Of a stretch of 52,739 bases of DNA, positions 1 through 52,739 are shown piece by piece; the first letter of the stretch is position 1, and the number at the start of each line of letters is the position of its first letter. This stretch comes from a virus (taxonomy: Duplodnaviria; Caudoviricetes): positions 1 to 52,739 of the IMG/VR virus record IMGVR_UViG_3300044512_003224; one strand, written 5' to 3'. The translations under genes were made by a program, and so were the position numbers. The notes under the pieces were generated by a model. The model was not told the origin of the DNA and searched no databases. It was given only the letters and a program-made list of their open reading frames with translations.

Positions 1-302
1 GGTGTGTTGTTACCGATAGGACGAGATATAATCTTGTGAGGATTAATGCCATTATCCATTAGAAACTCAAAATCTGCATCTGTCATATTACGAGCTGTGC
101 AAACTAAAACATAATCGCCACGCTTAGAACGCTTGTTGATTTGCTGTGCTAATGGCAAAACGCTATCACCAAAAATCTTTTCAGGTGTAGAATTTTGTAA
201 CCAGTTAGCAATATCAAGAGTTCCGTCTGGCTTGGTAACTTGTCGGTGAGTGCTGTCGATAACAGTTCCGTCAAGGTCGAAGATGGTAATATTTTTAATC
301 AT
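1..302 (-). CDS. HAD-superfamily phosphatase (partial, runs off window; not in ORF track)
   Basis: Manual translation MIKNITIFDLDGTVIDSTHRQ...VLVCTAR: HAD motif I (DxDGT) and motif II (TAR); AAGGA RBS upstream. Confidence 0.85.
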   Translation of the reverse strand, partial: MIKNITIFDLDGTVIDSTHRQVTKPDGTLDIANWLQNSTPEKIFGDSVLPLAQQINKRSKRGDYVLVCTARNMTDADFEFLMDNGINPHKIISRPIGNNT

Positions 303-326
303 GTTTAAAGTTCCTTTCATAATATA

Positions 327-355
327 GTTATACGCGAATAATCAGGTAATGTAAA
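327..355 (-). promoter_or_regulatory. sigma70-type promoter for HAD gene
   Basis: TTTACA-17 nt-TATAAC on - strand, 25 nt upstream of ATG. Confidence 0.7.
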
Positions 356-404
356 GCATAAAATGCATCGTTTTCCGCATTGTGGAAAGAAAAGAATTCA
401 ATTA

Positions 405-471
405 AATCAATGGGTTAGGTGACTTGCAAAACTTTTTTTAAGCTAAAAAACCTAACAAAATCAATGACTTA
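405..471 (+). promoter_or_regulatory. two IHF-consensus sites (direct repeat)
   Basis: AATCAA-TGGG-TTA (405-417) and AATCAA-TGAC-TTA (459-471) both match WATCAANNNNTTR. Confidence 0.5.
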
Positions 472-495
472 GCCGATCGGGGGCCGAGCCGGCGC

Positions 496-510
496 GTTCA
501 CGTTTTGTTC
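496..510. promoter_or_regulatory. alphaproteobacterial-type LexA (SOS) box
   Basis: GTTC-ACGTTTT-GTTC = GTTC-N7-GTTC, intergenic; overlaps inverted repeat TTTTGTTCT-catt-AGAACAAAA (503-524). Confidence 0.45.
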
Positions 511-519
511 TCATTAGAA

Positions 520-548
520 CAAAAAAATAAGAGGCTTTCGCCTCTTAT
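520..548 (-). terminator. rho-independent terminator of HNH gene
   Basis: ATAAGAGGC-GAAA-GCCTCTTAT hairpin followed by T-run on - strand, at the HNH stop codon. Confidence 0.85.
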
Positions 549-901
549 CTTGGAAGGATTTTTTTACCACGTTTCGAGCGTTTAATACCTGCTTTTACGT
601 CTCGAATTGTTGCCTTGAAAACTTGTTGATTTTCAAATACCACGCGGTCAAATTCTGATTTGCTATCAATATTTAATGGCTTGCGAATTTTTAGGCTTGG
701 CATGGATACCTTGCCTTTTGAGATATTGCAAGTAACACATAGGCATTGCCCATTTTCTAGGATATCTGCACCGCCTAGGGCTTGCGCTTGGATATGGTCT
801 GCGTGCAATCCAAATCCATATTCGTTGCTATATCCGCAAGCGCGACAAGTGTGATTATCGCGGTTGAAAATTGCTTGTCTTGTTGTCTCGGTGAATCCCA
901 T
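545..901 (-). CDS. HNH endonuclease
   Basis: RD..TCRACG...HADHI...GG....NGQCLCVTCN..KG, McrA-type HNH with two CxxC; AAGGA RBS. Confidence 0.9.
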   Translation of the reverse strand: MGFTETTRQAIFNRDNHTCRACGYSNEYGFGLHADHIQAQALGGADILENGQCLCVTCNISKGKVSMPSLKIRKPLNIDSKSEFDRVVFENQQVFKATIRDVKAGIKRSKRGKKILPR

Positions 902-940
902 CTTGAAAATCCTTAAAAAGAGTTAAAGCTTATAATAAAC

Positions 941-968
941 AGTATCATAGCTTGCATAGTAATGTAAA
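941..968 (-). promoter_or_regulatory. probable promoter of HNH gene
   Basis: TTTACA-16 nt-GATACT; shares TTTACATTAC with the HAD promoter. Confidence 0.5.
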
Positions 969-1110
969 CCCCTAAATGTAATTAATTTGCATTTATTTTC
1001 CGTATCGTGAAAAGCTATAGGGGCGGTTATGAGGACTTGACCGCTTGCCGATACGCTGCGCACCTCTACAGAGCCTCGACCAGGAAATTTCTGAAAATAC
1101 AGGACTATTC

Positions 1111-1139
1111 TTGACATCCCTTAAAGGAAGATCTATACT
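1111..1139 (+). promoter_or_regulatory. near-consensus sigma70 promoter heading the late operon
   Basis: TTGACA-17 nt-TATACT. Confidence 0.85.
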
Positions 1140-1205
1140 GTGTTTACAGACTTATATTCAAAATTACTTTTGTTTTGAGTCTTAAAAAATTTTATATGGG
1201 AAAAA

Positions 1206-1625
1206 ATGGAAAAATATAAGTACGGACCTTTAGTATATATTACTGTAAATGACACAGATGAAGATGGTAACTTTTATTGGGGCGGTAATCCTCCTGTTGG
1301 TTATGATGAGATGGGCATACCAATTGATAAAAATGGACATCAATGCTTATCTGTAGAGTCTCCTCTACACCCAAACTACGAACCTACTGACGCACAATTT
1401 AATACTACACTAAATGATAACATCCCTTCTCTTGAGGAGGTAAGAAATTGGTTTGATGAATTATTTTTAATAACTTCTGAAGATCAGATTAAAAAATATA
1501 TTCTTAGATGGTATTCACTTAAACGTGCTTCTCGCAAATCCCAGAATTATAGAAATCTTTTAGCAGAACGTCTTTCTGTTAGCGAAATGATAGACCGTAT
1601 ATGGCCAGACGAACCGACATCTTAA
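1206..1625 (+). CDS. hypothetical protein
   Basis: 139-aa ORF downstream of strong promoter, overlaps next gene; no motif recognised. Confidence 0.65.
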   Translation: MEKYKYGPLVYITVNDTDEDGNFYWGGNPPVGYDEMGIPIDKNGHQCLSVESPLHPNYEPTDAQFNTTLNDNIPSLEEVRNWFDELFLITSEDQIKKYILRWYSLKRASRKSQNYRNLLAERLSVSEMIDRIWPDEPTS

Positions 1626-2602
1626 ATTATTTAGTCACTTTACTTCGCGGCATTAGATCTCGCGACTTAAATAGCGCTAACGCTGTTGCTCAAGTAACTG
1701 ACGGAGTAGTCACCGATGCTACTTTAGATTTTAGCGGTCTTTTTTATGACTCAGCTACAGTAAGTTTTGAAGACCCTGGAAAAGTTCAAGCCAATGCAAT
1801 AGCCGTGTTAAGTGGTGATTCAGTTTCTTCAGTCACAGTTGATCAACCTGGAGGTATATATCAGCGTTTAATACAAATGCTTACTCAGCTTGGTGGATTA
1901 ATACTCACTCAATCAGGCGACTCTTTAGCTGCTCAACAAGAAGATATACCTACAGTGATTTTTTCTGCGCCTGAAGGTGTAGGGGGAGTTACTGCACAAG
2001 GATTTGCAACAGTCAACTCAGGCTTCTCGATTACATCGATTACTGTTACAGATGGTGGGCGTGGATATACTGAGCCACCAAGCATCACTATTCGTGAACC
2101 TGATCGTGCGCTTGATCCTGCAACAGGTACTGTGCGCATCAAGCGCGGAGTTGTAGACTCTATCGATGTTAGTTTCGGCTCACAACAGTATTTATTCACT
2201 CCAAATATCGCCATCTCACCGTCAAGTGTGATTTTTAACACTCAAACGGCTCAAGTGTTTAGACAGCAACGATTTCTAGATGAGATCAATGATTTTCCAA
2301 CAATCACGCTAAGTGGAACACCACGTGAAGATGTATTGCAAACTGAGTCTGGACAACGAACACGTTCTATGACACAATCTGTTAGAGGTTATGTAAACAC
2401 TGGACATGAACTTGACTCACTCTACGAGTCAGAGAACTTAGCTCGTGACATTGAAACTGTGATTGATCGGTTTTCAGACATGAGTTCTAATCTAGGAGTG
2501 GAACGTGCGCAGGTCAGAGCATTTAACACTGACGAAGGTCTACTCACTCCTTATGGAATTTGTGAGCTTGAGGTAGAAATATTATACAATGAGGAGATAT
2601 AA
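1601..2602 (+). CDS. tail-terminator-like protein with ~190-aa beta-repeat insertion
   Basis: Shares RRT.I...L, FLDEINDFP and TDEGL..PYG with 24365..24820; insert has SITVTDGGRGYTEPP-type repeats. Confidence 0.7.
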   Translation: MARRTDILNYLVTLLRGIRSRDLNSANAVAQVTDGVVTDATLDFSGLFYDSATVSFEDPGKVQANAIAVLSGDSVSSVTVDQPGGIYQRLIQMLTQLGGLILTQSGDSLAAQQEDIPTVIFSAPEGVGGVTAQGFATVNSGFSITSITVTDGGRGYTEPPSITIREPDRALDPATGTVRIKRGVVDSIDVSFGSQQYLFTPNIAISPSSVIFNTQTAQVFRQQRFLDEINDFPTITLSGTPREDVLQTESGQRTRSMTQSVRGYVNTGHELDSLYESENLARDIETVIDRFSDMSSNLGVERAQVRAFNTDEGLLTPYGICELEVEILYNEEI

Positions 2603-3031
2603 ATGCCGACAAGACGCACACAGATTATTGACGCTCTTCGTGATCACTTAGTTGCAAATACTGATGTGGCAGACGGCAACTGTCAACGATTTTGGGTATA
2701 TCTACACGAAATAAACGACTTTCCGTTTATTGCATTTTTACCACGTAGCGAGTCTAGACAGCATCTTAGCGCTAATCGCAAACTTGCGATCATTACAGTG
2801 TTAATTCGTGGATACACCTATGACGGAGATAGTCCAATAGTCTCTGCGGAAGACTTTGGGTTTCAGATAGAGCGCGCAGTTGATTCGTTCTCACGAAGTC
2901 AAACAGCGTTAAGTTTTAGCGTACATGAAGCACGTGTAGTTCAGTTTCGTACAGATGAAGGATTATTCAAGCCCTATGCGATTGCAGACGTAGAGGCAGA
3001 AATTTTATATGAGGTAAGCAATGACATCTAA
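2603..3031 (+). CDS. tail-terminator-like protein (second paralogue)
   Basis: MPTRRTQIID, EINDFP, IRGY, TDEGLFKPY colinear with 24365..24820. Confidence 0.7.
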   Translation: MPTRRTQIIDALRDHLVANTDVADGNCQRFWVYLHEINDFPFIAFLPRSESRQHLSANRKLAIITVLIRGYTYDGDSPIVSAEDFGFQIERAVDSFSRSQTALSFSVHEARVVQFRTDEGLFKPYAIADVEAEILYEVSNDI

Positions 3032-3461
3032 TAATATAACAACAAGTGTAGACGCACTCAATCGCACACTAGAAGCGCCAGCGCTAGACCCTGTAGTACT
3101 GGCGCTCGCTAACGATTACCTATCAGGTAAAGGTGTAGGCGAAATCGCTGAAGAGTATGGTATCTCCGAAGATCGAGTGACTGCAGTGATTGAAAAGAAA
3201 GAGGTAAAGAACTATATTGATTCAGTCTTTGCCACGCAAGGATATCTTAATCGTGTTAAGCGCATCAATTTAATCAATCAGGTGATAGATCAAAAAATAC
3301 AAGAAGCAGTAGAGACAGGCATCTACTCTAAAAAAGATTTACTCGACTGGATGAAGCATTTACAAGAGGTAGAAACGTCTCTAAAACCAAAGCAGAGTGG
3401 TCCTGCTGTAGCAGTTCAAATTAACAACTATGATAAACTAATGAAAGATTTAATGGATTGA
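3021..3461 (+). CDS. terS: terminase small subunit (T5-like)
   Basis: N-terminal HTH (EIAEEYGIS), EVKNYIDSVF..GY.NR, KDLLD and VQINNYDKLM resemble T5-family TerS. Confidence 0.8.
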   Translation: MTSNNITTSVDALNRTLEAPALDPVVLALANDYLSGKGVGEIAEEYGISEDRVTAVIEKKEVKNYIDSVFATQGYLNRVKRINLINQVIDQKIQEAVETGIYSKKDLLDWMKHLQEVETSLKPKQSGPAVAVQINNYDKLMKDLMD

Positions 3462-3973
3462 TTCTTGTAGCTGGAGATTCTTATTCAGACTCTTCTTACT
3501 CTAATCAGACTTGCAGAAGGGGAAACAGTGAACCGTACTCGTGGGTCAACTTGCTATCTCAACATTATAGCATTCGCTGTGCAGCTCAAACAGGATGCTC
3601 AAATTATGATATAGTTTCGCAAATTAGCAGACGCAAAGACTACAATTTTTTAATTGTGAATGTATCTGCAGTTACTCGAACAGCATGGAACGCCCCTTAC
3701 CCTACTAAAAATAGCACGCTTTCAGAGGTTGAAGCAAATTTAAAAATAGCAAGCACCTTAGGTAAAAGAAGCGATACACTCTGTTGGACGCCTTTTCCTG
3801 GATATGAAGGATGCTCTGGAGTTCATTTTATTCCTCTCGAGCACCATAATGAAATGTATAATCGCAGCGTCGAGACAAGATGTACACAAAATCATATGGA
3901 CCGGGAGGGGCATATGATTTTATACGAGTGGATGTTAAAGCATTTAAAATCAAAAGGATATATCAATGAATAA
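3458..3973 (+). CDS. SGNH/GDSL hydrolase-like protein
   Basis: VAGDSYS block I, GCSN block II, C-terminal NHMDREGH. Confidence 0.65.
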   Translation: MILVAGDSYSDSSYSNQTCRRGNSEPYSWVNLLSQHYSIRCAAQTGCSNYDIVSQISRRKDYNFLIVNVSAVTRTAWNAPYPTKNSTLSEVEANLKIASTLGKRSDTLCWTPFPGYEGCSGVHFIPLEHHNEMYNRSVETRCTQNHMDREGHMILYEWMLKHLKSKGYINE

Positions 3974-4295
3974 TAAATTTTCTATTGGAGTGGTTGTTGC
4001 AATTGTGCTTCAAGTCTCCGCATTTGTTTGGTGGACAGCTCAACAAGCACAAACTATTGAACAACTCAATACACAAGTGAGTGAACTCACATCGCGCATG
4101 GCAATTGAAGATAGTATCAACTTACGTAACAGCATTGAACGTATAGACGAACTCGTCTTAGATCATGATGCGTATCTTGATGAAATCTACTATGTCATCA
4201 ACGATTTAGTTGAGTTTGCCCGATTCACTGAAAATCGTTGGGCAGACGTCTATGGCACTAACGACACCTATGAGCGTAAATTTGGAACTAAATGA
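3966..4295 (+). CDS. membrane-anchored coiled-coil protein
   Basis: N-terminal TM (IGVVVAIVLQVSAFVWW) followed by heptads; coupled to both neighbours. Confidence 0.6.
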   Translation: MNNKFSIGVVVAIVLQVSAFVWWTAQQAQTIEQLNTQVSELTSRMAIEDSINLRNSIERIDELVLDHDAYLDEIYYVINDLVEFARFTENRWADVYGTNDTYERKFGTK

Positions 4296-5056
4296 AAATT
4301 GGAATAATACAAGCTCTTGATTTGAGCAATGTTTCAGACTATCAACGTAAGTATTTTTGGCAACCATGTATGCAGAGTGTGCGCGATTGGGCAGAGCGAT
4401 GGGGATATGGTTATCATTTTTATGACTCTCCTGTCTTACCTGAAGCACGAAGTGCTTTAAACGTTAAGTGGAGACATCAAGATAAAGTACGAGAGAATCA
4501 ATTTAATAAGTTTGCCTGGATGCGAGATCAAGTAGATAACTATGATACGCTTTGTTGGATAGACTCGGATATATACGTATGGGGTACTCCAAGAAACATT
4601 TTTCATGATTGTTTAGATAAGTTTTACGCTCTTTATTATAGAAGAGTGTTAAACGATAAACTCTCATGGAAACGAGTAACTTTATCAATGTTTTGGGCTT
4701 CGTGCTCTTTGATTGTAGAAACTGCTGACTGGATGGATACAATGATACACAATCCAAATCAGAGAGGTGCATACTATACAACTTTTTTAATGTGTTGTCA
4801 GAAGCTTAACATAGATTTTACAGAAGAAATAGCTTTTAGTGCTTGGTATTATGAAAACAAAGATCGCTGTTATTTGCATGATGTATCTTCTGGCAGTAAC
4901 GAATGGTATGTTGTTCCAAAAGACTATGGCTATGTTTCACATAAAGATAGCTTTAATCATTTAACTGGTAAGGATAAACTTAGAGATAAACAACGCTTTG
5001 ATGCTTATCGAGCATATTTAGCCTATGAAGAAGGAAGAAATATATGGATAAAATGA
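4292..5056 (+). CDS. GT-A glycosyltransferase (GT34/nucleotide-diphospho-sugar transferase-like)
   Basis: WAERWGYGY, NKF, YDTLCWIDSDIYV (DxD), EE and C-terminal HLTG. Confidence 0.7.
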   Translation: MKIGIIQALDLSNVSDYQRKYFWQPCMQSVRDWAERWGYGYHFYDSPVLPEARSALNVKWRHQDKVRENQFNKFAWMRDQVDNYDTLCWIDSDIYVWGTPRNIFHDCLDKFYALYYRRVLNDKLSWKRVTLSMFWASCSLIVETADWMDTMIHNPNQRGAYYTTFLMCCQKLNIDFTEEIAFSAWYYENKDRCYLHDVSSGSNEWYVVPKDYGYVSHKDSFNHLTGKDKLRDKQRFDAYRAYLAYEEGRNIWIK

Positions 5057-5166
5057 TGAAAGAATGGATACAACTGATTCAGTATCACGATTCAATGCGT
5101 ACATGCTGGGCAGAGAGACAAAAAAATGCGTCGGCGCTTCGCGCAAAGTATCAACGAGATGAATGA
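5053..5166 (+). CDS. 37-aa peptide (not in ORF track)
   Basis: MMKEWIQLIQYHDSMRTCWAERQKNASALRAKYQRDE; ATGA overlap with GT stop and ATGAATGA overlap with radical SAM start at 5159. Confidence 0.5.
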   Translation: MMKEWIQLIQYHDSMRTCWAERQKNASALRAKYQRDE

Positions 5167-6025
5167 CACCGCCCGATTCGACTCATATATCACACATGTA
5201 GAATTAAGTTTTACAGATGTATGCAACTATGAATGCTCGTTTTGTCCTCAGTCAACTCACTTCAACTCTAAAAATATTATGAGTGAGCGCACGCTTCAAC
5301 GTGCACTAGATCATGTGCTAGAGTTTGATCATTTTGTACACATCTATGTTAGTGGTCGTGGAGAACCAACGCTACACCCTGAGTTTGAGCACTTTATTAA
5401 AACGATATATGATCGTATAAAAAATACTCCACATTCTCTTAAGATGTTTACAAACGGTGCGAGACTACGAGAGGTTGCGTATTTGATACCGTGCTTTGAT
5501 CGATTGTATTTAAACATCTATGATGAGACGCCTGAAGAAAAACGAGATGCCCTAGTTCGCGCTTTTCAATTTTTTTATAATGTTAATATTGAGTTTAAGC
5601 TTACTTCAATTCCTGAGTTCTATGGTTATAGGAGAGAGTTTAGTAAACGATTCCCAATAAAAAGACTATTTTCAAACCGTGCAGGCTCTGTGCACTCAGA
5701 AAAAACTTCTGATCGCTTTGTTCCAGATGCTCAGTATGCTTCTACTTGTGCTAGGCCGTTTTTCTCAATATTTGTTGAAGCTACTGGAGACTACTCCTTG
5801 TGCCACGATGATTGGAAGCACAGTTTAAGCTTGCCTAGTGTGCACAGCACAAGTATGATAGACTATGTAAATAAAGACCCGCAATTTTTACGCATAGCTA
5901 ATAACTTGTTACATGGACGCAGAGACTATTCTCCCTGCAATCGCTGTAACCGTAAGCTTGAGTGGATTCACTATTTTACTCCAGAAAAACTTCAATCTTT
6001 GAAAAAGGCTTACATAGATGTATGA
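5159..6025 (+). CDS. radical SAM protein with C-terminal SPASM/Twitch domain
   Basis: CNYECSFC (CX3CX2C), GRGEPTLHP, TNG, CARPF...G.YSLC..DW, PCNRC; start re-called from 5126 to 5159. Confidence 0.9.
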   Translation: MNDTARFDSYITHVELSFTDVCNYECSFCPQSTHFNSKNIMSERTLQRALDHVLEFDHFVHIYVSGRGEPTLHPEFEHFIKTIYDRIKNTPHSLKMFTNGARLREVAYLIPCFDRLYLNIYDETPEEKRDALVRAFQFFYNVNIEFKLTSIPEFYGYRREFSKRFPIKRLFSNRAGSVHSEKTSDRFVPDAQYASTCARPFFSIFVEATGDYSLCHDDWKHSLSLPSVHSTSMIDYVNKDPQFLRIANNLLHGRRDYSPCNRCNRKLEWIHYFTPEKLQSLKKAYIDV

Positions 6026-6857
6026 GTATATGCATTCAGTAGAACTTTCTCTCACTGATTTGTGTAATATGCAGTGTGTATTTTGTCCTCATTCTACTAC
6101 TTTTGCTAATAAAGCAAACTACATGAGTATAGAAACGCTACAGTGCTCATTAGATCACATATTATCGCTCGACCAATCAATTCAAATAACTTTAAATGGG
6201 CGAGGAGAGCCTACTCTTCATCCTGAGTTTGAAAGTTTAGTTGAGTTGTTATCTTCAAGAATTGCGTCTACAAATCATACTTTGAGCATGGGTACAAATG
6301 GTGCTCGACTTAGTAAATACTCACACTTAATTAGCATGTTTTCCCGTATTAACTTAAATATATATGATGAGCATTCTGTTTCAGAAATAAAAAATCTTTT
6401 AAACACATACTCAACTTACTCTAATATTCGCATATTACTAAAGAGAACTGATGTAAAAAAGAAAATGATATTAAACAGAGCACAGTCCTCTTTTTTTATA
6501 AAAAACTTTTCAAACCGTGCTGGATCTGTAAACCACGCTACAACATGTACACCTTTTAAGGCTCATCAAACTTACGGCAGTGCTTGTCATAAACCTTTTA
6601 CTTCTGCCTACATTGAATATAATGGAGAATATAGTTTGTGCTGTGATGATTGGAGTCGTAGCTTAAAACTTGGAAACGTGCATAAACAATCTATTAAAGA
6701 GTTATACACAAAAAATAATACTTTTAGAGATATTGCTATTGACCTACTTCATGGTAAACGAGAACAATATCCTTGCAAAAATTGTAATCGTAAGTTAAGA
6801 TGGTATGATGAATTTAGTGAAACTCACTTTGAAGCACTACAACGTGAGTATTTATAG
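6018..6857 (+). CDS. radical SAM/SPASM protein, tandem paralogue
   Basis: CNMQCVFC, GRGEPTLHPEFE, FSNRAGSV, CHKPF, LCCDDW, PCKNCNRKL.W shared with previous gene. Confidence 0.9.
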   Translation: MYEYMHSVELSLTDLCNMQCVFCPHSTTFANKANYMSIETLQCSLDHILSLDQSIQITLNGRGEPTLHPEFESLVELLSSRIASTNHTLSMGTNGARLSKYSHLISMFSRINLNIYDEHSVSEIKNLLNTYSTYSNIRILLKRTDVKKKMILNRAQSSFFIKNFSNRAGSVNHATTCTPFKAHQTYGSACHKPFTSAYIEYNGEYSLCCDDWSRSLKLGNVHKQSIKELYTKNNTFRDIAIDLLHGKREQYPCKNCNRKLRWYDEFSETHFEALQREYL

Positions 6858-6866
6858 GAGACAGAG

Positions 6867-7205
6867 ATGAGTAAACAACCACGTGATGATGGTAATGAAC
6901 CGATTCCAGTGCTTGCACTACGACCTGGAGGAGGTCAACAGATTGCAATTAGTGCATCTTCAAACCGTTCTAGTGAGATATCTGCCTCAGTTCGAGTTGT
7001 AACTCTATTCAGCACTGTTGATGCTTTTATTGAAGTTGGTGACAACACAGTGGAGGCTAACTCGTCTACTTCACATTTTTTACCTGCGCAAATTCCTTAT
7101 GATATTTCACTCGGTGCTGAGACACGTTCTTCAGATAATTCAAGATTTGTAGCAGTGATTCAGTCTGCATCTTCAGGAACACTTCATTTAAGTGAGCGTG
7201 ACTAA
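6867..7205 (+). CDS. small beta-rich probable virion protein
   Basis: AGGAG RBS; Ser/Ala/Val-rich; precedes fibre genes. Confidence 0.6.
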   Translation: MSKQPRDDGNEPIPVLALRPGGGQQIAISASSNRSSEISASVRVVTLFSTVDAFIEVGDNTVEANSSTSHFLPAQIPYDISLGAETRSSDNSRFVAVIQSASSGTLHLSERD

Positions 7206-7477
7206 TGTCGTCAATTTCAGCGGGTCGTCTCGCGCTGCGACTATCCACTGTAAAACGTGCTTTTGCGATTATAGCTCCAGAAGCGCAAGTTGGCATCGCA
7301 GATCTATTGTTTACTCAAGACGGACAGGGATTCTCTCTTAACCAAAATCCTCTCAATGTCTTAATTCTTAACCAAGACATTTCAGAGTTTTCACTTGTGC
7401 TGTCTCAAGATGGTGATATTTTAATAGATCAGATTGACAGACCATTTAGAACCCAGCAGTTTATAAGCTCTTCATAA
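7205..7477 (+). CDS. hypothetical virion protein with L-x-[TS]-Q-D-G repeats
   Basis: TAATG coupling; LLFTQDG, LVLSQDGDILIDQ. Confidence 0.55.
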   Translation: MSSISAGRLALRLSTVKRAFAIIAPEAQVGIADLLFTQDGQGFSLNQNPLNVLILNQDISEFSLVLSQDGDILIDQIDRPFRTQQFISSS

Positions 7478-7485
7478 TATTTATT

Positions 7486-7514
7486 TTGACACTACTCTTC
7501 AGTTATGATTTAAT
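7486..7514 (+). promoter_or_regulatory. sigma70 promoter for giant fibre gene
   Basis: TTGACA-17 nt-TTTAAT with extended -10 TG; intergenic. Confidence 0.75.
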
Positions 7515-7547
7515 GATGTAAATAGGCGCACTCGTAAAGGATTAAAT

Positions 7548-10500
7548 ATGGCAAACGTAAAAATTACTGATTTAACCGAAATAGCGGCTGCAGATGTGGC
7601 CGCTACTGACGTTGTCCCTATTGTTGACGTTGACGTTGATGAAACCAAAAAAGTTTCACTCTCGAATACAGTTACAACAATAGCGTTTGCAAATGATTTT
7701 ACAACCTACACACAACTTAATGCAAATATAGATGTAGTGCAAGACAATGTCGCTACAGTTACTTCAACAGCTACTACTATCTCCTCAAATTTAACAGCCA
7801 ATTTAATTCAGATTGAAGCTAATGTCAATGTTGTACAAGATAATGTTGCGACTGTCACATCTACAGCTGAAACAATCTCTTCAAATCTTACAGCTAATCT
7901 AATTCAAATTGAGGCTAATGTTAACATTGTACAAGACAATGTCGCTACAGTCTCTACAAGTGTTGATACGCTTTCGACAAATCTGACTACTAATCTAGTT
8001 CAAATCTCAGCTAATTTAGACTCTCTACAAGATAATGTAAACTCTGTCTACTCTAATGTTACTACAGACTTTGCCACACTACTACTCTTAGATTCTGTGC
8101 AAGACAATGTCACTGCAGCTGAGGCAAATGTAAGCTCAGTAGAAGCGCGTAGAGACTCTAACACATTTTTCACATACAATGTAGATTCAAATGTTATTAT
8201 TAATGATGCCAATGTAGAACCTTCGAGCAATAATGAATTTTCCCTCGGTACAGAAGACGCTGTTTGGAAAGATCTTTATGTAGGACCAGGCACTATTTTT
8301 CTTGGCAATGTCAATATTAAGCCTAATGAAACAGGAACAGGTATTCTTGTAACTGGTGTTGATTCAAGCACCACAACTCTTGATACTCAAACTTCTAATG
8401 TTACAGCCTCACTTAATGATATACAAGACAATGTAGCCACCGTTTCTTCTAATCTTACAGCTAATTTAGTACAGATTGAAGCTAATGTCAATGTAGTACA
8501 AGACAATGTAGCCTCCGTTTCTTCTAATCTTACAGCTAATTTAGTACAGATAGAGGCTAATGTAAATGCTGTACAAGACAATGTTGCTAGCGTCTCTTCT
8601 AATCTTACAGCTAATTTAGTTCAGATCTCGGCGAATCTTGATGTAGTACAAGACAATGTAGCTGCTATTTTAGACGGCTCTTCACAGTTTACTGGACAAA
8701 TAACTATGCAAGATGACCTGATAGTTACAGGTAATTTAGCTGTAAATGGTGATACTACAGTTATTAGAACAATTAACTTAGATGTTGATGATAGAATTAT
8801 TATGCTTGCAAATACTGCAAGCGATGGAGCTCCGACAGCTGACGTAGGCATACTCTTTAATCGCGGAACAGAAGGTAATGCTGCATTATTCTATGATGAA
8901 TCTGCAGGCACCTTTAAACTTTCTGACACCGTAGACCCTTCTTCTAATATTCGTTTATCTCCTGTAAGCGCATCTAACCTTGATGTAGGCATTCTAACTT
9001 CACAAACTGTACGTTTTGATGGGACATCTGTGAACGATGCTATCACAGATAATGTTGCTCTTTTAGATACTCAAGCTAATGCTTTTTCTACCTATACTCA
9101 ACTTAACGCAAACATAAATGTAGTACAAGATAACGTTGCTAGCGTTTCTGCTAGAGTAAACACCGTTCAAGATAACGTTGCTAGCATCTCCTCTAACTTG
9201 ACAGCTAATTTAGTACAAATAGAAGCTAACGTAAATGTAGTACAAGATAACGTCTCTACAATCTCTTCTAACTTAACAGCTAATTTAGTACAGATAGAGG
9301 CTAATGTAAATGCGGTATCTTCTAATGTTGATGCTGTAGAGTCAAGACGAGCTGCTAACGTTACATTCACCATTGGAGCTGATACAGGATCAGATTTTGG
9401 AATTCTCTTAGGCAATACCGTAACTTTAGGCGGAAATGTAGGCATTTCTACTATTGTATCTGAAAATGCTTTAGACATTGATCTGGATATTAATAGCTTA
9501 ACTCATAATGCTAATTCAGTATCAACAGATTTTGTCGCTTATTATGATGTTGATAATGAAACTATAGTAAAATCTACAGTTGCAGAACTTGCACTTCAAG
9601 GAGTTCAAGGTATAACTGGCGCTCAAGGTACTGATGGCACAACAGGTGCTCAAGGTACTGATGGTACAACAGGCTCTCAAGGCACTACTGGCTCTCAAGG
9701 TACTGACGGTACAACAGGGTCACAAGGCGCTACTGGTGCTACAGGATCACAAGGTACTGACGGTACAACAGGGTCACAAGGCGCTACAGGTGCAACCGGC
9801 TCTCAAGGTACTGACGGTACAACAGGCTCTCAAGGCGCTACAGGCTCTCAAGGTACTGACGGTACAACAGGATCTCAAGGCGCTACAGGTGCTACTGGCT
9901 CTCAAGGTACTGATGGCGTAACAGGTTCACAAGGAGCCACAGGAACTCAAGGTACAACAGGCTCTCAAGGTACTGACGGTACAACAGGATCTCAAGGCGC
10001 TACAGGTGCTACTGGCTCTCAAGGTACTGATGGCGTAACAGGTTCACAAGGAGCAACAGGAACTCAAGGTACAACAGGTACACAAGGTACTGACGGAACT
10101 CAAGGTACTCAGGGTATCAGCTTTACTACTGGTGTTGGCGCAGGAGAGACAATTGTTTTTGAAGGCTCTACTGATGACGAGGCTGAGACTACTCTTACGG
10201 TAGCAGATCCTTCAGAAGATCGAACAATCACACTTCCTAACGCGACTGGTACAGTTATTACTAGCGGTAATCCAGAAGATTTTAGAGCAGGTATAGACTC
10301 ACTTGGAAACTTAGAACTATCTGCTAATACTATTGATATGGCAATTATCAATAATTTTGTTCCTGCCACACAAGAGGGTCGTATCCACTACGACACTGAT
10401 AGAAACTCTCTTATAGTTCAAGGGCCGACTGCTAACTCTAATCTTCATATAGGACAAGATCAGTTTATTTATGTTAAAAACGAATCTGGTGCAGATATTG

Positions 10501-13500
10501 ACAGGTTAAAGCCTGTATATCTTGATAGCGAAGCTTCAGGTGTGCCAACAATTTTATTAGCAAATGCTCAAGTAGAAGAAAAGTCGTATGTAGCAGGTTT
10601 AACTGCTGATTATATACCTAATAATGGTTTTGGATTTGTTCAGTGTGATGGTATTGTATTTGGTGATACAACAGGTCTTCTAGCAGGTGAGCGTGTTCAT
10701 CTTGGGCCGTCTGATGGGGCACTTCAGATAACAGCTCCTACGTTTCCGTATTTTGCTACTGACATTGGTATAGTTCTTATTGTAGACGGCAATAATGGAT
10801 GTATCTTCTTAGATATTATAGATCACTTTGCTGAAACATTTAGAGTAGTAGGTGAAGCGTATGTAGACGCTGACTTAACAGTTGGAGGTAACCTTTCAGT
10901 TTTAGGCACTGAGTCAATTACCTCTGTAAACTCGCTTGCAGTTTCAAACTCATTTATGTATCTAAACTCTGGTGATACAATTGGCGACTCTGGTACTACA
11001 TATATCGGTACAGGTCTTGATGATGGTACTTTAACAGGTCATTATACTGGTCCAATTACTGAAACATTCAATGTAATGATTAATACAACAGGTACCCCAG
11101 ATACTTTTGATTTTACTCTTGATAATTTTGCTACAAATGCATTAGTTGGTGTTTCTATAACAGGCGGTGATCAAACACTCGCAAACGGAATTTCAATTAA
11201 ATTTGAAGCTACTACAGGACATACAGCAGGAGATCAATGGAGTGGAGTTGCAGCCCCTTCTAATATAGATACAGGTTGGGTATCGAATCGTAACACAGGA
11301 CTTAGTGAGCCAGGCTATACTCATCTTGGTAGCTTTTTTGACGTTTCTGATTCAAAATTCAAATTTTTTAAAGAATATGATCCAGAACCTGAAGGTACAA
11401 TTAATACAGGGCATGCTTCTTTTGAGCTTGGTACAGTTGTTGCAACAACCTTTGAAGGTAATGCAACTAGTGCAGATGCTTTATCTACAGCTCGTGCAAT
11501 TGCACTGGCAGGAGACGTAACAGGTACTCAAAACTTTGATGGATCAGCAGGTATTTCAATTACCGCCTCTCTTGATGTAAATAATTTGACTACATCGACT
11601 GATACAGCTTCTGATGATTTTATTCCCTTTTATGATGTGACAGGTTCTGTAACACGTAAAGCAACTGTTGCTAATCTTGCTTTACAAGGTGTACAAGGTA
11701 CTGATGGTACAACAGGATCACAAGGTGCCACTGGAGCTACTGGCTCTCAAGGTACCGATGGTACTACAGGTTCTCAAGGCGCTACTGGAGCTACTGGCTC
11801 TCAAGGAACTGACGGTACAACAGGTTCTCAAGGCGCTACTGGAGCTACTGGCTCTCAAGGAACTGACGGTACTACTGGATCTCAAGGTGCTACTGGTGCT
11901 ACTGGCTCTCAAGGAACTGACGGTACTACAGGTTCTCAAGGTACTGACGGAACTACAGGTTCTCAAGGAACTGACGGTACAACAGGCTCTCAAGGTGCTA
12001 CTGGAGCTACTGGCCCTCAAGGTACTGACGGCACAACAGGATCTCAAGGTGCTACTGGAGCTACTGGCTCTCAAGGCACTACAGGATCTCAAGGTACAAC
12101 AGGAACTGCAGGAGACACAGGGTCTCAAGGTACAACAGGTAATACTGGAACTCAAGGCGCAACAGGGTCTCAAGGTACAACAGGTAATACTGGATCACAA
12201 GGAGCTACTGGATCAACAGGATCGCAAGGCACCACAGGGTCACAAGGAACTACTGGTAATACAGGCTCTCAAGGTGCTACTGGAGCTACTGGCTCTCAAG
12301 GCACGACTGGTACTGAAGGTGATTCAGGAACTCAAGGAATTGCCGGGGTCAGTGGAGAAGGTGGTGGAGTATTCGTTATTGAGGCTGAACGTAGCGGTAG
12401 TGTAACTTTAAATCAATTTTTTGCTATTGGTAACGGCGCTCAACCTACTAATGGTGTATATATAGCAGAAGATGTTCAATTAGAGCACCTTGCTATTGCT
12501 TCAGATTCTTCACAATCAGCAATAACAGTTGAACTTTTCATAAATGGGTCAGGATCTGGACAAACTGTTTCATTATCTAGCCAAGCTCAGAATATTACAT
12601 CAGGCATAGGTTTAGCTGTTAGTGCAGGTAGCCGAATAACTTTTAAATGTACTTCAGGTAGCGCTAACGCTACCACTGTTGTAGCTGCATGGTTTTTAAC
12701 AGGAGGTGCAAAAGGCGCACAGGGAACTACCGGCTCTCAAGGTACAACAGGTAATACAGGATCACAAGGAACAACAGGCACACAAGGCGTTGAAGGAAAC
12801 TTTGGTGGAGCTACTTTCCATTATAGTTTTGATACTGATACAGGTACTTCTGATCCAGGAAGCGGTGATCTAAAATTTAATAATTCTAATATTCAAAGTT
12901 CTACTGGAATGAGAATAGACGATCAAGACCAAAATGGTGATGATATACAATCATTCCTTCGCACAATTGATGATAGCACTAGTGCCATAAAAGGTCATTT
13001 TAGAGTCTCTAATAAAACTAATGCAGATGATTTTGCGCTATTTACTATTTCCTCTTTAACTGAAGAAACTGGTTACTTTTTAGTTCAATCTAATTACGTA
13101 TCTGGACCTACAAGCTCGTTTACTAACGGTGAAGAACTTATAATCACCTTTGCCCGAACTGGTGATAAGGGTGATACAGGTAACACAGGATCACAAGGAG
13201 CTACAGGTTCAACAGGTTCTCAAGGCGCAACGGGTGCTACTGGTTCTCAAGGCGCAACGGGTGCTACTGGTTCGCAGGGTACTACAGGAAATACTGGTTC
13301 TCAAGGTGCAACAGGAAATACTGGTTCTCAAGGTGCTACTGGTACACAAGGAGCTACAGGATCTACAGGTTCTCAAGGTGCAACTGGATCTACAGGATCA
13401 CAAGGCACAACTGGATCTCAAGGAGCTACAGGATCAACAGGATCTCAAGGCGCTACCGGCACTCAGGGTACAACAGGTAACACAGGTACTCAAGGAACAA

Positions 13501-14159
13501 CCGGTAATACTGGTTCTCAAGGAACAACAGGCACTCAAGGTGCTACAGGTAATACTGGCTCACAAGGTACGACTGGTAATACCGGGTCACAGGGAGCAAC
13601 AGGTGCTCAAGGTACAAGCTTTGATACAACTGGTGACAAAACACTTGTTGGTAATTTAACTCTTGAATCAACCGATAGTGGCAGTAGCGCTGCACCAACA
13701 CTAGGTTTGTATAGAAATAGCTCATCACCTGCTGGTCAGGACGACTTAGGAGTAATGGCTTTCCAAGGTGAAGATGCAAATGGTGATAAAATTGAGTATG
13801 CTGAAATTGGTGCTCAAATCTATAGCACAGGCCCTAGTAGTCCTCAAGGTATGTTAGGCTTTAGTGCTGTAAAAGCCGGTACTATGACAGAAATGATTAG
13901 AATATCTGGATTTCATGATACTCTGTTTTCAAACCAAGATGTAAAGCTTTTCACAAATGTAGATCTAATATTTACAGGACCTACAAATGATGGTAACCAA
14001 ACTACAATAACAACAGAAACTCAGACAGCTGCCCGCACTATAACTTTACCTGATGCAACAGGAACCGTCGCTCTTACCTCAGACTTACCTACCAATCAAG
14101 ACTATGGATTGGTAACTGGAGGAGTTGACGGATCTGAAGATTATGGAAGCGTTGCATGA
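7548..14159 (+). CDS. giant collagen-like/coiled-coil fibre protein (2203 aa)
   Basis: AAGGA RBS; N-terminal KITDLT fibre motif, Asn-rich coiled-coil repeats, four Gly-X-Y blocks, RTITLP[ND]ATGTV motifs, C-terminal DYG..DYGS. Confidence 0.9.
7700..9340 (+). repeat. eight copies of a 25-32-aa coiled-coil repeat in three blocks
   Basis: SNLTANL[VI]QIEANVN[VA]VQDNV; 75-nt period around 8425-8660; boundaries approximate. Confidence 0.85.
9597..10116 (+). repeat. collagen-like Gly-X-Y block 1
   Basis: [12 protein letters not shown] triplets; contains a 117-nt near-exact tandem duplication (9843 and 9960). Confidence 0.9.
11685..12350 (+). repeat. collagen-like Gly-X-Y block 2
   Basis: ([18 protein letters not shown])n, 54-nt period, then GNT variants. 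Confidence 0.9.
12704..13615 (+). repeat. collagen-like blocks 3 (~12704-12800) and 4 (~13161-13615)
   Basis: [15 protein letters not shown] triplets separated by a globular domain. Confidence 0.85.
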
Positions 14160-14195
14160 TAATAAAATTTAAAAATATAATAAGGAGTGTCAATA

Positions 14196-14750
14196 ATGGC
14201 AACACAAGTACAATTTAGAAGGGGAACAAAAGCTCAGAATGACTCGTTCACTGGCGCTGCTGGTGAGATTTCTGTCGATACTGATGGCAATAATATTCGC
14301 GTGCATGATAATTCTACAGCTGGTGGTATCCCTCAAATGCCGACAGGCACTATACTAGCCTTTGGATCTACAACTGTTCCAAACGGTTATCTACGCTGTA
14401 ATGATCAAGCGGTTAGTAGGACTACTTATGCAGCTCTTTTTGCAGTAATTGGAACTACATATGGGACAGGAGATGGCTCAACCACCTTTAATGTTCCAGA
14501 CCTAAGAGACAGAGCACCCTACGGTCGTGATACCTTTACAATTGGAACCACTACCACAGGTGAAGTAGATGCTTCTGGACAACTTGCTTCAGCTTCACAA
14601 TCTGCTACATTATCAGTTACCAATACAACAGTTGCTGCGACTGCGAAAGACTCTTCAACAACTACTGTTGTAGCGTCTGTGAATGCGACAGGGCATACTC
14701 ATACTATCACATACCCAGGAACTGCTGTAGAGTTTATTATAAAGACGTAA
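14196..14750 (+). CDS. Mtd_N-like plus tail collar domain protein
   Basis: MATQVQFRRGT..QN..FTGAAGEISVDT; PTG.ILAF...P.GYL.C...VSRTTYAALFAVIGTTYG.GDGSTTFNVPDLR; AAGGAG RBS favours ATG 14196. Confidence 0.85.
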   Translation: MATQVQFRRGTKAQNDSFTGAAGEISVDTDGNNIRVHDNSTAGGIPQMPTGTILAFGSTTVPNGYLRCNDQAVSRTTYAALFAVIGTTYGTGDGSTTFNVPDLRDRAPYGRDTFTIGTTTTGEVDASGQLASASQSATLSVTNTTVAATAKDSSTTTVVASVNATGHTHTITYPGTAVEFIIKT

Positions 14751-14751
14751 G

Positions 14752-15057
14752 ATGGCTGATAATATTCGTGAACTTGACCAAATACAAACTGAGTTAGATC
14801 GATTACATGAGCGTTCTCAAGGTAATAAGGCGACTATATCCGCACACGAAGCTGTGTGTGAAGAACGTTACGCACAAATTATGACCACAATGACTACAAT
14901 GCATGAAGAGATACAGTCTTTACATAAAAAAGTAGATGATGTATCTGACCTTGCTACACAAGGACGTACCTCCTTAAAAACACTACTTTGGATAGGCGGA
15001 GTAGTTGCGAGCATTATCGCTCTTTTAACAATGATTTTAAATGTATTTCCTCGATGA
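14752..15057 (+). CDS. XhlA-like/holin-like membrane protein
   Basis: AHEAVCEERY coiled coil plus a single C-terminal TM helix. Confidence 0.55.
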   Translation: MADNIRELDQIQTELDRLHERSQGNKATISAHEAVCEERYAQIMTTMTTMHEEIQSLHKKVDDVSDLATQGRTSLKTLLWIGGVVASIIALLTMILNVFPR

Positions 15058-16295
15058 GCTTTTTTAGACTAAACGTAGATAAGCTTTTAACTAAACTTCC
15101 ACATCCTGTTACTTTTAATGAGTCTCAGCAAGAAATGATTGAAGGACTTAATAAGAATCGTTTCTTTGTTCATATTGCTGCTCGTCGTACCGGTAAGTCT
15201 TATGCAGCTGCTATTCTAGCTTTTGCTAAACTACTTGAACCGGGTCAGCAAGTGATGGTTGTTGCTCCAAACTTTTCGCTATCATCAATAATCTGGGACT
15301 ATGTTACTGATTTAATTAAGCAACTTGAAATAGAGGTAGAGCGTTTTAATCAAAAAGATAAAGTTGTTAGACTGATAAACGGATCAGTTTTTAGACTTCT
15401 TTCAGCTAACAATCGGGATTCACTCGTTGGACGTGCTGCAAATTTACTAATAGTAGATGAGGCTGCTATCATTCCTAATGAAGAATATTTTACTCGTGAT
15501 TTACGTCCTGCACTTTCAACCTTTAAAGACTCTCGTTGTTTGTGGATTTCAACTCCTCGTGGAAAAGGTAACTATTTGTATACCTACTATCTTCGTGGAC
15601 AAGATGGTGAGTATGATGACTGGGGATCGTGCGTTCATACTTGGAGGTCGAACCCTCTGTTATCAGAAAAAGATATTGAAGAAGCACGTAAAGCTGTTTC
15701 TCGTGCACTATTTGCTCAAGAGTATGAGTGTGAGTGGACAACAACTGAGACCCAAATATTTGAAGCATTAGATGAAGCCAAACATATTGGCGAATTTGTA
15801 GGTGAACGATTCTCTGAGGTAATTGGTGGTCTTGACGTAGGATATAGAGATGAAAATGTTTTTGTTGTGATTGGTTATGACGGTCAATCCTATTATATTT
15901 TAGATGAATATATATCAAAAGAGTCTACAACTTCAGAACTTGCTGCTGCAATACAAGAAAAAATGGATGAGTGGAATATAGATTCTATCTATATTGACTC
16001 TGCTGCTCAACAAGTAAAAGCTGACTTTGCCTATGATTACGATATATATTGTGAAAATGCTATTAAATCAGTTAACGATGGTATAAATTTTTTACAAGTA
16101 TTAATTGAACATGATAATATATATTTTGACACTCTTGGGGCGTCTCATACTTTTTCTGCTATGAGTTCGTATAAGTGGAACCCAAATACCGAAACACCAA
16201 AACCTGTGCATGATTGGGCTTCTCACCCCTGTGACGCTGTAAGATACGCAATCTATACACACTCTAAGATGAGCAATATCTCAATTTATGCCTAA
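15054..16295 (+). CDS. terL: terminase large subunit
   Basis: ARRTGKS Walker A, LLIVDEAA Walker B, ISTPRG, GLDVG, HPCDAVRY; ATGA coupling places start at 15054. Confidence 0.97.
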   Translation: MSFFRLNVDKLLTKLPHPVTFNESQQEMIEGLNKNRFFVHIAARRTGKSYAAAILAFAKLLEPGQQVMVVAPNFSLSSIIWDYVTDLIKQLEIEVERFNQKDKVVRLINGSVFRLLSANNRDSLVGRAANLLIVDEAAIIPNEEYFTRDLRPALSTFKDSRCLWISTPRGKGNYLYTYYLRGQDGEYDDWGSCVHTWRSNPLLSEKDIEEARKAVSRALFAQEYECEWTTTETQIFEALDEAKHIGEFVGERFSEVIGGLDVGYRDENVFVVIGYDGQSYYILDEYISKESTTSELAAAIQEKMDEWNIDSIYIDSAAQQVKADFAYDYDIYCENAIKSVNDGINFLQVLIEHDNIYFDTLGASHTFSAMSSYKWNPNTETPKPVHDWASHPCDAVRYAIYTHSKMSNISIYA

Positions 16296-16932
16296 TCTTA
16301 GAGTCATAGTGTTAAATTACAAACGACAAGATAATGTTTTAAGAATTGTTAAAGCACTTCAGCCGTATTATCCAGTTACTGTAATCAATAATAACCCTAA
16401 AAAACGTTTTCCTCAGTTTGGTCAGCCTGTTGAAGTTATTAACAATGAGCAAAATTTTATGTGTATGGAACGTTGGATTCGTTGTTTTGAGTATAAGGAA
16501 GAATATAAGTTAATTTTAGATGATGATATGTTACCTTCACTTTCTCTCATTGAACGTATGAAGAACTTGAATGAACCGATTGTAGGAATATACGGTAAGT
16601 CAGGAGTTACACAATCCAAATCATATACAGAATTAGAAGATCACTGGTGCTTAGATAATTATGTAGACTTTTTAGTAGGTAGTGTTGTGTTAGTAAAACA
16701 GTCTGCTTTAGATTTAATACAGCCAGCCTTAGAAAAAATTGGATATCCTAAACGTGGAGATGATATAATTGTAAGTTACCTTTTAAAAAAGCAGTTTAAT
16801 CTTAATAAATTGCGCACTGTAAGCGGTAAAGTACTAATGTTACCTGAGGGTGACGTTGGATTAAATAAAGATCCCTCTCATTTTTCGATGCGTTGGAAAG
16901 TAATTGAAAAATTCAAAAATAGTTCTTGGTAA
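16288..16932 (+). CDS. GT-A glycosyltransferase (GT2/GT64-like)
   Basis: VIVLNYKR, VINNN, LILDDDM (DxD), RGDDI. Confidence 0.75.
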   Translation: MPNLRVIVLNYKRQDNVLRIVKALQPYYPVTVINNNPKKRFPQFGQPVEVINNEQNFMCMERWIRCFEYKEEYKLILDDDMLPSLSLIERMKNLNEPIVGIYGKSGVTQSKSYTELEDHWCLDNYVDFLVGSVVLVKQSALDLIQPALEKIGYPKRGDDIIVSYLLKKQFNLNKLRTVSGKVLMLPEGDVGLNKDPSHFSMRWKVIEKFKNSSW

Positions 16933-16952
16933 AAAGAGAAAATTATCATAAG

Positions 16953-17327
16953 ATGAATCAGTTAAAAAGATTGCCGATAAAATATATAAGAGATTTTATC
17001 AAAAAAGATTATAAACTACGTGATGAGTGTTTTATTTGTGGTTCTAAACAGCAACTAGAGCTGCACCACTTATTAAGTGTAAGTGAGCTGTTTAATAATT
17101 GGTGTACTAAAAATCGTATAATCGATTTTGACTTAGATCAGTTAAAAATACATCGTGTTAAATTTTCAGAAGACTGTGCAAACGAGCTATCTCATGAAAA
17201 TTTATTTACACTTTGCAGTTCTCATCATAAACAACTTCACAGTATTTATGGACAAACATATTCTAATCATCTAGCACCAAAAATTAAGAATTGGCTAGAG
17301 ATTCAAAGGGCAAAAAATGGCAGATGA
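16953..17327 (+). CDS. T5-type nicking HNH endonuclease
   Basis: KYIRD..K..Y, CFICG...LELHH, TLC..HH..LH..Y; between terL and portal as in T5; start re-called to ATG 16953. Confidence 0.8.
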   Translation: MNQLKRLPIKYIRDFIKKDYKLRDECFICGSKQQLELHHLLSVSELFNNWCTKNRIIDFDLDQLKIHRVKFSEDCANELSHENLFTLCSSHHKQLHSIYGQTYSNHLAPKIKNWLEIQRAKNGR

Positions 17328-18582
17328 CGAGTTAAGAGGTATCAGAAAATGGGTTGCAGATAGACTTAAGCTAAATCCTGCTCAACCTTCTATCGCTTCT
17401 TTAGAACCTTACGCTTCTCCTGAAACAATCGTTGACTTTGAACAAGCTTATCGTGAGATCGAGGTTGTTCATCGTTCTATTGATATGATTATTAATGCTT
17501 GTGTAGAAGTACCTTTAATTGTTGAAGGGCAAAGTCCTGCTAAAAAAGTTAACAAACTTTTAAATATCAAACCAAACCCTTTTGAAGATCGTGTTCGTTT
17601 ATTTAGACGAGCAATTTTAGATTTTATTCTAGATGGAAATGCATTTTTTTACTATGATGGTGCAGATTTATATTTATTACCTGCAAACGATGTTGAGGTA
17701 GTTCCTGATGAACGCACTTTTGTATCTCATTACAACTATTTAGTATCGAACCAAGGTGCACAAGACTTTTACGGTTTTGGTGGTGGTAAAAATACTCGTA
17801 AAGCTGAGGCGATTCAGTTTGCTCCAGAAGAAATTATTCATATTATGGCTGAAAATGAACTTTCAATATTTAGAGGAACTTCAAAGCTCAAGCCAATATT
17901 AAAACTTATGGAACTTTATCACTATATGATTAGATTTCAACGTCAATTCTTTAAAAATAATGCGCTTCCAGGGTTTGTTCTTACTACTGATAATATCTTA
18001 TCTCAACGAGTTAAACAGAGATTGTTAGAAGCATGGAAGTCTACCTATACTACTATATTTGACGGCGCAAGAAACCCTGCTATTTTAGATGGTGGACTAA
18101 AGATAGATTCATTTTCAACTGTAAATTTTGATCAACTTGATTTTGAAGACTCCATAGAGCGTATTCAACAAGATATGGCTAAAGCTTTAGGTGTGCCTTA
18201 TGTGCTATTAAAATCTGGAAATAACGCTAATATAGATGCTAATCAAAAATTATTTTATCTACACACAGTAATGCCTATGTTAACTCAGTTTTGTTCAGCT
18301 TTTGCACATTTCTTTAATAATGGTGTTACAGTACGTCCTGATAAACTTGCAATTCCTGCGCTTCAACCAGACAATAGAACGCAAGCAATTTATTATTCAA
18401 CTCTCGTAAACACAGGAATTATAACCCCAAATGAAGCTCGTGAGGGATTAAGATTTCCAAAATTAGATAATAATGATAACATAAGAGTACCACAGAATAT
18501 CACTGGTAGTGCGACTGACGCTACCCAAGGTGGAAGACCTCCTGGCGAGGAAACACTAAATGAGGAAGATAATAATGGATAA
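17317..18582 (+). CDS. portal protein (HK97/T5-type)
   Basis: LLNIKPNPF, DGNAF, FFKNNALPG, GIITPNEAR. Confidence 0.95.
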   Translation: MADDELRGIRKWVADRLKLNPAQPSIASLEPYASPETIVDFEQAYREIEVVHRSIDMIINACVEVPLIVEGQSPAKKVNKLLNIKPNPFEDRVRLFRRAILDFILDGNAFFYYDGADLYLLPANDVEVVPDERTFVSHYNYLVSNQGAQDFYGFGGGKNTRKAEAIQFAPEEIIHIMAENELSIFRGTSKLKPILKLMELYHYMIRFQRQFFKNNALPGFVLTTDNILSQRVKQRLLEAWKSTYTTIFDGARNPAILDGGLKIDSFSTVNFDQLDFEDSIERIQQDMAKALGVPYVLLKSGNNANIDANQKLFYLHTVMPMLTQFCSAFAHFFNNGVTVRPDKLAIPALQPDNRTQAIYYSTLVNTGIITPNEAREGLRFPKLDNNDNIRVPQNITGSATDATQGGRPPGEETLNEEDNNG

Positions 18583-21268
18583 AACATTATATTTAAATAG
18601 CTCCTTTGAAAGTAAAGCTTTTAAAAAAGGCTCTAAGTCTCTTAAAATTGCTGGATATGCTAATACTACAGTTAAAGATCGCGCTGGCGATGTTGTAACT
18701 GCAGAAGCTTGGGCTAAAGGCGTAGAAAACTTTAGACGTAATCCAGTTCTTTTATACCAACATAAGCATGACTGCCCTATTGGTAAAGTAGAAAAGATTC
18801 AAGTCGATAAAAAAGGTCTTTACGTAGAAGGAATGATCTCAGAAGCAGCAGAAAAAACACACGGTGTACAAACTCTTGTTAAAGATGGCGCGCTAAAAAG
18901 TTTTTCTGTAGGTTTTAGAGTAAAAGATGGAAAATATAATAGAGACGACGATTCTATGTTAATTACAGATGTTGAGCTACTTGAGATTTCAGTAGTATCA
19001 GTTCCGTGTAACCAAGATTCTCTATTTTCTATTCGTAAAAGTTTTGAATCTGATCAAGATTATAAAGAATTTGTAAAAACACTTGATGAAGTATCAAGCG
19101 ATGAATTAAAAATGATGCGTAGTATAAAGGCTGGAATCACCGATGTACAGAATGGACATTATCATACCGTTGAAATGGACGAAAATGGAAACGGAGTTAC
19201 TACATACGCATCTCATATGTCCAACCACGCACACAAAGTTGTAAGTGGTGTTGTACTAGAGGCTGAGGGTCATACTCATGCTATAACAATGATGGGTGTT
19301 CCAATTCATAATATGGAGAACGAGGAAGTTGTAAATGAACGTCCTTTATCTCCTTCAGAGGAGGATGCAATGTCTCAAGATAAGACGGATATTGTTGAAG
19401 AAACTAAAGACATCTCTGAAGTAACCGAAGATGCAGTAGAAACAACTGAAGAAGTTGCGAAAACTGTTGAAGAAGTAACTGATGAAAAGTCTGAAACTGA
19501 CTCAACAGAGCTTGAAACTAAAGCGACTGCCGAAGAGCATATTGATGATATAGAAAAAGATGATTTAGAGGATGAGTTAGAAATTCGTGATCCTAATGAG
19601 TCTATTCCTATGGTTAATTTGTTATCAGCAAGCCCAGAGGAACTTCAGCATGGTGATTTAGTTAATTACAACGAAAAAATGTTTAGGGTAACTAAAATAG
19701 CAACTGCCCAATCACCAATCTTTAAATTTTTAGAGGTTGACGCAGATGGTAAAGAAAGTGATAATGTTCTTAATGTGAATGCAGATGAACTTTCACAAGT
19801 CGATGCCAAAAATAATACTAAGAGTGAAGACGAAGTTTCTAACGCAAGTCTGACTAAAGAGCTTCACAATATTTCTGATAAGGAGAAAGACGAAATGGCT
19901 GATCAAGTCGTAGATACTATCGATCTAGAAACTGCTAAAAAAGAAGCAGCAATTGAGATCAAAAAAGATGCTACTCCGGTAGTAGAAGTGTCTGAGCCTC
20001 AAGTTGCAGAACTGGTTGAAAAAGCCGGTGAAGCTATTATAACAGAGTCAGACGCTAAAGAAAAATCTGATTACACTCCTCGCGAAAGCGAGCAGGTATC
20101 TGAGTTAAAATCTCAGATCGCAAAATACCAAGAAGAAGTTAATGCACTTCAGCGTTCTAAAATGCATTATCAAGAGTCCTCACGTAATCAACAGCAGTTC
20201 TCAGAGAAGGACCAAGCAAACGCAGTTATGCTTGCTAAAATGTTGAACAGACGTGATGTATTTGACACAAAGATTGGCCAGCGTATGAAAGCTGTTACAA
20301 CTGTGGATCAATTCTTGAGCAACTTCTCACAAAACATCTATACAGAGATGGAACAGCAACTTGTAGTTGCACCAATGTTTAATCGTGTAGCTGTGGATGC
20401 AAAAACATTCCGCGTACCAGTTGCCGATGAAGACACTGATGGTGATGTAGCACAGTTTGCATCAGGAACATTTGCAACAGGTATTGCAGATGCAAGTCGT
20501 GTACCAACAAGCAACCAAAACACCATCTCATCTGTAGACTTTACTCCACACAAGTTTATGGCAACAACTCACTTAGCAAAAGACGAAGAAGAAGACACAG
20601 TTCTTCCTTTACTCGACTTTTTACGTGCAGCAGCGACTCGTCGTTTAGCACGCGCTATTGATAAATCAATTCTACGTGGAACAGGTGCAGGAGCAGGCTT
20701 TACAGCATCACCTACAAATGCTATCTCAGCAGGTACAGGTTATGCTTCTGTTATCGAAGGTATTACAAACCTAACAACTGACGCTTCTCTCGAAGTATCA
20801 ACAGGTTCTGCCAACGATAAAGCTGATCCTTCTGATATCGCTTCAGCTCGTAGCACCCTAGGTAAATATGGTCTTCAGCTTGGTAACGATCTCGTATTCG
20901 TTACTTCAATTGAAGGTTATAACAACCTTGTAACAACATCAGACTTCCAGACTGTAGATAAGTTCGGTCCTAACGCAACATATCTAACTGGTTCAGTTGG
21001 TGCTGTATACGGTATTCCAATCGCTATCTCTGAGTTCTTAGATGGTGTTGGATCAACAGGTAACCACCTTGGTGTTCTACTTTACAAGCCAGGATTCATG
21101 ATCGCAGAAAGACGCGGTATTGAGATCGAGAGCGAGTACGAACCACGCCAGCAGGTCACTGCAATGTACATGTCAACACGTATTGACTTCAAAGCATTGA
21201 CTACAAACGCAAGTTCAGCATTGGATTCTTCAAAGTATTCATACGCTGTAACAGTTGCAGCTGGTTAA
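18575..21268 (+). CDS. fused prohead protease / acidic linker / HK97-fold major capsid protein
   Basis: IAGYAN, LLYQH..PIG, FSVGF, LLEISVVSVPCN (HK97 protease); C-terminal ~457-aa capsid (LARAIDKSILRGTG, GAVYGIPI); no internal stop; GAGG RBS favours ATG 18575. Confidence 0.92.
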   Translation: MDKTLYLNSSFESKAFKKGSKSLKIAGYANTTVKDRAGDVVTAEAWAKGVENFRRNPVLLYQHKHDCPIGKVEKIQVDKKGLYVEGMISEAAEKTHGVQTLVKDGALKSFSVGFRVKDGKYNRDDDSMLITDVELLEISVVSVPCNQDSLFSIRKSFESDQDYKEFVKTLDEVSSDELKMMRSIKAGITDVQNGHYHTVEMDENGNGVTTYASHMSNHAHKVVSGVVLEAEGHTHAITMMGVPIHNMENEEVVNERPLSPSEEDAMSQDKTDIVEETKDISEVTEDAVETTEEVAKTVEEVTDEKSETDSTELETKATAEEHIDDIEKDDLEDELEIRDPNESIPMVNLLSASPEELQHGDLVNYNEKMFRVTKIATAQSPIFKFLEVDADGKESDNVLNVNADELSQVDAKNNTKSEDEVSNASLTKELHNISDKEKDEMADQVVDTIDLETAKKEAAIEIKKDATPVVEVSEPQVAELVEKAGEAIITESDAKEKSDYTPRESEQVSELKSQIAKYQEEVNALQRSKMHYQESSRNQQQFSEKDQANAVMLAKMLNRRDVFDTKIGQRMKAVTTVDQFLSNFSQNIYTEMEQQLVVAPMFNRVAVDAKTFRVPVADEDTDGDVAQFASGTFATGIADASRVPTSNQNTISSVDFTPHKFMATTHLAKDEEEDTVLPLLDFLRAAATRRLARAIDKSILRGTGAGAGFTASPTNAISAGTGYASVIEGITNLTTDASLEVSTGSANDKADPSDIASARSTLGKYGLQLGNDLVFVTSIEGYNNLVTTSDFQTVDKFGPNATYLTGSVGAVYGIPIAISEFLDGVGSTGNHLGVLLYKPGFMIAERRGIEIESEYEPRQQVTAMYMSTRIDFKALTTNASSALDSSKYSYAVTVAAG
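19737..19765 (+). promoter_or_regulatory. intragenic promoter upstream of internal capsid start
   Basis: TTGACG-17 nt-GATAAT, 130 nt before in-frame AAGGAG-N9-ATG (19895). Confidence 0.6.
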
Positions 21269-21295
21269 TAGAAGATTTACATCTTTGGTTAACAC

Positions 21296-21324
21296 AGGGG
21301 GAGGCGGACAACGTCTCCCCTTTT
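21296..21324 (+). terminator. rho-independent terminator after capsid gene
   Basis: GGGGAGGCG-gacaa-CGTCTCCCC-TTTT. Confidence 0.8.
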
Positions 21325-21346
21325 ATCATTCAAAAGGAGAAATATA

Positions 21347-21649
21347 ATGGTAATGATTCCAGAATATATTAAAACAATAGATGAAGCTCGTGAGTACTTA
21401 TACCGACATGGTTACAGTGTTGATGTAGCAGCAGAAGAATTAAAAAATTGGGAAGCTCCAGCAGTTGTTGAAGAGACCGTCCCCGCCCCAGAGCCTGAAG
21501 TAGCTGAACCTACTCCAGCCCCAGCACCAGTTGCAGTTTCTATTCCTGAGCCTGTAGAAGAAGAGGAAGAGGAAGAGGAAGAGGAAGAGGAAGAAGATTG
21601 GGATGAAGAAGACGAAGACTGGGACGAAGAAGACGAAGACGAAGAGTAA
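21347..21649 (+). CDS. small protein with Pro/Glu linker and poly-acidic tail
   Basis: AAGGAG RBS; ends in a poly-E run followed by DWDEEDEDWDEEDEDEE. Confidence 0.75.
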   Translation: MVMIPEYIKTIDEAREYLYRHGYSVDVAAEELKNWEAPAVVEETVPAPEPEVAEPTPAPAPVAVSIPEPVEEEEEEEEEEEEEDWDEEDEDWDEEDEDEE

Positions 21650-21672
21650 TTTTAATTTAAGGCAGGTGTCTC

Positions 21673-23013
21673 ATGGTAGATAGATTACAAGAAAATTTAG
21701 GTAAATATCCGTATATAGATTTAGATCAAGTAAAAGATTATTTGTCTATTTCTAGTACTTCCGCTGATGCAAGGTTATCTAACATCATAAACTATGCAAC
21801 CGGTGTTGTAGAACACTACATAGGTCAAGAAATTTTGGCTAATGATTATGTTGAAGTTTTTGATGGCGGAAAGTCCTCTGTGTTAGTAAGTCGTTTACCT
21901 CTTTCTAATGTTTATTCTGTCTCAGAGTTTAATGGACAAGAAGAGCAAATTCTCGATGATCCTACAACTATTGGGACACCTGTTACAACTTCTACTGATG
22001 CATTAAGTCTCTCTTTTAAGGGAGATGCGCATCTTAATGGTAAGGTTAAAAAGTTTGGTAAATCATCATTAGAGCTGTTTTCAGACGGTGATTATGTCTT
22101 AGGTGCGCCTGTGACAGACCAACTAAAATTTGAAGAAGGTAATTTTACCATTGAGATGTTTATTCGCGTTGATCAAGCGACTTTGCAAGATAATGTGATA
22201 TTTTCAATTAACACAGACGCCTCAAATTATATGCAATTTCGTTTAGCGAATCAATATGGTTTAGAGTTTGAGGCAAATGTTGATGGAACTGCGATTTCTG
22301 CTAACGGACCTAATACACTTATAGAGTCTCAACAGTTTGCTAAAAGGCAGTGGGCACACGTTGCAGTGACACGAGATTTAGATAATGAAAAAATATATAT
22401 GCATTATAATGGAAATGTTATAGCTGACCAGTCTTATACTGTCGCTAATTTAACATTTACCACTAATGTTGAAATAGGAAGTACATTTAAAGGTTATTTA
22501 GACGAGGTGCGTGTATCCGATCAGGCAAGATACACAGGTTCAGATTTTTCAGTAAACACTAAGAGATTCAGGCCTGACAATGATACTGCGTTATTAATTC
22601 ATTTTGATGGCAAGAATGGCGCTACAGAAGCAAAAGACGTCCACAATGCTGTTAATGAATTTAACTTTTCCCGTGATATGGGAGAGATAACTCGTGATAC
22701 TGGAGGGGTAGGAGTTCGTGGAACATATCCTACAAGTAGAAACTCTTATCCTGCACTTACACTAGCAGGACCTCCTGCTTTTCAAGCATTTCCTTCTGGA
22801 GTCAAAGTAGACTATAGAGCTGGTTATGAATCTGATAGTGTTCCTCAAGATATTCAACTAGCTACTCTTGATTTTATAAAATTGATATACAAACAAGATC
22901 AAGAGAAAAAAGGATTTTCCTTTGAAGGTGAGCGAGGAGATAACTTCCCACTTGCTGGTAACTTCCCTCCACATATTAGACGTATTTTAGATCTTTACAG
23001 GATTATTGCTTAA
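21673..23013 (+). CDS. head-tail adaptor (head completion) with inserted LamG/ConA-like domain
   Basis: VKDYLSI...DARL..II..A...VEHY and KVDYRAGY..VPQDIQLA...FPPHIRRILDLYR flank FTIEMFIR, WAHVAVTR, GYLDEVRVS. Confidence 0.85.
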   Translation: MVDRLQENLGKYPYIDLDQVKDYLSISSTSADARLSNIINYATGVVEHYIGQEILANDYVEVFDGGKSSVLVSRLPLSNVYSVSEFNGQEEQILDDPTTIGTPVTTSTDALSLSFKGDAHLNGKVKKFGKSSLELFSDGDYVLGAPVTDQLKFEEGNFTIEMFIRVDQATLQDNVIFSINTDASNYMQFRLANQYGLEFEANVDGTAISANGPNTLIESQQFAKRQWAHVAVTRDLDNEKIYMHYNGNVIADQSYTVANLTFTTNVEIGSTFKGYLDEVRVSDQARYTGSDFSVNTKRFRPDNDTALLIHFDGKNGATEAKDVHNAVNEFNFSRDMGEITRDTGGVGVRGTYPTSRNSYPALTLAGPPAFQAFPSGVKVDYRAGYESDSVPQDIQLATLDFIKLIYKQDQEKKGFSFEGERGDNFPLAGNFPPHIRRILDLYRIIA

Positions 23014-24365
23014 TGGCAAGATATGCACAAACACTACAGACATTTTTTCCTAATAAAAAGATTCGTGTAGATGTTGGCTTACGATCTCGCGAAGCAAAGA
23101 AACTTACAGGTATAAGAACTCAAGTTACTCGCGCAGTTTCTGATTTTATATCTGAAGAACTTAAAAAAGGTGGCTTTGGAGGAAAACTTTCGTCCAAACA
23201 AAAAAATGCTTTTAGAAAAGCTGCAGGAACTAGAGGAGATCCTTCTCCTGACGCTTTAATAGACTTAGATGAGTTTGAGTCTGCTCTACGTGATATTGGA
23301 AAGCCAATGTCTCTTAGCGAAAGCGCTATTATTAAAGATAATGTTCAGCGCATTACTACAGCTGAAACTAAAGTTACAGGTGTTGGTTCTACTGATACAA
23401 TAGAAATTACAAGCTTTCAAATTGGTAAGGGTAGAGAACAAGATGCTAAAAAAATACAAACTGCTGCTAAAGGCAGATCTAATATAGCAGGTCAAGATGC
23501 GGTTAACTTACTTTTTTCAAAACCGTTTAAACAATATAGAGATAGACTATTTATCGCTGCTAAAAATAAACTTGAAAATTTAACACTAGTTTCTACAATA
23601 GATCCAGCAGGTAAAACAGGTTTAGATGTTAGATTTATTGCAAATCCGATTGATAAAATACCGCTAACTAAAGCTAATATTTTAAAATATTTTGATATTC
23701 GTTTTAGGCCTAGGAGTGGTAAGCCAGACCAATTTAGACTTACAATTTCAACAAAAGCCTCCTACACAAGAGAAATAAAAAAACAAGCAACTGATATAAC
23801 AAAGTTAATACAACGTGCTCAACTTAAAGCTGTGGGTGGCGAAACGTTTGGTGAAGGCTTTTTAGGTTATATAAGTCGTCAATTATCTACAGGAGAGCGT
23901 AAAACAAAAGATGTTGGAGCATTTTTAGCTATTGGTTTAGCGTTTGCTCGTGAATTTGATTCAAAGCCTTTTACTATTAAAACAGCATTAAATGAGCCAT
24001 CTCCACAAGCTTCTTTACTGACAACTGTAGCGGCTAAAAATCAGCGTCGCAAAGAAAAAGAAACTTTAGATACAGGCTTTATTTCTGGAGTACAACTTTC
24101 AAAACTAGTTCAAGCACGATTAGGCCAAACAATGGAAAAAAGCGGAATGGCAGAACCACCTGATATGAAGGAACGTACTGGTAGATTTAGACGTAGTGTT
24201 CAAGTAATTCCTAACTATAGACGTGCAGTGATGCGCTATCTTTATAATCCTCTTTATGATGGAAATCTACGTTATGGATATCGCCCTGATCTACAAGTAG
24301 CTGAGGCAACTCGTGATGTAGTGCAGGCAATTTTTAAAAGACAATTTGCAATAGTGAGAGCATAA
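23013..24365 (+). CDS. tail completion/neck protein (T5 p143-like)
   Basis: Position; basic; C-terminal RTGRFRRSV...YLYNP.Y motif. Confidence 0.65.
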   Translation: MARYAQTLQTFFPNKKIRVDVGLRSREAKKLTGIRTQVTRAVSDFISEELKKGGFGGKLSSKQKNAFRKAAGTRGDPSPDALIDLDEFESALRDIGKPMSLSESAIIKDNVQRITTAETKVTGVGSTDTIEITSFQIGKGREQDAKKIQTAAKGRSNIAGQDAVNLLFSKPFKQYRDRLFIAAKNKLENLTLVSTIDPAGKTGLDVRFIANPIDKIPLTKANILKYFDIRFRPRSGKPDQFRLTISTKASYTREIKKQATDITKLIQRAQLKAVGGETFGEGFLGYISRQLSTGERKTKDVGAFLAIGLAFAREFDSKPFTIKTALNEPSPQASLLTTVAAKNQRRKEKETLDTGFISGVQLSKLVQARLGQTMEKSGMAEPPDMKERTGRFRRSVQVIPNYRRAVMRYLYNPLYDGNLRYGYRPDLQVAEATRDVVQAIFKRQFAIVRA

Positions 24366-24820
24366 TGCCGACTTCAAGAAGAACTGAGATAATAGATTTT
24401 TTAGTAACCCAACTCAAAGAGATTGACGGCGAAGTTTCAGGGTTTGATTCAGCTTATACTTATAACACAAATTTATTTAATAATGTTTTTAGAAAATTAA
24501 AATTTTTAGATGAGGTAAATGACTTTCCAGCACTATATGTAGCAGCAGGCACCGAAATTCGAGATTTTAATTCTAAAAGTTTGACGGTAGCGACTTTAGA
24601 CGTTACCATAAGATCATACGTTTATGGAGAAGATAATTCTCAAAGCCTCGCAGATGACTTAGTTCAAGATATAGAGCATGTCATTTACTCGATTGGTGAC
24701 AATCCTGACAAGGGAATACTTGATATAATAATAGAAAGTATATCTACTGATGAGGGATTAGCTATTCCGTATGGTCTCGCTGAGGCTCAACTTACCGTAG
24801 TCTATAGACTAGAAAATTAA
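24365..24820 (+). CDS. tail terminator protein (T5 p142-like)
   Basis: Immediately before tail tube; FLDEVNDFP, TDEGL.IPYG. Confidence 0.85.
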   Translation: MPTSRRTEIIDFLVTQLKEIDGEVSGFDSAYTYNTNLFNNVFRKLKFLDEVNDFPALYVAAGTEIRDFNSKSLTVATLDVTIRSYVYGEDNSQSLADDLVQDIEHVIYSIGDNPDKGILDIIIESISTDEGLAIPYGLAEAQLTVVYRLEN

Positions 24821-24830
24821 GGAGAAAAAA

Positions 24831-26102
24831 ATGGCATCTCTTAACCTACAGAGAAACTCAGAAGTGTTTATGTCAACTGTTGATTTGATCAACGGTGCAC
24901 AAGTTACTGCTATGACACCTGAGAACACATGGAAACTTGAGGTTCTTGCAGGATTTGCAGTAACCTCTTCAGCCGCGACTCAGGATATTACCAGTCTTGA
25001 ATCAGGCACTAACCCAGATAGATCACAACAGCGATTTAATACAGCTATTAACCCTGTTGATTGGAATCTTCAAGTTTACTTACGCCCTACTGGCGCTATC
25101 ACTGGTGCAGCCGCTGATACAACTGATGCAGGTACAAACCAAACTGGTAACGTAAAACCTGTTGCTGATTGGTTTATGTGGCAGTCAATGGTATCAAATA
25201 CTAAAGTAGCTTCTGGAGTTACAGAGCAATCAGTTTGGGAATCAGGTGGAAAACTTCGCACAACTAATGTTGCTGCAGGCACTGGTTCACACTCTACTCG
25301 TTCTAACTTCTCAACCGCTACTGAAAATCATATGTACTTTAAACTTGATAACGTCTTTTATCAAGTATCAAATGCTACTGTTAACCAAGCAACGGTTGAC
25401 GCAGGAATTGAAGAAATTGCTACAGTTACATGGACAGGTTTTGGTACAACCCTAAAAGAATTAACTGATTTACCAAGAAATAATGCTGTCTCAGTATTTG
25501 GTGGAATCTTAAATGATGGATCTACTGTAACAGCTAACTCAAATGTTTCTGAGGTAACAGAAACTGTTGCTTATCACCCATTCAATCAAATGAATGTAGC
25601 AGGATCTATTGGTACAAACTCATTTATTAAGAATCGTCTTAGCACAATTGAGTTTCATCACCAAGCATCAGCTGGAGCGTCTGATGAGAAGTTTACCTTC
25701 CCGGTCACTGCACTAACTTTTGATTATAATAACAATATTACATACTTAACTCCAGAAGAACTTGCTGCTCTTAACGAGCCTATTGGCCAGTTTACTGGAA
25801 CTCGTGCAGTCACAGGATCTGCAACTATGTACTTAAGATCTGGTGATTTAGAATCAGCAGGTTTCTTACGTAATATTTCAGAAGACTCACGTACTTCTTC
25901 AGCACAAACTTCAAACGCTAACTTAATTGTTGGTGGATCAACTGCTCCATATGTTGCTTTCCAACTTGATGCAGTTCAGTTTGAGTTTCCACAGTTAGCA
26001 ACAGAAGATGTTATTTCTATGACTGTTAACTTTGTTGGACAAGAGCCTTCAGCTTCAAAAGGTACTGGTGGAGAAGTATCAATCTTTGCTGCAAAGTCTT
26101 AA
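24831..26102 (+). CDS. major tail tube protein (T5 pb6-like)
   Basis: SLNLQRNSEVFMST, FNTAINPVDW...YLRP, NNITYLTPE, FTGTRAVTGS; AAGGAG RBS. Confidence 0.9.
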   Translation: MASLNLQRNSEVFMSTVDLINGAQVTAMTPENTWKLEVLAGFAVTSSAATQDITSLESGTNPDRSQQRFNTAINPVDWNLQVYLRPTGAITGAAADTTDAGTNQTGNVKPVADWFMWQSMVSNTKVASGVTEQSVWESGGKLRTTNVAAGTGSHSTRSNFSTATENHMYFKLDNVFYQVSNATVNQATVDAGIEEIATVTWTGFGTTLKELTDLPRNNAVSVFGGILNDGSTVTANSNVSEVTETVAYHPFNQMNVAGSIGTNSFIKNRLSTIEFHHQASAGASDEKFTFPVTALTFDYNNNITYLTPEELAALNEPIGQFTGTRAVTGSATMYLRSGDLESAGFLRNISEDSRTSSAQTSNANLIVGGSTAPYVAFQLDAVQFEFPQLATEDVISMTVNFVGQEPSASKGTGGEVSIFAAKS

Positions 26103-26113
26103 TTAAATGTTTC

Positions 26114-26226
26114 TGAGGGGGAACATTAACTATTTACCAGAAGAGTACCCGTTACTTGCGATTCAAGGTCCCCCCTCACCTAAGAAAAGCAGATATGTAA
26201 TGGGTACTCGTTTTTTTAGAGGGGAA
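26114..26226 (+). promoter_or_regulatory. structured intergenic RNA element (terminator-like stem plus pseudoknot/anti-SD)
   Basis: 13-bp stem 26143-26155/26197-26209 followed by T7; loop CCCCCTCA (26171-26178) complementary to upstream TGAGGGGG (26114-26121) and to the SD GAGGGG (26219-26224). Confidence 0.65.
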
Positions 26227-26230
26227 TCTA

Positions 26231-26662
26231 ATGAGTAAAATTAAAAATAAAATTGTAAAAGAGTCATCAACCTGGGTAGAGTTTCCAGATATAGATGGTT
26301 TTGAGATTAGTCTTCAGTTCTTAACTAGAGATGATCTAATGAAAATTCGTAATGCGTCATTAACTTATAAGTTTAATAAACGCACTCGTCAACGTGAAGA
26401 AGAAATTGATAATGATAAGTTTTTAGAGCACTATGCCGAAAAAGCTATCAAAGACTGGAGAGGCCTTAAGATGAAACATCTTCCAGTTCTACTTCCAGTT
26501 GATATATCTGGTGATGATCCAGAAGAACCTGTTGATTATTCAGAAGAAGATGCAATTGAGCTATTGAAAAATTCAACAATCTTTGATCAGTTTGTCACAG
26601 ATACTATGAATGACTTTGAACAATTTTCTAAGAAAAAAGCTGAGACAAACGAAAAAAACTAA
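26231..26662 (+). CDS. tail assembly chaperone (gpG-like)
   Basis: Between tail tube and tape measure; IKDWRGL; ends at slippery A AAA AAC TAA. Confidence 0.85.
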   Translation: MSKIKNKIVKESSTWVEFPDIDGFEISLQFLTRDDLMKIRNASLTYKFNKRTRQREEEIDNDKFLEHYAEKAIKDWRGLKMKHLPVLLPVDISGDDPEEPVDYSEEDAIELLKNSTIFDQFVTDTMNDFEQFSKKKAETNEKN

Positions 26663-27027
26663 TTGATTACCTCCAAAACTCAATGCATGGCGGAGGTATG
26701 GATTTTGACCAATATTTGCTTATGTGTGAGCAAATGGGTTGGGAACCTAAAGAAGAAGAAATGCCGCTTGACCCTTCTTCTTTGTCGTATGAGTGTCAAC
26801 AAGCGTTAGTTCTTTTAAACGCACTACCAGATAACTGGGAAGGCATGAACGGTGTTTGGTTAGGAAAAGACTATAGTGGTTTGAGTGATATCATGGATAT
26901 TTATCAAATTGATAATAGACGTGAAGTTTTTGAACTTCTTAAAGTTTGCGAGTCTGAGTTAAGTAAATACTATGCTCAAAAACGCAAAGAGCAAGAACAG
27001 CTTTCAAAAGCTAAGAGAGGAAGATAA
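26653..27027 (+). CDS. tail assembly chaperone -1 frameshift extension (gpT-like)
   Basis: -1 frame open from the slippery heptamer 26653-26659 through the 26683..27027 ORF; WEGMNGVWLGKDYS. Confidence 0.8.
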   Translation, partial: KKLIDYLQNSMHGGGMDFDQYLLMCEQMGWEPKEEEMPLDPSSLSYECQQALVLLNALPDNWEGMNGVWLGKDYSGLSDIMDIYQIDNRREVFELLKVCESELSKYYAQKRKEQEQLSKAKRGR

Positions 27028-30000
27028 TTGGCTAAACAGGTTATTGAAACTAGATTTCAAGCTAAGGGTGGAAAACAAGTTGAAGCTGAAACTAATCGTA
27101 TTGGCAAAGCTCAAACTCGTTTAGCTCAAGGATCAGCTTCTGCAGGTAGATCTTTTGCTGCTCAATCTCAAGGACTTGGTGGAGTGGTTGGTGTCTATGC
27201 AGCAGCTGCTGCTAACGTTTTTGCTTTAACAGCTGCTTTTAGTGCTCTAAACAGAGCCGCTCAGTTTGAAACGATTATTAGAGGTACTGAAGCATTTGCT
27301 TCTTCGATTGGAACTTCTGCTACTGCTGTTCTTAAAAGTATTAAAGAAATAACTAATGGTCAGTTAACCTTAATAGAATCAGCTGAACAAGCTAACTTAG
27401 CTCTTTCAGCAGGTTTTAATACTGATCAAATTAGTGAGTTAGCAGATGTAGCTAATAAAGCCTCAAAAGCTCTTGGTAGAAACTTATCAGACTCTTTTCA
27501 GCGTATTACTCGTGGTGCTATAAAATTAGAACCTGAACTATTAGACGAAATTGGAATCTTTACTCGAATAGAGCCTGCAGTACAGGCATACGCAGCTTCT
27601 GTAGGTAAATCTGCAAGTCAACTTACACAGTTTGAACGTAGACAAGCTTTTGTTAATAAAGTCATCGAAGACGGATCAAAAGCTTTTAAAGATATTGATA
27701 CATCAGTTCTTTCAACACAAGAAAAATTTGAAAAACTTGTAGCTAATTTTTCAGACTTAGCTTTAATTACTGGTAAAATTATAGCAGATTCTTTAGTCCC
27801 ATTAGTTGACTTCTTGAATAAAAACGTTGGTAATCAATTTTTACTACTAGGATCAATTGGTTTATTAGTTTTTAACAGGTTACGGATTGGAATCACTGAT
27901 TTTGCTACTAAAGGCTTAACTGCTGGCGCTAATGGCTTATCAAGATTCGCCGATAGCATTACTCAATCTAGACTTGATACTAAAGCTTTGGCTTCTGAAT
28001 ATAAGGCTGCTCAAGCAGCATTTAAAGGAGGAGGAGCTTTCACGGATGCTGGTAGAGGACTCGGTGCATCTCTAAAAAGACAATTAGGAGCTGGTGCTTT
28101 ATCTACTCAAGAAGCTGTTCAAGCACAAAAAGATATTAATACATTAAAAAATAATGAAAAAGCTGTTCAAGCAGCTTTAAATAAAAATATTTCAGCAGGT
28201 GTTGGAAATACTAAACAATTCAAGGCAGAATTAGACCAATCTAAAATTAGGATGGAGGGTTTGAATGCTTCATCAAAGGCAGTTAACGCACAGCTTAAAG
28301 CCTCTTCACCTGCTGCAAAGTCTCTTGCAGGGGGATTGAATATTGCGGCAGCAGCTGGAACAGCTCTTGCTAGTGCTTTATCAAGAGCTTTTTTGTTTTT
28401 GAATATAGTAGTAGGAGTATTATCTACAGCTCAATTTGTGTTATCGTTTTTTGATATTGATCTTTTTGGTGCTATATCAGATTTTATTAAAAAAACAGGA
28501 GCAGCTGCTAGAGCTACAAAAACAGGACTTGATGGTTTAGCTGCAGCAGCTAAAAAGAATTCAGAAGCTTTTAAGGGTTTAGCAGAAGAGCTTAGTACCA
28601 CTGGAGAAGTTATTGAGAGAGTTTTAGGTTCAGATCTGATTAGAAAATCAGATAGAGAAGTAGCTCAACTTACTACTAGGCTTACAAAAAGACTAGAAAA
28701 ACTTCAAGAAGCTCAAGCTAAAGCAGGTAAGATAACTTCTAGAGATGTTGGTGGAGCAGCAAATGCTCAAGGCTTAACCCTTGGGATATTTAGCAACACA
28801 ATAGATAGAAGTAAATTAGATGCAAAAATAATTAAACTTCAACAAGAGCTGCTAGACCTTGGAGTAGCTGCAGAACTTGTTCAGAAAAAATTTGACTTAC
28901 TAGCTCAAGCATCTACTATCTTATCTCAATCAACAGATCGATCTTTGGAATCTTTTGTAACCTTGATTGGTACTGAAAACTTATTGATTGATGGTAGTGA
29001 TCAATTAATATTCAAGCTTGGCGAATTTGAACAAGTATTAGGTACTGTAGACGGTAAAACTGTAACACTAAATGATAGTAATAAAAATTTATCTGGTGCA
29101 TTTGGCGTAGTAAGGCAAACACTAGCAACTTTAACACAAGGTCTAAAAGAGGGATCTTTACAAGGAGATCAATTAGATAAAATTTTAGGAGTTTTACGGA
29201 TCGCTTTAAAAGAGGCAAAAGATGAAGCCGCAAGCTTTGCAGGTGTTATTGGTGAAGAAGCTACCGCTGCTGTAGAAAAATTTTCTAGAGATTCAATAGA
29301 GGCGATTGATAAATTAGCCCAAGAAATTATTGAGATTAATAATTTAACTGACAGATTAGCTAAAAAATCTGGAGCAGCTTTTGCTGCTCTTGACGACGCT
29401 GTTTTAGACGGGTTAATATCTAAATCTGGAAAAATAGCTAAAACAGATGCAGAACGCACTAAAAATAAAGCAGAGCTTTTAGCTAATGCAAAGAGTGAAT
29501 TAGAAACTTTAGAAAAACAATTTTTAGCAGGAACAGCAATTGAAGGTTCAGAAGGTAAAATAGCAGCTTTAAAAGAATTAATTCAAACTTCTGAAAAAGC
29601 CGCGCTTGGAAATCAACTTTTAAATGTTAAAGCTATTGAGGATCAAAGAGTTCAGCAAGAAAAGATAGAAAAAACATCTTTGAGACAATTAAAAATTAAT
29701 GCTGCTCAACTTGTTGCTGCTGAAAGAAAACTTAGCCGCCAAAGAGAAGAGTTACTACTACAGGAACAAATTTCAAGAGTTTCAAATGAGATAACTTTAG
29801 AAAAAAAATCATTAGAGATTGATAATGCTAAACTTGAAAATTTTAAGCAACAAATTTCTATTATTCAAGAGCTTAGATCTTTAGAGTTAAGTAGGTTAGG
29901 TATACAAAGAGAAATAGGAGATGTAATATTTAAAAGAAATCAACAACTCGAAGCAGCTTCTGATGCTGGATCTCTTAGGGCAGCTCAAAATGCTATTCAA

Positions 30001-31551
30001 AACCAATTAGATTCTCCTTTAACTTCAGAAAGAGAAGCTGTTAATTTACGCTTAAAAGCAGTAGAATTACAAGCAGCATCTGATGAGAAAGCTTTAGACA
30101 GACAAGCAAAGCTAATTGAAAGAGAGAAAAAAACTAGTTTAGATCGCTTAGAAAACCAAAAAGACATTCTAACTAAAGAGGCAGAAGAGCAACAAAAAAT
30201 AGTTGCTTCACGACTTCAAATTTTTGACCAAGAGTTATCTATCTTAAATAAACAAAAAGATCTTCAACTTTCGGAAGCTAATTTAGAATTACTGAAAAAA
30301 GAAAATCAAATTAAAAATATTGCTGATAATATGAACGTACAAAAAGCTCAAGCAAGGATAAATGCTGATGAGAAAAAAGACGCATTAGGCTTGATTTCAG
30401 CGGAGGCTCAGCTTTTAAAACAAAAAGTTATAGCTAATAAAGAAGCGGTTGTAGATGAGACACGACTTTTAAATGCAAGTGCAGAGCAATTAAGAGCACA
30501 AGGAAAAAATGTATCAAATGTAGAAGATCCTGCTAATGTAAATATAAAAAATACAGAATCATTAATTACTGCATTAGGTGGTCAAGCATCTGCTATAGAC
30601 GCTACTTTAAACTCCCAATTAGCTCTGATAACTACTAATTCAAATCTTCAAGGAGAGCAAGCATCTTTTGAAGCTAGTCAGATAGAGAAAAGAATTGAAA
30701 ATTTAGTAAGCCAAGGCTTATTGGAAAATGAACTTAATGCAGTAAAGAAAAAACAAATTTTAGATGAATTAGCCGGTATAGATTTAATATTAACTAGTAA
30801 ACTAGAAAACTTGACAGAAGAAGAACGATTAGTTAGAGAAAATGCTGTGAGTAGGTTAGAAGCTTTAGGGTTTGAAAAAGAAGAAATCCAACAGATTTTA
30901 AAATTTGCTAGAGAAAGAGCTGAATATGAGCTTAGTTTTAGAAAAAGATTTGATAGTGCTGTAGGAGCTTCTGCAGATACTTTAGAAACTAAAACAATTT
31001 CTTCTTTGAACGAACTTAATTCGGCTTTTGTTGAGGGGTCTTTAACTTTTGACTTAGCAAAAAATAAATTCAGTGAGTTTGCTGGTTCTCTAATTAAAGA
31101 TATACAAAAAATATTTTTTCAAGAAACTATTGCTAAACCTGCAGCTGGCTTTTTAAAAGATACTTTTCTTGGTAGCGAAAAAGAAGGTGGTGGAATATTT
31201 AGTAGTCTCTTTGGGATGGGTAAAAATGTAAACGGAGGCTTGATTAGGCACATGGCTTCAGGTGGAATGGCTCGTGACAGAGTTCCAACTCTCCTAGAGC
31301 CAGGCGAATTCGTTGTTCGCAAGCAAGCAGCAAAAGTCGCTGGACCATCTAACCTTGCGTCTTTAAATGCAACTGGACAAATGGGCGGAGGCAATGTTAG
31401 TGTTAATGTTACTAATACAGGAACACCACAAACTGCAGAAGCTTCACAACCTCGCTTTGATGGTGAAAAGATGGTGATTGATATTGTAATGAGAGATTTA
31501 TCAACTAATGGACCAATTAGACGCTCACTTAGAGCAGGAGGAGCTAGTTAA
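27028..31551 (+). CDS. tape measure protein
   Basis: 1507 aa, Ala-rich helical; EPELLDEIGI (T5-like); C-terminal GG..DRVPTLLEPGEFVV. Confidence 0.95.
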   Translation: MAKQVIETRFQAKGGKQVEAETNRIGKAQTRLAQGSASAGRSFAAQSQGLGGVVGVYAAAAANVFALTAAFSALNRAAQFETIIRGTEAFASSIGTSATAVLKSIKEITNGQLTLIESAEQANLALSAGFNTDQISELADVANKASKALGRNLSDSFQRITRGAIKLEPELLDEIGIFTRIEPAVQAYAASVGKSASQLTQFERRQAFVNKVIEDGSKAFKDIDTSVLSTQEKFEKLVANFSDLALITGKIIADSLVPLVDFLNKNVGNQFLLLGSIGLLVFNRLRIGITDFATKGLTAGANGLSRFADSITQSRLDTKALASEYKAAQAAFKGGGAFTDAGRGLGASLKRQLGAGALSTQEAVQAQKDINTLKNNEKAVQAALNKNISAGVGNTKQFKAELDQSKIRMEGLNASSKAVNAQLKASSPAAKSLAGGLNIAAAAGTALASALSRAFLFLNIVVGVLSTAQFVLSFFDIDLFGAISDFIKKTGAAARATKTGLDGLAAAAKKNSEAFKGLAEELSTTGEVIERVLGSDLIRKSDREVAQLTTRLTKRLEKLQEAQAKAGKITSRDVGGAANAQGLTLGIFSNTIDRSKLDAKIIKLQQELLDLGVAAELVQKKFDLLAQASTILSQSTDRSLESFVTLIGTENLLIDGSDQLIFKLGEFEQVLGTVDGKTVTLNDSNKNLSGAFGVVRQTLATLTQGLKEGSLQGDQLDKILGVLRIALKEAKDEAASFAGVIGEEATAAVEKFSRDSIEAIDKLAQEIIEINNLTDRLAKKSGAAFAALDDAVLDGLISKSGKIAKTDAERTKNKAELLANAKSELETLEKQFLAGTAIEGSEGKIAALKELIQTSEKAALGNQLLNVKAIEDQRVQQEKIEKTSLRQLKINAAQLVAAERKLSRQREELLLQEQISRVSNEITLEKKSLEIDNAKLENFKQQISIIQELRSLELSRLGIQREIGDVIFKRNQQLEAASDAGSLRAAQNAIQNQLDSPLTSEREAVNLRLKAVELQAASDEKALDRQAKLIEREKKTSLDRLENQKDILTKEAEEQQKIVASRLQIFDQELSILNKQKDLQLSEANLELLKKENQIKNIADNMNVQKAQARINADEKKDALGLISAEAQLLKQKVIANKEAVVDETRLLNASAEQLRAQGKNVSNVEDPANVNIKNTESLITALGGQASAIDATLNSQLALITTNSNLQGEQASFEASQIEKRIENLVSQGLLENELNAVKKKQILDELAGIDLILTSKLENLTEEERLVRENAVSRLEALGFEKEEIQQILKFARERAEYELSFRKRFDSAVGASADTLETKTISSLNELNSAFVEGSLTFDLAKNKFSEFAGSLIKDIQKIFFQETIAKPAAGFLKDTFLGSEKEGGGIFSSLFGMGKNVNGGLIRHMASGGMARDRVPTLLEPGEFVVRKQAAKVAGPSNLASLNATGQMGGGNVSVNVTNTGTPQTAEASQPRFDGEKMVIDIVMRDLSTNGPIRRSLRAGGAS

Positions 31552-32504
31552 TGGCTACATATCCTGATGACGCTACACTCGCAGTTACTGCTTTTTCTGT
31601 TGTAGGTGAATCAACCTTTAACAATACTGGTGCTACCACAACAGACTTCGCACTCCCAACAACTGTTTCTCATCGCGGTGAGGTAGCAGCTTTTATTGAT
31701 GGAGTGCTACAAGCTACGACCTCTTATGATCTTTCAGATAGCGGAGCGACTGCCAGTTTTTTAACAGCTCCTAACGCAACAGCTCTTGTGTTAAAAACTA
31801 TTTCACTTCCTACACGCTTTCAAACTACTCGATCGTTTCCTGCTATTAGGGCAGTTGATTTTAATGCTAGTTCTGCACAAGTGATTGATAGTGTATCATA
31901 TTTAATTAATGGATCACGTACTGCATTTGCTTTTCCAGAAGGCACAAGTGTTTCTACAACTGCTGATTTTATGGTGTTTGTTTCAGGTGTTCAACAGCAG
32001 TCTAGCGCGTTTACTTATCCTTCAGCTACACTCGGTAATGGTGGTATTGACATTGATGATGACGGAACTCCTCTTGATGACCCTGATACTCTCTCAATTA
32101 GAGTTTTTGATTCTACTGTAACAACTTTTGATCGTTTCACTTCTATGACAGACCGTAAGCCTGACAAAGGGTATACTTCACAGCTCTCATTTGATTCAAT
32201 AAACTTTACTTCACAATCAGGTTATGAAAAGCGTAGACTTAGATCACGTCGCTCAAAACGTCAATATTCACTACAGTATTCAAATATCACAGGAGTAGAA
32301 AAGACAGCAATAGAAAACTTCTATAACGCTCGTAGTGGAGAGTTTGAGTCCTTTATATTTGATTTATCTCACATCAATGATAGTGGAACTATAAACGCAC
32401 GATTCTCTGGAGCGTTAAAGGTAACTCAAATTCTATCAAACGGCTCTGGATTACTAGATAATTTTTATTCTGTATCATTTGATTTGCAAGAGACTTTTGA
32501 CTAA
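31551..32504 (+). CDS. distal tail protein (gpM/Dit-like) with N-terminal beta-repeat domains
   Basis: Follows TMP; SGYEKRR...YSLQY...IENFYNARSG.FESF.F; two [FV]..GV.Q repeats. Confidence 0.75.
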   Translation: MATYPDDATLAVTAFSVVGESTFNNTGATTTDFALPTTVSHRGEVAAFIDGVLQATTSYDLSDSGATASFLTAPNATALVLKTISLPTRFQTTRSFPAIRAVDFNASSAQVIDSVSYLINGSRTAFAFPEGTSVSTTADFMVFVSGVQQQSSAFTYPSATLGNGGIDIDDDGTPLDDPDTLSIRVFDSTVTTFDRFTSMTDRKPDKGYTSQLSFDSINFTSQSGYEKRRLRSRRSKRQYSLQYSNITGVEKTAIENFYNARSGEFESFIFDLSHINDSGTINARFSGALKVTQILSNGSGLLDNFYSVSFDLQETFD

Positions 32505-34099
32505 TGAGCGCTCGTAATTATGATTTTATTTTAACTGTTGATGATGCTTCAGACTTTGAAGCAGGCAATGTAGTAATAGGCAAAACTTCTCTTACTACAG
32601 CCCTTATCGCTAATGTTGACACAGATGCTAATACTCTTAAAGTAAAGCTTAATAATGTGCTGCAAGAGTTTTCTTCAAGTGAAGATGTTGAATCAAACAC
32701 TGTTACAATAAGTGGCAGTGCAGACGGGTTATTAACCTCAATCCCTTTCAATGCTAATACAATGAGTGGCAACACTACTACTGCCACTGCTACAATATCT
32801 TCTATAGCGTCAAGCGCTTTTATTGCTGAAAAGAATGCATTCACTCAAAATCCTATTGTGCGACTATATGAGATCTACTATCCTGGAGAATGGTATCCCC
32901 CTAATGCGGCTGGTAATCCAACAGAAGATGGAACTGGACGTGCTTGGCCTGTTAATTTTCCAATTCGTTTTGCTGACATTCGCGGTGATTTAATAGCAGA
33001 CCTTCAGTATAATGTTACTTATGGAGGCACTTCATATATTCCTTTTCCAGTTAATATATCATCAATCGATCAAGGGTCTGATGGAAAGATTAATGAACTC
33101 ACACTAAGTGTATTTAATGTTGATAACATTGTTTCTGCTCTAATTGAAGATCCGTTTATCTCAGGCAATAATTCCACCAACTCAGTTGTAGGCATTGTGA
33201 ACGGTGAGTATGTACACGGTTTAGATCCTCGCACAATTTCCCAAGATCCTTCTGACTTACCCACCTCTGTTACAGTAGGTGATCAAACAGGGGTAAATGC
33301 TCAGTCCTTACTTCAAGCTCAACGTGATTTTGGTTTAGCATATGATGAAAACATTGTTGGTGTGTACGGTAAATCTAATGCATCATTTACTCGTAGTGAA
33401 ACACAATCGGTTGAGGGAACTTGGACAGAAGAAAAGCTTGATTCTCGCGACTTACTAGGCGGTGTTGTTCAAATAAAAACTACTTTTGCTAACTTTTTAG
33501 ACAACTGGCCTGAGTATAGCACTGCAAAATTTGTCTCAGCTAACGTAATAGAAGTAACTAACACTCTTCCATACCGCGTAGGAGATACTGTAAAGTCAGA
33601 GACTGGATCAACAACTGGCACTATATTAAATATTGAAGATGGCAGATTTTTAGTTCTTGATAATGCACTCGATGAAGGTACAGCAACTGGTAATGCTATA
33701 TTTATTGTAAACTCTGATGCAGATCCAGAATCTTATATTGAAGATACATTTAAAATAGATCAGCTTGAATCTCTTTCTGACCATCTTGCAACATTTGGCT
33801 TAGTATCTTGGTTACAGTATTTTAAAACTTCAGTCCCAAAACGCAAATACTATAAAAACACTTGTCAGTGGACCTATAAAGGTGATGAGTGTCAATATCC
33901 TGGACCTAACGGTGGTGCTATTCCAGGAACCTCTCCAACTCTCAATGCTAATACGAATCCGATAGCTGCAGATAATTCTATTGCAGCTGATGAATCTGGT
34001 GATGTATGTGGTAAGTCATTACTGTCTTGTCAGTTAAGAAATAATCAAATTCATTTTGGAGGTTTCCCTGCCACAGGTCGGACAGTTCCCAAACAATAA
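32504..34099 (+). CDS. lambda gpL-like tail tip protein
   Basis: YIPFPV; C-terminal CQWTYKGDEC...DVCGKSLLSC...FGGFP four-Cys Fe-S motif. Confidence 0.85.
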   Translation: MSARNYDFILTVDDASDFEAGNVVIGKTSLTTALIANVDTDANTLKVKLNNVLQEFSSSEDVESNTVTISGSADGLLTSIPFNANTMSGNTTTATATISSIASSAFIAEKNAFTQNPIVRLYEIYYPGEWYPPNAAGNPTEDGTGRAWPVNFPIRFADIRGDLIADLQYNVTYGGTSYIPFPVNISSIDQGSDGKINELTLSVFNVDNIVSALIEDPFISGNNSTNSVVGIVNGEYVHGLDPRTISQDPSDLPTSVTVGDQTGVNAQSLLQAQRDFGLAYDENIVGVYGKSNASFTRSETQSVEGTWTEEKLDSRDLLGGVVQIKTTFANFLDNWPEYSTAKFVSANVIEVTNTLPYRVGDTVKSETGSTTGTILNIEDGRFLVLDNALDEGTATGNAIFIVNSDADPESYIEDTFKIDQLESLSDHLATFGLVSWLQYFKTSVPKRKYYKNTCQWTYKGDECQYPGPNGGAIPGTSPTLNANTNPIAADNSIAADESGDVCGKSLLSCQLRNNQIHFGGFPATGRTVPKQ

Positions 34100-35276
34100 A
34101 ATTTGTATACTTCCTTGGATGCATATCTATGGTCATCTGACCGGTGACTATGCACTATGTTGTCATACACTCAGTTCTCAAGTTCCAGAAAATGAAAAAA
34201 CTTACGGTAAAGGACTTTCTCCGTTAGAGGCTTTTAACTCTGACTATATGAAAAAAGTACGACTTGACATGCTTGACGGAAAAACACCAAGCGCCTGTCA
34301 GGTATGTGATAAATTTGAAGAGTCTAATAATATAAGTCACAGACTTCAAGTAAATCAGCGTTTTCATCTTTACACAAAACTATTCGAGCACACTAATAAA
34401 GATGGATCAGTAAATAATCCTCCGTTTTATTTAGATATTCGTTTTGGCAATCTATGTAACTTTAAGTGCCGCATGTGTGGACCTGAAGCATCTTCTTCTT
34501 GGTATAAAGATAACCAACAACTTAAAATATTCAAGTCAACTTATGACAAAGCCGTATTTGATCCTTGGACAGAAAATGAAGATCTTTGGAGAGATATTGA
34601 TAAGATAAAATCACATATTAAGCTTATCTACTTTGCTGGAGGCGAGCCTTTTGTGCAAGAGGGTCATTATAAACTTTTGAAATTTTTAGTTGATAACGAC
34701 TGCACTGATATAGATCTTGAGTATAATACTAACTTATCTTATGATTCAAAATTTAAATCTTATGATATAGAACAGTTGTGGAAACACTTTAAAAGTATAC
34801 AGCTATGGCCAAGTATTGATGGTTTTAAGCAACGCGCTGAATATGGACGAAAAGGTTTAAGTTGGGAACTGTTTGAATCTAACTCAAATAAGTTTTCTTC
34901 TTATATAAATACTTATTCAATTGTAAATAACATTTATAGTGTATCATCGATTCCTGATCTCATTAAGTGGATTAAAGATCAAGGTAAAAGTTTTTACATA
35001 ACTAACCTTGTTCACCCCTCTAATCAATCAGTCACTATACTCCCTGATAATATTAAAACTGATTTAATCTCAAAATATAAAAAATTATTATATGAGTTTA
35101 GTTTAAGCGATGAAGAATCAAGAAATGTTATTAATTGTTTAAAACATTTAAAAAGTGCTGATAATACAAATTTGGGAAAATCATTTAAAGATCAAAATAT
35201 AAAGTTAGACTTACTAAGAAATGAAAGTTTTACCGCAACTTATCCAGAGTTTGAAGAATGGTACACGAATATTTAG
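34056..35276 (+). CDS. radical SAM protein with N-terminal Twitch domain
   Basis: CILPWMH...LCC, CQVC, LDIRFGNLCNFKCRMC, FAGGEPF, YNTN, SIDG; start uncertain. Confidence 0.9.
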   Translation: MEVSLPQVGQFPNNKICILPWMHIYGHLTGDYALCCHTLSSQVPENEKTYGKGLSPLEAFNSDYMKKVRLDMLDGKTPSACQVCDKFEESNNISHRLQVNQRFHLYTKLFEHTNKDGSVNNPPFYLDIRFGNLCNFKCRMCGPEASSSWYKDNQQLKIFKSTYDKAVFDPWTENEDLWRDIDKIKSHIKLIYFAGGEPFVQEGHYKLLKFLVDNDCTDIDLEYNTNLSYDSKFKSYDIEQLWKHFKSIQLWPSIDGFKQRAEYGRKGLSWELFESNSNKFSSYINTYSIVNNIYSVSSIPDLIKWIKDQGKSFYITNLVHPSNQSVTILPDNIKTDLISKYKKLLYEFSLSDEESRNVINCLKHLKSADNTNLGKSFKDQNIKLDLLRNESFTATYPEFEEWYTNI

Positions 35277-35647
35277 GTATAAAACATGAATACGGAAAGT
35301 TTGATTGTATCACTATAATAAAGCAGTTTTATAAACACGAGCTAAATATACATTTTGACTTACCTGATTACCCTTCATCTAGAGCTTGGATGAAATCTTT
35401 TTCTACTGATACTGTAGAAAAGCATGCACTTCAACACGCTAAAAAAGTTAGTTTGACAGCAGCTCAAGATTATGATGTAATGGTTTTTAAGTCAGATAAA
35501 TCAAACTTAGTAATTCATTTTGGACTTTACTTAAGTCCTCTTAAAATGTTACACATCGAAGAAGGGGGTTTTTCGTGTATCTCAACTCTTTCAGACTATT
35601 GGATGAGTAAGTTACACTTAGTTCTTAGACACAATGAGCTGGTATAA
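35258..35647 (+). CDS. NlpC/P60 family tail protein
   Basis: YLG...YGKFDC, DVMVF, HFGLYL, MLH. Confidence 0.8.
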   Translation: MVHEYLGIKHEYGKFDCITIIKQFYKHELNIHFDLPDYPSSRAWMKSFSTDTVEKHALQHAKKVSLTAAQDYDVMVFKSDKSNLVIHFGLYLSPLKMLHIEEGGFSCISTLSDYWMSKLHLVLRHNELV

Positions 35648-36062
35648 AAAATATGTAGGATTTCCCTATAAGCATTTAGGTGAAGATCCAATTTCAGGAA
35701 TAGACTGTTTTAACTTATGCACCCTCATATATAAACAAGAACTTGAAATTGACATTCCTTATCGAACAAAAGACTTTTGTAATATAATTGACGAAGACTG
35801 GTACTCAAAAACTCATGAACGTTGGATGGAACGAGCCGCATCAGATGAGTATGGTTGGTTAAAAGTTAAAGAACCTAAACTATATGATGTAATATTAATG
35901 AGCTTAGGTGCCACAAATGTGACTAATCATTGCGCACTGTATGTGGACAGAAATAAAATATTACAAACAATGATTGATCATACAAGCTGGATCGCTCCGT
36001 ATGGTAGATATTATCAGCAATATACAGTAGGAATATACAGATGGAAAAGTTTAGTAAATTAA
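35634..36062 (+). CDS. NlpC/P60 family tail protein (second)
   Basis: YVGFPY...GIDC, DVILM, HCALY. Confidence 0.85.
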   Translation: MSWYKKYVGFPYKHLGEDPISGIDCFNLCTLIYKQELEIDIPYRTKDFCNIIDEDWYSKTHERWMERAASDEYGWLKVKEPKLYDVILMSLGATNVTNHCALYVDRNKILQTMIDHTSWIAPYGRYYQQYTVGIYRWKSLVN

Positions 36063-36418
36063 TTGAAGATATGAATGCTCATGCTATGGCTGATTATCCT
36101 CGTGAGGCAGTAGGCATTGTCACAAATAGCTTTGAGTATATTCGTTGTAAAAATATATCTCCCAGCCCTAAAATTAGCTTCTTACTTGACCCAGAGGCAC
36201 TTGTAAAAAATGATGGCAACATATGGGGAATATTTCACTCACATCCAGGCGAAGATAATCCTATTCCAAGCAAGGAAGACAAAGTTAGTGCCGCTTTTAA
36301 TGAGTACAAGTTTTTAGTAGGTTTTAATAAGAAATTTTATATATACTGGTTAAATGAAAAGATTGATGCTCTAATATTTGACGAGTTTAAGGAGTCGCAT
36401 CTTGAAAGCGCAGCTTAA
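36041..36418 (+). CDS. JAB/MPN metalloprotease (gpK N-terminal-like)
   Basis: YPREAVG, FHSHP....PS.ED. Confidence 0.9.
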   Translation: MEKFSKLIEDMNAHAMADYPREAVGIVTNSFEYIRCKNISPSPKISFLLDPEALVKNDGNIWGIFHSHPGEDNPIPSKEDKVSAAFNEYKFLVGFNKKFYIYWLNEKIDALIFDEFKESHLESAA

Positions 36419-37151
36419 AATACACTCTTCTCTTCAAAAATTTTTCAGTGATAGCTCTTATACTGTAGATCTACATACTTATTTTGATGTAGTTCCTTAT
36501 CTCAACTCTATGCATCCAAAGTTTAAAAAGTATATGCTTGATGTTGAGCAGAATGAGTTTACTGAAAATGTATTTATTTTAGACTCAGACTATCGTATAG
36601 TAGAGCCTGATGAAGCCCAATTGCGACGAATAAAAGATGACGATACATTATATTTAGTTCCTGGTATAACTGGTGGCGGAGGTAAACGAGGCGGACTATT
36701 TGCAATGGTTGCGATGATTGGTTTTGCAGCAGCTACTGGAGGCTTAGGTGCTTTTAGTCTTGGAGGAGCGGGGGCAGCAGCTCTTCCTGCTTCAGCTACC
36801 GCAGTTAACACTTCAACAGCCGCTGGAGTAGCTACTGCAAGTGGAGGAGCTGGTGGAGGTCTTTTCAGTGCATTCTCTTCACTTCCAGGATTCGCTAAAA
36901 ACATACTTGGAAACATAGCTCTTGCGGTTGTTGCATCACTGTTCACCTCAAAACCAAAACCAATGGAAACAGACAATTCTACTCGCGAGAACGGAATGTT
37001 TGGATCATTAACTAACACCTCAGAAAGTGGAACCCCTATTCCTCTTGTTTATGGGCATTTTAGAGTTGCAGGACAGTTCTTAAGTGGGTATATTGATTCA
37101 GAACAACATGGAAAAAATGATGTTGTGAATGTAGGGGACAAATTCTCATGA
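36402..37151 (+). CDS. tail assembly protein I-like (ubiquitin-like plus Gly/Ala hydrophobic segment)
   Basis: LYLVPGITGGGGK, hydrophobic segment, GTPIPLVYG..RVAG; start uncertain (TTG 36378 or 36402). Confidence 0.75.
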   Translation: MKAQLKIHSSLQKFFSDSSYTVDLHTYFDVVPYLNSMHPKFKKYMLDVEQNEFTENVFILDSDYRIVEPDEAQLRRIKDDDTLYLVPGITGGGGKRGGLFAMVAMIGFAAATGGLGAFSLGGAGAAALPASATAVNTSTAAGVATASGGAGGGLFSAFSSLPGFAKNILGNIALAVVASLFTSKPKPMETDNSTRENGMFGSLTNTSESGTPIPLVYGHFRVAGQFLSGYIDSEQHGKNDVVNVGDKFS

Positions 37152-40100
37152 GTAGAAACTATATAAGGTATACGAACGCTTCTCTTCCAAGAATTGAGGG
37201 ATCAAAAGGTGGAGGCAAAGGCGGATCAGGGGGTCAGGCAGCTACAGAAGCTCCTCAGTCTCTATTTGGTACTGATATTCTTTTTACAACTGTTGGACTA
37301 AGCGAAGGTCCTGTATATAGAATTAACGGAAATGGTCCTCAAGATATAGAAATTACTGATAGCTCAATAGATGATTTAGTTCTTTTAGACGGTGATGGAA
37401 GTGAAGATACATCAAAGTTTAAAACTCTCTCTACCACCGGAACTACTACTCAAGATCGTTTAGATGTATTCGGTGAGAATATTATTACTCCTCAAAATTT
37501 CGCTTCTCCAGTATCTCTTAAAAAGGGTAATATTGCTGGTGTTCCTTCATCAGGAATTACCCTTCAAGAAACTAGCTCACAGTCTTGGGATGCTCTTAAG
37601 TTTATATTTCAAATTAATGGACTTCAAAGAGTGTTAGATAATGGTAGCATTAAATCTCACTCTGTATCTATTAAAATACAAATTTTTCCTGCAGCAGCTG
37701 ATGGAGCTTCAGAGATTACCTCTATTGAAAAAACTATCTCTGGAAAAACGTCTACAGCATTTAGATTCAATATAAGAGTTGATATTCCGACCGCTAATCG
37801 TAGTAATAATGGTTATCGTTTTACAATTACTAAAACTTCAAATGATAATAACAGCTCTAAATTTGCTGAAGACATTCGTTCAATAGGTTGGTTTGAGATT
37901 GAAGAGTCACCTCAGGCATATCCTCGTACAGCAGTAATTGGGTATGCTCTTAAAGCTGTTGACGAGCATCAAGGTGGAGTTCCAACTTTTACCTCAATGG
38001 TAAAAGGATTATTAGTAAAAGTTCCTTCAAACTATAATCAACCCGTTCTAACTAACGGAGAGATTGATTGGAGAGAAGTAGAAGTTGGAGACTCAACTAG
38101 AGTAGGTCAAGGATACTCACTACAGTTTACTGGTGCAGGAACTAAGCTTACTGCTCAAAATCCTCAGATTTATGTTGGTACATGGGATGGTACTTTTGTA
38201 TATTCATGGACACAAAATCCTGTATGGATTATTTACGACATTTTAACTAATAAGACATATGGTGTAGGCATACCTGAAGAAAATATTGATAAGTATAAGT
38301 TTTTTCAAATTGCTCAGTATTGTGATGCTTGTGACTCTTCAACTGGTAATTTTATTGGTGTAGATTCTTTATCTGATGGATCTTTTAGGCATAAGCCTCG
38401 TGATCAATTTACAACAGTTAGAGAGACTCTTGTTGGGCTTGCTGCTGGTACCTCGATAAAAGAACGCAGATTTACACTTAACTGCGTAATAGCTGATCAA
38501 TCACAAGTAATGGACACACTCAATACACTTGCAGCATCTTTTAGAGGTGCTATTGTTTACTCTCTTGGAAAAATTACTCTTGCAGTTGATATGCCTGATG
38601 AGTTTCCTGTAATGGTATTTAATGAAACTAATATTAAACAAGGATCACTTCAGATATCAGGTAACAAAGAAAGTGATATTATCACAGGAGCAGATGTAAG
38701 TTATATTGAACCTACTAACCACTATAAACGTGAAACTGTTAGAATTGATACCTCAGACAGAAATGATGGATCAGTTCCTGGAGTGGTAGAGAATGTAGTG
38801 TCTCTAGATTTATTTGGTACTACTAGGCGTTCACAAGCTCTACGTTTTGCTCAGTATCAGATTGCTGCTTCAACATTTCAAAGACGCAATATTACTTTTA
38901 CTACCAGTTCAGACGCACTTAATTTAGCTCCTGGAGATGTTATCTCTGTAGCACAACAACAATCAGGTATAGCCTATGGATATAGTGGAAAACTTTTTCA
39001 AGACTCTAATGTTCAACTTCAATCAGGTAACTCAAATATATACTTAGAGCACTTTACTTCTCCATCTATCGCTTCAACATTGTTTACTGCAAACACAGGA
39101 CCTATCGCGCTACGTGTTATTAAAACAGATTCAGACAGAATTGATTTGTATATTTTAAGTGATTCAGATTTTACACTTACAGCCACTGATAATGTTTCTA
39201 CAGGAATTGACCAAGCAAGAGTCAAAGTCGTCCAGAGATATAATCAAATAACAAAGCAGTTTGATAATTATTCAACTTTTACTGCTAATAATCTACCTAA
39301 ACGTGGGGATTTATGGTCTCTTGGGGAGATCGAAAATCCCGCAAACTTTTATACTAATAAAGCAGGTAAGTTATTTAAAATTACCAGTTTAAGTAGAGAG
39401 CCGCAAGACGAAGAAGTGATTATAACAGGAATTGAGTATATATCTAATGTCTATGTAGATTCAGATACTTTTATAGACTATACTCCTACAGCCTATACAG
39501 ATATTATATCACCTTTAACTGTTCCTCCACCGCCTCAAGTGTCATTTAGACCAGTTCCTCGTAGAACTCTTGACGGGTCAGTAGTTGTAGACGGTATTAT
39601 AGAAGAAACTACTGAATCATTAGGTTTTAATCAAGACTTCTCAACTGAGTTCTTTTTATCAACCCCTGAATCTGATACTTTAGTAGCTAACGTTGTGGGA
39701 GGATCAGCAGGTGCTTTAGAGTTTAAAGTTAGTAACGCTGATGCAGTTACTGAGAGTGATGCACTTGTTACTCTTATAGGAAAAAACGGATTTACAACTT
39801 CTGTTGGGGAAATCAAGCTACTATGTACGTCATATGCACTAACTGATACAAATGGAGGTGTAGATGATGGTAACATCGAACTTACTTTAGCAGGATATGG
39901 GGATGTATTTGATGAAAACTTTTTTATGCACGTATCTGAAGTAAATGACGGAAGTGAAGATGCACCAACACTTAAGGGTGATGACTTTGTAACTATTCCT
40001 GTAAACGAAAAAGAATCAGTTCAGAGTGCCTTAAACTTTGTTGGGTTTGCTCCTATAGTTACAGAACTAAGTCGTGAAATAGTATCATCTGATGTTGCTA

Positions 40101-42982
40101 ATGATAAACTTAAAATTGAAAACACTAATACTGGTGGTCTTAATCTGATTTCTTCACTTCCCCCTGCTCCTTTTTATGTGACTATTAATCAAATGCTTGA
40201 TGCTAAAACTTACAATAATACAAGTTTTTATGTAAAAGGTGTTGAAACTACGTATGTTGATGAAGGTGATTTAGCTGATCATAATGGTGAGATAGAAATT
40301 GAGGTCGATCCTCGTGTTAAAGGTTTTACTCGGTTTTTTGTAGATGGTATTCAAAAATCAGCAGGTCAATACACTTTTACAAGAAATGAGGATGCTGAAG
40401 CTAACTCAACTATTTCTTATGTGACAGGTGCAAATGAAGAAAAATATAGAATTGAAGTTGATTACTATGCTCCGCCTTTAATCGAAATAGGAGACAATGT
40501 TCAAACGTCTGCAGGTAACACTTTTAGCGTTGTAGGAACTTCTTATGATCTTGAAAGTCCCAGTTATAATTCAACAATTACAACAAATTCTATCTACCGT
40601 ATCACTCTAGAAAACGAAGATACAATAAGCATTCCTTACTTTTCAAGTTCTATTACTGGAGTAGCAACAAATAGAAAACCTGTTGCTAACCTTTTAGGTT
40701 CTTCTTTTACTAATATTGCACCTGACCCTATAGGCACACTGACAAGTGTTAATGGTGGAGATGTTACTTTTACGTATGATACTACTTTGTTTCCTGGTAA
40801 CTTTAGAACTGCTAATTCAAGAACATACTCGTTTCAAGTTGGAAATGAGTTTGAACGTATTAGTGTAGACGATGATTTAATAGTTCCAGATCTACCAACT
40901 GGGGTTACTTCGCTTCGAGCCAGAAATAGAAATATTCTTGGACGCTTTTCTCCTTTTGTGACAAAATCTATTACTGTAGAAGACCTTCCAATCCAAAAAG
41001 TACAAAATTTTAACATAATAGAGTCACTTTACAGAGAACAAACTGGTGGAGTTGCTGTTCGTGTAACAGCAGAGTTTGACCATATTCAAGGACAAGAAGT
41101 GACTGACTATGAAATTTCTTATAGACTTGATAATGTTGAAGCTATAGGTGGGAATGATGGTGGATCAGATTTGACATCATTTAATACTGTAAAAGTTCCA
41201 TCGACAGGTATTGACACAGACGGGAAAATTAGATTTACAATAAACGGTATAAATAGAGGAATTATTTCAGAATCTAACTCTATTATAATTCGGGTAACAC
41301 CTCTTAATAAAGATATTCGTGGATTTACTATAACAAAAACTAAATCTATTATTGGTAAAACAGCTCAGCCACTTAACGTGCTAAACTTCACAGGCGGTCA
41401 GCAAACTGATCAAATAACTCTTTTCTGGACATATCCTCGTACCAATGAGCAATTAACTGACTTAGATTTAAAAGAAGTTGTCATACGACGTGCTCCAGGA
41501 GAGGTTGCTGCTACAGTTGAAAACTTTGTCGCATCTGACCCCCTTATCACAGTTTCTTCTGGTACTTCCCGTAAATCAATTCCTATTGATGCTTTTGGAG
41601 AGTTTACTTACTTAGCCAGAACTCGTGATACAAGCGGTAATTTTTCTGAATCTGTAGCTGGAATCACTTTAACTACTACACGCCCAAATCGTAATACTGT
41701 TATTAATGCTTATAATGAAGATGATCCAGGAACTGACTTTACTAACATCACTAACACAAATTCAGATGAAGAAAACTATGCATCGTTTACAACTTCAAAC
41801 TCTGGTGGATTAGTATTTGCAGATAAAGGTGATGGATTTCCATCATCTATAGTTGATAACGCAAATGGCACATCAAGTGGATTCTCTGCTATTGGGGGAT
41901 CGCCGACAGACTTACTAGCAGAAGGAACCGCTATCTATATCACATCAATTCGAGATCTCGGAGCAAGTCTTACTGGGGCTATTCAAATTGATATTGAAGC
42001 TACTCAAACTGTGCGATCACAATTTACTGATCAACATGAAGATTTTATTGCAGCTGCAGTTACTGAAGAGTCTACAGTATCAAATGTACTTGTAGATACA
42101 GATTTTGGAGGTATTGGTCACGTACTTGGATTTAATAATACAGATTCTCTTGTTGTAAATGCAGTATTTGACGCAAATAACCAAACACTTATCTCAGGTC
42201 CTGGAATTTATTCTTCTGACGGGTCTAATGCTAAAGTGTGGGCGATATGGAATGACGGGCAGTTTGCAGGAGATGACGCTAATTCTAATTCGTACGCACT
42301 TATAGCAGGTGTTATAAATGCAACTGCTATTGAGCTTGGAGCTACCTATCATGCTAATGGTGATCCGACAGGTTCTAATGCATTTTCTAATATCACTCTC
42401 GGTGCAAGTAATACTTATACTCTTGTAGATTTAAAACAGTTTTCTGATACAGGCTCTGCAGAAACTTTTTCAGGAGATCTAGGAGCAGTGACTACTCAAA
42501 CTTTTATACGCACTACTACCGTTGATAACTCTTCTTTATACTACGCTAATGGTAATGTGGATGTAACTCAATTTGTTGGGGGAACGGTTAATGAAGGATT
42601 TGCTCCTTATGAGGCTGGATCTCGAACATTTAGACAGTTCCAAATAAAATTTGTTGTAACCAACAATGAGCCAGATGAATTTGACTTTACAATTGATAAA
42701 TTTCGGTATACAGTAGATAAAGAACAAGTAATTTTCACAGATACTATTACTTATGATGGTTCGCCAAAAACTGTAAATTATTCAAGCGCTGCATATCTTA
42801 ACAGACCTGTTATCTCCTATGCAGTGCTATCACAAGAGGATGCTGAAGCTAATCCAGCAATTGTAGTGACTACTGCAGCTTCTGCTACACAAGCTTCATT
42901 TAAACTTTTTGCAGCAGATGGAACAGGCGAATATCAAGCAAATAGTACAGCTACCGTAATGTTTACGGCTTCAGGAGTATAA
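37148..42982 (+). CDS. central tail fibre / host-specificity protein J-like
   Basis: GSKGGG, LSEGPV, YPRTA, WDGTF..WT.NP.W..YD.LTN..YG.G, IAQYCD, PGDVI.V; FN3-like C-terminal domains. Confidence 0.93.
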   Translation: MSRNYIRYTNASLPRIEGSKGGGKGGSGGQAATEAPQSLFGTDILFTTVGLSEGPVYRINGNGPQDIEITDSSIDDLVLLDGDGSEDTSKFKTLSTTGTTTQDRLDVFGENIITPQNFASPVSLKKGNIAGVPSSGITLQETSSQSWDALKFIFQINGLQRVLDNGSIKSHSVSIKIQIFPAAADGASEITSIEKTISGKTSTAFRFNIRVDIPTANRSNNGYRFTITKTSNDNNSSKFAEDIRSIGWFEIEESPQAYPRTAVIGYALKAVDEHQGGVPTFTSMVKGLLVKVPSNYNQPVLTNGEIDWREVEVGDSTRVGQGYSLQFTGAGTKLTAQNPQIYVGTWDGTFVYSWTQNPVWIIYDILTNKTYGVGIPEENIDKYKFFQIAQYCDACDSSTGNFIGVDSLSDGSFRHKPRDQFTTVRETLVGLAAGTSIKERRFTLNCVIADQSQVMDTLNTLAASFRGAIVYSLGKITLAVDMPDEFPVMVFNETNIKQGSLQISGNKESDIITGADVSYIEPTNHYKRETVRIDTSDRNDGSVPGVVENVVSLDLFGTTRRSQALRFAQYQIAASTFQRRNITFTTSSDALNLAPGDVISVAQQQSGIAYGYSGKLFQDSNVQLQSGNSNIYLEHFTSPSIASTLFTANTGPIALRVIKTDSDRIDLYILSDSDFTLTATDNVSTGIDQARVKVVQRYNQITKQFDNYSTFTANNLPKRGDLWSLGEIENPANFYTNKAGKLFKITSLSREPQDEEVIITGIEYISNVYVDSDTFIDYTPTAYTDIISPLTVPPPPQVSFRPVPRRTLDGSVVVDGIIEETTESLGFNQDFSTEFFLSTPESDTLVANVVGGSAGALEFKVSNADAVTESDALVTLIGKNGFTTSVGEIKLLCTSYALTDTNGGVDDGNIELTLAGYGDVFDENFFMHVSEVNDGSEDAPTLKGDDFVTIPVNEKESVQSALNFVGFAPIVTELSREIVSSDVANDKLKIENTNTGGLNLISSLPPAPFYVTINQMLDAKTYNNTSFYVKGVETTYVDEGDLADHNGEIEIEVDPRVKGFTRFFVDGIQKSAGQYTFTRNEDAEANSTISYVTGANEEKYRIEVDYYAPPLIEIGDNVQTSAGNTFSVVGTSYDLESPSYNSTITTNSIYRITLENEDTISIPYFSSSITGVATNRKPVANLLGSSFTNIAPDPIGTLTSVNGGDVTFTYDTTLFPGNFRTANSRTYSFQVGNEFERISVDDDLIVPDLPTGVTSLRARNRNILGRFSPFVTKSITVEDLPIQKVQNFNIIESLYREQTGGVAVRVTAEFDHIQGQEVTDYEISYRLDNVEAIGGNDGGSDLTSFNTVKVPSTGIDTDGKIRFTINGINRGIISESNSIIIRVTPLNKDIRGFTITKTKSIIGKTAQPLNVLNFTGGQQTDQITLFWTYPRTNEQLTDLDLKEVVIRRAPGEVAATVENFVASDPLITVSSGTSRKSIPIDAFGEFTYLARTRDTSGNFSESVAGITLTTTRPNRNTVINAYNEDDPGTDFTNITNTNSDEENYASFTTSNSGGLVFADKGDGFPSSIVDNANGTSSGFSAIGGSPTDLLAEGTAIYITSIRDLGASLTGAIQIDIEATQTVRSQFTDQHEDFIAAAVTEESTVSNVLVDTDFGGIGHVLGFNNTDSLVVNAVFDANNQTLISGPGIYSSDGSNAKVWAIWNDGQFAGDDANSNSYALIAGVINATAIELGATYHANGDPTGSNAFSNITLGASNTYTLVDLKQFSDTGSAETFSGDLGAVTTQTFIRTTTVDNSSLYYANGNVDVTQFVGGTVNEGFAPYEAGSRTFRQFQIKFVVTNNEPDEFDFTIDKFRYTVDKEQVIFTDTITYDGSPKTVNYSSAAYLNRPVISYAVLSQEDAEANPAIVVTTAASATQASFKLFAADGTGEYQANSTATVMFTASGV

Positions 42983-42983
42983 T

Positions 42984-44210
42984 ATGGCATTAGTAGATTC
43001 AAATACCTTTATTGAACCTACCGCAGGCACCTCTCTTAATGCCGCTCGATCACAGTTTAATAATGCATTAAGATCACTATTAACTAATTTTAGCTCTCCA
43101 GCGATTCCCGATACTGAAAATATTACTGCTTCAGGAACTGGTATTGGTGAGCAAGATGGAATGTTATATCGCAGTGAGACTACTAATGCACTATACATCT
43201 CAGACTCAGTTCATGTAAAATCTTCTCCGGTTGGTGGTAATTTTACCCGTGTTGGTATCGGTAATCGTGTTGAGAATGGTATTGCTTCTCTTGCTGCAAA
43301 TGTCGCTACATACGAGATAGGTGAGTTAACAGCTACAGTGTCAGCTGCAGGTGGTTTAGCTTCAAACGGCAGACTATACTTAATCACTGCTAATAACGGC
43401 ACAATGGCAGATGTTATTGATGTAGGAATACCTCCTACAAATGGTTCTGTCACAAATACAATGATCGCTGTAAAAGGCATTACTATAGATCGTGTTGACT
43501 TTGCAAAAGCTGGTCACCGTCTTGACGCTTTTGACGGAAAAGCTGAATGGGAGTCTAATACTACACTTCGAGTCTCTGCTCTAGCAGGTGTAAACTCAGC
43601 AATTGGTATTGGATCACTTAATTCATCTAATGCTGCAATAGTGCATAGACTAGATGAAGCACTCTCAACTGCACATACTAAAGCTGCTGATGGTCTTCAT
43701 GTAATGGCAACCCCTGGAGTGTATGCAAACTTAGCAGTTGGAGTGTTAGCGCAGTCGTCTATCGCAAATGATTTAACCTCTACTCAAGCACCACTACTTC
43801 CAGCAGGGTCTATTATAGCTTGGGGTGGAGCTGCGGCTCCCTCAGGATGGTTACTGTGTGATGGAGATAATATAGGAAGAACAACGTATGCAGCTCTTTT
43901 TGCAGCTATCAGCACAACCTACGGTGTAGGTGATGGGTCAACTACATTTAATTTGCCTGATTTACAAAACAGGATACCATACGGAGCTGACGCTGTAGCA
44001 CTTGGCACTGCTACTGGCACAGATATAGCAGCAGCTGGGGCTACTACTACATCTTCTGAAACGTTAACTCCAGCAACAGGATTTACAGAAATTACTGTGG
44101 CATCAAAAGATGGTGGAGCTACCTCAGTTCTTAATACTGTAACTATACCAGATCACTCTCACACATATACTGTACCAGGATTAACAGTCAACTACATAAT
44201 AAAAACTTAA
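42984..44210 (+). CDS. tail fibre protein with C-terminal collar domain
   Basis: PAGSIIAWGG..APSGWLLCDG..RTTYAALF...GDGSTTFNLPDL...NYIIKT. Confidence 0.85.
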   Translation: MALVDSNTFIEPTAGTSLNAARSQFNNALRSLLTNFSSPAIPDTENITASGTGIGEQDGMLYRSETTNALYISDSVHVKSSPVGGNFTRVGIGNRVENGIASLAANVATYEIGELTATVSAAGGLASNGRLYLITANNGTMADVIDVGIPPTNGSVTNTMIAVKGITIDRVDFAKAGHRLDAFDGKAEWESNTTLRVSALAGVNSAIGIGSLNSSNAAIVHRLDEALSTAHTKAADGLHVMATPGVYANLAVGVLAQSSIANDLTSTQAPLLPAGSIIAWGGAAAPSGWLLCDGDNIGRTTYAALFAAISTTYGVGDGSTTFNLPDLQNRIPYGADAVALGTATGTDIAAAGATTTSSETLTPATGFTEITVASKDGGATSVLNTVTIPDHSHTYTVPGLTVNYIIKT

Positions 44211-44221
44211 GGAACTACTAA

Positions 44222-44683
44222 ATGATATATAGAAAATTTAATATAGATGAAATGAATCAGCGCATGCTTTTTTGTGAGTATAGAGATATTTCACAAGGTA
44301 AGAATTCACCACCAATGATTCAACGTGCTTTTCCTCTTGATAAGATCTTAGAAGCAGCACCTGAGCTTTTAAAACTTACTGAAGGTGAAGAGATTGGTAT
44401 GTATTATGAGGATAAAGGAACTATCGAAGTTAAAGAACGAATCTTTTTAACTCATCGAGACTCTTTAGATGACGAGACTGTTGATTTTATCATTGATTTT
44501 ATTAAACGAGCGTGCATTGATGAAGAGTTTGATGAGCTGCTCAAACCACCAACAGTTGATCAACAAGTAGAAGACTTTATCAAAGAATTCTTTGAAGGTG
44601 AAGAAGAAGAACCGCTAGAGCAAAAAGACTTTTTAGCGGAGTTCTTTGCAGAGCTTGAAGAAGAGACTGAAACGAAGGAGTAA
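44222..44683 (+). CDS. hypothetical acidic protein
   Basis: AAGGA RBS; repeated DF[IL].EFF motif in C-terminus. Confidence 0.7.
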   Translation: MIYRKFNIDEMNQRMLFCEYRDISQGKNSPPMIQRAFPLDKILEAAPELLKLTEGEEIGMYYEDKGTIEVKERIFLTHRDSLDDETVDFIIDFIKRACIDEEFDELLKPPTVDQQVEDFIKEFFEGEEEEPLEQKDFLAEFFAELEEETETKE

Positions 44684-44685
44684 TC

Positions 44686-45330
44686 GTGGCACTTACAAAA
44701 GTTACTACTACAGTTATTAACGCTAATGCAGTTGCAAACACCTCAGTTGCAAATTCAGCTGTTAATCGTTCTGGTCATATAGCAAACGCAACCATTGAAA
44801 TTCAACACTTAGCTGATAGTGCAAATACAGCTACTCTTAATAGTGGTATGGTAGCAAATGTTAATACGATTACAGATAATGTAGACTCAGTTCAATCAAA
44901 TGTTTATGCAAATATTAGTAGTATAGATATTGTTTCATCAAACACTGCAGCATTTTTAGTTTTTGGACAAGAGGCTCTTCTCACAGGGCAAACATCATTT
45001 TTCGAAGCAAAAACTACTAACGGCGCACAAAACGGACAAGGATGGAGACTACCCACAGCAGGTATAGTCACTCACATAACTGCTCAGATGAATGTTCACA
45101 CTCAATCAGCAGGATCTGTGCTACAGGCTGATTTATATAAAAATGGCGCAAGTGCAGCAGCTGACGGTAATAACTTAGTAGTAACAGGAGCAGCTACAGG
45201 AGCTGCTGGTAATTCAAATGTTGTAAGCACAAGCTTTGCTGCTGGAGATAGGCTAGGTCTTCAATTTAAGCATTCTGACGGTACACTTGCAACCGATGAT
45301 CATGCTTTTATAGTGAGACTATCAGTATAG
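44686..45330 (+). CDS. probable virion fibre/decoration protein
   Basis: AAGGAG RBS; MALTKV N-terminus, Asn-rich coil, beta-sandwich C-terminus resembling a domain of the giant fibre (LYKNG / LFING). Confidence 0.7.
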   Translation: MALTKVTTTVINANAVANTSVANSAVNRSGHIANATIEIQHLADSANTATLNSGMVANVNTITDNVDSVQSNVYANISSIDIVSSNTAAFLVFGQEALLTGQTSFFEAKTTNGAQNGQGWRLPTAGIVTHITAQMNVHTQSAGSVLQADLYKNGASAAADGNNLVVTGAATGAAGNSNVVSTSFAAGDRLGLQFKHSDGTLATDDHAFIVRLSV

Positions 45331-46316
45331 TGAGAAAATATAGACAACTTACAACTGAATTGACATTTCGTTGTAACGCTAAATGTCCTGCATGTCATAG
45401 ACAAAAACCACTTTCTATAAATTTAAATGATGCTTGTTATACAATAAGTTTAGAACGCTTTAAACAACTTTTTTACCCTGAACTACTTAACAATTTAGAG
45501 TGGTTAGTTCTTAATGGAAACTTTGGCGATTCTATTATGAATAAACAGTTTCGTGAAATTATCTCATATGTTAAGTCACATGGCACACGTATTTTAATAC
45601 ATACTAATGGCGGCATACACGATGATGCGTATTGGACAGACGTAGGTAATATACTCGATGATCGGGATATAATTAATTTTGATTTAGATGGACTTTCTGA
45701 TACTCATCACATCTATCGCATTAATACTAAATATGAAAATGTGTTATCTAATGCTTGTTCCGTCATAAAAACTGCTAGACCACAAGTACATTGGAAATAT
45801 ATTGTTTTTGAACATAATCGTCATCAGGTAGATGAAGCACGTGCTACGGCTGAAAAGTGTGGGTTTACAACTTTTTCTACTGTAAAAACATCAAGAGATG
45901 TATTTGCTCCTAAATCAGGAGCTTTTGTTCACTCTAAAAAGACCAAACAATTCGATAAGGCAGAGCGTCAAATACACTGTGTATGGGATAATTGGAATAA
46001 GTGGTACATCTCTCCAGAAGGTTTAGTATTTAGATGCTGTTGGACTGGTGGTCACTATTATGATCAGGATAATTCACGTTTTTACTATCCTCCTCAGTTT
46101 ACTCGTCTTTTTAATGGATTTGATGTTCCACTCGAAAAGATTTTAAGTTATAATTATTGGAATAAACTACAGAGTTTTCTACAAGGCTATGAGCGATCTT
46201 TTAAACTTTGTAAATCACAATGCGGTAAAATTGTATCATCTATTGAAAAAACTGAGGAAAATTTACAAACAGGTGAGAAAATAACTTTTAACTCTGCAAA
46301 TCAGTTAGGAAATTAA
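45330..46316 (+). CDS. radical SAM protein with C-terminal Cys cluster
   Basis: CNAKCPAC, GNFGD, HTNG, DG...H..YR, VFEHNRHQ, RCCW, CKSQC. Confidence 0.9.
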   Translation: MRKYRQLTTELTFRCNAKCPACHRQKPLSINLNDACYTISLERFKQLFYPELLNNLEWLVLNGNFGDSIMNKQFREIISYVKSHGTRILIHTNGGIHDDAYWTDVGNILDDRDIINFDLDGLSDTHHIYRINTKYENVLSNACSVIKTARPQVHWKYIVFEHNRHQVDEARATAEKCGFTTFSTVKTSRDVFAPKSGAFVHSKKTKQFDKAERQIHCVWDNWNKWYISPEGLVFRCCWTGGHYYDQDNSRFYYPPQFTRLFNGFDVPLEKILSYNYWNKLQSFLQGYERSFKLCKSQCGKIVSSIEKTEENLQTGEKITFNSANQLGN

Positions 46317-46526
46317 ATGTCAGCTAAAATGTTACGCAAAGTTGGAAAATTCAAATTTTTAAGATTTCCGAATCAAGGAATCCGCAGAAATGAGAAAATA
46401 AGAAAACTTGCCACAGGTGGAAAATTATCTTATAGTAATCTTGAAAATTTTATTACAAAAGAACGTAACTTAGGGTATCCGATTAAATACTCTAAGCCAA
46501 TAGGTTTTAAAAGGAAAAAAAGATGA
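46317..46526 (+). CDS. small basic hypothetical protein
   Basis: Fills the gap exactly, ATGA coupling to next gene; contains a promoter-like sequence. Confidence 0.5.
   Translation: MSAKMLRKVGKFKFLRFPNQGIRRNEKIRKLATGGKLSYSNLENFITKERNLGYPIKYSKPIGFKRKKR
46408..46436 (+). promoter_or_regulatory. sigma70-type promoter
   Basis: TTGCCA-17 nt-TATAGT. Confidence 0.55.
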
Positions 46527-47176
46527 GAAAAGACGGACATACAGATGTATCTTCTTCCCGTAGGATGTGTAAAACTATTATAGAAGATGCAAATGATATT
46601 TTAGACGCATTACCAAGAGATATGGAAGCCTCTCTTCCAACATGGTGGACTAATAAACTTGCAAAGTGTTCAGCGTACATGAATGGTGCTCGTGATTACT
46701 TAGTATACTCAGAATCTCCAATGGAAGAGCCTCGTGAAGAGTCAAAAGATGATGAAATGTCTGACTCTGGACTAGACATGGGAGAGATGACTACTCTTCC
46801 CGAAGGTCAGATAAAAGTAGGTAACTATCAAACAATGCATTTTGATATATGTCCTTCAGCACAGGCTCTATACAGCTCAATGGAAGATCGTACTGTAATG
46901 ACACACCTTGTGGTAGAGTCTGCTATGTTACAAGATGTGTTTTTTAAATTAGAAAAGAGAGCTATTGCGATGGGAGCGAGCGATCAAGATATGGTCGATA
47001 AGGCTCAACAATATGCAGATATGATCATGGATTTAGCTAAGGAAATGGACTTAGAAGAAGAACATGAATATATTGAAAGCGTTCATATGGATAAATTTAA
47101 AGAACTTCTTATAGATAACGAAGATGATGATATGACACCTCCGTCATTTAAGATGGTTCAAGTTGAGAATTGCTAA
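46523..47176 (+). CDS. hypothetical acidic, Met-rich protein
   Basis: AAGGA RBS; DGHTDV and LPTWWTNKLA motifs; function not recognised. Confidence 0.75.
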   Translation: MRKDGHTDVSSSRRMCKTIIEDANDILDALPRDMEASLPTWWTNKLAKCSAYMNGARDYLVYSESPMEEPREESKDDEMSDSGLDMGEMTTLPEGQIKVGNYQTMHFDICPSAQALYSSMEDRTVMTHLVVESAMLQDVFFKLEKRAIAMGASDQDMVDKAQQYADMIMDLAKEMDLEEEHEYIESVHMDKFKELLIDNEDDDMTPPSFKMVQVENC

Positions 47177-47379
47177 TGCCTCTTAAGCGTGGTAAGTCTC
47201 AAAAAACAGTTTCAAAGAATATAAAAGAGCTGATGAAAAAACCTTCAAAGGCTCGTGCTAAAGGAATAAGCACTTTAGCCAAACGTTTAGGTATATCAAG
47301 AGAAGAAGCGCAACGTCGTCAAGCAGTGGCAATTTCCCTCCGTGCGGCAGGCAAGCCTCTTCCTAAAAAGAAAAAATAA
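47176..47379 (+). CDS. small basic protein
   Basis: TAATG coupling; MPLKRGKSQKTVSKNIKELM...QAVAISL. Confidence 0.75.
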   Translation: MPLKRGKSQKTVSKNIKELMKKPSKARAKGISTLAKRLGISREEAQRRQAVAISLRAAGKPLPKKKK

Positions 47380-47383
47380 AATT

Positions 47384-47412
47384 TTGACATACACATAGAT
47401 ATTTGTAACAAT
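47384..47412 (+). promoter_or_regulatory. sigma70-type promoter
   Basis: TTGACA-17 nt-AACAAT with TG extension; intergenic. Confidence 0.6.
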
Positions 47413-47446
47413 CAGTTATAAATATTCTTTTTAAGGAGAACTAAAA

Positions 47447-48085
47447 ATGGCTAATGTTTATACTATTGGCGGACCAAACGGTAACTTTGCTGACCTAAAC
47501 AGCATCGACTCTGCAGCACTTGCAGAAGCAAACAATACTTTCCAGATCACTCCTGGTGAATACACAGCTCCAAACGACTTTACTGGAACTGACATCTCTT
47601 TTCAAGGTTTAGGTGATCGTGACGATGTAATTATTATTGGTAACTCATCTGTAGGTTTTTCTGTAGCAAATACTTATGCAGGAGCACTAACATTTGAAAA
47701 CTTAACTATCAAAGGACAAGACTCAGTAGCAACTGGTGATCCAGCTGGATCAAATACTTGTGTTACAAAGCTTGGAGCAACAGCTTCTCCAATGATCTTC
47801 CGTAACGTTAAGTTTACTAATGCTGTACACGCAGCTAACTCACATGCTGAGTTTGCTACATCAGCAGGTGTAGATACTGTTGAGATGCATTACTGTCAAG
47901 CAAATGTTGATAAAGCAATTGTATCTAATGCAAACGTTTATGCAACATATTCACTATTTGGTGCAAACGCTTATCATACAGCTGAAGCTGGAGATCCAGC
48001 ACTAGTAATTAAAACACTACTATGTGGTCCAAACACAGCTAACGTTGGTAACTCAACTGAAACAATTCAAGCAACAATTGCTTAA
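47447..48085 (+). CDS. short parallel beta-helix (pectate-lyase-like fold) protein
   Basis: AAGGAG RBS; ITPGEY, ISFQGLG..DDVII, LTFENLTI, FRNVKF. Confidence 0.6.
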   Translation: MANVYTIGGPNGNFADLNSIDSAALAEANNTFQITPGEYTAPNDFTGTDISFQGLGDRDDVIIIGNSSVGFSVANTYAGALTFENLTIKGQDSVATGDPAGSNTCVTKLGATASPMIFRNVKFTNAVHAANSHAEFATSAGVDTVEMHYCQANVDKAIVSNANVYATYSLFGANAYHTAEAGDPALVIKTLLCGPNTANVGNSTETIQATIA

Positions 48086-48110
48086 TAAATTTTAATTAAA
48101 GGAGAAAATC

Positions 48111-48383
48111 ATGGCTATGATTTCTAAAAATGCTAAACAGCCAATGGAGGGTGTAGCTTCTGCAACTTCTCCATTTGGTGCTGCAATGGGTTCTAAAAAG
48201 ACTGCTAACGGGTCTGACGGTGGCGCATGGGCAGCTGATATGAAAGCTCCTAAGCCCTATGGCAACTTCCGTACAGGTGATAATAAGCCTGGCGCACGTG
48301 GTCCGATGACTAAAGGTGTTTCTGTAGCTTCTGAGAACGTCACTAATGGCATGGGTGGACGCGTTATCAAGAACATGAAATAA
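48111..48383 (+). CDS. Gly/Ala/Lys/Met-rich low-complexity protein
   Basis: AAGGAG RBS; 90 aa. Confidence 0.75.
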   Translation: MAMISKNAKQPMEGVASATSPFGAAMGSKKTANGSDGGAWAADMKAPKPYGNFRTGDNKPGARGPMTKGVSVASENVTNGMGGRVIKNMK

Positions 48384-48393
48384 GGTGATTGAT

Positions 48394-48594
48394 ATGGCAA
48401 AAACACTATCAGGAGTAGAAGCGAGAGAAGGACAGTCTGTTGTAATTGGTGATAACCGTTACGGCATGAGAGAAGAGTATGATCCAGCAGTAAAACGTGA
48501 AACTTTAGACTACTATCGTCGAGGAGACACACTTACTGTTAAAGAAGTAAAAAATCCTAACTCTCAAACAGTAAAGACTGTAAAAGTAAAATGA
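48394..48594 (+). CDS. hypothetical protein
   Basis: AAGGTGA RBS before ATG 48394 (MAKTLSG). Confidence 0.7.
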   Translation: MAKTLSGVEAREGQSVVIGDNRYGMREEYDPAVKRETLDYYRRGDTLTVKEVKNPNSQTVKTVKVK

Positions 48595-48716
48595 TTGTTC
48601 CTGAAGTTTTTCAGCGTTCTATGTCAAAGCCTAAAAAGCGAAAGCCTAAGAAAGCGAAAAACAAGGGATCAATTCCTTACAAAGATATTTATAAACAAAA
48701 AATTGTTTTTAAATAG
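48591..48716 (+). CDS. 41-aa Lys-rich peptide (not in ORF track)
   Basis: ATGA coupling; MIVPEVFQRSMSKPKKRKPKKAKNKGSIPYKDIYKQKIVFK. Confidence 0.55.
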   Translation: MIVPEVFQRSMSKPKKRKPKKAKNKGSIPYKDIYKQKIVFK

Positions 48717-49248
48717 CACCTTTTGCCTTTAACAAATTATATAACCAAGTTTTATCGTAAGGCGCACATATATGAAGTTGCGCCTTACTTGTTTCTATAA
48801 TCTTTGAAAATATACGTTTATGTTCTACATCAACAGAGATAAACACCAAATCATCTATCCCCAACCAAGAATAATCAAAATCATAAGCATCACAAGTTAT
48901 AATCTTAATATCATTCTTAGCAGGAGATGACGCAACCAGTTTTCTACTAATTTTAGCACGTTTTTCATCTATCTCTAAACCTACTTGTTTGATGTGAGGA
49001 TATTGTTTGTGTACATCAAACATTGAGTATGGGTATATCCCACTACCAATCATGATTAAATTATTACACTTTGGAAAACGATATCGCTGTTTTTTATCTC
49101 TAAGTGTTCTTACTATCCACGCATTATGTTCAGCAGACTCATAAGCTAACTCAAGTCTATTTTTTTGAGAAAACTGAGTAATCTGAAACATCTCATCTTT
49201 GATTAACAATTTTTGCCAACGTTCTTTTGCAAGATAAACGTCATCCAT
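48709..49248 (-). CDS. class I SAM-dependent transferase, nicotianamine synthase/CntL-like
   Basis: LIMIGSGIYPYS, VGLEID..RA..SRKLV, DLVFIS..VEHK; start re-called to 49248 (ATGGATGA overlap). Confidence 0.65.
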   Translation of the reverse strand: MDDVYLAKERWQKLLIKDEMFQITQFSQKNRLELAYESAEHNAWIVRTLRDKKQRYRFPKCNNLIMIGSGIYPYSMFDVHKQYPHIKQVGLEIDEKRAKISRKLVASSPAKNDIKIITCDAYDFDYSWLGIDDLVFISVDVEHKRIFSKIIETSKAQLHICAPYDKTWLYNLLKAKGAI

Positions 49249-50356
49249 TGTGAATTGATCTGATGACATTTGACGACTCTTCAACTCCTTTTAAACTAAA
49301 GTTAAACTCAACTGGTGCTGTTGATAGCATTTTTGATATTTTATCTTCAAGTTGTGAAAACTCTTTATTATTAATAACTCCGTGAAATCCGTACGGCTCA
49401 AAAGTATATGCTCTGACAAACTGCTCCATTTTTTGTCCGTCCTGTCTTGGAACAATAATAGACGGAACACTACTTTGAAGTATTTCTACAGTAGTATTAT
49501 ATCCTCCATAAGTAATAACTCCTGCACAATCAACTAACTTTTCTCGTAAATTAGGAATATACTCTACTAACTGCATATTATCTTTTTTGCCAGTTTTAAG
49601 TTTAGTATATTTATTAGCAACAGGCATAACAAACTCATAATCAGGAAATCTATGAGCGATTTTACTGATTTGCTTGAAAAGAAGAACGCCTTCCTCTTTA
49701 TTTAGTCCTGTGCAGACGTAAACTATATTATTCTTTTTTTCGTGCTTTGGTAAACTATTATCACACACATAACCTGTATAATGCAGATTACTATTAATGT
49801 CGTCTATGATAGCTTTTGAATTTGAGTGTACAGTGCGATCACTAAACAATGGTAAAATATTAGGATCTCCGTGTACAAGTATTTTTTCTGCATAGTATTT
49901 ACACACTAAGTTTTGCGAGTAGTTAACCCAATCTTGTAGCGGAGTATCATGTGGTTCATCCCATGGAAAGTCTCTAACAGAAATGATAATCTTTATATCT
50001 CTTTTACGACATTCTTCAAAGTATCTAAAGTACTCATGTGCAAATTGTTGACGGCAAAATGGAAAACCCTCACATACTAAAGTTTTGATTGAGTATTTTT
50101 CAAGAGTTTTTATAAATTGGGAAATTCTGTGTGTAATAAGCTCTTCAGTCATAATAAACTGAAATATATTTTTTACTTTAGATACGTCAAAGTCTCGTAA
50201 AAAAGATATCATTGGTACATTGTATTTTAGAGGGGGAGAAAATAACTGTTCAATTATTACTACCTCTTCAAATTTAGAAACTTCCTCAGCTATATATTTA
50301 GTTCGCTGACTATGTCCTAATCCTCTATAATACTGAGTAAGAAATCCAACTGTCAT
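49241..50356 (-). CDS. GT-B glycosyltransferase (GT28/COG4671-like)
   Basis: GLGH..R, EGFPF, SVRD, VHGDP, YTGYV, GGYNTTVEIL, VPR....EQ..RA. Confidence 0.88.
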   Translation of the reverse strand: MTVGFLTQYYRGLGHSQRTKYIAEEVSKFEEVVIIEQLFSPPLKYNVPMISFLRDFDVSKVKNIFQFIMTEELITHRISQFIKTLEKYSIKTLVCEGFPFCRQQFAHEYFRYFEECRKRDIKIIISVRDFPWDEPHDTPLQDWVNYSQNLVCKYYAEKILVHGDPNILPLFSDRTVHSNSKAIIDDINSNLHYTGYVCDNSLPKHEKKNNIVYVCTGLNKEEGVLLFKQISKIAHRFPDYEFVMPVANKYTKLKTGKKDNMQLVEYIPNLREKLVDCAGVITYGGYNTTVEILQSSVPSIIVPRQDGQKMEQFVRAYTFEPYGFHGVINNKEFSQLEDKISKMLSTAPVEFNFSLKGVEESSNVIRSIHNG

Positions 50357-51027
50357 TATCTAGGTGGCGCTAAGTAGTCTTTTCCCATAGGAAAAATATT
50401 TGTAATTACTTCTGCACATGCATTGGCTATTTCTCTATGTTCTTTTTGGGTGCCGTTTGCTTGTCTCAACTCAATATAGTGTATCCAAGATCGTAGAGTT
50501 CCATTTACATAAAGTCTAGATTCCATTAATCCTTCTGGTAGAACTGCACGGGCTTGTTCCTTAGCTATGCCCATTTCTATTGCCCAAGTGTATGCTTTAA
50601 TTGCTGCAAGGTATACTGAATCTTGGTGACCCAACCACTGTTGTTTTAAAGAGTTATCTTCAATATCAATTGAGTTTTGTCTATTTTTTAGATCTTGAAG
50701 TCTAGCTTCTCTTCTTACTGATTTGAGATGCTGAGTCGGATCTGCATAGCGCTGTGAAAATTCTTGAAATGAGAATGATCTATGTCTAAGTATTTGGCGA
50801 GCTATATCTCTAGTAGTTGTAATTTCTAAACAAGCACTAACCATTTCAAATGGTGACCAGTGTTTTTCACGTATTAAATACTTTAGTAGTTTATCTGATG
50901 TTTGAGCACTAGCTTGATTATCAGGATTTGAAACTCTTGCACAGTAGGCTATTAACTCTTGTATATCTCCCCCTACAAATAGCTCATCTTTTACAGGCTG
51001 ACTGTAACTAATTAATCTAACTTCCAT
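50356..51027 (-). CDS. thyX: flavin-dependent thymidylate synthase
   Basis: ARVS, HWSPFE, RHRSFSFQEFSQRY, EQAR.VLP, TQKEHR; start re-called to ATG 51027. Confidence 0.97.
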   Translation of the reverse strand: MEVRLISYSQPVKDELFVGGDIQELIAYCARVSNPDNQASAQTSDKLLKYLIREKHWSPFEMVSACLEITTTRDIARQILRHRSFSFQEFSQRYADPTQHLKSVRREARLQDLKNRQNSIDIEDNSLKQQWLGHQDSVYLAAIKAYTWAIEMGIAKEQARAVLPEGLMESRLYVNGTLRSWIHYIELRQANGTQKEHREIANACAEVITNIFPMGKDYLAPPR

Positions 51028-51592
51028 TTTTTGAGTACCTTTCAATATCTTCTCGTGAATAAAATTCTGAAGTTTTTTCACCTTTTTTCAATCCACGAAT
51101 TTCGTTTTTAATTTTTTGAATAAATTTTTGAGAACGATTTTTCCAAGAAGATTCTTCTATCTGATGAACGTATTTTATCACTGTTTGTGGCAGTTGTTTT
51201 ATAGAGAGAATCGCAACTTTTTTTGTTGGCTGTATAATCTGAGGGGTTTGAAAATTATTTTTAATTAAAATCCATATTTCGTTCCTAAACGTATAATCAA
51301 ATAGCATTGGAGCTGATAAAATAGATAGCCCTTGCTCAAATAATACATCATGATAGGTAGTAACTTCTGCAATATATTGTGGATCTGTAAATTGTAAATA
51401 TACTCCTGTAGGTATAGGTAAGTGTTTTCCTGCAGGCACAGTTATAGAATCGTTTATACAGGCTCGTAAATAAAAGTAGGGATCAAAAGTATGCTCTTGA
51501 TTGAATCCCCATTCTATTCCGTGCTGCTTTTCTAGTGCAAGCGCATTAGAACTTTTCTCAACTAGTAAATTACAAACTTTTGAGTGTTGCAA
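51017..51592 (-). CDS. degenerate trimeric dUTPase-fold protein
   Basis: LRA...ITVPAG....IPTG, GL, D..FRNEI.I...N; follows flap endonuclease as in T5; catalytic motifs altered; probable TTG start 51592. Confidence 0.7.
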   Translation of the reverse strand: MQHSKVCNLLVEKSSNALALEKQHGIEWGFNQEHTFDPYFYLRACINDSITVPAGKHLPIPTGVYLQFTDPQYIAEVTTYHDVLFEQGLSILSAPMLFDYTFRNEIWILIKNNFQTPQIIQPTKKVAILSIKQLPQTVIKYVHQIEESSWKNRSQKFIQKIKNEIRGLKKGEKTSEFYSREDIERYSKNGS

Positions 51593-52418
51593 GATATTGT
51601 TCACCTTCTTTACCGCTAAGAATTGCTTCTTCACAATACTTTTTAAGATTGATTAGTTTTTCATTACGTAAAAGAGTATCACGTCCTGCATTTAGATTTT
51701 GGATATATTTAGATCTTCCTTTTAGCGGTAAACTATCAAGCAGTTTATCAAATTCTTTGTGATCTTTTGCAAGTCCTTGAGCACGTTTTGGCCCAATACC
51801 TTCTATGCCTAGAATATTATCAGATTTATCTCCTTCAATTATTCTAGATAACATATACTCATAAGGGGTAGTGCCGTAATCTTCCATTAGAGAATCGACT
51901 GTAACTTCTTTTCTACCAAAAATATTAAAGACTGATACATTATCATCGATCAGCTGATAAAGGTCTCTATCTGATGATACAATCCAAGTATGATCATACC
52001 TACTAGAAATATTTTGAGTAATGTATGCTAATATATCGTCAGCCTCAACTCCTCTAAACTTTAATACTTCTTCATCAAGTTCATCGGGTAAGGCATTAAG
52101 AACTGCAAAAAAGTCTTCGTACTTTTTAACTTCTTCTTCGTCTTGTGGTTTTTTGCGTGTGCCTTTATACTCTTCGTGCATATCCATTCGATAATAACTC
52201 TTACCAAAATCAAAACATACTATTGTACGTGCAGCTTCGTAAGACTTAGATAGAGATTGAATTGTTCGGATAAAGTCTGCTCCAAATGAGTCATAGTTAG
52301 GTCTTTGAAGCCAGCGATAAGAAAGGTTATTTGCGTCTACAATTAAAAGATTGTTATATGAAGAATAATCTGGCTGTTGTAGATCAGCTAGATCATTCCA
52401 AGACTTAGTATTAGACAT
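51570..52418 (-). CDS. T5 D15-like flap endonuclease / 5'-3' exonuclease
   Basis: LLIVDANNL, FD.GKS.YR, YKGTR, GVEADD, SSDRDL.QL, GDKSDNI.GIEGIGPKRA; AGGAG RBS. Confidence 0.95.
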   Translation of the reverse strand: MSNTKSWNDLADLQQPDYSSYNNLLIVDANNLSYRWLQRPNYDSFGADFIRTIQSLSKSYEAARTIVCFDFGKSYYRMDMHEEYKGTRKKPQDEEEVKKYEDFFAVLNALPDELDEEVLKFRGVEADDILAYITQNISSRYDHTWIVSSDRDLYQLIDDNVSVFNIFGRKEVTVDSLMEDYGTTPYEYMLSRIIEGDKSDNILGIEGIGPKRAQGLAKDHKEFDKLLDSLPLKGRSKYIQNLNAGRDTLLRNEKLINLKKYCEEAILSGKEGEQYLATLKSL

Positions 52419-52443
52419 TGATATCTCCTGTTATTTATAAGAT

Positions 52444-52472
52444 ATAATACCAATGATTTAAGGTGTTAGCAA
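52444..52472 (-). promoter_or_regulatory. sigma70-type promoter of flap endonuclease operon
   Basis: TTGCTA-17 nt-TATTAT with TG extension on - strand. Confidence 0.7.
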
Positions 52473-52489
52473 TTACTTTTATACAGTTT

Positions 52490-52739
52490 TTACTCTAAAA
52501 GTTTATGTTCTTTAATTACTTTGTATAGATGATTTGCAAAATCAATTTGAGCATCCTCATCATAATGAGACTTAAACTCTCCTCGTAAAGATATTTCAGA
52601 AATTTTCCACTTTCTTCTTTTAGCCATACTCATATGATTATACTCTCCCATTGTTGCGAAAGGATAATACTTTTTATCTATTAAGTTATAGAAAGTTTTC
52701 ATTTCAGGTGAAGTATCTATTAAGGGTACAGTGGTATTC
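52490..52739 (-). CDS. C-terminal part of probable SGNH-like protein (starts outside window)
   Basis: Frame is open to the window edge; ends SHYDEDAQIDFANHLYKVI, resembling SGNH block V plus terminal helix. Confidence 0.45.
   Translation of the reverse strand, partial: NTTVPLIDTSPEMKTFYNLIDKKYYPFATMGEYNHMSMAKRRKWKISEISLRGEFKSHYDEDAQIDFANHLYKVIKEHKLLE

Follow-up and report, generated by a model that had tools for sequence, protein, structure and literature searches.

Enzyme genes of the window

We analysed a window of 52,739 nucleotides from an uncultured marine siphovirus, covering about 45% of its genome; the terminase and capsid have distant relatives in phages of 106-122 kb that infect enterobacteria and Vibrio. 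All nine enzyme ORFs that a sequence-only reading had placed in this window were found at the expected places (Table 1), and the flanking structural genes are as that reading named them. Six of the nine labels are firm, namely four radical SAM (rSAM) enzymes, each with a CX3CX2C motif, the GT64-like GT-A glycosyltransferase (GT) at 16288 and the GT-B enzyme at 49241. The SGNH (3458), GT-A (4292) and NAS/CntL-like (48709) labels are leads only, drawn from weak evidence. The first radical SAM/SPASM gene had been read from 5159, which is an internal Met of ORF 5126-6025.

The late-strand enzyme genes were also said to be stop/start-coupled with their neighbours, and overlapping or abutting junctions bear this out. 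Given in bases, with negative values for overlaps, the junctions are -4 (terS/3458), -8 (3458/3966), -4 (3966/4292), +69 (4292/5126) and -8 (5126/6018) in the islet after terS, -8 (terL/16288) and -7 (16288/HNH) around the GT64-like gene, -44 (gpL-like/34056) and -19 (34056/35258) around the Twitch rSAM gene, and -1 (44686/45330) and 0 (45330/46317) around the third core rSAM gene. The stop/start overlaps argue for co-translation of the late enzyme genes with structural genes.

The nine genes had been taken for a single dispersed system. However, they are not one co-inherited system, and they form two layers: a lineage-wide core, comprising three late-strand enzymes and the GT-B/NAS-like pair, and exchangeable strain-level cassettes, comprising the SGNH-like and GT-A-like genes together with the rSAM/SPASM pair. 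Conservation around terL was assessed in 80 terL loci of relatives.

Table 1. Features of the window that bear on the enzyme set.
Feature	Position	Strand	Basis
SGNH/GDSL-like protein, 171 aa; cassette directly 3' of terS	3458..3973	+	GDS at residues 6-8
Small protein with N-terminal hydrophobic stretch, 109 aa; islet member	3966..4295	+	phrog_19911 (unknown function), E 6e-4
GT-A-like (GT34/GT8-like) putative glycosyltransferase; cassette gene	4292..5056	+	Atlas leads; DxD
Radical SAM/SPASM enzyme A, 299 aa; rare cassette	5126..6025	+	Pfam over cut-off; CNYECSFC
Radical SAM/SPASM enzyme B, 279 aa; tandem paralogue of A	6018..6857	+	Pfam over cut-off; CNMQCVFC
Conserved 112-aa protein; 5' of fibre gene in relatives	6867..7205	+	16/80 terL loci
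Collagen-like fibre, 2203 aa; candidate acceptor	7548..14159	+	PHROG
Large terminase, terL	14988..16295	+	~42% identity to TerL of 106-122 kb enterobacteria siphoviruses
GT64-like GT-A glycosyltransferase, 214 aa; core, between terL and HNH/portal	16288..16932	+	Profile, model, DDD
gpL-like minor tail protein	32504..34099	+	Pfam Phage_tail_L, E 1e-27
N-terminal-Twitch radical SAM enzyme, 406 aa; core	34056..35276	+	NF033640; CNFKCRMC
Split gpK-like set: two NlpC/P60 paralogues (35258, 35634) and JAB (36041)	35258..36418	+	Pfam
Variable fibre-like gene, directly 5' of third core rSAM	44686..45330	+	Interval and collagen-like matches
Radical SAM enzyme with C-terminal Cys-rich domain, 328 aa; core	45330..46316	+	phrog_21308; CNAKCPAC
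SAM-dependent Rossmann-fold protein, CntL/NAS-like SAM-binding part	48709..49284	-	NCBIfam, PDB profile
GT-B glycosyltransferase (GT1/GT28-like); core, adjoins thyX	49241..50356	-	Glyco_tran_28_C
ThyX thymidylate synthase	50356..51081	-	Pfam Thy1, E 6e-42
C-terminal gene end cut by contig end, SGNH-like by eye	52490..52738	-	Translations side by side

Lineage-wide enzymes

The 16288 product scored 20.1 bits against Pfam GT64, slightly below the cut-off of 21.3. Its AlphaFold model (pLDDT 91.7) matched mouse EXTL2 in a structure search (E 7e-12, TM 0.77) and also resembles KfiA, EXT1/2 and heparosan synthase. D78-D79-D80 is invariant in 39 sequences, and wherever a locus has 650 bp or more of room (67 loci), the gene lies directly 3' of terL. 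The enzyme is probably retaining and of hexosaminyl type.

The tail-tip module is lambda-like, with gpL-like, NlpC/P60, JAB, gpI-like and J-like genes beside the Twitch rSAM gene. Of the 78 loci with room, 75 have this rSAM gene after the gpL-like one. The Twitch rSAM product reached 353.4 bits against NCBIfam NF033640 (N_Twi_rSAM; cut-off 170) and 26.1 bits against Pfam Radical_SAM, under the cut-off of 29.5 bits; C17, C35, C36, C81, C84, C134, C138 and C141 are invariant in 39 sequences. The only cysteines of the gpL-like protein are four C-terminal ones (454, 463, 502 and 509). The first NlpC/P60 paralogue (35258) has C17, H87 and H99 as invariant residues and is absent jointly with the Twitch rSAM in three loci (L144, L150 and L153).

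Homologues of the Twitch rSAM were found in 35 bacterial loci, at only ~31-33% identity between the phage enzyme and the actinomycete homologues. Twelve of these loci hold a unit of FkbM methyltransferase, PhyH oxygenase and rSAM, joined in 11 of the 12 by an EryCIII-type GT; Micromonospora carbonacea and Streptomyces curacoi are in this set. These 12 are orthosomycin-type oligosaccharide clusters, which favours glycan tailoring. The avilamycin rSAM AviX12 has been described as the catalyst of an unusual sugar epimerisation (PMC8234114); it is likened here to the phage enzyme and its actinomycete homologues by cluster context and description.

The third core rSAM (45330) matched phrog_21308 (radical SAM protein; E 3e-25) and scored 18.9 bits against Pfam Radical_SAM, again under the cut-off. 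We confirmed 121 relatives in viral contigs, of which the 80 kept are 74-92% identical. C15, C19, C22, C217, C236, C237, C294 and C298 are invariant (mean column identity 85%), and median identity is 78%, whereas that of the flanking fibre genes is 50-55%. Between u44222 and this gene lies an interval of 701-2806 bp in 78 relatives, with collagen-like (fibre) matches in 70 of 80 loci. Among fold matches of the 45330 model, the best is a weak one (TM 0.45) to BlsE, a sugar-nucleoside rSAM; the C-terminal domain is poorly modelled.

On the other strand, the GT-B product scored 37.5 bits against Glyco_tran_28_C (cut-off 22), and its family profile matches GT1 structures (E 4e-10). The likeness of the 48709 product to CntL is confined to the SAM-binding stretch, with 23.3 bits in NCBIfam against a cut-off of 350 and a PDB profile match (E 2e-6) over profile positions 63-134 only. 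In all 31 relatives with room, this pair adjoins thyX. The gene end at 52490 resembles, by eye, an SGNH-like gene of relative L164, which lies beside a further Twitch-type rSAM with Radical_SAM and N-terminal SPASM matches.

Variable islet after terS

In the present strain, the islet between terS and the collagen fibre holds all of the cassette genes, and SGNH-like or GT-A-like genes are found in the fibre-adjoining islet of several relatives. The SGNH-like product had no match in Pfam, PHROG or NCBIfam and no significant match in a PDB profile search, and the atlas gave only weak leads, to GDSL lipases (0.92, 125 features). G6, S8 and H146 do not vary across 55 sequences, and D7 and G46 hardly vary. 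Homologues lie at the same place only in L008, L015 and L016, and in one relative's contig 3461 is joined to 3978 and this gene is missing. The small 3966 product had no match in the 80 terL loci.

The 4292 product also had no match in Pfam, PHROG, NCBIfam or the PDB profile search. Its protein language-model look-alikes are GT34/GT8 clusters (atlas score 0.97, 183 shared features), and its DxD motif (D91, D93) is invariant in three sequences. Weak homologues (24-25% identity) occupy the corresponding islet of L041, L049 and L024, and that of L042 has a partial ORF bearing DxD.

The rSAM/SPASM enzymes A and B are 44.6% identical and scored 42.4 and 31.7 bits, respectively, for Radical_SAM and 24.4 and 44.8 bits for SPASM (Pfam cut-off 21.5 bits). 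A search of 5.8 billion clusters gave only 25 homologues of enzyme B; its best relative in viral contigs is 31% identical. No match to the pair was found in the 80 terL loci, nine of which have the full terS-to-fibre interval readable, and a ~91% identical relative has a contig in which 5151 is joined to 6867 and the pair is missing. The 6867 product has no family match; where found, its homologues always lie directly 5' of the fibre gene.

Possible acceptors and alternative targets

The fibre encoded at 7548 matched tail-fibre and collagen-like families of PHROG, with E-values as low as 4e-121. It has four G-X-Y runs, 591 aa together, with T 95, Q 70 and D 18 at position Y and T 67, S 56 and A 45 at position X, and almost no Pro (1.6% overall). 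It is Thr-rich, as had been proposed. Bacterial collagens commonly have Thr at position Y, an observation that counts against the fibre as acceptor. One report (PMC8968730) describes glycosylation of the collagen-like BclA and BclA1 and a mimivirus that modifies its own collagen, and gives most bacterial collagens as non-glycosylated; another (PMC12619734) describes glycans on mycobacteriophage capsid and tail-tube subunits. By eye, the 3458 and 16288 translations open with the conserved core, without an N-terminal hydrophobic stretch, which fits cytoplasmic action. Virion fibres are our best guess at the acceptor, though a tentative one.

The sequence-only reading had named a lack of co-occurrence with fibre genes as evidence against its proposal. 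All relatives without the rSAM/SPASM pair still have the collagen fibre, so for the pair the proposal is refuted on this count. The core enzymes co-occur with everything, and their co-occurrence with the fibre is thus uninformative. Nor is the set limited to late genes, because enzymes of the same kind lie among the replication and early genes of a relative. In its early region, this close relative encodes additional rSAMs along with a methyltransferase and a sugar-nucleotide epimerase/dehydratase. Relative G002 has an NAD-dependent epimerase/dehydratase (E 2e-30), a methyltransferase, a B12-binding rSAM, a further rSAM and a further Twitch-type rSAM; the ORF next to the last is SGNH-like by eye. 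In other viral contigs, the last gene of an rSAM array encodes a carbamoyltransferase.

The sequence-only reading knew of no characterised phage pathway that combines GTs with several rSAMs. At the level of annotation the combination has a partial precedent: GTs and rSAM cassettes occur in the tail-fibre regions of pelagimyophages (PMC7029224). The authors of that report favoured host O-chain modification, and the enzymes described here may modify the host envelope; the same-kind enzymes among a relative's replication genes also fit host or DNA targets. The enzymes may instead glycosylate DNA: this activity is known for GT-A and GT-B enzymes of phages, whose genes often have thymidylate-synthase-like, terminase and epimerase genes nearby (bioRxiv 10.1101/2023.12.21.572611). 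Finally, the rSAMs may modify peptides: the structures matched by the 45330 model include both sugar and peptide enzymes (BlsE, SkfB, SuiB, EpeE and MoaA).

Conclusions

Glycan chemistry is the best-supported theme of the enzyme set, resting on the GT64-like GT-A, the GT-B and 12 of the 35 bacterial loci; this part of the earlier proposal of virion glycan tailoring stands, and its acceptor is a guess. Beyond the observed gene identities, their embedding and their conservation pattern, we infer that glycans are the substrates. As a whole, we propose, at somewhat less than even confidence, a two-layer toolkit for building and tailoring glycans, with the late-strand enzymes aimed at virion proteins. 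The lineage-fixed layer would consist of the GT64-like GT-A translated with terL, HNH and portal, the Twitch-type rSAM translated with the lambda-like tail-tip genes, the third rSAM after the side-fibre genes, and the GT-B and SAM-dependent enzyme beside thyX on the other strand. The exchangeable islet would add an SGNH-like esterase/acyltransferase, a GT34/GT8-like GT-A and the duplicated rSAM/SPASM pair. Late in infection, the GTs would move host or phage nucleotide sugars onto a cytoplasmic acceptor. The rSAMs would then change the attached sugars at unactivated carbons, possibly by epimerisation (as reported for AviX12), dehydrogenation, decarboxylation or C-methylation, and the SGNH enzyme would put on or take off O-acyl groups. 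The likeliest acceptors of the late-strand enzymes would be virion proteins, above all the Pro-poor Gly-X-Thr collagen fibres, and the islet cassettes would diversify the virion coat from strain to strain.

Gene order and lineage

The window, a whole viral contig of 52,739 bases with an estimated completeness of 45%, carries a siphovirus late region on one strand from ~1.2 kb to 48.6 kb, followed by genes on the opposite strand. All nine enzyme genes proposed by the sequence-only reading are present, and their stop/start overlaps with neighbouring genes are as it described. The terminase large subunit (TerL) is ~42% identical to those of 106-122 kb siphoviruses of Salmonella, Escherichia and Pectobacterium, so that the nearest cultured phages are distant, and the capsid protein is ~33% identical to those of 112-121 kb Vibrio siphoviruses, which we take to be T5-like phages. 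Homologues of the radical SAM (rSAM) gene at 45330 were found in marine surveys including Tara, on contigs of up to 200 kb. The lineage is probably lytic and large, and no integrase was seen in the annotated parts of the window and of the records of its relatives (26-45% complete).

Genes and features of the window in late-strand order, followed by the opposite-strand genes; a single coordinate is the left end or label of a gene, and median identities are taken over the loci fetched with the anchor of that region
Feature	Position	Strand	Median identity to window	Remarks
Two tail-terminator-like genes (phrog_3907)	1601-3031	+
terS		+
SGNH-like gene (lead only)	3458	+		variable islet
GT-A-like gene (lead only)	4292	+		variable islet
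rSAM/SPASM gene, first of pair	5126	+		variable islet
rSAM/SPASM gene, second of pair	6018	+		variable islet
Gene before fibre	6867	+		112 aa
Small ORF	7205	+
Collagen-like fibre	7548-14159	+		2203 aa
Collagen-like plus collar-type fibre	7548-14750	+
terL		+	86%
GT64-like glycosyltransferase	16288	+	60%
HNH gene		+
Portal		+	83%
Apparent protease-capsid fusion	18560-21268	+		902 aa
Acidic-tailed protein	21347-21649	+		100 aa
Adaptor, terminator, tube, chaperones		+
Third phrog_3907 paralogue	24365-24820	+
Tape measure		+		1507 aa
gpL-like gene	32504-34099	+	64%
Twitch rSAM	34056	+	47%
Two NlpC/P60 genes, then JAB	35258-36418	+
gpI-like gene		+
J-like protein		+		1944 aa
Further fibre genes		+	50-55%	identity for those neighbouring 45330
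Second collar-type paralogue	42984	+
rSAM	45330	+	78%
Basic protein	46317-46526	+	81%	69 aa; 47 relatives
Basic protein	47170-47379	+	83%	69 aa; 47 relatives
SAM-dependent (NAS-like) gene	48709	-
GT-B glycosyltransferase	49241	-
thyX		-
205-aa gene		-
Flap endonuclease		-
Cut ORF	52490-52738

The 902-aa ORF matches head maturation proteases over residues 3-341 and major head proteins over residues 467-884, and from these matches looks like a protease-capsid fusion; it is full length in relatives (66-89% identity). The 100-aa protein directly after it ends in a run of ~35 Glu/Asp residues and may be scaffold- or decoration-related. The tail-terminator family has three paralogues, two of which precede terS, well away from the tail genes. 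The first of these carries ~200 additional N-terminal residues that match large virion structural proteins. Between terS and terL, apart from the tail-tip and side-fibre genes, stand the giant collagen fibre and its collar-type neighbour, and the second collar-type paralogue is 46% identical over 139 aa. The functions of lambda gpK are split into three genes in reversed order. The two very basic proteins downstream of the rSAM gene at 45330 are among the best conserved genes of the region.

Promoter-like sites occurred at chance (52 against 50.4 expected, and 75 against 71.4), as did terminator-like sites (8 against 9.6, and 7 against 8.3), so that no operon boundary can be drawn from these scans. 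The metatranscriptome run X1 gave a small share of words, with contigs that fell on collagen repeats and a relative's capsid gene and none on enzyme genes, and has no bearing on the expression of the enzymes.

A fixed core and exchangeable cassettes

Relatives were fetched from a viral contig collection with three anchors, terL (190 confirmed, 80 kept), the gpL-like gene (225 confirmed, 80 kept) and the rSAM gene at 45330 (121 confirmed, 80 kept), and all window proteins were mapped onto the kept loci. In all 67 loci that extend at least 650 bp beyond terL, the glycosyltransferase (GT) of 16288 comes directly after it. Of the 78 loci that leave 600 bp or more after the gpL-like gene, 75 have the Twitch rSAM there. 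In the three exceptions (L144, L150 and L153) both the Twitch rSAM and the first NlpC/P60 paralogue are missing and the gpL-like gene abuts the second paralogue, which is probably the result of one deletion. The NAS-like and GT-B genes are both present, on the opposite strand, in 31/31 loci that extend at least 4.4 kb beyond 45330; since loci were chosen by anchor similarity, the presence of 45330 itself is a biased count.

The islet between terS and the fibre behaves differently. The interval from terS to the 112-aa gene spans 3.4 kb in the window against 82-1088 bp in the nine relatives with both ends visible, and across relatives it holds nothing, small ORFs, an SGNH-like gene (L008, L015 and L016) or a GT-A-like gene (L041 and L049; partial in L042 and L024). 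Contigs of sequencing run X2, from strains at ~91-95% identity, join position 3461 to 3978 and 5151 to 6867, and are without the SGNH-like gene or the tandem rSAM/SPASM pair. The co-occurrence of the cassettes with the fibre, set beforehand as a test, was not found: the pair had no match in any of the 80 terL loci. Taken together, the variation of the islet, the absence of the pair from these loci and the X2 contigs indicate that the enzymes form a fixed core plus exchangeable cassettes. The single dispersed system that the sequence-only reading had proposed is therefore not borne out.

Radical SAM enzymes

All four rSAM proteins contain the CX3CX2C motif of the SAM-binding [4Fe-4S] cluster, and the motif is invariant in 39-sequence alignments of 34056 and 45330. 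The Pfam profile PF04055 (cut-off 29.5 bits) is passed by 5126 (42.4) and 6018 (31.7) and scores under the cut-off for 34056 (26.1) and 45330 (18.9), for which the rSAM identity is carried by NF033640 (353 bits; 34056), phrog_21308 (E 3e-25; 45330) and rSAM fold matches. Each protein also has a Cys-rich auxiliary domain, which is C-terminal in 5126, 6018 and 45330 and N-terminal in 34056. The SPASM profile PF13186 (cut-off 21.5 bits) scores 24.4 for 5126 and 44.8 for 6018, and among 39 sequences each the invariant auxiliary cysteines are C17, C35, C36, C81 and C84 in 34056 and C217, C236, C237, C294 and C298 in 45330.

The protein of 34056 is a full-length member of NCBIfam NF033640 (N_Twi_rSAM; 353.4 bits, cut-off 170; residues 14-403 against positions 2-398 of 398), and the Twitch part of this profile also matches residues 189-259 of 6018. 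In a profile search of the PDB its rSAM core alone found a match, to viperin (E 3e-5). Prediction of a complex between it and the first NlpC/P60 paralogue scored 0.00, which speaks neither for nor against binding. For 45330 the sequence profile found nothing useful in the PDB, and the model (pLDDT 64.5, C-terminal domain poorly modelled) was not used to assign a chemistry; its fold matches, at TM of at most 0.45, are a mix of sugar, peptide and nucleotide enzymes. A search for homologues of 45330 returned 291 proteins, and the best 120 of these 291 are all at least 77% identical and teach nothing about distant kin. The genes at 5126 and 6018 are tandem paralogues, 44.6% identical to each other, with a best viral-contig relative at 31% identity and 25 homologues of their family among 5.8 billion protein clusters. 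In a tblastn search of a 50,697-record phage collection, 45330 and 34056 gave only distant matches (21.8-29.1% identity), and none of the three GTs gave any. The lineage yielded no cultured member.

Tandem arrays of rSAM genes were also seen on other viral contigs (L255-L258, at ~4.0-14.8 kb of each locus, L267 and L270). In L255, seven N-terminal-Twitch-like genes (25-27% identical to 34056) and one like 6018 lie within ~11 kb and are followed by a carbamoyltransferase (PF02543, E 6e-27). Two jumbo-size viral contigs (357 and 156 kb) have five Twitch-like genes each. Homologues of the Twitch rSAM (29%) and of 45330 (24%) stand side by side on a 6.2-kb contig binned as Woesearchaeota (L314), which may be a viral fragment in an archaeal bin.

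Glycosyltransferases and accompanying enzymes

The enzyme labels first given to the nine genes hold for the four rSAMs, the GT at 16288 and the GT-B; those of the SGNH, GT-A and NAS/CntL-like proteins are leads only. The GT at 16288 falls just under the cut-off of the Pfam GT64 profile PF09258 (20.1 bits against 21.3; E 4e-4; positions 5-226 of 245) and its sequence profile found nothing useful in the PDB. Its AlphaFold-type model (pLDDT 91.7) has a GT-A fold closest to EXTL2 (E 7e-12, TM 0.77), then KfiA and EXT1/2, and its alignment has an invariant D78, D79 and D80, the DDD metal/nucleotide-sugar motif, as well as an invariant R156-G-D-D. The GT-B matches Glyco_tran_28_C (37.5 bits, cut-off 22) and, by profile, GT1 structures in the PDB (E 4e-10).

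The protein of 4292 has a language-model lead of 0.97 to GT34/GT8 and a DxD motif and no Pfam, PHROG, NCBIfam or PDB profile match; as a GT34/GT8-like GT-A it is a lead only. The same grade applies to 3458 as an SGNH/GDSL protein. The blocks expected of this family are I (GDS), II (G), III (GxN) and V (DxxH). An alignment of 55 sequences keeps G6, S8 and H146 without exception and D7 and G46 almost without exception. N49 is constant in the four closest sequences only, and the block V Asp was not seen; Pfam and NCBIfam gave no match, and the PDB profile search gave nothing significant (TAP, E 0.67). The protein of 48709 reaches 23.3 bits against the CntL NCBIfam cut-off of 350, over residues 59-130 only, and CntL in the PDB at E 2e-6 over positions 63-134 only. 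Only its SAM-binding part is matched, and it is most safely called a putative SAM-dependent Rossmann-fold protein.

A close relative, record G002, with a 45330 homologue at 92% identity, has further enzymes of these kinds in its early region. Beyond the position of the window's right end this record has an SGNH-like ORF (by eye) and a further Twitch-type rSAM, and the cut ORF at the end of the window resembles, again by eye, the final part of this SGNH-like ORF. The early region of G002 also encodes a methyltransferase, an NAD-dependent epimerase/dehydratase (E 2e-30) and two more rSAMs, one of them B12-binding, all among gp32-like, SbcCD and ribonucleotide reductase genes, and it gives a weak aminotransferase match. 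PHROG searches with ten G002 proteins gave no match for eight and families of unknown function for two. Five related records, at 26-41% completeness, have one to four Radical_SAM matches each. Record G002 also holds (L323, 3347-11176) four paralogous proteins of 389-402 aa, 29-40% mutually identical, together with a 161-aa fragment, between the weak aminotransferase-like gene and the Twitch-type rSAM; this family has no Pfam or PHROG match.

Candidate acceptors of the putative modification

Judging from sequence, fold and context, we tentatively regard virion proteins as the acceptor, with a confidence somewhat short of even. That level reflects a search of five fragmentary records in which no ThyA-type hydroxymethylase was found, an uninformative TET/JBP search, and the precedents for envelope and DNA modification. 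The position of the enzymes in the late operon points to the virion, as do the lack of apparent signal or membrane segments in their translations (read by eye) and the fibre, which has 591 Gly-X-Y residues with Thr 95 times at Y and almost no Pro. There are precedents in glycosylated collagen-like proteins and virus-modified collagen (PMC8968730) and in the glycosylated virions of mycobacteriophages (PMC12619734). Against a virion acceptor, Thr at Y is frequent in bacterial collagens, most of which are nevertheless reported to lack glycosylation (PMC8968730), the cassettes are dispensable for the fibre, and sister enzymes stand among early genes.

A stronger form of the virion model, which we consider rather doubtful, is that the Twitch rSAM at the gpL-like/gpK-like junction and the GT64-like enzyme between terL and portal would perform an obligatory step of virion maturation. 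Infectivity would then depend on radical chemistry at a protein of the tail tip or of a fibre, or at the glycan that this protein carries, and the terS islet would act as a strain-level diversifier of the coat.

It is unlikely, in our view, that the GTs, SGNH enzyme and rSAMs instead remodel host LPS, capsule or S-layer glycans, masking receptors and blocking superinfection or the trapping of progeny while the virion proteins stay untouched. This is the explanation given for the tail-fibre-region GTs and rSAM cassettes of pelagimyophages (PMC7029224). The fold neighbours of 16288 are polysaccharide polymerases or transferases (KfiA, heparosan synthase and EXT), the protein of 4292 resembles GT34 and GT8, the latter described as mainly an LPS family (PMC7029224), and that of 3458 has a PDB lead to the SGNH domain of an LPS O-acyltransferase that is not significant (E 0.95). 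Turnover of cassettes between strains would also fit an arms race at the cell surface, and like enzymes do occur in the early region of a relative. However, three of the enzymes are fixed in late structural operons with overlapping stops and starts, which would be poor timing for a surface change before lysis; by eye, the enzyme translations show no signal peptide or GtrB/Oac-type membrane domain, and a probably lytic, large lineage with no integrase in the annotated parts of its records (26-45% complete) also argues against this role.

Modification of DNA is a less probable role. Here the GT-A next to the terminase gene would act with one or more rSAMs, and with the GT-B and the SAM-dependent enzyme by thyX (transferring aminocarboxypropyl or methyl groups), to decorate bases with tailored sugars against restriction. 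Phage GT-As with R...DDD...EDY/F motifs and GT-Bs are reported to hypermodify DNA, the GT-B pathways often lie beside thymidylate-synthase-like genes, and such GTs occur near terminases, epimerases and second GTs (bioRxiv 10.1101/2023.12.21.572611). The invariant DDD and R156-G-D-D of 16288 are in keeping with this, and in 31/31 loci thyX, a dUTPase-sized gene and the flap endonuclease run in the same direction as the GT-B/NAS-like pair. On the other hand, the ThyA-type hydroxymethylase PF00303 was found in 0/5 records (26-45% complete) with its control positive in 10/14 genomes, and the thymidylate synthase that is present is ThyX; we know of no ThyX that makes hydroxymethyl-pyrimidines. The TET/JBP dioxygenase PF12851 was likewise found in 0/5 records, a result that is uninformative with a control positive nowhere. 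An rSAM gene wedged between tail-tip genes is hard to tie to DNA, and the best structural matches of 16288 (EXTL2 and KfiA) are unlike the TarP, JGT and A64R-type matches of DNA GT-As (bioRxiv 10.1101/2023.12.21.572611).

Sugar or peptide chemistry

The informative bacterial context comes from using the Twitch-rSAM alignment to scan one genome per species, which gave 35 loci. Twelve actinomycete loci (L289-L302) contain a unit of an FkbM methyltransferase and a PhyH oxygenase followed by the Twitch rSAM homologue. Within the fetched 13 kb, 11/12 of these units have an EryCIII-type GT and 5/12 a halogenase, and the organisms include Micromonospora carbonacea and Streptomyces curacoi. By its predicted gene content this FkbM-MT/PhyH/rSAM/GT make-up is that of orthosomycin clusters. 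The NCBIfam name for the rSAM family of the unit is generic only. The rSAM of the avilamycin pathway, AviX12, is described as performing an unusual sugar epimerisation (PMC8234114); from gene context alone, we infer that the actinomycete genes are orthologues of AviX12. The orthosomycin context and the arrays of rSAM genes with a carbamoyltransferase favour sugar over peptide chemistry.

We think it improbable that the rSAMs are RiPP-like maturases that place thioether or C-C cross-links in virion proteins or epimerise their residues (tail-tip proteins for 34056; fibres for 45330 and the tandem pair), with the GTs serving a separate purpose. SPASM/Twitch enzymes do include many peptide maturases, partial NCBIfam matches include PapB, WgkB, CcpM and HxsC, and SkfB, SuiB and EpeE are among the folds that the 45330 model matches. 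The wedging of 34056 between a four-Cys gpL-like protein and the NlpC/P60 and JAB genes would suit a peptide target, as would the joint absence of the Twitch rSAM and the first NlpC/P60 paralogue from 3/78 loci, but the latter is weak evidence because a single deletion in one clade probably removed both adjacent genes. Moreover, Pfam and NCBIfam gave no RRE-like peptide-recognition domain, the small proteins beside the rSAMs are not Cys-rich, and an oligosaccharide cluster is the only bacterial setting of the Twitch family that proved informative. A RiPP-like role for the small ORFs at 6867 and 7205 was rejected, as 6867 is kept in relatives without the pair and neither ORF has a Cys. Separately, the gpL-like protein directly upstream of the Twitch rSAM has exactly four Cys (454, 463, 502 and 509), all in its C-terminal Phage_tail_L part; lambda gpL binds an iron-sulfur cluster in the corresponding region.

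Least probable of all is a set of unrelated auxiliary genes or morons (cofactor or metabolite synthesis, counter-defence) fixed in place by history: conservation patterns do differ among the genes, the rSAM subfamilies are not assignable to a chemistry and the 11 and 12 rSAM genes of the Campylobacter phages CP220 and CPt10 were suggested to be metabolic (PMC2853527), but the lineage repeatedly combines GTs, SGNH-like genes and rSAMs with a methyltransferase and a sugar-nucleotide enzyme, other viral contigs repeat the combination of rSAM arrays with a carbamoyltransferase, and the Cys-rich auxiliary domain is of one type in all four rSAMs.

Comparison with known systems

To our knowledge, mycobacteriophages and giant viruses are the only cases to date in which phage-encoded glycosylation of virions was measured, and rSAM genes in phages are mostly unexplained. 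In mycobacteriophages, as in the model that we favour, phage GTs are considered to modify virion proteins in the cytoplasm and their genes travel with structural genes; however, glycans there were measured on the C-termini of capsid and tail-tube proteins, whereas the window is known from its genes alone, the account consulted reports no rSAMs, and host and phage lineage are unrelated to those of the window (PMC12619734). The collagen-like surface fibres of mimivirus, whose collagen is also hydroxylated, and of the spore proteins BclA/BclA1 are sugared by dedicated transferases encoded nearby or by the virus (PMC8968730), and BclA3 with its transferase SgtA offers the same likeness (PMC7157674). 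Unlike the present set, these systems use 2-oxoglutarate hydroxylases or simple GTs, and rSAM tailoring is described for none of them (PMC8968730).

The co-occurrence of GT and rSAM genes near phage fibre genes has already been noted in pelagimyophages (PMC7029224), and rSAM-rich phages have been noted as well (PMC2853527). The pelagimyophages are also marine, and their GT and rSAM cassettes are interleaved with fibre genes and gained or lost between close genomes, much as the terS islet behaves; they are T4-like myoviruses, however, in which these genes are treated as variable auxiliary genes (PMC7029224). In the siphovirus lineage of the window, by contrast, three of the enzymes keep exactly the same places within the packaging, tail-tip and fibre modules. 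In CP220 and CPt10 some of the rSAM genes lie in an exchangeable module and their function is unknown, but these are myoviruses of a microaerophile, and their rSAMs are read as metabolic helpers and are not described inside tail-tip or packaging operons (PMC2853527). CP220 gave a weak match to 45330 (22.6% identity, E 2e-7).

Orthosomycin (avilamycin/everninomicin-type) clusters share homologues of the N-terminal-Twitch rSAM, and AviX12 is reported to epimerise a sugar within an oligosaccharide (PMC8234114). The phage rSAM is only ~31-33% identical to these homologues, however, and the phage has no PhyH or halogenase neighbours. Hypermodification of phage DNA with glycans likewise involves DDD GT-As and GT-Bs beside thymidylate-synthase-like genes, terminases and epimerases (bioRxiv 10.1101/2023.12.21.572611), but the lineage of the window has ThyX, no hydroxymethylase was found in its records (26-45% complete), and 16288 has other fold neighbours. 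Literature searches returned no description of an rSAM gene fixed inside a lambda-type tail-tip module throughout a lineage, or of a lineage-wide GT64-like gene placed between terL and portal.

In conclusion, this lineage offers a clean comparative handle, with three enzymes kept at precise sites of the packaging, tail-tip and fibre operons and 121 to 225 related metagenomic contigs confirmed per anchor gene, next to an islet that swaps SGNH, GT and rSAM cassettes between strains more than 90% identical. If the acceptor is DNA or the envelope, the genes would bring new enzyme families to those fields, including a rare rSAM/SPASM family. If it is the virion, radical tailoring of sugars or residues would join the maturation of phage particles, and this may account for a possible stabilisation or disguise of collagen fibres of the proline-free Gly-X-Thr kind. 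A virion acceptor would also add a layer of host range and of immune or defence evasion that is invisible to sequence-based predictions of receptor binding. Should the modification prove obligatory, it would be the first case of a virus particle whose maturation depends on radical SAM chemistry.

Follow-up and report, generated by a model that had tools for sequence, protein, structure and literature searches.

The window analysed here, i.e., the whole stretch of 52,739 nt, comes from an uncultured marine phage and carries a gene in which a protease and a major capsid protein (MCP) are joined in one reading frame. This fused gene lies at 18575..21268 on the + strand and encodes 897 aa (product 1), in which a protease domain, a His-rich segment, an acidic linker, a small domain, a delta-like domain and an HK97-fold MCP follow one another. 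Directly upstream is the portal gene (17317..18582, + strand, from the ORF list; Pfam Phage_portal, E 2.7e-50), whose 3' end runs into the beginning of the fused gene. In the ORF list the open frame on the + strand extends over 18560..21268 (902 aa). We have taken ATG 18575 as the start because it is the conserved one: all 66 relatives covering the position have a Met there, while only 11 have a Met at 18560. The sequence GAGGA at 18562..18566 (+ strand), 8 nt before ATG 18575, reads as the Shine-Dalgarno (SD) of the full-length product.

The fused frame and its domains

The fusion of the protease and capsid genes is real. No stop is found in this ORF between the Peptidase_S78 match (residues 21–153) and the Phage_capsid match (residues 583–879), as an earlier sequence-only reading of this DNA had claimed, and the same holds for all relatives examined in a comparison that drew on about 240 related loci. 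Among 81 close relatives, the junction lies in a single open frame in 72, the other 9 being cut by contig ends, and none of the 81 sequences has a stop before 19895. In addition, both Pfam domains are present in all of the best 120 database matches, and every complete locus of a more distant set is fused, with lengths of 849–1037 aa. The best identity to named phages is only ~32% overall, and the nearest named relatives are T5-like. As the protease and capsid genes are separate in the nearest named phages, one might suspect a mistake in sequencing or assembly, or a stop codon recently lost as in a pseudogene. This explanation has a practically negligible probability and is refuted by the open frame in independent contigs from many samples, at 70–89% identity, as well as in more distant clades. 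The T5-like phages (Demerecviridae) share with the window the order of portal, protease and MCP and a precursor of ~460 aa; in Vibrio phage Wyman (gp22/gp23) a 201-aa protease and a 465-aa MCP precursor have genes of their own, spaced 7 nt apart, whereas they are fused here.

The prohead serine protease domain (Peptidase_S78, PF04586; 18635..19033, + strand) was recognized with E 1.5e-20 and 74.4 bits against a cutoff of 21, and shares 46–48% identity with its counterpart in Vibrio T5-like phages. No solved protease structure was matched by sequence. In the protease alignment (A2), H63 and S111 are nearly invariant; they are the putative catalytic pair, by analogy with HK97 gp4. The protease domain is followed by a conserved His-rich segment (GHYHT...SHMxNHAHK...GHTH; 19154..19279, + strand), which belongs only to the longest product. 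Seven His are invariant in it across 30 sequences (H40, H42, H59, H63, H65, H78 and H80 of alignment A5). Some distant relatives have this segment and others lack it, and its only family match is a weak one to a PHROG 'protease' (E 0.011).

The linker at 19370..19594 (+ strand) is acidic and highly variable, with a pairwise amino-acid diversity of 0.37–0.55. Its AF2 pLDDT is below 50, and by this prediction it is probably disordered. The sequence-only reading had taken this linker for a scaffold, which is not borne out, as the linker has no family match and no confident fold. It passes into a small conserved domain with no assigned family (19595..19774, + strand; amino-acid diversity 0.2–0.29), for which AF2 predicts short beta strands at a pLDDT of about 70, and whose motif PIPFxNLLS...EVD is conserved in distant relatives. 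The middle 265 residues are covered by no record in the phage collection.

The C-terminal part is an MCP precursor. Its N-terminal domain is delta-like (scaffolding; 19895..20269, + strand, boundary approximate), with weak coiled-coil-type family matches only. It spans about 125 residues from M441 to the point aligned with the first residues of the 299-residue MCP chain 5tjt, residue 11 of which aligns with residue 576 here. The HK97-fold core (20270..21265, + strand) matches Phage_capsid (PF05065, E 2.7e-14, 53.7 bits against a cutoff of 24.2) and the PDB entries 8ho3, 8zvi and 5tjt (E 1.8e-26 to 2.2e-25). Residues 505–876 align with residues 85–446 of 458-aa T5-like MCPs, the type represented by 8ho3 and 8zvi.

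Candidate internal starts at 19370 and 19895

Two further in-frame candidate starts lie inside the gene, both sharing the frame of 18575 and the stop at 21266–21268. The downstream one consists of AAGGAG (19880–19885), 9 nt and ATG 19895 (whole signal 19880..19897, + strand), and would open the MCP precursor (product 3, MADQV, 457 aa, 19895–21265). The sequence-only reading had described this signal just so and had noted that its product is about the size of the T5 capsid precursor; we further find the product colinear with the 458-aa T5-like MCPs and with the separate 465-aa precursor of Wyman. In this gene the nested product corresponds to the MCP precursor and not to a separate scaffolding protein. 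All 81 close relatives have ATG 19895 and, before it, AAG GAG; the residues encoded between the two vary, and overall codon use favours AAA over AAG (3332 vs 1563) and GAA over GAG (5118 vs 2307). Farther away, [A/G]AGGAGAA-N6-ATG is present in all 32 dereplicated distant representatives (about 45–89% identity), where Lys is replaced by Glu at the SD and AGGAG is nonetheless kept.

The upstream one is GAGGAGG (19358–19364) followed by 5 nt and ATG 19370 (19358..19372, + strand), the candidate start of product 2 (MSQDK, 632 aa). Here the ATG is found in 74 of 77 sequences (lost in 3), and the codons GAG GAG are kept in 75 and 76 of 77, respectively, unlike Glu elsewhere in the relatives, which is mostly GAA. 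A homologous AGAGGAGAA-N4-5-ATG occurs in 14 of the 15 representatives of a second clade (lost in one). This motif too had been placed correctly by the sequence-only reading. Its conservation is less strict than that at 19895, and a 632-aa product initiated at ATG 19370 is probable on such comparative grounds.

The two pairs are unusual and specific. No other internal in-frame ATG has AGGAG, GGAGG or GAGGA at -17 to -4 anywhere in the window's 18 long ORFs, which amount to 11,859 codons. Among 38 conserved start triplets in any frame, moreover, a conserved SD is seen only at 19370 and 19895.

Codon bias changes at the downstream start. The share of C-ending codons among NAY and Ile codons is 0.22–0.30 upstream of 19895 and 0.46–0.55 downstream (Fisher p 1.7e-5), compared with 0.08 to 0.44 in the other genes of the window, and it is higher downstream than upstream in 37 of 38 relatives. 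In its low codon bias the stretch 19370–19894 resembles the protease part, and for this reason the 632-aa product would not be abundant.

The promoter-like site, the constraint and the hairpin

Inside the coding sequence we find, where the sequence-only reading had put it, a sigma-70-type promoter-like site (19737..19765, + strand), with TTGACG at 19737–19742, a 17-nt spacer and GATAAT at 19760–19765, and a predicted transcript start near 19772. It has 10 of 12 matches to the sigma-70 consensus, which may not be the type used by the host. Taken singly, such a site is not above chance: 25 sites are present in 16500–22500, compared with 20.4 ± 5.0 in shuffled sequences. In the relatives, TTGACN-17-[GA]ATAAT is present in 80 of the 80 sequences covering the site, with both hexamers invariant and the spacer variable. 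Of these, 78 carry TGTGATAAT (extended -10), while the window itself is without that TG. In close representatives it ranks first among the promoter-like sites across the gene. None of the three motifs, i.e., the two starts and the promoter-like site, is significant in this sequence alone, and it is their conservation in relatives that makes all three more than chance.

Synonymous variation points in the same direction. Over the 60 codons from 19730 to 19909, synonymous diversity is 0.138 against a mean of 0.392 (sd 0.081), which is essentially the minimum of the gene, while amino-acid diversity in this stretch is 0.2–0.47; no alternative frame is open across it. In the second clade (15 representatives) the promoter motif is found about 420 nt upstream of the ATG, implying a long leader, and two separate dips are seen, 0.15 at the motif and 0.07–0.10 at the SD-ATG, with values of 0.45–0.48 between them. 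These comparisons show selection at synonymous sites on the 19895 start, on its SD and on the promoter-like site. The site shares the 3' part of the small domain and encodes its conserved residues (EVD...DN), so that a part of its conservation lies at the protein level.

On the other hand, the promoter motif is not universal. Scanning revealed no such motif at the corresponding position in ~8 of the 18 distant representatives with enough upstream sequence (L124, L126, L129, L139, L143, L145, L148 and L149). Nor does the protease gene of Wyman, a phage with separate genes, contain a promoter-like site, from which the site appears not to be ancestral, as far as one phage can tell.

A GC-rich hairpin with a T-rich tail, resembling an intrinsic terminator, lies at 21296..21322 (+ strand), 28 nt after the stop. 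It is found in 31 of the 35 representatives having downstream sequence (-15.7 to -20.8 kcal/mol). The RNA runs that we found are assembled contigs only, mostly of relatives under 90% identity, in which neither transcript starts nor levels are visible.

Proposed nested products and their parallels

From these comparisons we consider it likely that the head module contains nested genes, in which the 457-aa MCP precursor is made from its own start and promoter and rare long forms bring the protease into the prohead. Most of the capsid precursor, i.e., the delta-like domain with the HK97 fold, would be initiated at its own ribosome-binding site and ATG 19895. Much of it would come from a short transcript that starts near 19772 under the embedded promoter and ends at the hairpin. 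The full-length 897-aa protein would be a minority species that co-assembles through its capsid part, so that the protease sits inside the prohead on the inward-pointing N-terminus of the subunit and later removes itself, the linker and the delta domains by cleavage. The sequence-only reading had proposed such dosing. It is supported in part, having passed each check that could have refuted it: no stop precedes 19895 in any relative, the start, SD and promoter-like site show synonymous constraint, and codon bias rises at 19895.

This arrangement has to be weighed against two other readings of the internal signals. The 19895 start may be used on a long late mRNA with no internal promoter, the TTGAC...GATAAT block and the conserved stretch up to the ATG having another role, for example in RNA processing or stability, as a place of ribosome standby or in the binding of a protein. 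Conserved GTGAA/TTCAC blocks between the site and the ATG are in line with this, as are the chance-level score in one sequence, the overlap with conserved residues, the distance of the motif from the ATG in the second clade, and the distant representatives that lack the site by scan yet keep the SD-ATG. However, two unchanging hexamers set 17 nt apart by a spacer of variable sequence, with TGn ahead of the -10 in 78 of 80, form a classic promoter pattern, and in each close representative the site outscores every other sigma-70-like site in the gene. The synonymous dip of the site is separate from that of the start, the short unit is closed by the terminator-like hairpin, and candidate RNA hairpins show neither covariation nor a fold stabler than that of shuffles (z 0.77). 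We regard a start without an internal promoter as rather unlikely.

Much less room is left for a full-length polyprotein as the only product, in which every capsid subunit has its own protease and the SD-like sequences mark translational pauses between domains or are left over from once separate genes. The frame is indeed open in every relative, and a strict SD with ATG is present in the linker of only 20 of 67 shorter fusions (600–690 aa). In that short class, however, SD with ATG occurs in the linker 23 times in frame and never out of frame. A pause site needs no ATG, yet all 81 close relatives and all 32 distant representatives keep the ATG, with its spacing from AGGAG unchanged; relics would not remain fixed at synonymous sites across ~45% protein identity, and two halves of one ORF would hardly differ so sharply in codon bias. 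Actinophage protease-capsid fusions are annotated as single proteins (PMC5513430), which also favours this reading. Overall, we judge it very improbable.

The nested arrangement has parallels in other systems. Phage lambda C/Nu3 and Mu I/Z each comprise a long protease-bearing protein whose C-terminal portion has an in-frame internal start of its own and is also produced separately. In Gifsy-2, a study of 2010 reportedly found protease, central part and MCP in a single reading frame, with a protease said to be ClpP-like and a lambdoid T=7 head; in the window, by comparison, the protease is a Peptidase_S78 and the MCP is T5-like. We know of no report of an internal start or promoter in the Gifsy-2 fusion. 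For herpesvirus UL26/UL26.5 and the counterpart in Ostreid herpesvirus 1, the short form is described as coming from a separate transcript, which is about tenfold more abundant (PMC11565193). In the lambda, Mu and herpesvirus systems, as here, the protease is N-terminal and the shorter product has the frame and C-terminus of the long one. There the protease reaches the procapsid as part of the fusion, and the bulk is supplied by the short form made alone; we propose the same here. The nested product in those systems is, however, a separate scaffolding protein, while here it is the capsid protein with a fused delta-like domain; the window also has a third in-frame candidate start, with ~265 residues of linker and small domains in between.

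Both protease-MCP fusions and nested protease/scaffold genes have been described before. We found no publication on a nested MCP whose own promoter lies within the coding sequence. Among actinobacteriophages, Arthrobacter clusters AM, AU and AN and Rhodococcus RRH1 have 'major capsid and protease fusion' genes, noted as an unusual single protease and capsid gene (PMC5513430; bioRxiv 10.1101/2020.01.10.891226). They are one gene as here but belong to other lineages and hosts, and in the passages concerned they are described as single proteins, nested products going unmentioned.

Protease-capsid fusion genes are widespread, and 119 of the best 150 cluster representatives are at least 540 aa. Annotated as single proteins, they would give every shell subunit a protease of its own. 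This stoichiometry puzzle would vanish if an internal start also yielded the capsid protein by itself, and the fusion would then be a delivery device that extends the logic of lambda C/Nu3 and herpesvirus UL26/UL26.5 to phages with the scaffold in the shell protein. Annotation pipelines would then be missing the main capsid gene product, and proteomics and structural work would need the correct precursor. The locus may further serve as a case of a promoter and a start site maintained within coding sequence and visible as a sharp loss of synonymous variation.

A further possibility, which we hold to be quite unlikely, is a three-tier dosing device, with the bulk shell subunit from the embedded promoter, a rare protease carrier, and a middle isoform whose acidic tail and small domain would be head cargo, brought in by their tether to the shell protein. 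Once cleaved, this cargo would remain in the head and enter the host with the DNA as the internal proteins of T4 do. Were this true, phages whose scaffold belongs to the shell protein would have in such fusions a general means of targeting proteins to the capsid.

The fused gene and its distribution

The window is a linear IMG/VR record of 52.7 kb with an estimated completeness of 45% and a G+C content of ~37%, and no near-identical DNA was found for it in the phage collection. Downstream of the portal gene (17317–18582; Pfam Phage_portal, E 2.7e-50), one open frame runs over 18560–21268. Its conserved start is the ATG at 18575, which is preceded by GAGGA and gives a product of 897 aa, with Met in all 66 relatives covering the position. 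Residues 21–153 of this protein match Peptidase_S78 (E 1.5e-20) and residues 583–879 match Phage_capsid (E 2.7e-14). In addition, residues 505–876 align to residues 85–446 of the 458-aa T5-like major capsid proteins (PDB chains 8ho3 and 8zvi), and residue 576 aligns to residue 11 of the 299-residue major capsid protein chain 5tjt. According to these alignments, the C-terminal 457 residues correspond colinearly to an entire T5-type capsid precursor; they comprise a delta-like domain of ~125 residues and then the HK97 fold.

Between protease and precursor lie four parts, namely a variable stretch, a His-rich segment, an acidic and highly variable linker, and a small conserved domain. No Pfam family was found for 19100–19894, the Atlas search of the middle parts gave no usable match, and the PHROGs search of them gave a single weak one (E 0.011). 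Structure prediction with 30 aligned sequences gave no confident fold for residues 156–445 (mean pLDDT 52, pTM 0.20). The His-rich segment (19154–19279, + strand) has seven invariant His in ~40 residues (GHYHT, SHMxNHAHK, GHTH) across 30 aligned relatives and resembles a metal-binding addition to the protease; some distant relatives have it and others lack it. Most distant relatives also carry an extra conserved segment of ~100 residues (NxWD...LNxxxNL...WxDxHY) between the small domain and the junction, at columns ~455–580 of their alignment with the window (A2). Since this segment is absent from the window's clade, the linker is modular.

Both Pfam domains are found in all of the best 120 of 935 database matches, whose lengths are 890–922 aa. 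A relative is encoded in 434 of 437 candidate IMG/VR stretches, and the best 80 of these were kept, making 81 sequences with the window. All 80 have a single stop-free frame over the matched part. The sequence-only reading claimed that no stop separates protease and capsid, and indeed no stop before 19895 was seen in these relatives: the region from the protease end to the capsid N-terminus is covered in one frame in 72 of the 81 sequences, and the other 9 end at contig ends. In a second set of 80 loci, with 44–63% identity to a distant relative, the gene is fused wherever it is complete (849–1037 aa). Of the best 150 representatives after clustering at 50%, 18 reach at least 780 aa and 101 have 540–779 aa; those of at least 540 aa typically show two matching stretches, one in the protease and one in the capsid. 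As the open frame is kept across close relatives and distant loci, we have rejected the explanation that the fusion is an error.

Two further observations concern the genes upstream. An ORF of 133 aa (16926–17327, + strand), located after the terminase-side genes and before the portal gene, has Cys-x2-Cys and HH motifs, read from the translation only, by which it looks like an HNH endonuclease. Within the 2203-aa ORF at 7548–14159, a 20-base stretch beginning TTGACATTAGC occurs twice on the - strand, at 7828 and 8491 (663 nt apart), which points to an internal repeat in this giant ORF.

Candidate internal starts at 19370 and 19895

The two pairs of Shine-Dalgarno (SD) sequence and ATG, as well as the promoter-like site TTGACG-17-GATAAT (19737–19765), are all located where the sequence-only reading had placed them. 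In the 18 long ORFs of the window (11,859 codons), the pairs at 19370 and 19895 are the sole internal in-frame ATGs with a strict SD. Similarly, 38 start triplets are conserved in any frame, and only these two have a conserved SD.

The ATG at 19895 (MADQV) would begin the 457-aa precursor. All 81 sequences have its Met and, ahead of the spacer, the codon pair AAG GAG, while AAA (3332 versus 1563 AAG) and GAA (5118 versus 2307 GAG) are the commoner codons overall. The residues from SD to ATG are variable (KDE, NDN, NEP, NET, plus one-codon deletions). After dereplication of the close and distant clades, [A/G]AGGAGAA-N6-ATG is found in all 32 sequences covering the junction (a 33rd is incomplete), and Lys is replaced by Glu while AGGAG is retained. 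A nested capsid start at 19895 is thus supported by the comparison of sequences.

For the ATG at 19370 (MSQDK, a candidate 632-aa product), the triplet is present in 74 of 77 sequences, the other three having ATT or ATC. The two preceding GAG codons are kept in 75 and 76 of the 77, while almost only GAA is found at the next Glu and at the Glu positions of the linker; of the three sequences lacking the ATG, two have also lost a GAG. Constraint before this ATG is confined to the last four codons, and no conserved promoter-like block precedes it in the relatives' alignment. A second clade, with 15 representatives of ~1000 aa that have an extra segment of ~100 residues before the junction, shows at the homologous place AGAGGAGAA, 4–5 bases and an ATG in 14 of 15, with different residues. 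The codon bias of 19370–19894 is as low as that of the protease part. We consider low-level use of this start probable.

The promoter-like site and the predicted capsid transcript

In the window sequence alone the promoter-like sites are not remarkable (25 versus 20.4 ± 5.0 expected). The alignment of relatives reads TTTTTAGAG-R-TTGAC, a variable 17-nt spacer, and then (T)GTGATAATGTT; TTGACN-17-[GA]ATAAT is present in 80 of the 80 sequences covering the site. The extended -10, TGTGATAAT, is found in 78 of them, with AGT instead in the window and its nearest relative. In each close representative this site outscores every other sigma-70-like site in the gene; it lies 120–129 nt before the ATG at 19895, with distances of 120–132 nt in a further comparison. 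The motif is not universal: among the more distant material, the scan did not find it at the homologous place in loci L124, L126, L129, L139, L143, L145, L148 and L149. Intergenic TTGACA-17-TATACT at 1111 and TTGACA-17-AACAAT at 47384 suggest that the phage uses such promoters.

Conservation of SD and promoter at synonymous sites, which the sequence-only reading had proposed as a check, was indeed observed. We have compared 41 representatives with less than 97% nucleotide identity among them, which are 71–87% identical to the window. The mean pairwise synonymous diversity is 0.39 (sd 0.08, 60-codon windows), versus 0.138 in the 60-codon window from 19730, essentially the gene minimum, and the lowest 40 of the 7-codon windows are all inside 19715–20005. 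Since amino-acid diversity across this stretch is 0.2–0.47, protein conservation or recent homogenisation does not explain the low value. Variable regions bias this measure towards low values, as the residues that are identical in them stem from closer relatives; the acidic linker, which is equally variable, drops only to 0.26–0.38. An overlapping gene in another frame was also rejected, as the longest stop-free runs have minima of 12–31 aa across 39 relatives. In the second clade the promoter-like motif lies ~420 nt before the ATG, and synonymous diversity dips to 0.15 at the motif and to 0.07–0.10 at the SD-ATG, with 0.45–0.48 between. These two separate dips indicate that constraint acts on the motif independently of the start site. 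Overall, an internal promoter within the coding sequence is probable. Its inheritance from T5-like phages was rejected, for the T5-like Vibrio phage Wyman, the one phage compared, has no promoter-like site.

The would-be leader (19772–19912) folds no more stably than its shuffles (-21.8 kcal/mol versus -24.35 ± 3.3, z 0.77), and covariation was found in 0 of 12 pairs of its alignment fold. The stretch from the promoter-like site to the ATG contains conserved GTGAA and TTCAC blocks arranged as two inverted pairs (19774–19797 and 19824–19866, + strand). The two hairpins show 96% pairing without any sequence variation, and the shuffle control gives the same result; the blocks could act as RNA stems or as a site for protein binding.

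Codon use also changes at 19895. The C-ending share for Asn, Asp, His, Tyr, Phe and Ile is 0.22, 0.30 and 0.24 in three segments upstream, 0.46 in the delta-like segment and 0.55 in the core (28/114 upstream versus 57/108 downstream, Fisher p 1.7e-5); it is 0.08–0.44 in the window's other genes. The relatives have mean shares of 0.34 upstream and 0.53 downstream, the latter being higher in 37 of 38. A GC-rich hairpin with a T-rich tail (21296–21322) lies 28 nt past the stop; of the 35 representatives that extend downstream, 31 keep it, and the relatives' loci L002, L003, L067 and L074 do not. Promoter, start, stop and hairpin would delimit a predicted capsid transcript of ~1.55 kb.

The RNA search gave 11 runs, all of assembled contigs; the share of the words is 0.28 in one unlabelled run and does not exceed 0.17 in the other 10. 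Four runs aligned at 80% likeness gave 17–37 pieces per run, mostly less than 90% alike, from contigs without molecule starts or ends. In runs X1, X4 and X5, but not in X8, the summed contig depth is greater 3' of ~19700, although contig depth cannot rank gene parts and the capsid half is the more conserved half of the gene.

Directly after this putative terminator hairpin is a 100-aa ORF (21347–21649, + strand) with a strong SD (AAAGGAGAAA), whose C-terminal end is a run of ~30 Glu/Asp with two Trp. Pfam gives no match for this product, which might be a head accessory or decoration protein. The next gene (21673–23013, + strand) encodes a head-tail connector or head completion protein, with Phage_connect_1 N-terminal, HCP C-terminal, and a Laminin_G_3/concanavalin-like lectin domain inserted mid-protein (residues 149–286).

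Proposed mechanism and comparison with known systems

The anatomy of the gene, its conservation and the change in codon bias are shown by the sequences. Beyond these, we propose that translation of the bulk capsid precursor would begin at 19895, for the most part on mRNA made from the internal promoter, where this start site would be free of upstream ribosomes running over it. The 897-aa form would be rare and would co-assemble through its capsid part. Since the delta-domain N-terminus of HK97-type shells faces inward, an N-terminal protease would sit inside the prohead, where it may cut off itself, the linker and the delta domains.

Among named phages, the nearest are T5-like phages of Vibrio, Klebsiella and Serratia, with ~32% identity over two pieces and 46–48% in the protease domain. 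Wyman has separate genes, 7 nt apart, for a protease of 201 aa and a capsid precursor of 465 aa, whereas the two are fused in the window. The middle 265 residues are covered by no record in the phage collection.

The window's gene shares the logic of nested protease/scaffold genes such as the herpesvirus protease-scaffold; lambda C/Nu3 and Mu I/Z are further examples. The tripartite gene of Gifsy-2 is reportedly among the published protease-capsid fusions. The herpesvirus protease is made fused to scaffold, with a nested scaffold transcript ~tenfold more abundant, and the fusion has been argued to ensure co-incorporation (PMC11565193). Protease-capsid fusions are described for Arthrobacter clusters AM, AU and AN and for RRH1 (PMC5513430), and for Giantsbane (bioRxiv 10.1101/2020.01.10.891226). 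The full-text searches found no paper showing or proposing that the capsid part of such a fusion has an internal start or promoter of its own; Liu and Mushegian 2004 and Effantin et al. 2010 may bear on the matter.

The wider class was sampled as fusions of 600–690 aa with 67 complete genes, of which 20 have a strict SD+ATG in the linker. The linker sites are 23 in-frame versus 0 out-of-frame, while the protease core has 0 and the capsid part 4. By this strict criterion, the nested-start device is recurrent but not general, as the linker site is present in 20 of the 67.

Follow-up and report, generated by a model that had tools for sequence, protein, structure and literature searches.

Between the genes for the major tail (tube) protein and the tail assembly chaperone, a clade of uncultured phages carries a spacer that is almost certainly a genuine folded RNA, with a hairpin (P1) followed by a longer arm (P2 to P3). 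The G-run of P1 and the C-rich apical loop of P3 form a loop-loop (kissing) pseudoknot. At the tube/chaperone boundary, this compact element of ~130 nt combines mimics of a Shine-Dalgarno (SD) sequence and of an anti-SD with the real SD of the chaperone gene. It constitutes a new RNA family, for which a covariance model is now available, in an abundant clade of uncultured estuarine and marine phages. We regard the spacer as a cis-acting, plus-strand part of the late structural mRNA. We tentatively propose, with a confidence somewhat short of even, that it regulates the output of chaperone and tape measure through a leaky stop or barrier at P2 combined with competition between decoy, anti-SD and SD. 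Long-tailed phages require hundreds of tube subunits per handful of chaperone and tape-measure molecules, and to our knowledge the setting of this ratio has been worked out closely in only a few phages.

Genomic context

The window, which is the whole stretch of DNA analysed, is a 52,739-base IMG/VR virus record with a CheckV completeness of 45%. Its genes are closely packed, and the spacer is among the few long gaps. A siphovirus tail module, named here after PHROGs, flanks the spacer:

24365-24820, tail terminator gene (PHROGs).
24831-26102, + strand, major tail (tube) protein gene, 423 aa (PHROG 3575, E 1.3e-44), with the stop codon TAA at 26100-26102.
Spacer from the tube gene to the chaperone gene, 128 nt, ending before the ATG at 26231.
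26231-26662, + strand, gpG-like tail assembly chaperone gene, 143 aa (PHROG 313, E 6.9e-14), with a slippery A_AAA_AAC at 26653-26659, immediately 5' of its stop codon.
26683-27027, + strand, -1-frame ORF, the gpT-like part of the frameshifted chaperone (PHROG 3914, E 1.1e-14).
27028-31551, + strand, tape measure protein gene, 1507 aa (PHROG 3779, E 4.1e-36).

The top tblastn matches of the major tail protein were Demerecviridae major tail proteins (27-29% identity), and as judged from its sequence the protein is distantly T5 pb6-like. On the 5' side of the tail module lie the terminase, portal and fused protease/major head genes, the last of which is followed by a second hairpin-plus-T site (21296-21322). 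More than 20 kb of dense tail genes lie 3' of the spacer. A scan of the window found no promoter-like site in the spacer, and the 52.7-kb window holds no tRNA genes. A small or extension ORF in the spacer was rejected, as no frame was conserved across the gap in 75 spacers.

Relatives used for comparison

Relatives were collected by a tail-protein query against IMG/VR, from which the best 80 of 111 were used (74-96% identity). Both flanking genes were present in 76 of these 80 loci, and all 76 had a gap of similar length with the motifs described below. A pattern scan of viral contigs added at least 19 further true members; the covariance model matched none of the 16 GC-rich chance matches among the viral pattern matches listed. 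A second protein scan, with a divergent tube protein as the query, yielded 70 spacer loci with six new sequences and reached only the same clade (at least 67% identity). Because the motifs were invariant in all 70 of these loci, the scan supplied no variant loops as a test of the SD pairing or of the central pairs of the knot. The final set comprised 75 unique spacers of 119-144 nt; alignments of 52 and 69 unique sequences were also used. The element was always positioned between the stop codon of the major tail protein gene and the ribosome-binding site (RBS) of the chaperone gene.

Fold of the spacer RNA

The spacer of the window has the following parts:

26106-26127, + strand, P1 hairpin with arms 26106-26113 / 26120-26127; its loop and upper stem hold UGAGGGGG (26114-26121).
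26114-26121, + strand, G-site TGAGGGGG (SD mimic or decoy), 5' strand of the loop-loop pseudoknot.
26128-26142, + strand, single-stranded linker, ending 3' in a largely conserved ACCAG(A)AG.
26143-26209, + strand, P2 arm, with P2 at 26143-26155 / 26197-26209.
26143-26155, + strand, 5' arm of P2, GAGTACCCGTTAC; its partner is GTAATGGGTACTC at 26197-26209 (13 bp, one G-U).
26156-26196, loop enclosed by P2, 41 nt, carrying CCCCCTCA at 26171-26178.
26156-26159 / 26189-26192, P2b.
26193-26196, 4-nt AUAU bulge in the 3' strand of the arm.
26163-26164 / 26184-26185, P3b.
26166-26168 / 26179-26181, P3.
26169-26178, + strand, P3 apical loop, (U/C)(U/C)CCCCCUCA; the anti-SD-like CCCCCUCA at 26171-26178 is the 3' strand of the pseudoknot.
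26210-26218, + strand, U-rich stretch between P2 and the SD, consisting of G26210, T7 (26211-26217) and A (G, U7, A in the RNA).
26219-26224, + strand, chaperone SD GAGGGG, followed by the start codon ATG at 26231.

A sequence check located every feature that the first-pass annotation had named, where that annotation had put it. The annotation had also called the chaperone SD unusual, and so it is: the SDs of the other genes in the window are of the AAGGAG type, which makes this one atypical for the phage. On the + strand of the window GAGGGG occurs seven times and CCCCTC twice, and the spacer holds two and one of these, respectively.

A 141-nt stretch comprising the element folded at -40.7 kcal/mol in RNAfold (z = -3.22), and 2 of 200 shuffled sequences folded equally well. 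P1, P2, P2b and P3 were recovered by RNAalifold from 52 unique sequences, with compensatory changes in 15 of 24 pairs. In the P2 stem, reported in the first-pass annotation, all 13 pairs were changed on both sides and 97.9% of the cells were paired in 69 unique sequences; its length was 13 bp in 54 of these 69 and ranged from 9 to 17 bp. The 41-nt "loop" folds further, and P2b, P3b and P3, with 94-98% of cells paired and mostly invariant sequences, extend the P2 arm to ~22 bp. P1 was recovered by both RNAfold and RNAalifold. All six of its lower pairs were changed on both sides, with 86% of cells paired, and clades with entirely unrelated P1 stems still display the G-run; the hairpin was not predicted in 2 of 69 sequences. 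For the linker (26128-26142), no pairing partner was found in the alignments. Unpaired and yet invariant, or nearly so, are GCAGA, the AUAU-type bulge and the ACCAG linker.

The structure including the knot was compared with shuffled alignments. In the 69-sequence alignment, 94.9% of cells were paired versus 88.9% in shuffles, and in the 52-sequence alignment 96.4% versus 90.7%; none of 500 shuffles reached the observed value in either case. Sliding the partners by 1-3 columns lowered the paired cells to 41-52% and 44-51%, respectively. The number of further pair types showed no excess in the 69 sequences (43 versus 40.8 in shuffles, with 75 of 500 shuffles reaching the observed value). Conservation and covariation in orthologous spacers, the check that the first-pass annotation had put forward, thus revealed a conserved arrangement with compensatory changes. 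Fifty G-U cells in P2 would become A-C mismatches if the opposite strand were read; together with the strand-specific scores of the covariance model (see below), this indicates that the functional molecule is the sense RNA.

Loop-loop pseudoknot

The two strands of the pseudoknot hardly vary. The G-site was GAGGGG in 74 of the 75 unique spacers and GGGGGG in one, with a U before it in 74, and the C-loop CCCCTCACC was unchanged in all 75. The G-site (26114-26121), with its UGAGGGG, pairs with the loop strand (26171-26178), with its CCCCUCA, through seven invariant pairs and a varying eighth. Being invariant, the seven pairs are uninformative either way on the pairing, and the evidence from sequence change comes from the eighth pair, which was GC in 45 spacers, AU in 18, GU in 9 and another combination in 3. 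On a tree of the flanking genes, the 5' base of this pair gave nine independent contrasts, across which the 3' base changed in the same direction in four to six, in the opposite direction in none, and remained unchanged in three to five (G-U to A-U, still paired). There were thus about five independent co-changes, none opposed, with a median sign-test p of 0.06; the count of contrasts is rough because of long branches and indications of mosaicism in the tree. An extension of the knot to ten pairs was rejected, as the ninth and tenth pairs each had 14 unpaired cells and the tree test of the ninth was null.

The first-pass annotation had suggested that the C-loop pairs with the upstream G-run, either as a pseudoknot or in competition with P2. 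The pairing itself is real, as the co-changes of the eighth pair indicate, whereas it does not compete with P2. Since the C-loop strand continues into the 3' strand of P3, the knot helix can stack on P3, and the geometry suggests that the 5' part of the loop, of 1-2 nt, would cross the groove of the knot helix, as in H-type knots.

Distribution and novelty

The covariance model found one full copy of the element in 98 of 100 sources, at 66-149 bits, while the reverse strand scored at most 17.4 bits. In the two exceptions the locus was either cut within the element or ended before it. The element is single-copy in the window, and a 112.8-kb relative (CheckV 100% complete) had one significant copy. 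The window stretch and its close relatives came from estuary and marine metagenomes, with at least part of the stretch in 20 of the 21 runs listed, from 15 studies; the source sample may be among these 20. The phages that carry the element form an uncultured, estuarine and marine, abundant clade with a T5-like genome size.

A DNA search with the spacer and its flanks against 50,697 phage records returned no match. A pattern scan of bacterial genome contigs gave at least 120 matches, mostly in high-GC bacteria; the covariance model fitted none of the 120 listed, and the scan therefore provides no lead to a host or prophage. Three cultured T5-like phages were examined, in which 4, 12 or 55 nt separate the tail gene from the next annotated gene; in the last of the three that gene is on the opposite strand. 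The covariance model had no match at these loci. As all three lack the spacer element, we regard it as confined to the uncultured clade.

The first-pass annotation did not recognize a known RNA family, and a search of positions 25600-26800 against Rfam 15 agrees with it. Even in a permissive E-value mode it gave six matches with E values of 1.2-9.9, all far below gathering, and none on 26100-26226; the nearest was CRISPR-DR50 at 26227-26271, with 20.8 bits versus a gathering threshold of 47. No published description of an RNA element at the tube/chaperone boundary was found in full-text searches of the literature. A catalogue from 2023 lists, in its supplements, 8,495 novel structured-RNA candidates from IMG/VR intergenic regions, of which some directly precede genes and 1,241 have a predicted terminator (PMC10690425). 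The spacer element may be an unnamed entry of this catalogue, as far as its main text allows one to judge. Both draw on IMG/VR and rely on covariation in the intergenic regions of phages; the main text of the catalogue does not contain the word "tail" and gives no anatomy, pseudoknot or mechanism for such a spacer element (PMC10690425).

Terminator features and transcripts

The first-pass annotation had described P2 as terminator-like. This holds for the window, where the 13-bp stem is followed by G and T7, but not consistently for the relatives, in which the T-run is poorly conserved. P2 has the stem of a Rho-independent terminator (GC-rich, ~5-14 bp), but the 41 nt between its arms stand against the 3-8 nt of a short terminator loop, and a terminator scan does not list the site. 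The first 8 nt after P2 contained 4.8 T on average in the 75 spacers, with six or more in 19, exactly five in 29 and four or fewer in 27, so that 48 had at least five. With so poorly conserved a T-run, termination would be leaky at best, and with more than 20 kb of tail genes 3' of a spacer that has no promoter-like site it cannot be efficient.

In four metatranscriptome runs, relatives are represented by short contigs that cover the tube gene, spacer and chaperone gene. Two contigs from RNA libraries, which may hold DNA, cross the T-run (25976-26248 and 26161-26315). One 151-nt RNA-library record ends at 26217, the last T; as a read-length record from one study, it is a very weak hint. Since these data are contigs, and possibly of DNA, they show neither ends nor levels. 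We consider it plausible that P2 and the U-rich tail form a leaky terminator or 3' barrier, though not the conserved core of the element.

Pairing of the C-loop with the chaperone SD

The chaperone SD was GAGGGG in 59, GAGGG in 12 and GAGG in 4 of the 75 spacers, and never of the usual GGAG type. It is complementary to the C-loop: 94.9% of the cells were able to pair (CCCCUC versus GAGGGG), and the duplex reached -10 kcal/mol or lower in 70 of the 75 spacers, with about -7 kcal/mol in the four GAGG-only spacers. Among the 42 RBS regions of the window, this one paired most strongly with the loop, at -13.3 kcal/mol versus a median of -3.3. For the RBS of the J-like fibre gene (37148), a role as a trans target of the loop was rejected; in the 37 relatives kept, after 43 of 80 loci without a start at the expected place had been dropped, GGGG occurred in 4 and a pairing of -10 kcal/mol or lower in 3.

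That the loop could pair with the chaperone SD had been noted in the first-pass annotation. The complementarity withstood the comparison of relatives, but no pair was changed on both sides, as the loop shows no variation and the G-run of the SD differs in length (2-4) independently of it, and the pairing needs a bend of the arm. The SD starts 7-13 nt after the base of P2, and the loop lies at the far end of the ~22-bp arm, so that helix geometry would require a sharp bend at the bulges. Pairing of the loop with the decoy was stronger than with the SD in 69 of the 75 spacers (mean -17.2 versus -13.0 kcal/mol), and at equilibrium the loop may therefore simply remain on the decoy. The minimum-energy fold of P1 alone, on the other hand, pairs four of the eight G-site bases in 63 of the 75 spacers. 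In crude sums that omit loop and pseudoknot penalties, a state with P1 closed and the loop on the SD had a mean of -20.1 kcal/mol versus -19.2 for one with the loop on the decoy and a P1 remnant, and the latter was lower in only 18 of the 75 spacers.

Proposed function and alternative explanations

We propose that the spacer sets the downstream output relative to the abundant tube protein; chaperone and tape measure are needed in small amounts. In this view, P2 and the U-rich tail would serve as a leaky terminator, as a barrier to 3' decay of the tube message, or as both, and the C-loop would be an anti-SD with two rival partners, namely the upstream decoy and the GAGGGG SD of the chaperone gene. 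While the decoy is shut in P1, the C-loop would be free to mask the SD. Once P1 is opened, most plausibly by the ribosome that ends the tube gene, the decoy would take the loop and the SD would be freed, a logic that would correspond to a 1:2 / 2:3 / 3:4 relay as in translational attenuation. This specific form, a ribosome-operated three-way relay within a terminator-like hairpin, in which a tube-gene ribosome opens P1, the decoy captures the loop and the RBS is unmasked, we consider rather unlikely. That a terminating ribosome sets the fold had already been suggested in the first-pass annotation. The position of P1 agrees with this in 55 of 69 sequences, in which its 5' arm lies at most 10 nt from the stop codon, but in 12 of 69 the distance is 11-16 nt, which is out of direct reach; the overall range of 0-16 nt makes a terminating ribosome at a precise position less convincing as the trigger. 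In a bolder variant of the relay, the G:C loop-loop helix would mimic an SD:anti-SD helix and be read directly by the 30S subunit. If the relay is true, translation of the tube gene would permit the synthesis of chaperone and tape measure and set its scale across a structured gap of 128 nt, which would be a new way of coupling cistrons.

A static folded domain without a switch is a close rival, which we nevertheless regard as somewhat doubtful. In such a domain, P2 and the U-tail would be a leaky terminator, a barrier to 3'-exonucleases, or both, by which the tube message would reach a higher level than that of chaperone and tape measure, and the knot would only compact and stabilize the fold, and might insulate the chaperone start from tube-gene ribosomes. 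Several observations are in line with this: the G and T7 directly after the GC-rich 13-bp stem of the window, the tail after P2 that is T-rich on average (4.8 of 8), and the very weak hint of the 151-nt record ending at 26217. The second hairpin-plus-T site after the head gene (21296-21322) suggests that abundant structural genes tend to precede such sites here. Moreover, both energy (69 of 75 spacers) and geometry favour the decoy over the SD as the partner of the loop, and since the element contains other short helices that do not vary either, no third partner is required to account for the constancy of the knot. Against the static domain stand the weak or broken T-run of many relatives (27 of 75 have no more than four T in 8 nt), the 41-nt loop, which is outside the usual terminator form, and the RNA-library contigs that cross the T-run; efficient termination is excluded by the >20 kb of tail genes 3' of a spacer without a promoter. 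A static domain would also leave unexplained why the SD is a GAGGGG that matches the loop and why P1 half-buries the decoy. If it holds, the element would represent a terminator or stabilizer that contains a knot.

Other explanations are less probable. The spacer could be an operator for a phage or host RNA-binding protein, such as the chaperone or a different late protein under autogenous control, which would recognize either the fold itself or the pair of nearly identical UGAGGGGAA sites. The U-GAGGGG-AA common to the G-site and the SD would fit this, as would the invariant unpaired GCAGA, AUAU-type bulge and ACCAG, which are typical of tertiary or protein contacts. We nevertheless consider an operator improbable, as no candidate protein and no similar site elsewhere in the window were found, and a GGGG RBS of the J-like gene is present in just 4 of 37 relatives. 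Slightly less probable still is a site for RNase III (or RNase E) that splits the tube message from that of chaperone and tape measure and leaves a protective 3' hairpin. The long imperfect arm (P2, P2b, P3b and P3, ~22 bp) with its conserved, asymmetric 4-nt bulge in the 3' strand may resemble the RNase III sites of phage T7, which consist of a lower stem, an internal loop and an upper stem. Such a site would leave P1 and the knot unexplained, and the RNA-library contigs, which cannot show ends or joints, contain none. We judge it very unlikely that a small RNA is derived from the 3' UTR, ending at P2 and the U-run, with its C-loop acting in trans on G-rich RBSs. The C-rich apical loop and the terminator-like end in the window would suit such an RNA, as would the duplex of -13.1 kcal/mol between the loop and the J-like RBS at 37148. 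This RBS, however, is not conserved and is the only other context complementary to CCCCTC in an RBS of the window, and the U-run is poorly conserved. Least probable, and largely refuted by the reading frames, is an extension of the tube protein through stop-codon readthrough or frameshifting, with the spacer as the downstream stimulator. A hairpin able to form a pseudoknot does start 0-16 nt after the stop codon, and the window has a 43-codon +1-frame ORF (26107-26238); no more than 5 of the 75 relatives, however, have any given frame open across the spacer, the spacer lengths modulo 3 are spread over 37, 21 and 17 sequences, and in-frame readthrough in the window reaches a stop after 8 codons.

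Comparison with known systems

Rho-independent terminators that follow phage structural genes share with the spacer a GC-rich stem and, in the window, a G + U7 run, here directly after the tube gene. Unlike them, the spacer has a 41-nt loop that is internally folded and invariant in sequence, its U-run is poorly conserved, it adds a hairpin and a loop-loop knot, and it must be read through for the expression of >20 kb of tail genes. It also sets these phages apart from the three Demerecviridae (T5-like) examined, whose tail modules have no such element after the major tail gene.

The leaders of ermC/cat-type translational attenuation and the expression platforms of riboswitches operate by SD/anti-SD/anti-anti-SD logic. 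As in the attenuation leaders, the spacer has four segments, an anti-anti-SD in a hairpin that a ribosome could open, and alternative pairings of similar predicted strength (-20.1 versus -19.2 kcal/mol, in the crude sums given above). It differs from them in having no leader peptide or known ligand, and no riboswitch aptamer family matched in the Rfam 15 search of 25600-26800. Its upstream ORF is a structural gene of 423 codons, its anti-SD is an apical loop inside a 13-bp stem, both of its pairings would be pseudoknots, and the masking of its SD has no support from covariation.

Kissing-loop complexes, such as that of RNA I and RNA II of ColE1 and the L2-L3 contact of riboswitches, resemble the knot of the spacer in that two hairpin loops join by 7-8 mostly G-C pairs. 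In the spacer, in contrast, the partners are look-alikes of an SD and an anti-SD, beside a real SD of the same sequence. Long-range pairings that are opened by ribosomes and couple cistrons are found in the coat-replicase interaction of MS2 and in the E. coli rpmI-rplT (L35-L20) pseudoknot. The spacer shares with these systems an intercistronic or long-range pairing in a polycistronic mRNA that would govern access to a downstream RBS, with upstream translation as a possible trigger. In MS2 and L35-L20, control is exerted by a repressor protein or by direct pairing between the masked RBS and coding RNA upstream of it, whereas the spacer contains a separate decoy that would compete for a dedicated loop within a non-coding gap of 128 nt.

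Candidate partners of the folded RNA and its unpaired positions

The ribosome-binding site (RBS) of the J-like gene (37122–37147; start at 37148) holds the sequence AGGGGA, and its duplex with the C-loop, the anti-SD-like apical loop of P3 (26171–26178), reaches −13.1 kcal/mol, nearly equal to that of the chaperone SD (GAGGGG, 26219–26224). This match is not kept in relatives, as GGGG was present in 4 of the 37 whose J-like gene starts at the expected place (from 80 loci). We therefore rejected this site as a partner and attribute its pairing with the C-loop to chance.

Conserved unpaired stretches lie in the regions 26128–26142 and 26189–26196, namely ACCAG of the linker between P1 and P2, a GCAGA segment and a 4-nt bulge. 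A search for pairing partners of these three found none, which leaves them as candidate sites of tertiary or protein contact. The entire element in the window is also covered by an ATG-initiated open reading frame of 43 codons (26107–26238), which is not conserved among the relatives.

Possible exchange within the clade

The spacer of locus L032 is near-identical to those of L039, L070 and L256, while their flanking genes are distant on the flanking-gene tree. This mismatch suggests mosaic exchange inside the clade, and counts of independent changes on that tree are therefore rough.

Neighbouring structural genes

A single open reading frame of 902 aa (18560–21268), with an N-terminal third matching head maturation proteases and a C-terminal half matching major head proteins, looks like a fusion of protease and capsid genes. 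In the 78-nt gap 3′ of it lies a terminator-like hairpin (21296–21322), its 5′ arm rich in G, its 3′ arm rich in C and its tail rich in T. Apart from P2, it is the sole hairpin-plus-T site of the module to follow an abundant structural gene. Upstream of the terminase and apart from the main tail module, a gene at 7548–14159 encodes a 2203-aa protein with numerous matches to tail fibres and collagen-like repeats.

Within the chaperone gene, the canonical −1 slippery heptamer A_AAA_AAC (26653–26659) immediately precedes the stop codon (26660–26662), and downstream an open reading frame in the −1 frame (26683–27027) matches a chaperone/tape-measure PHROG. Such a layout is the one usually seen for gpG/gpGT frameshifting.
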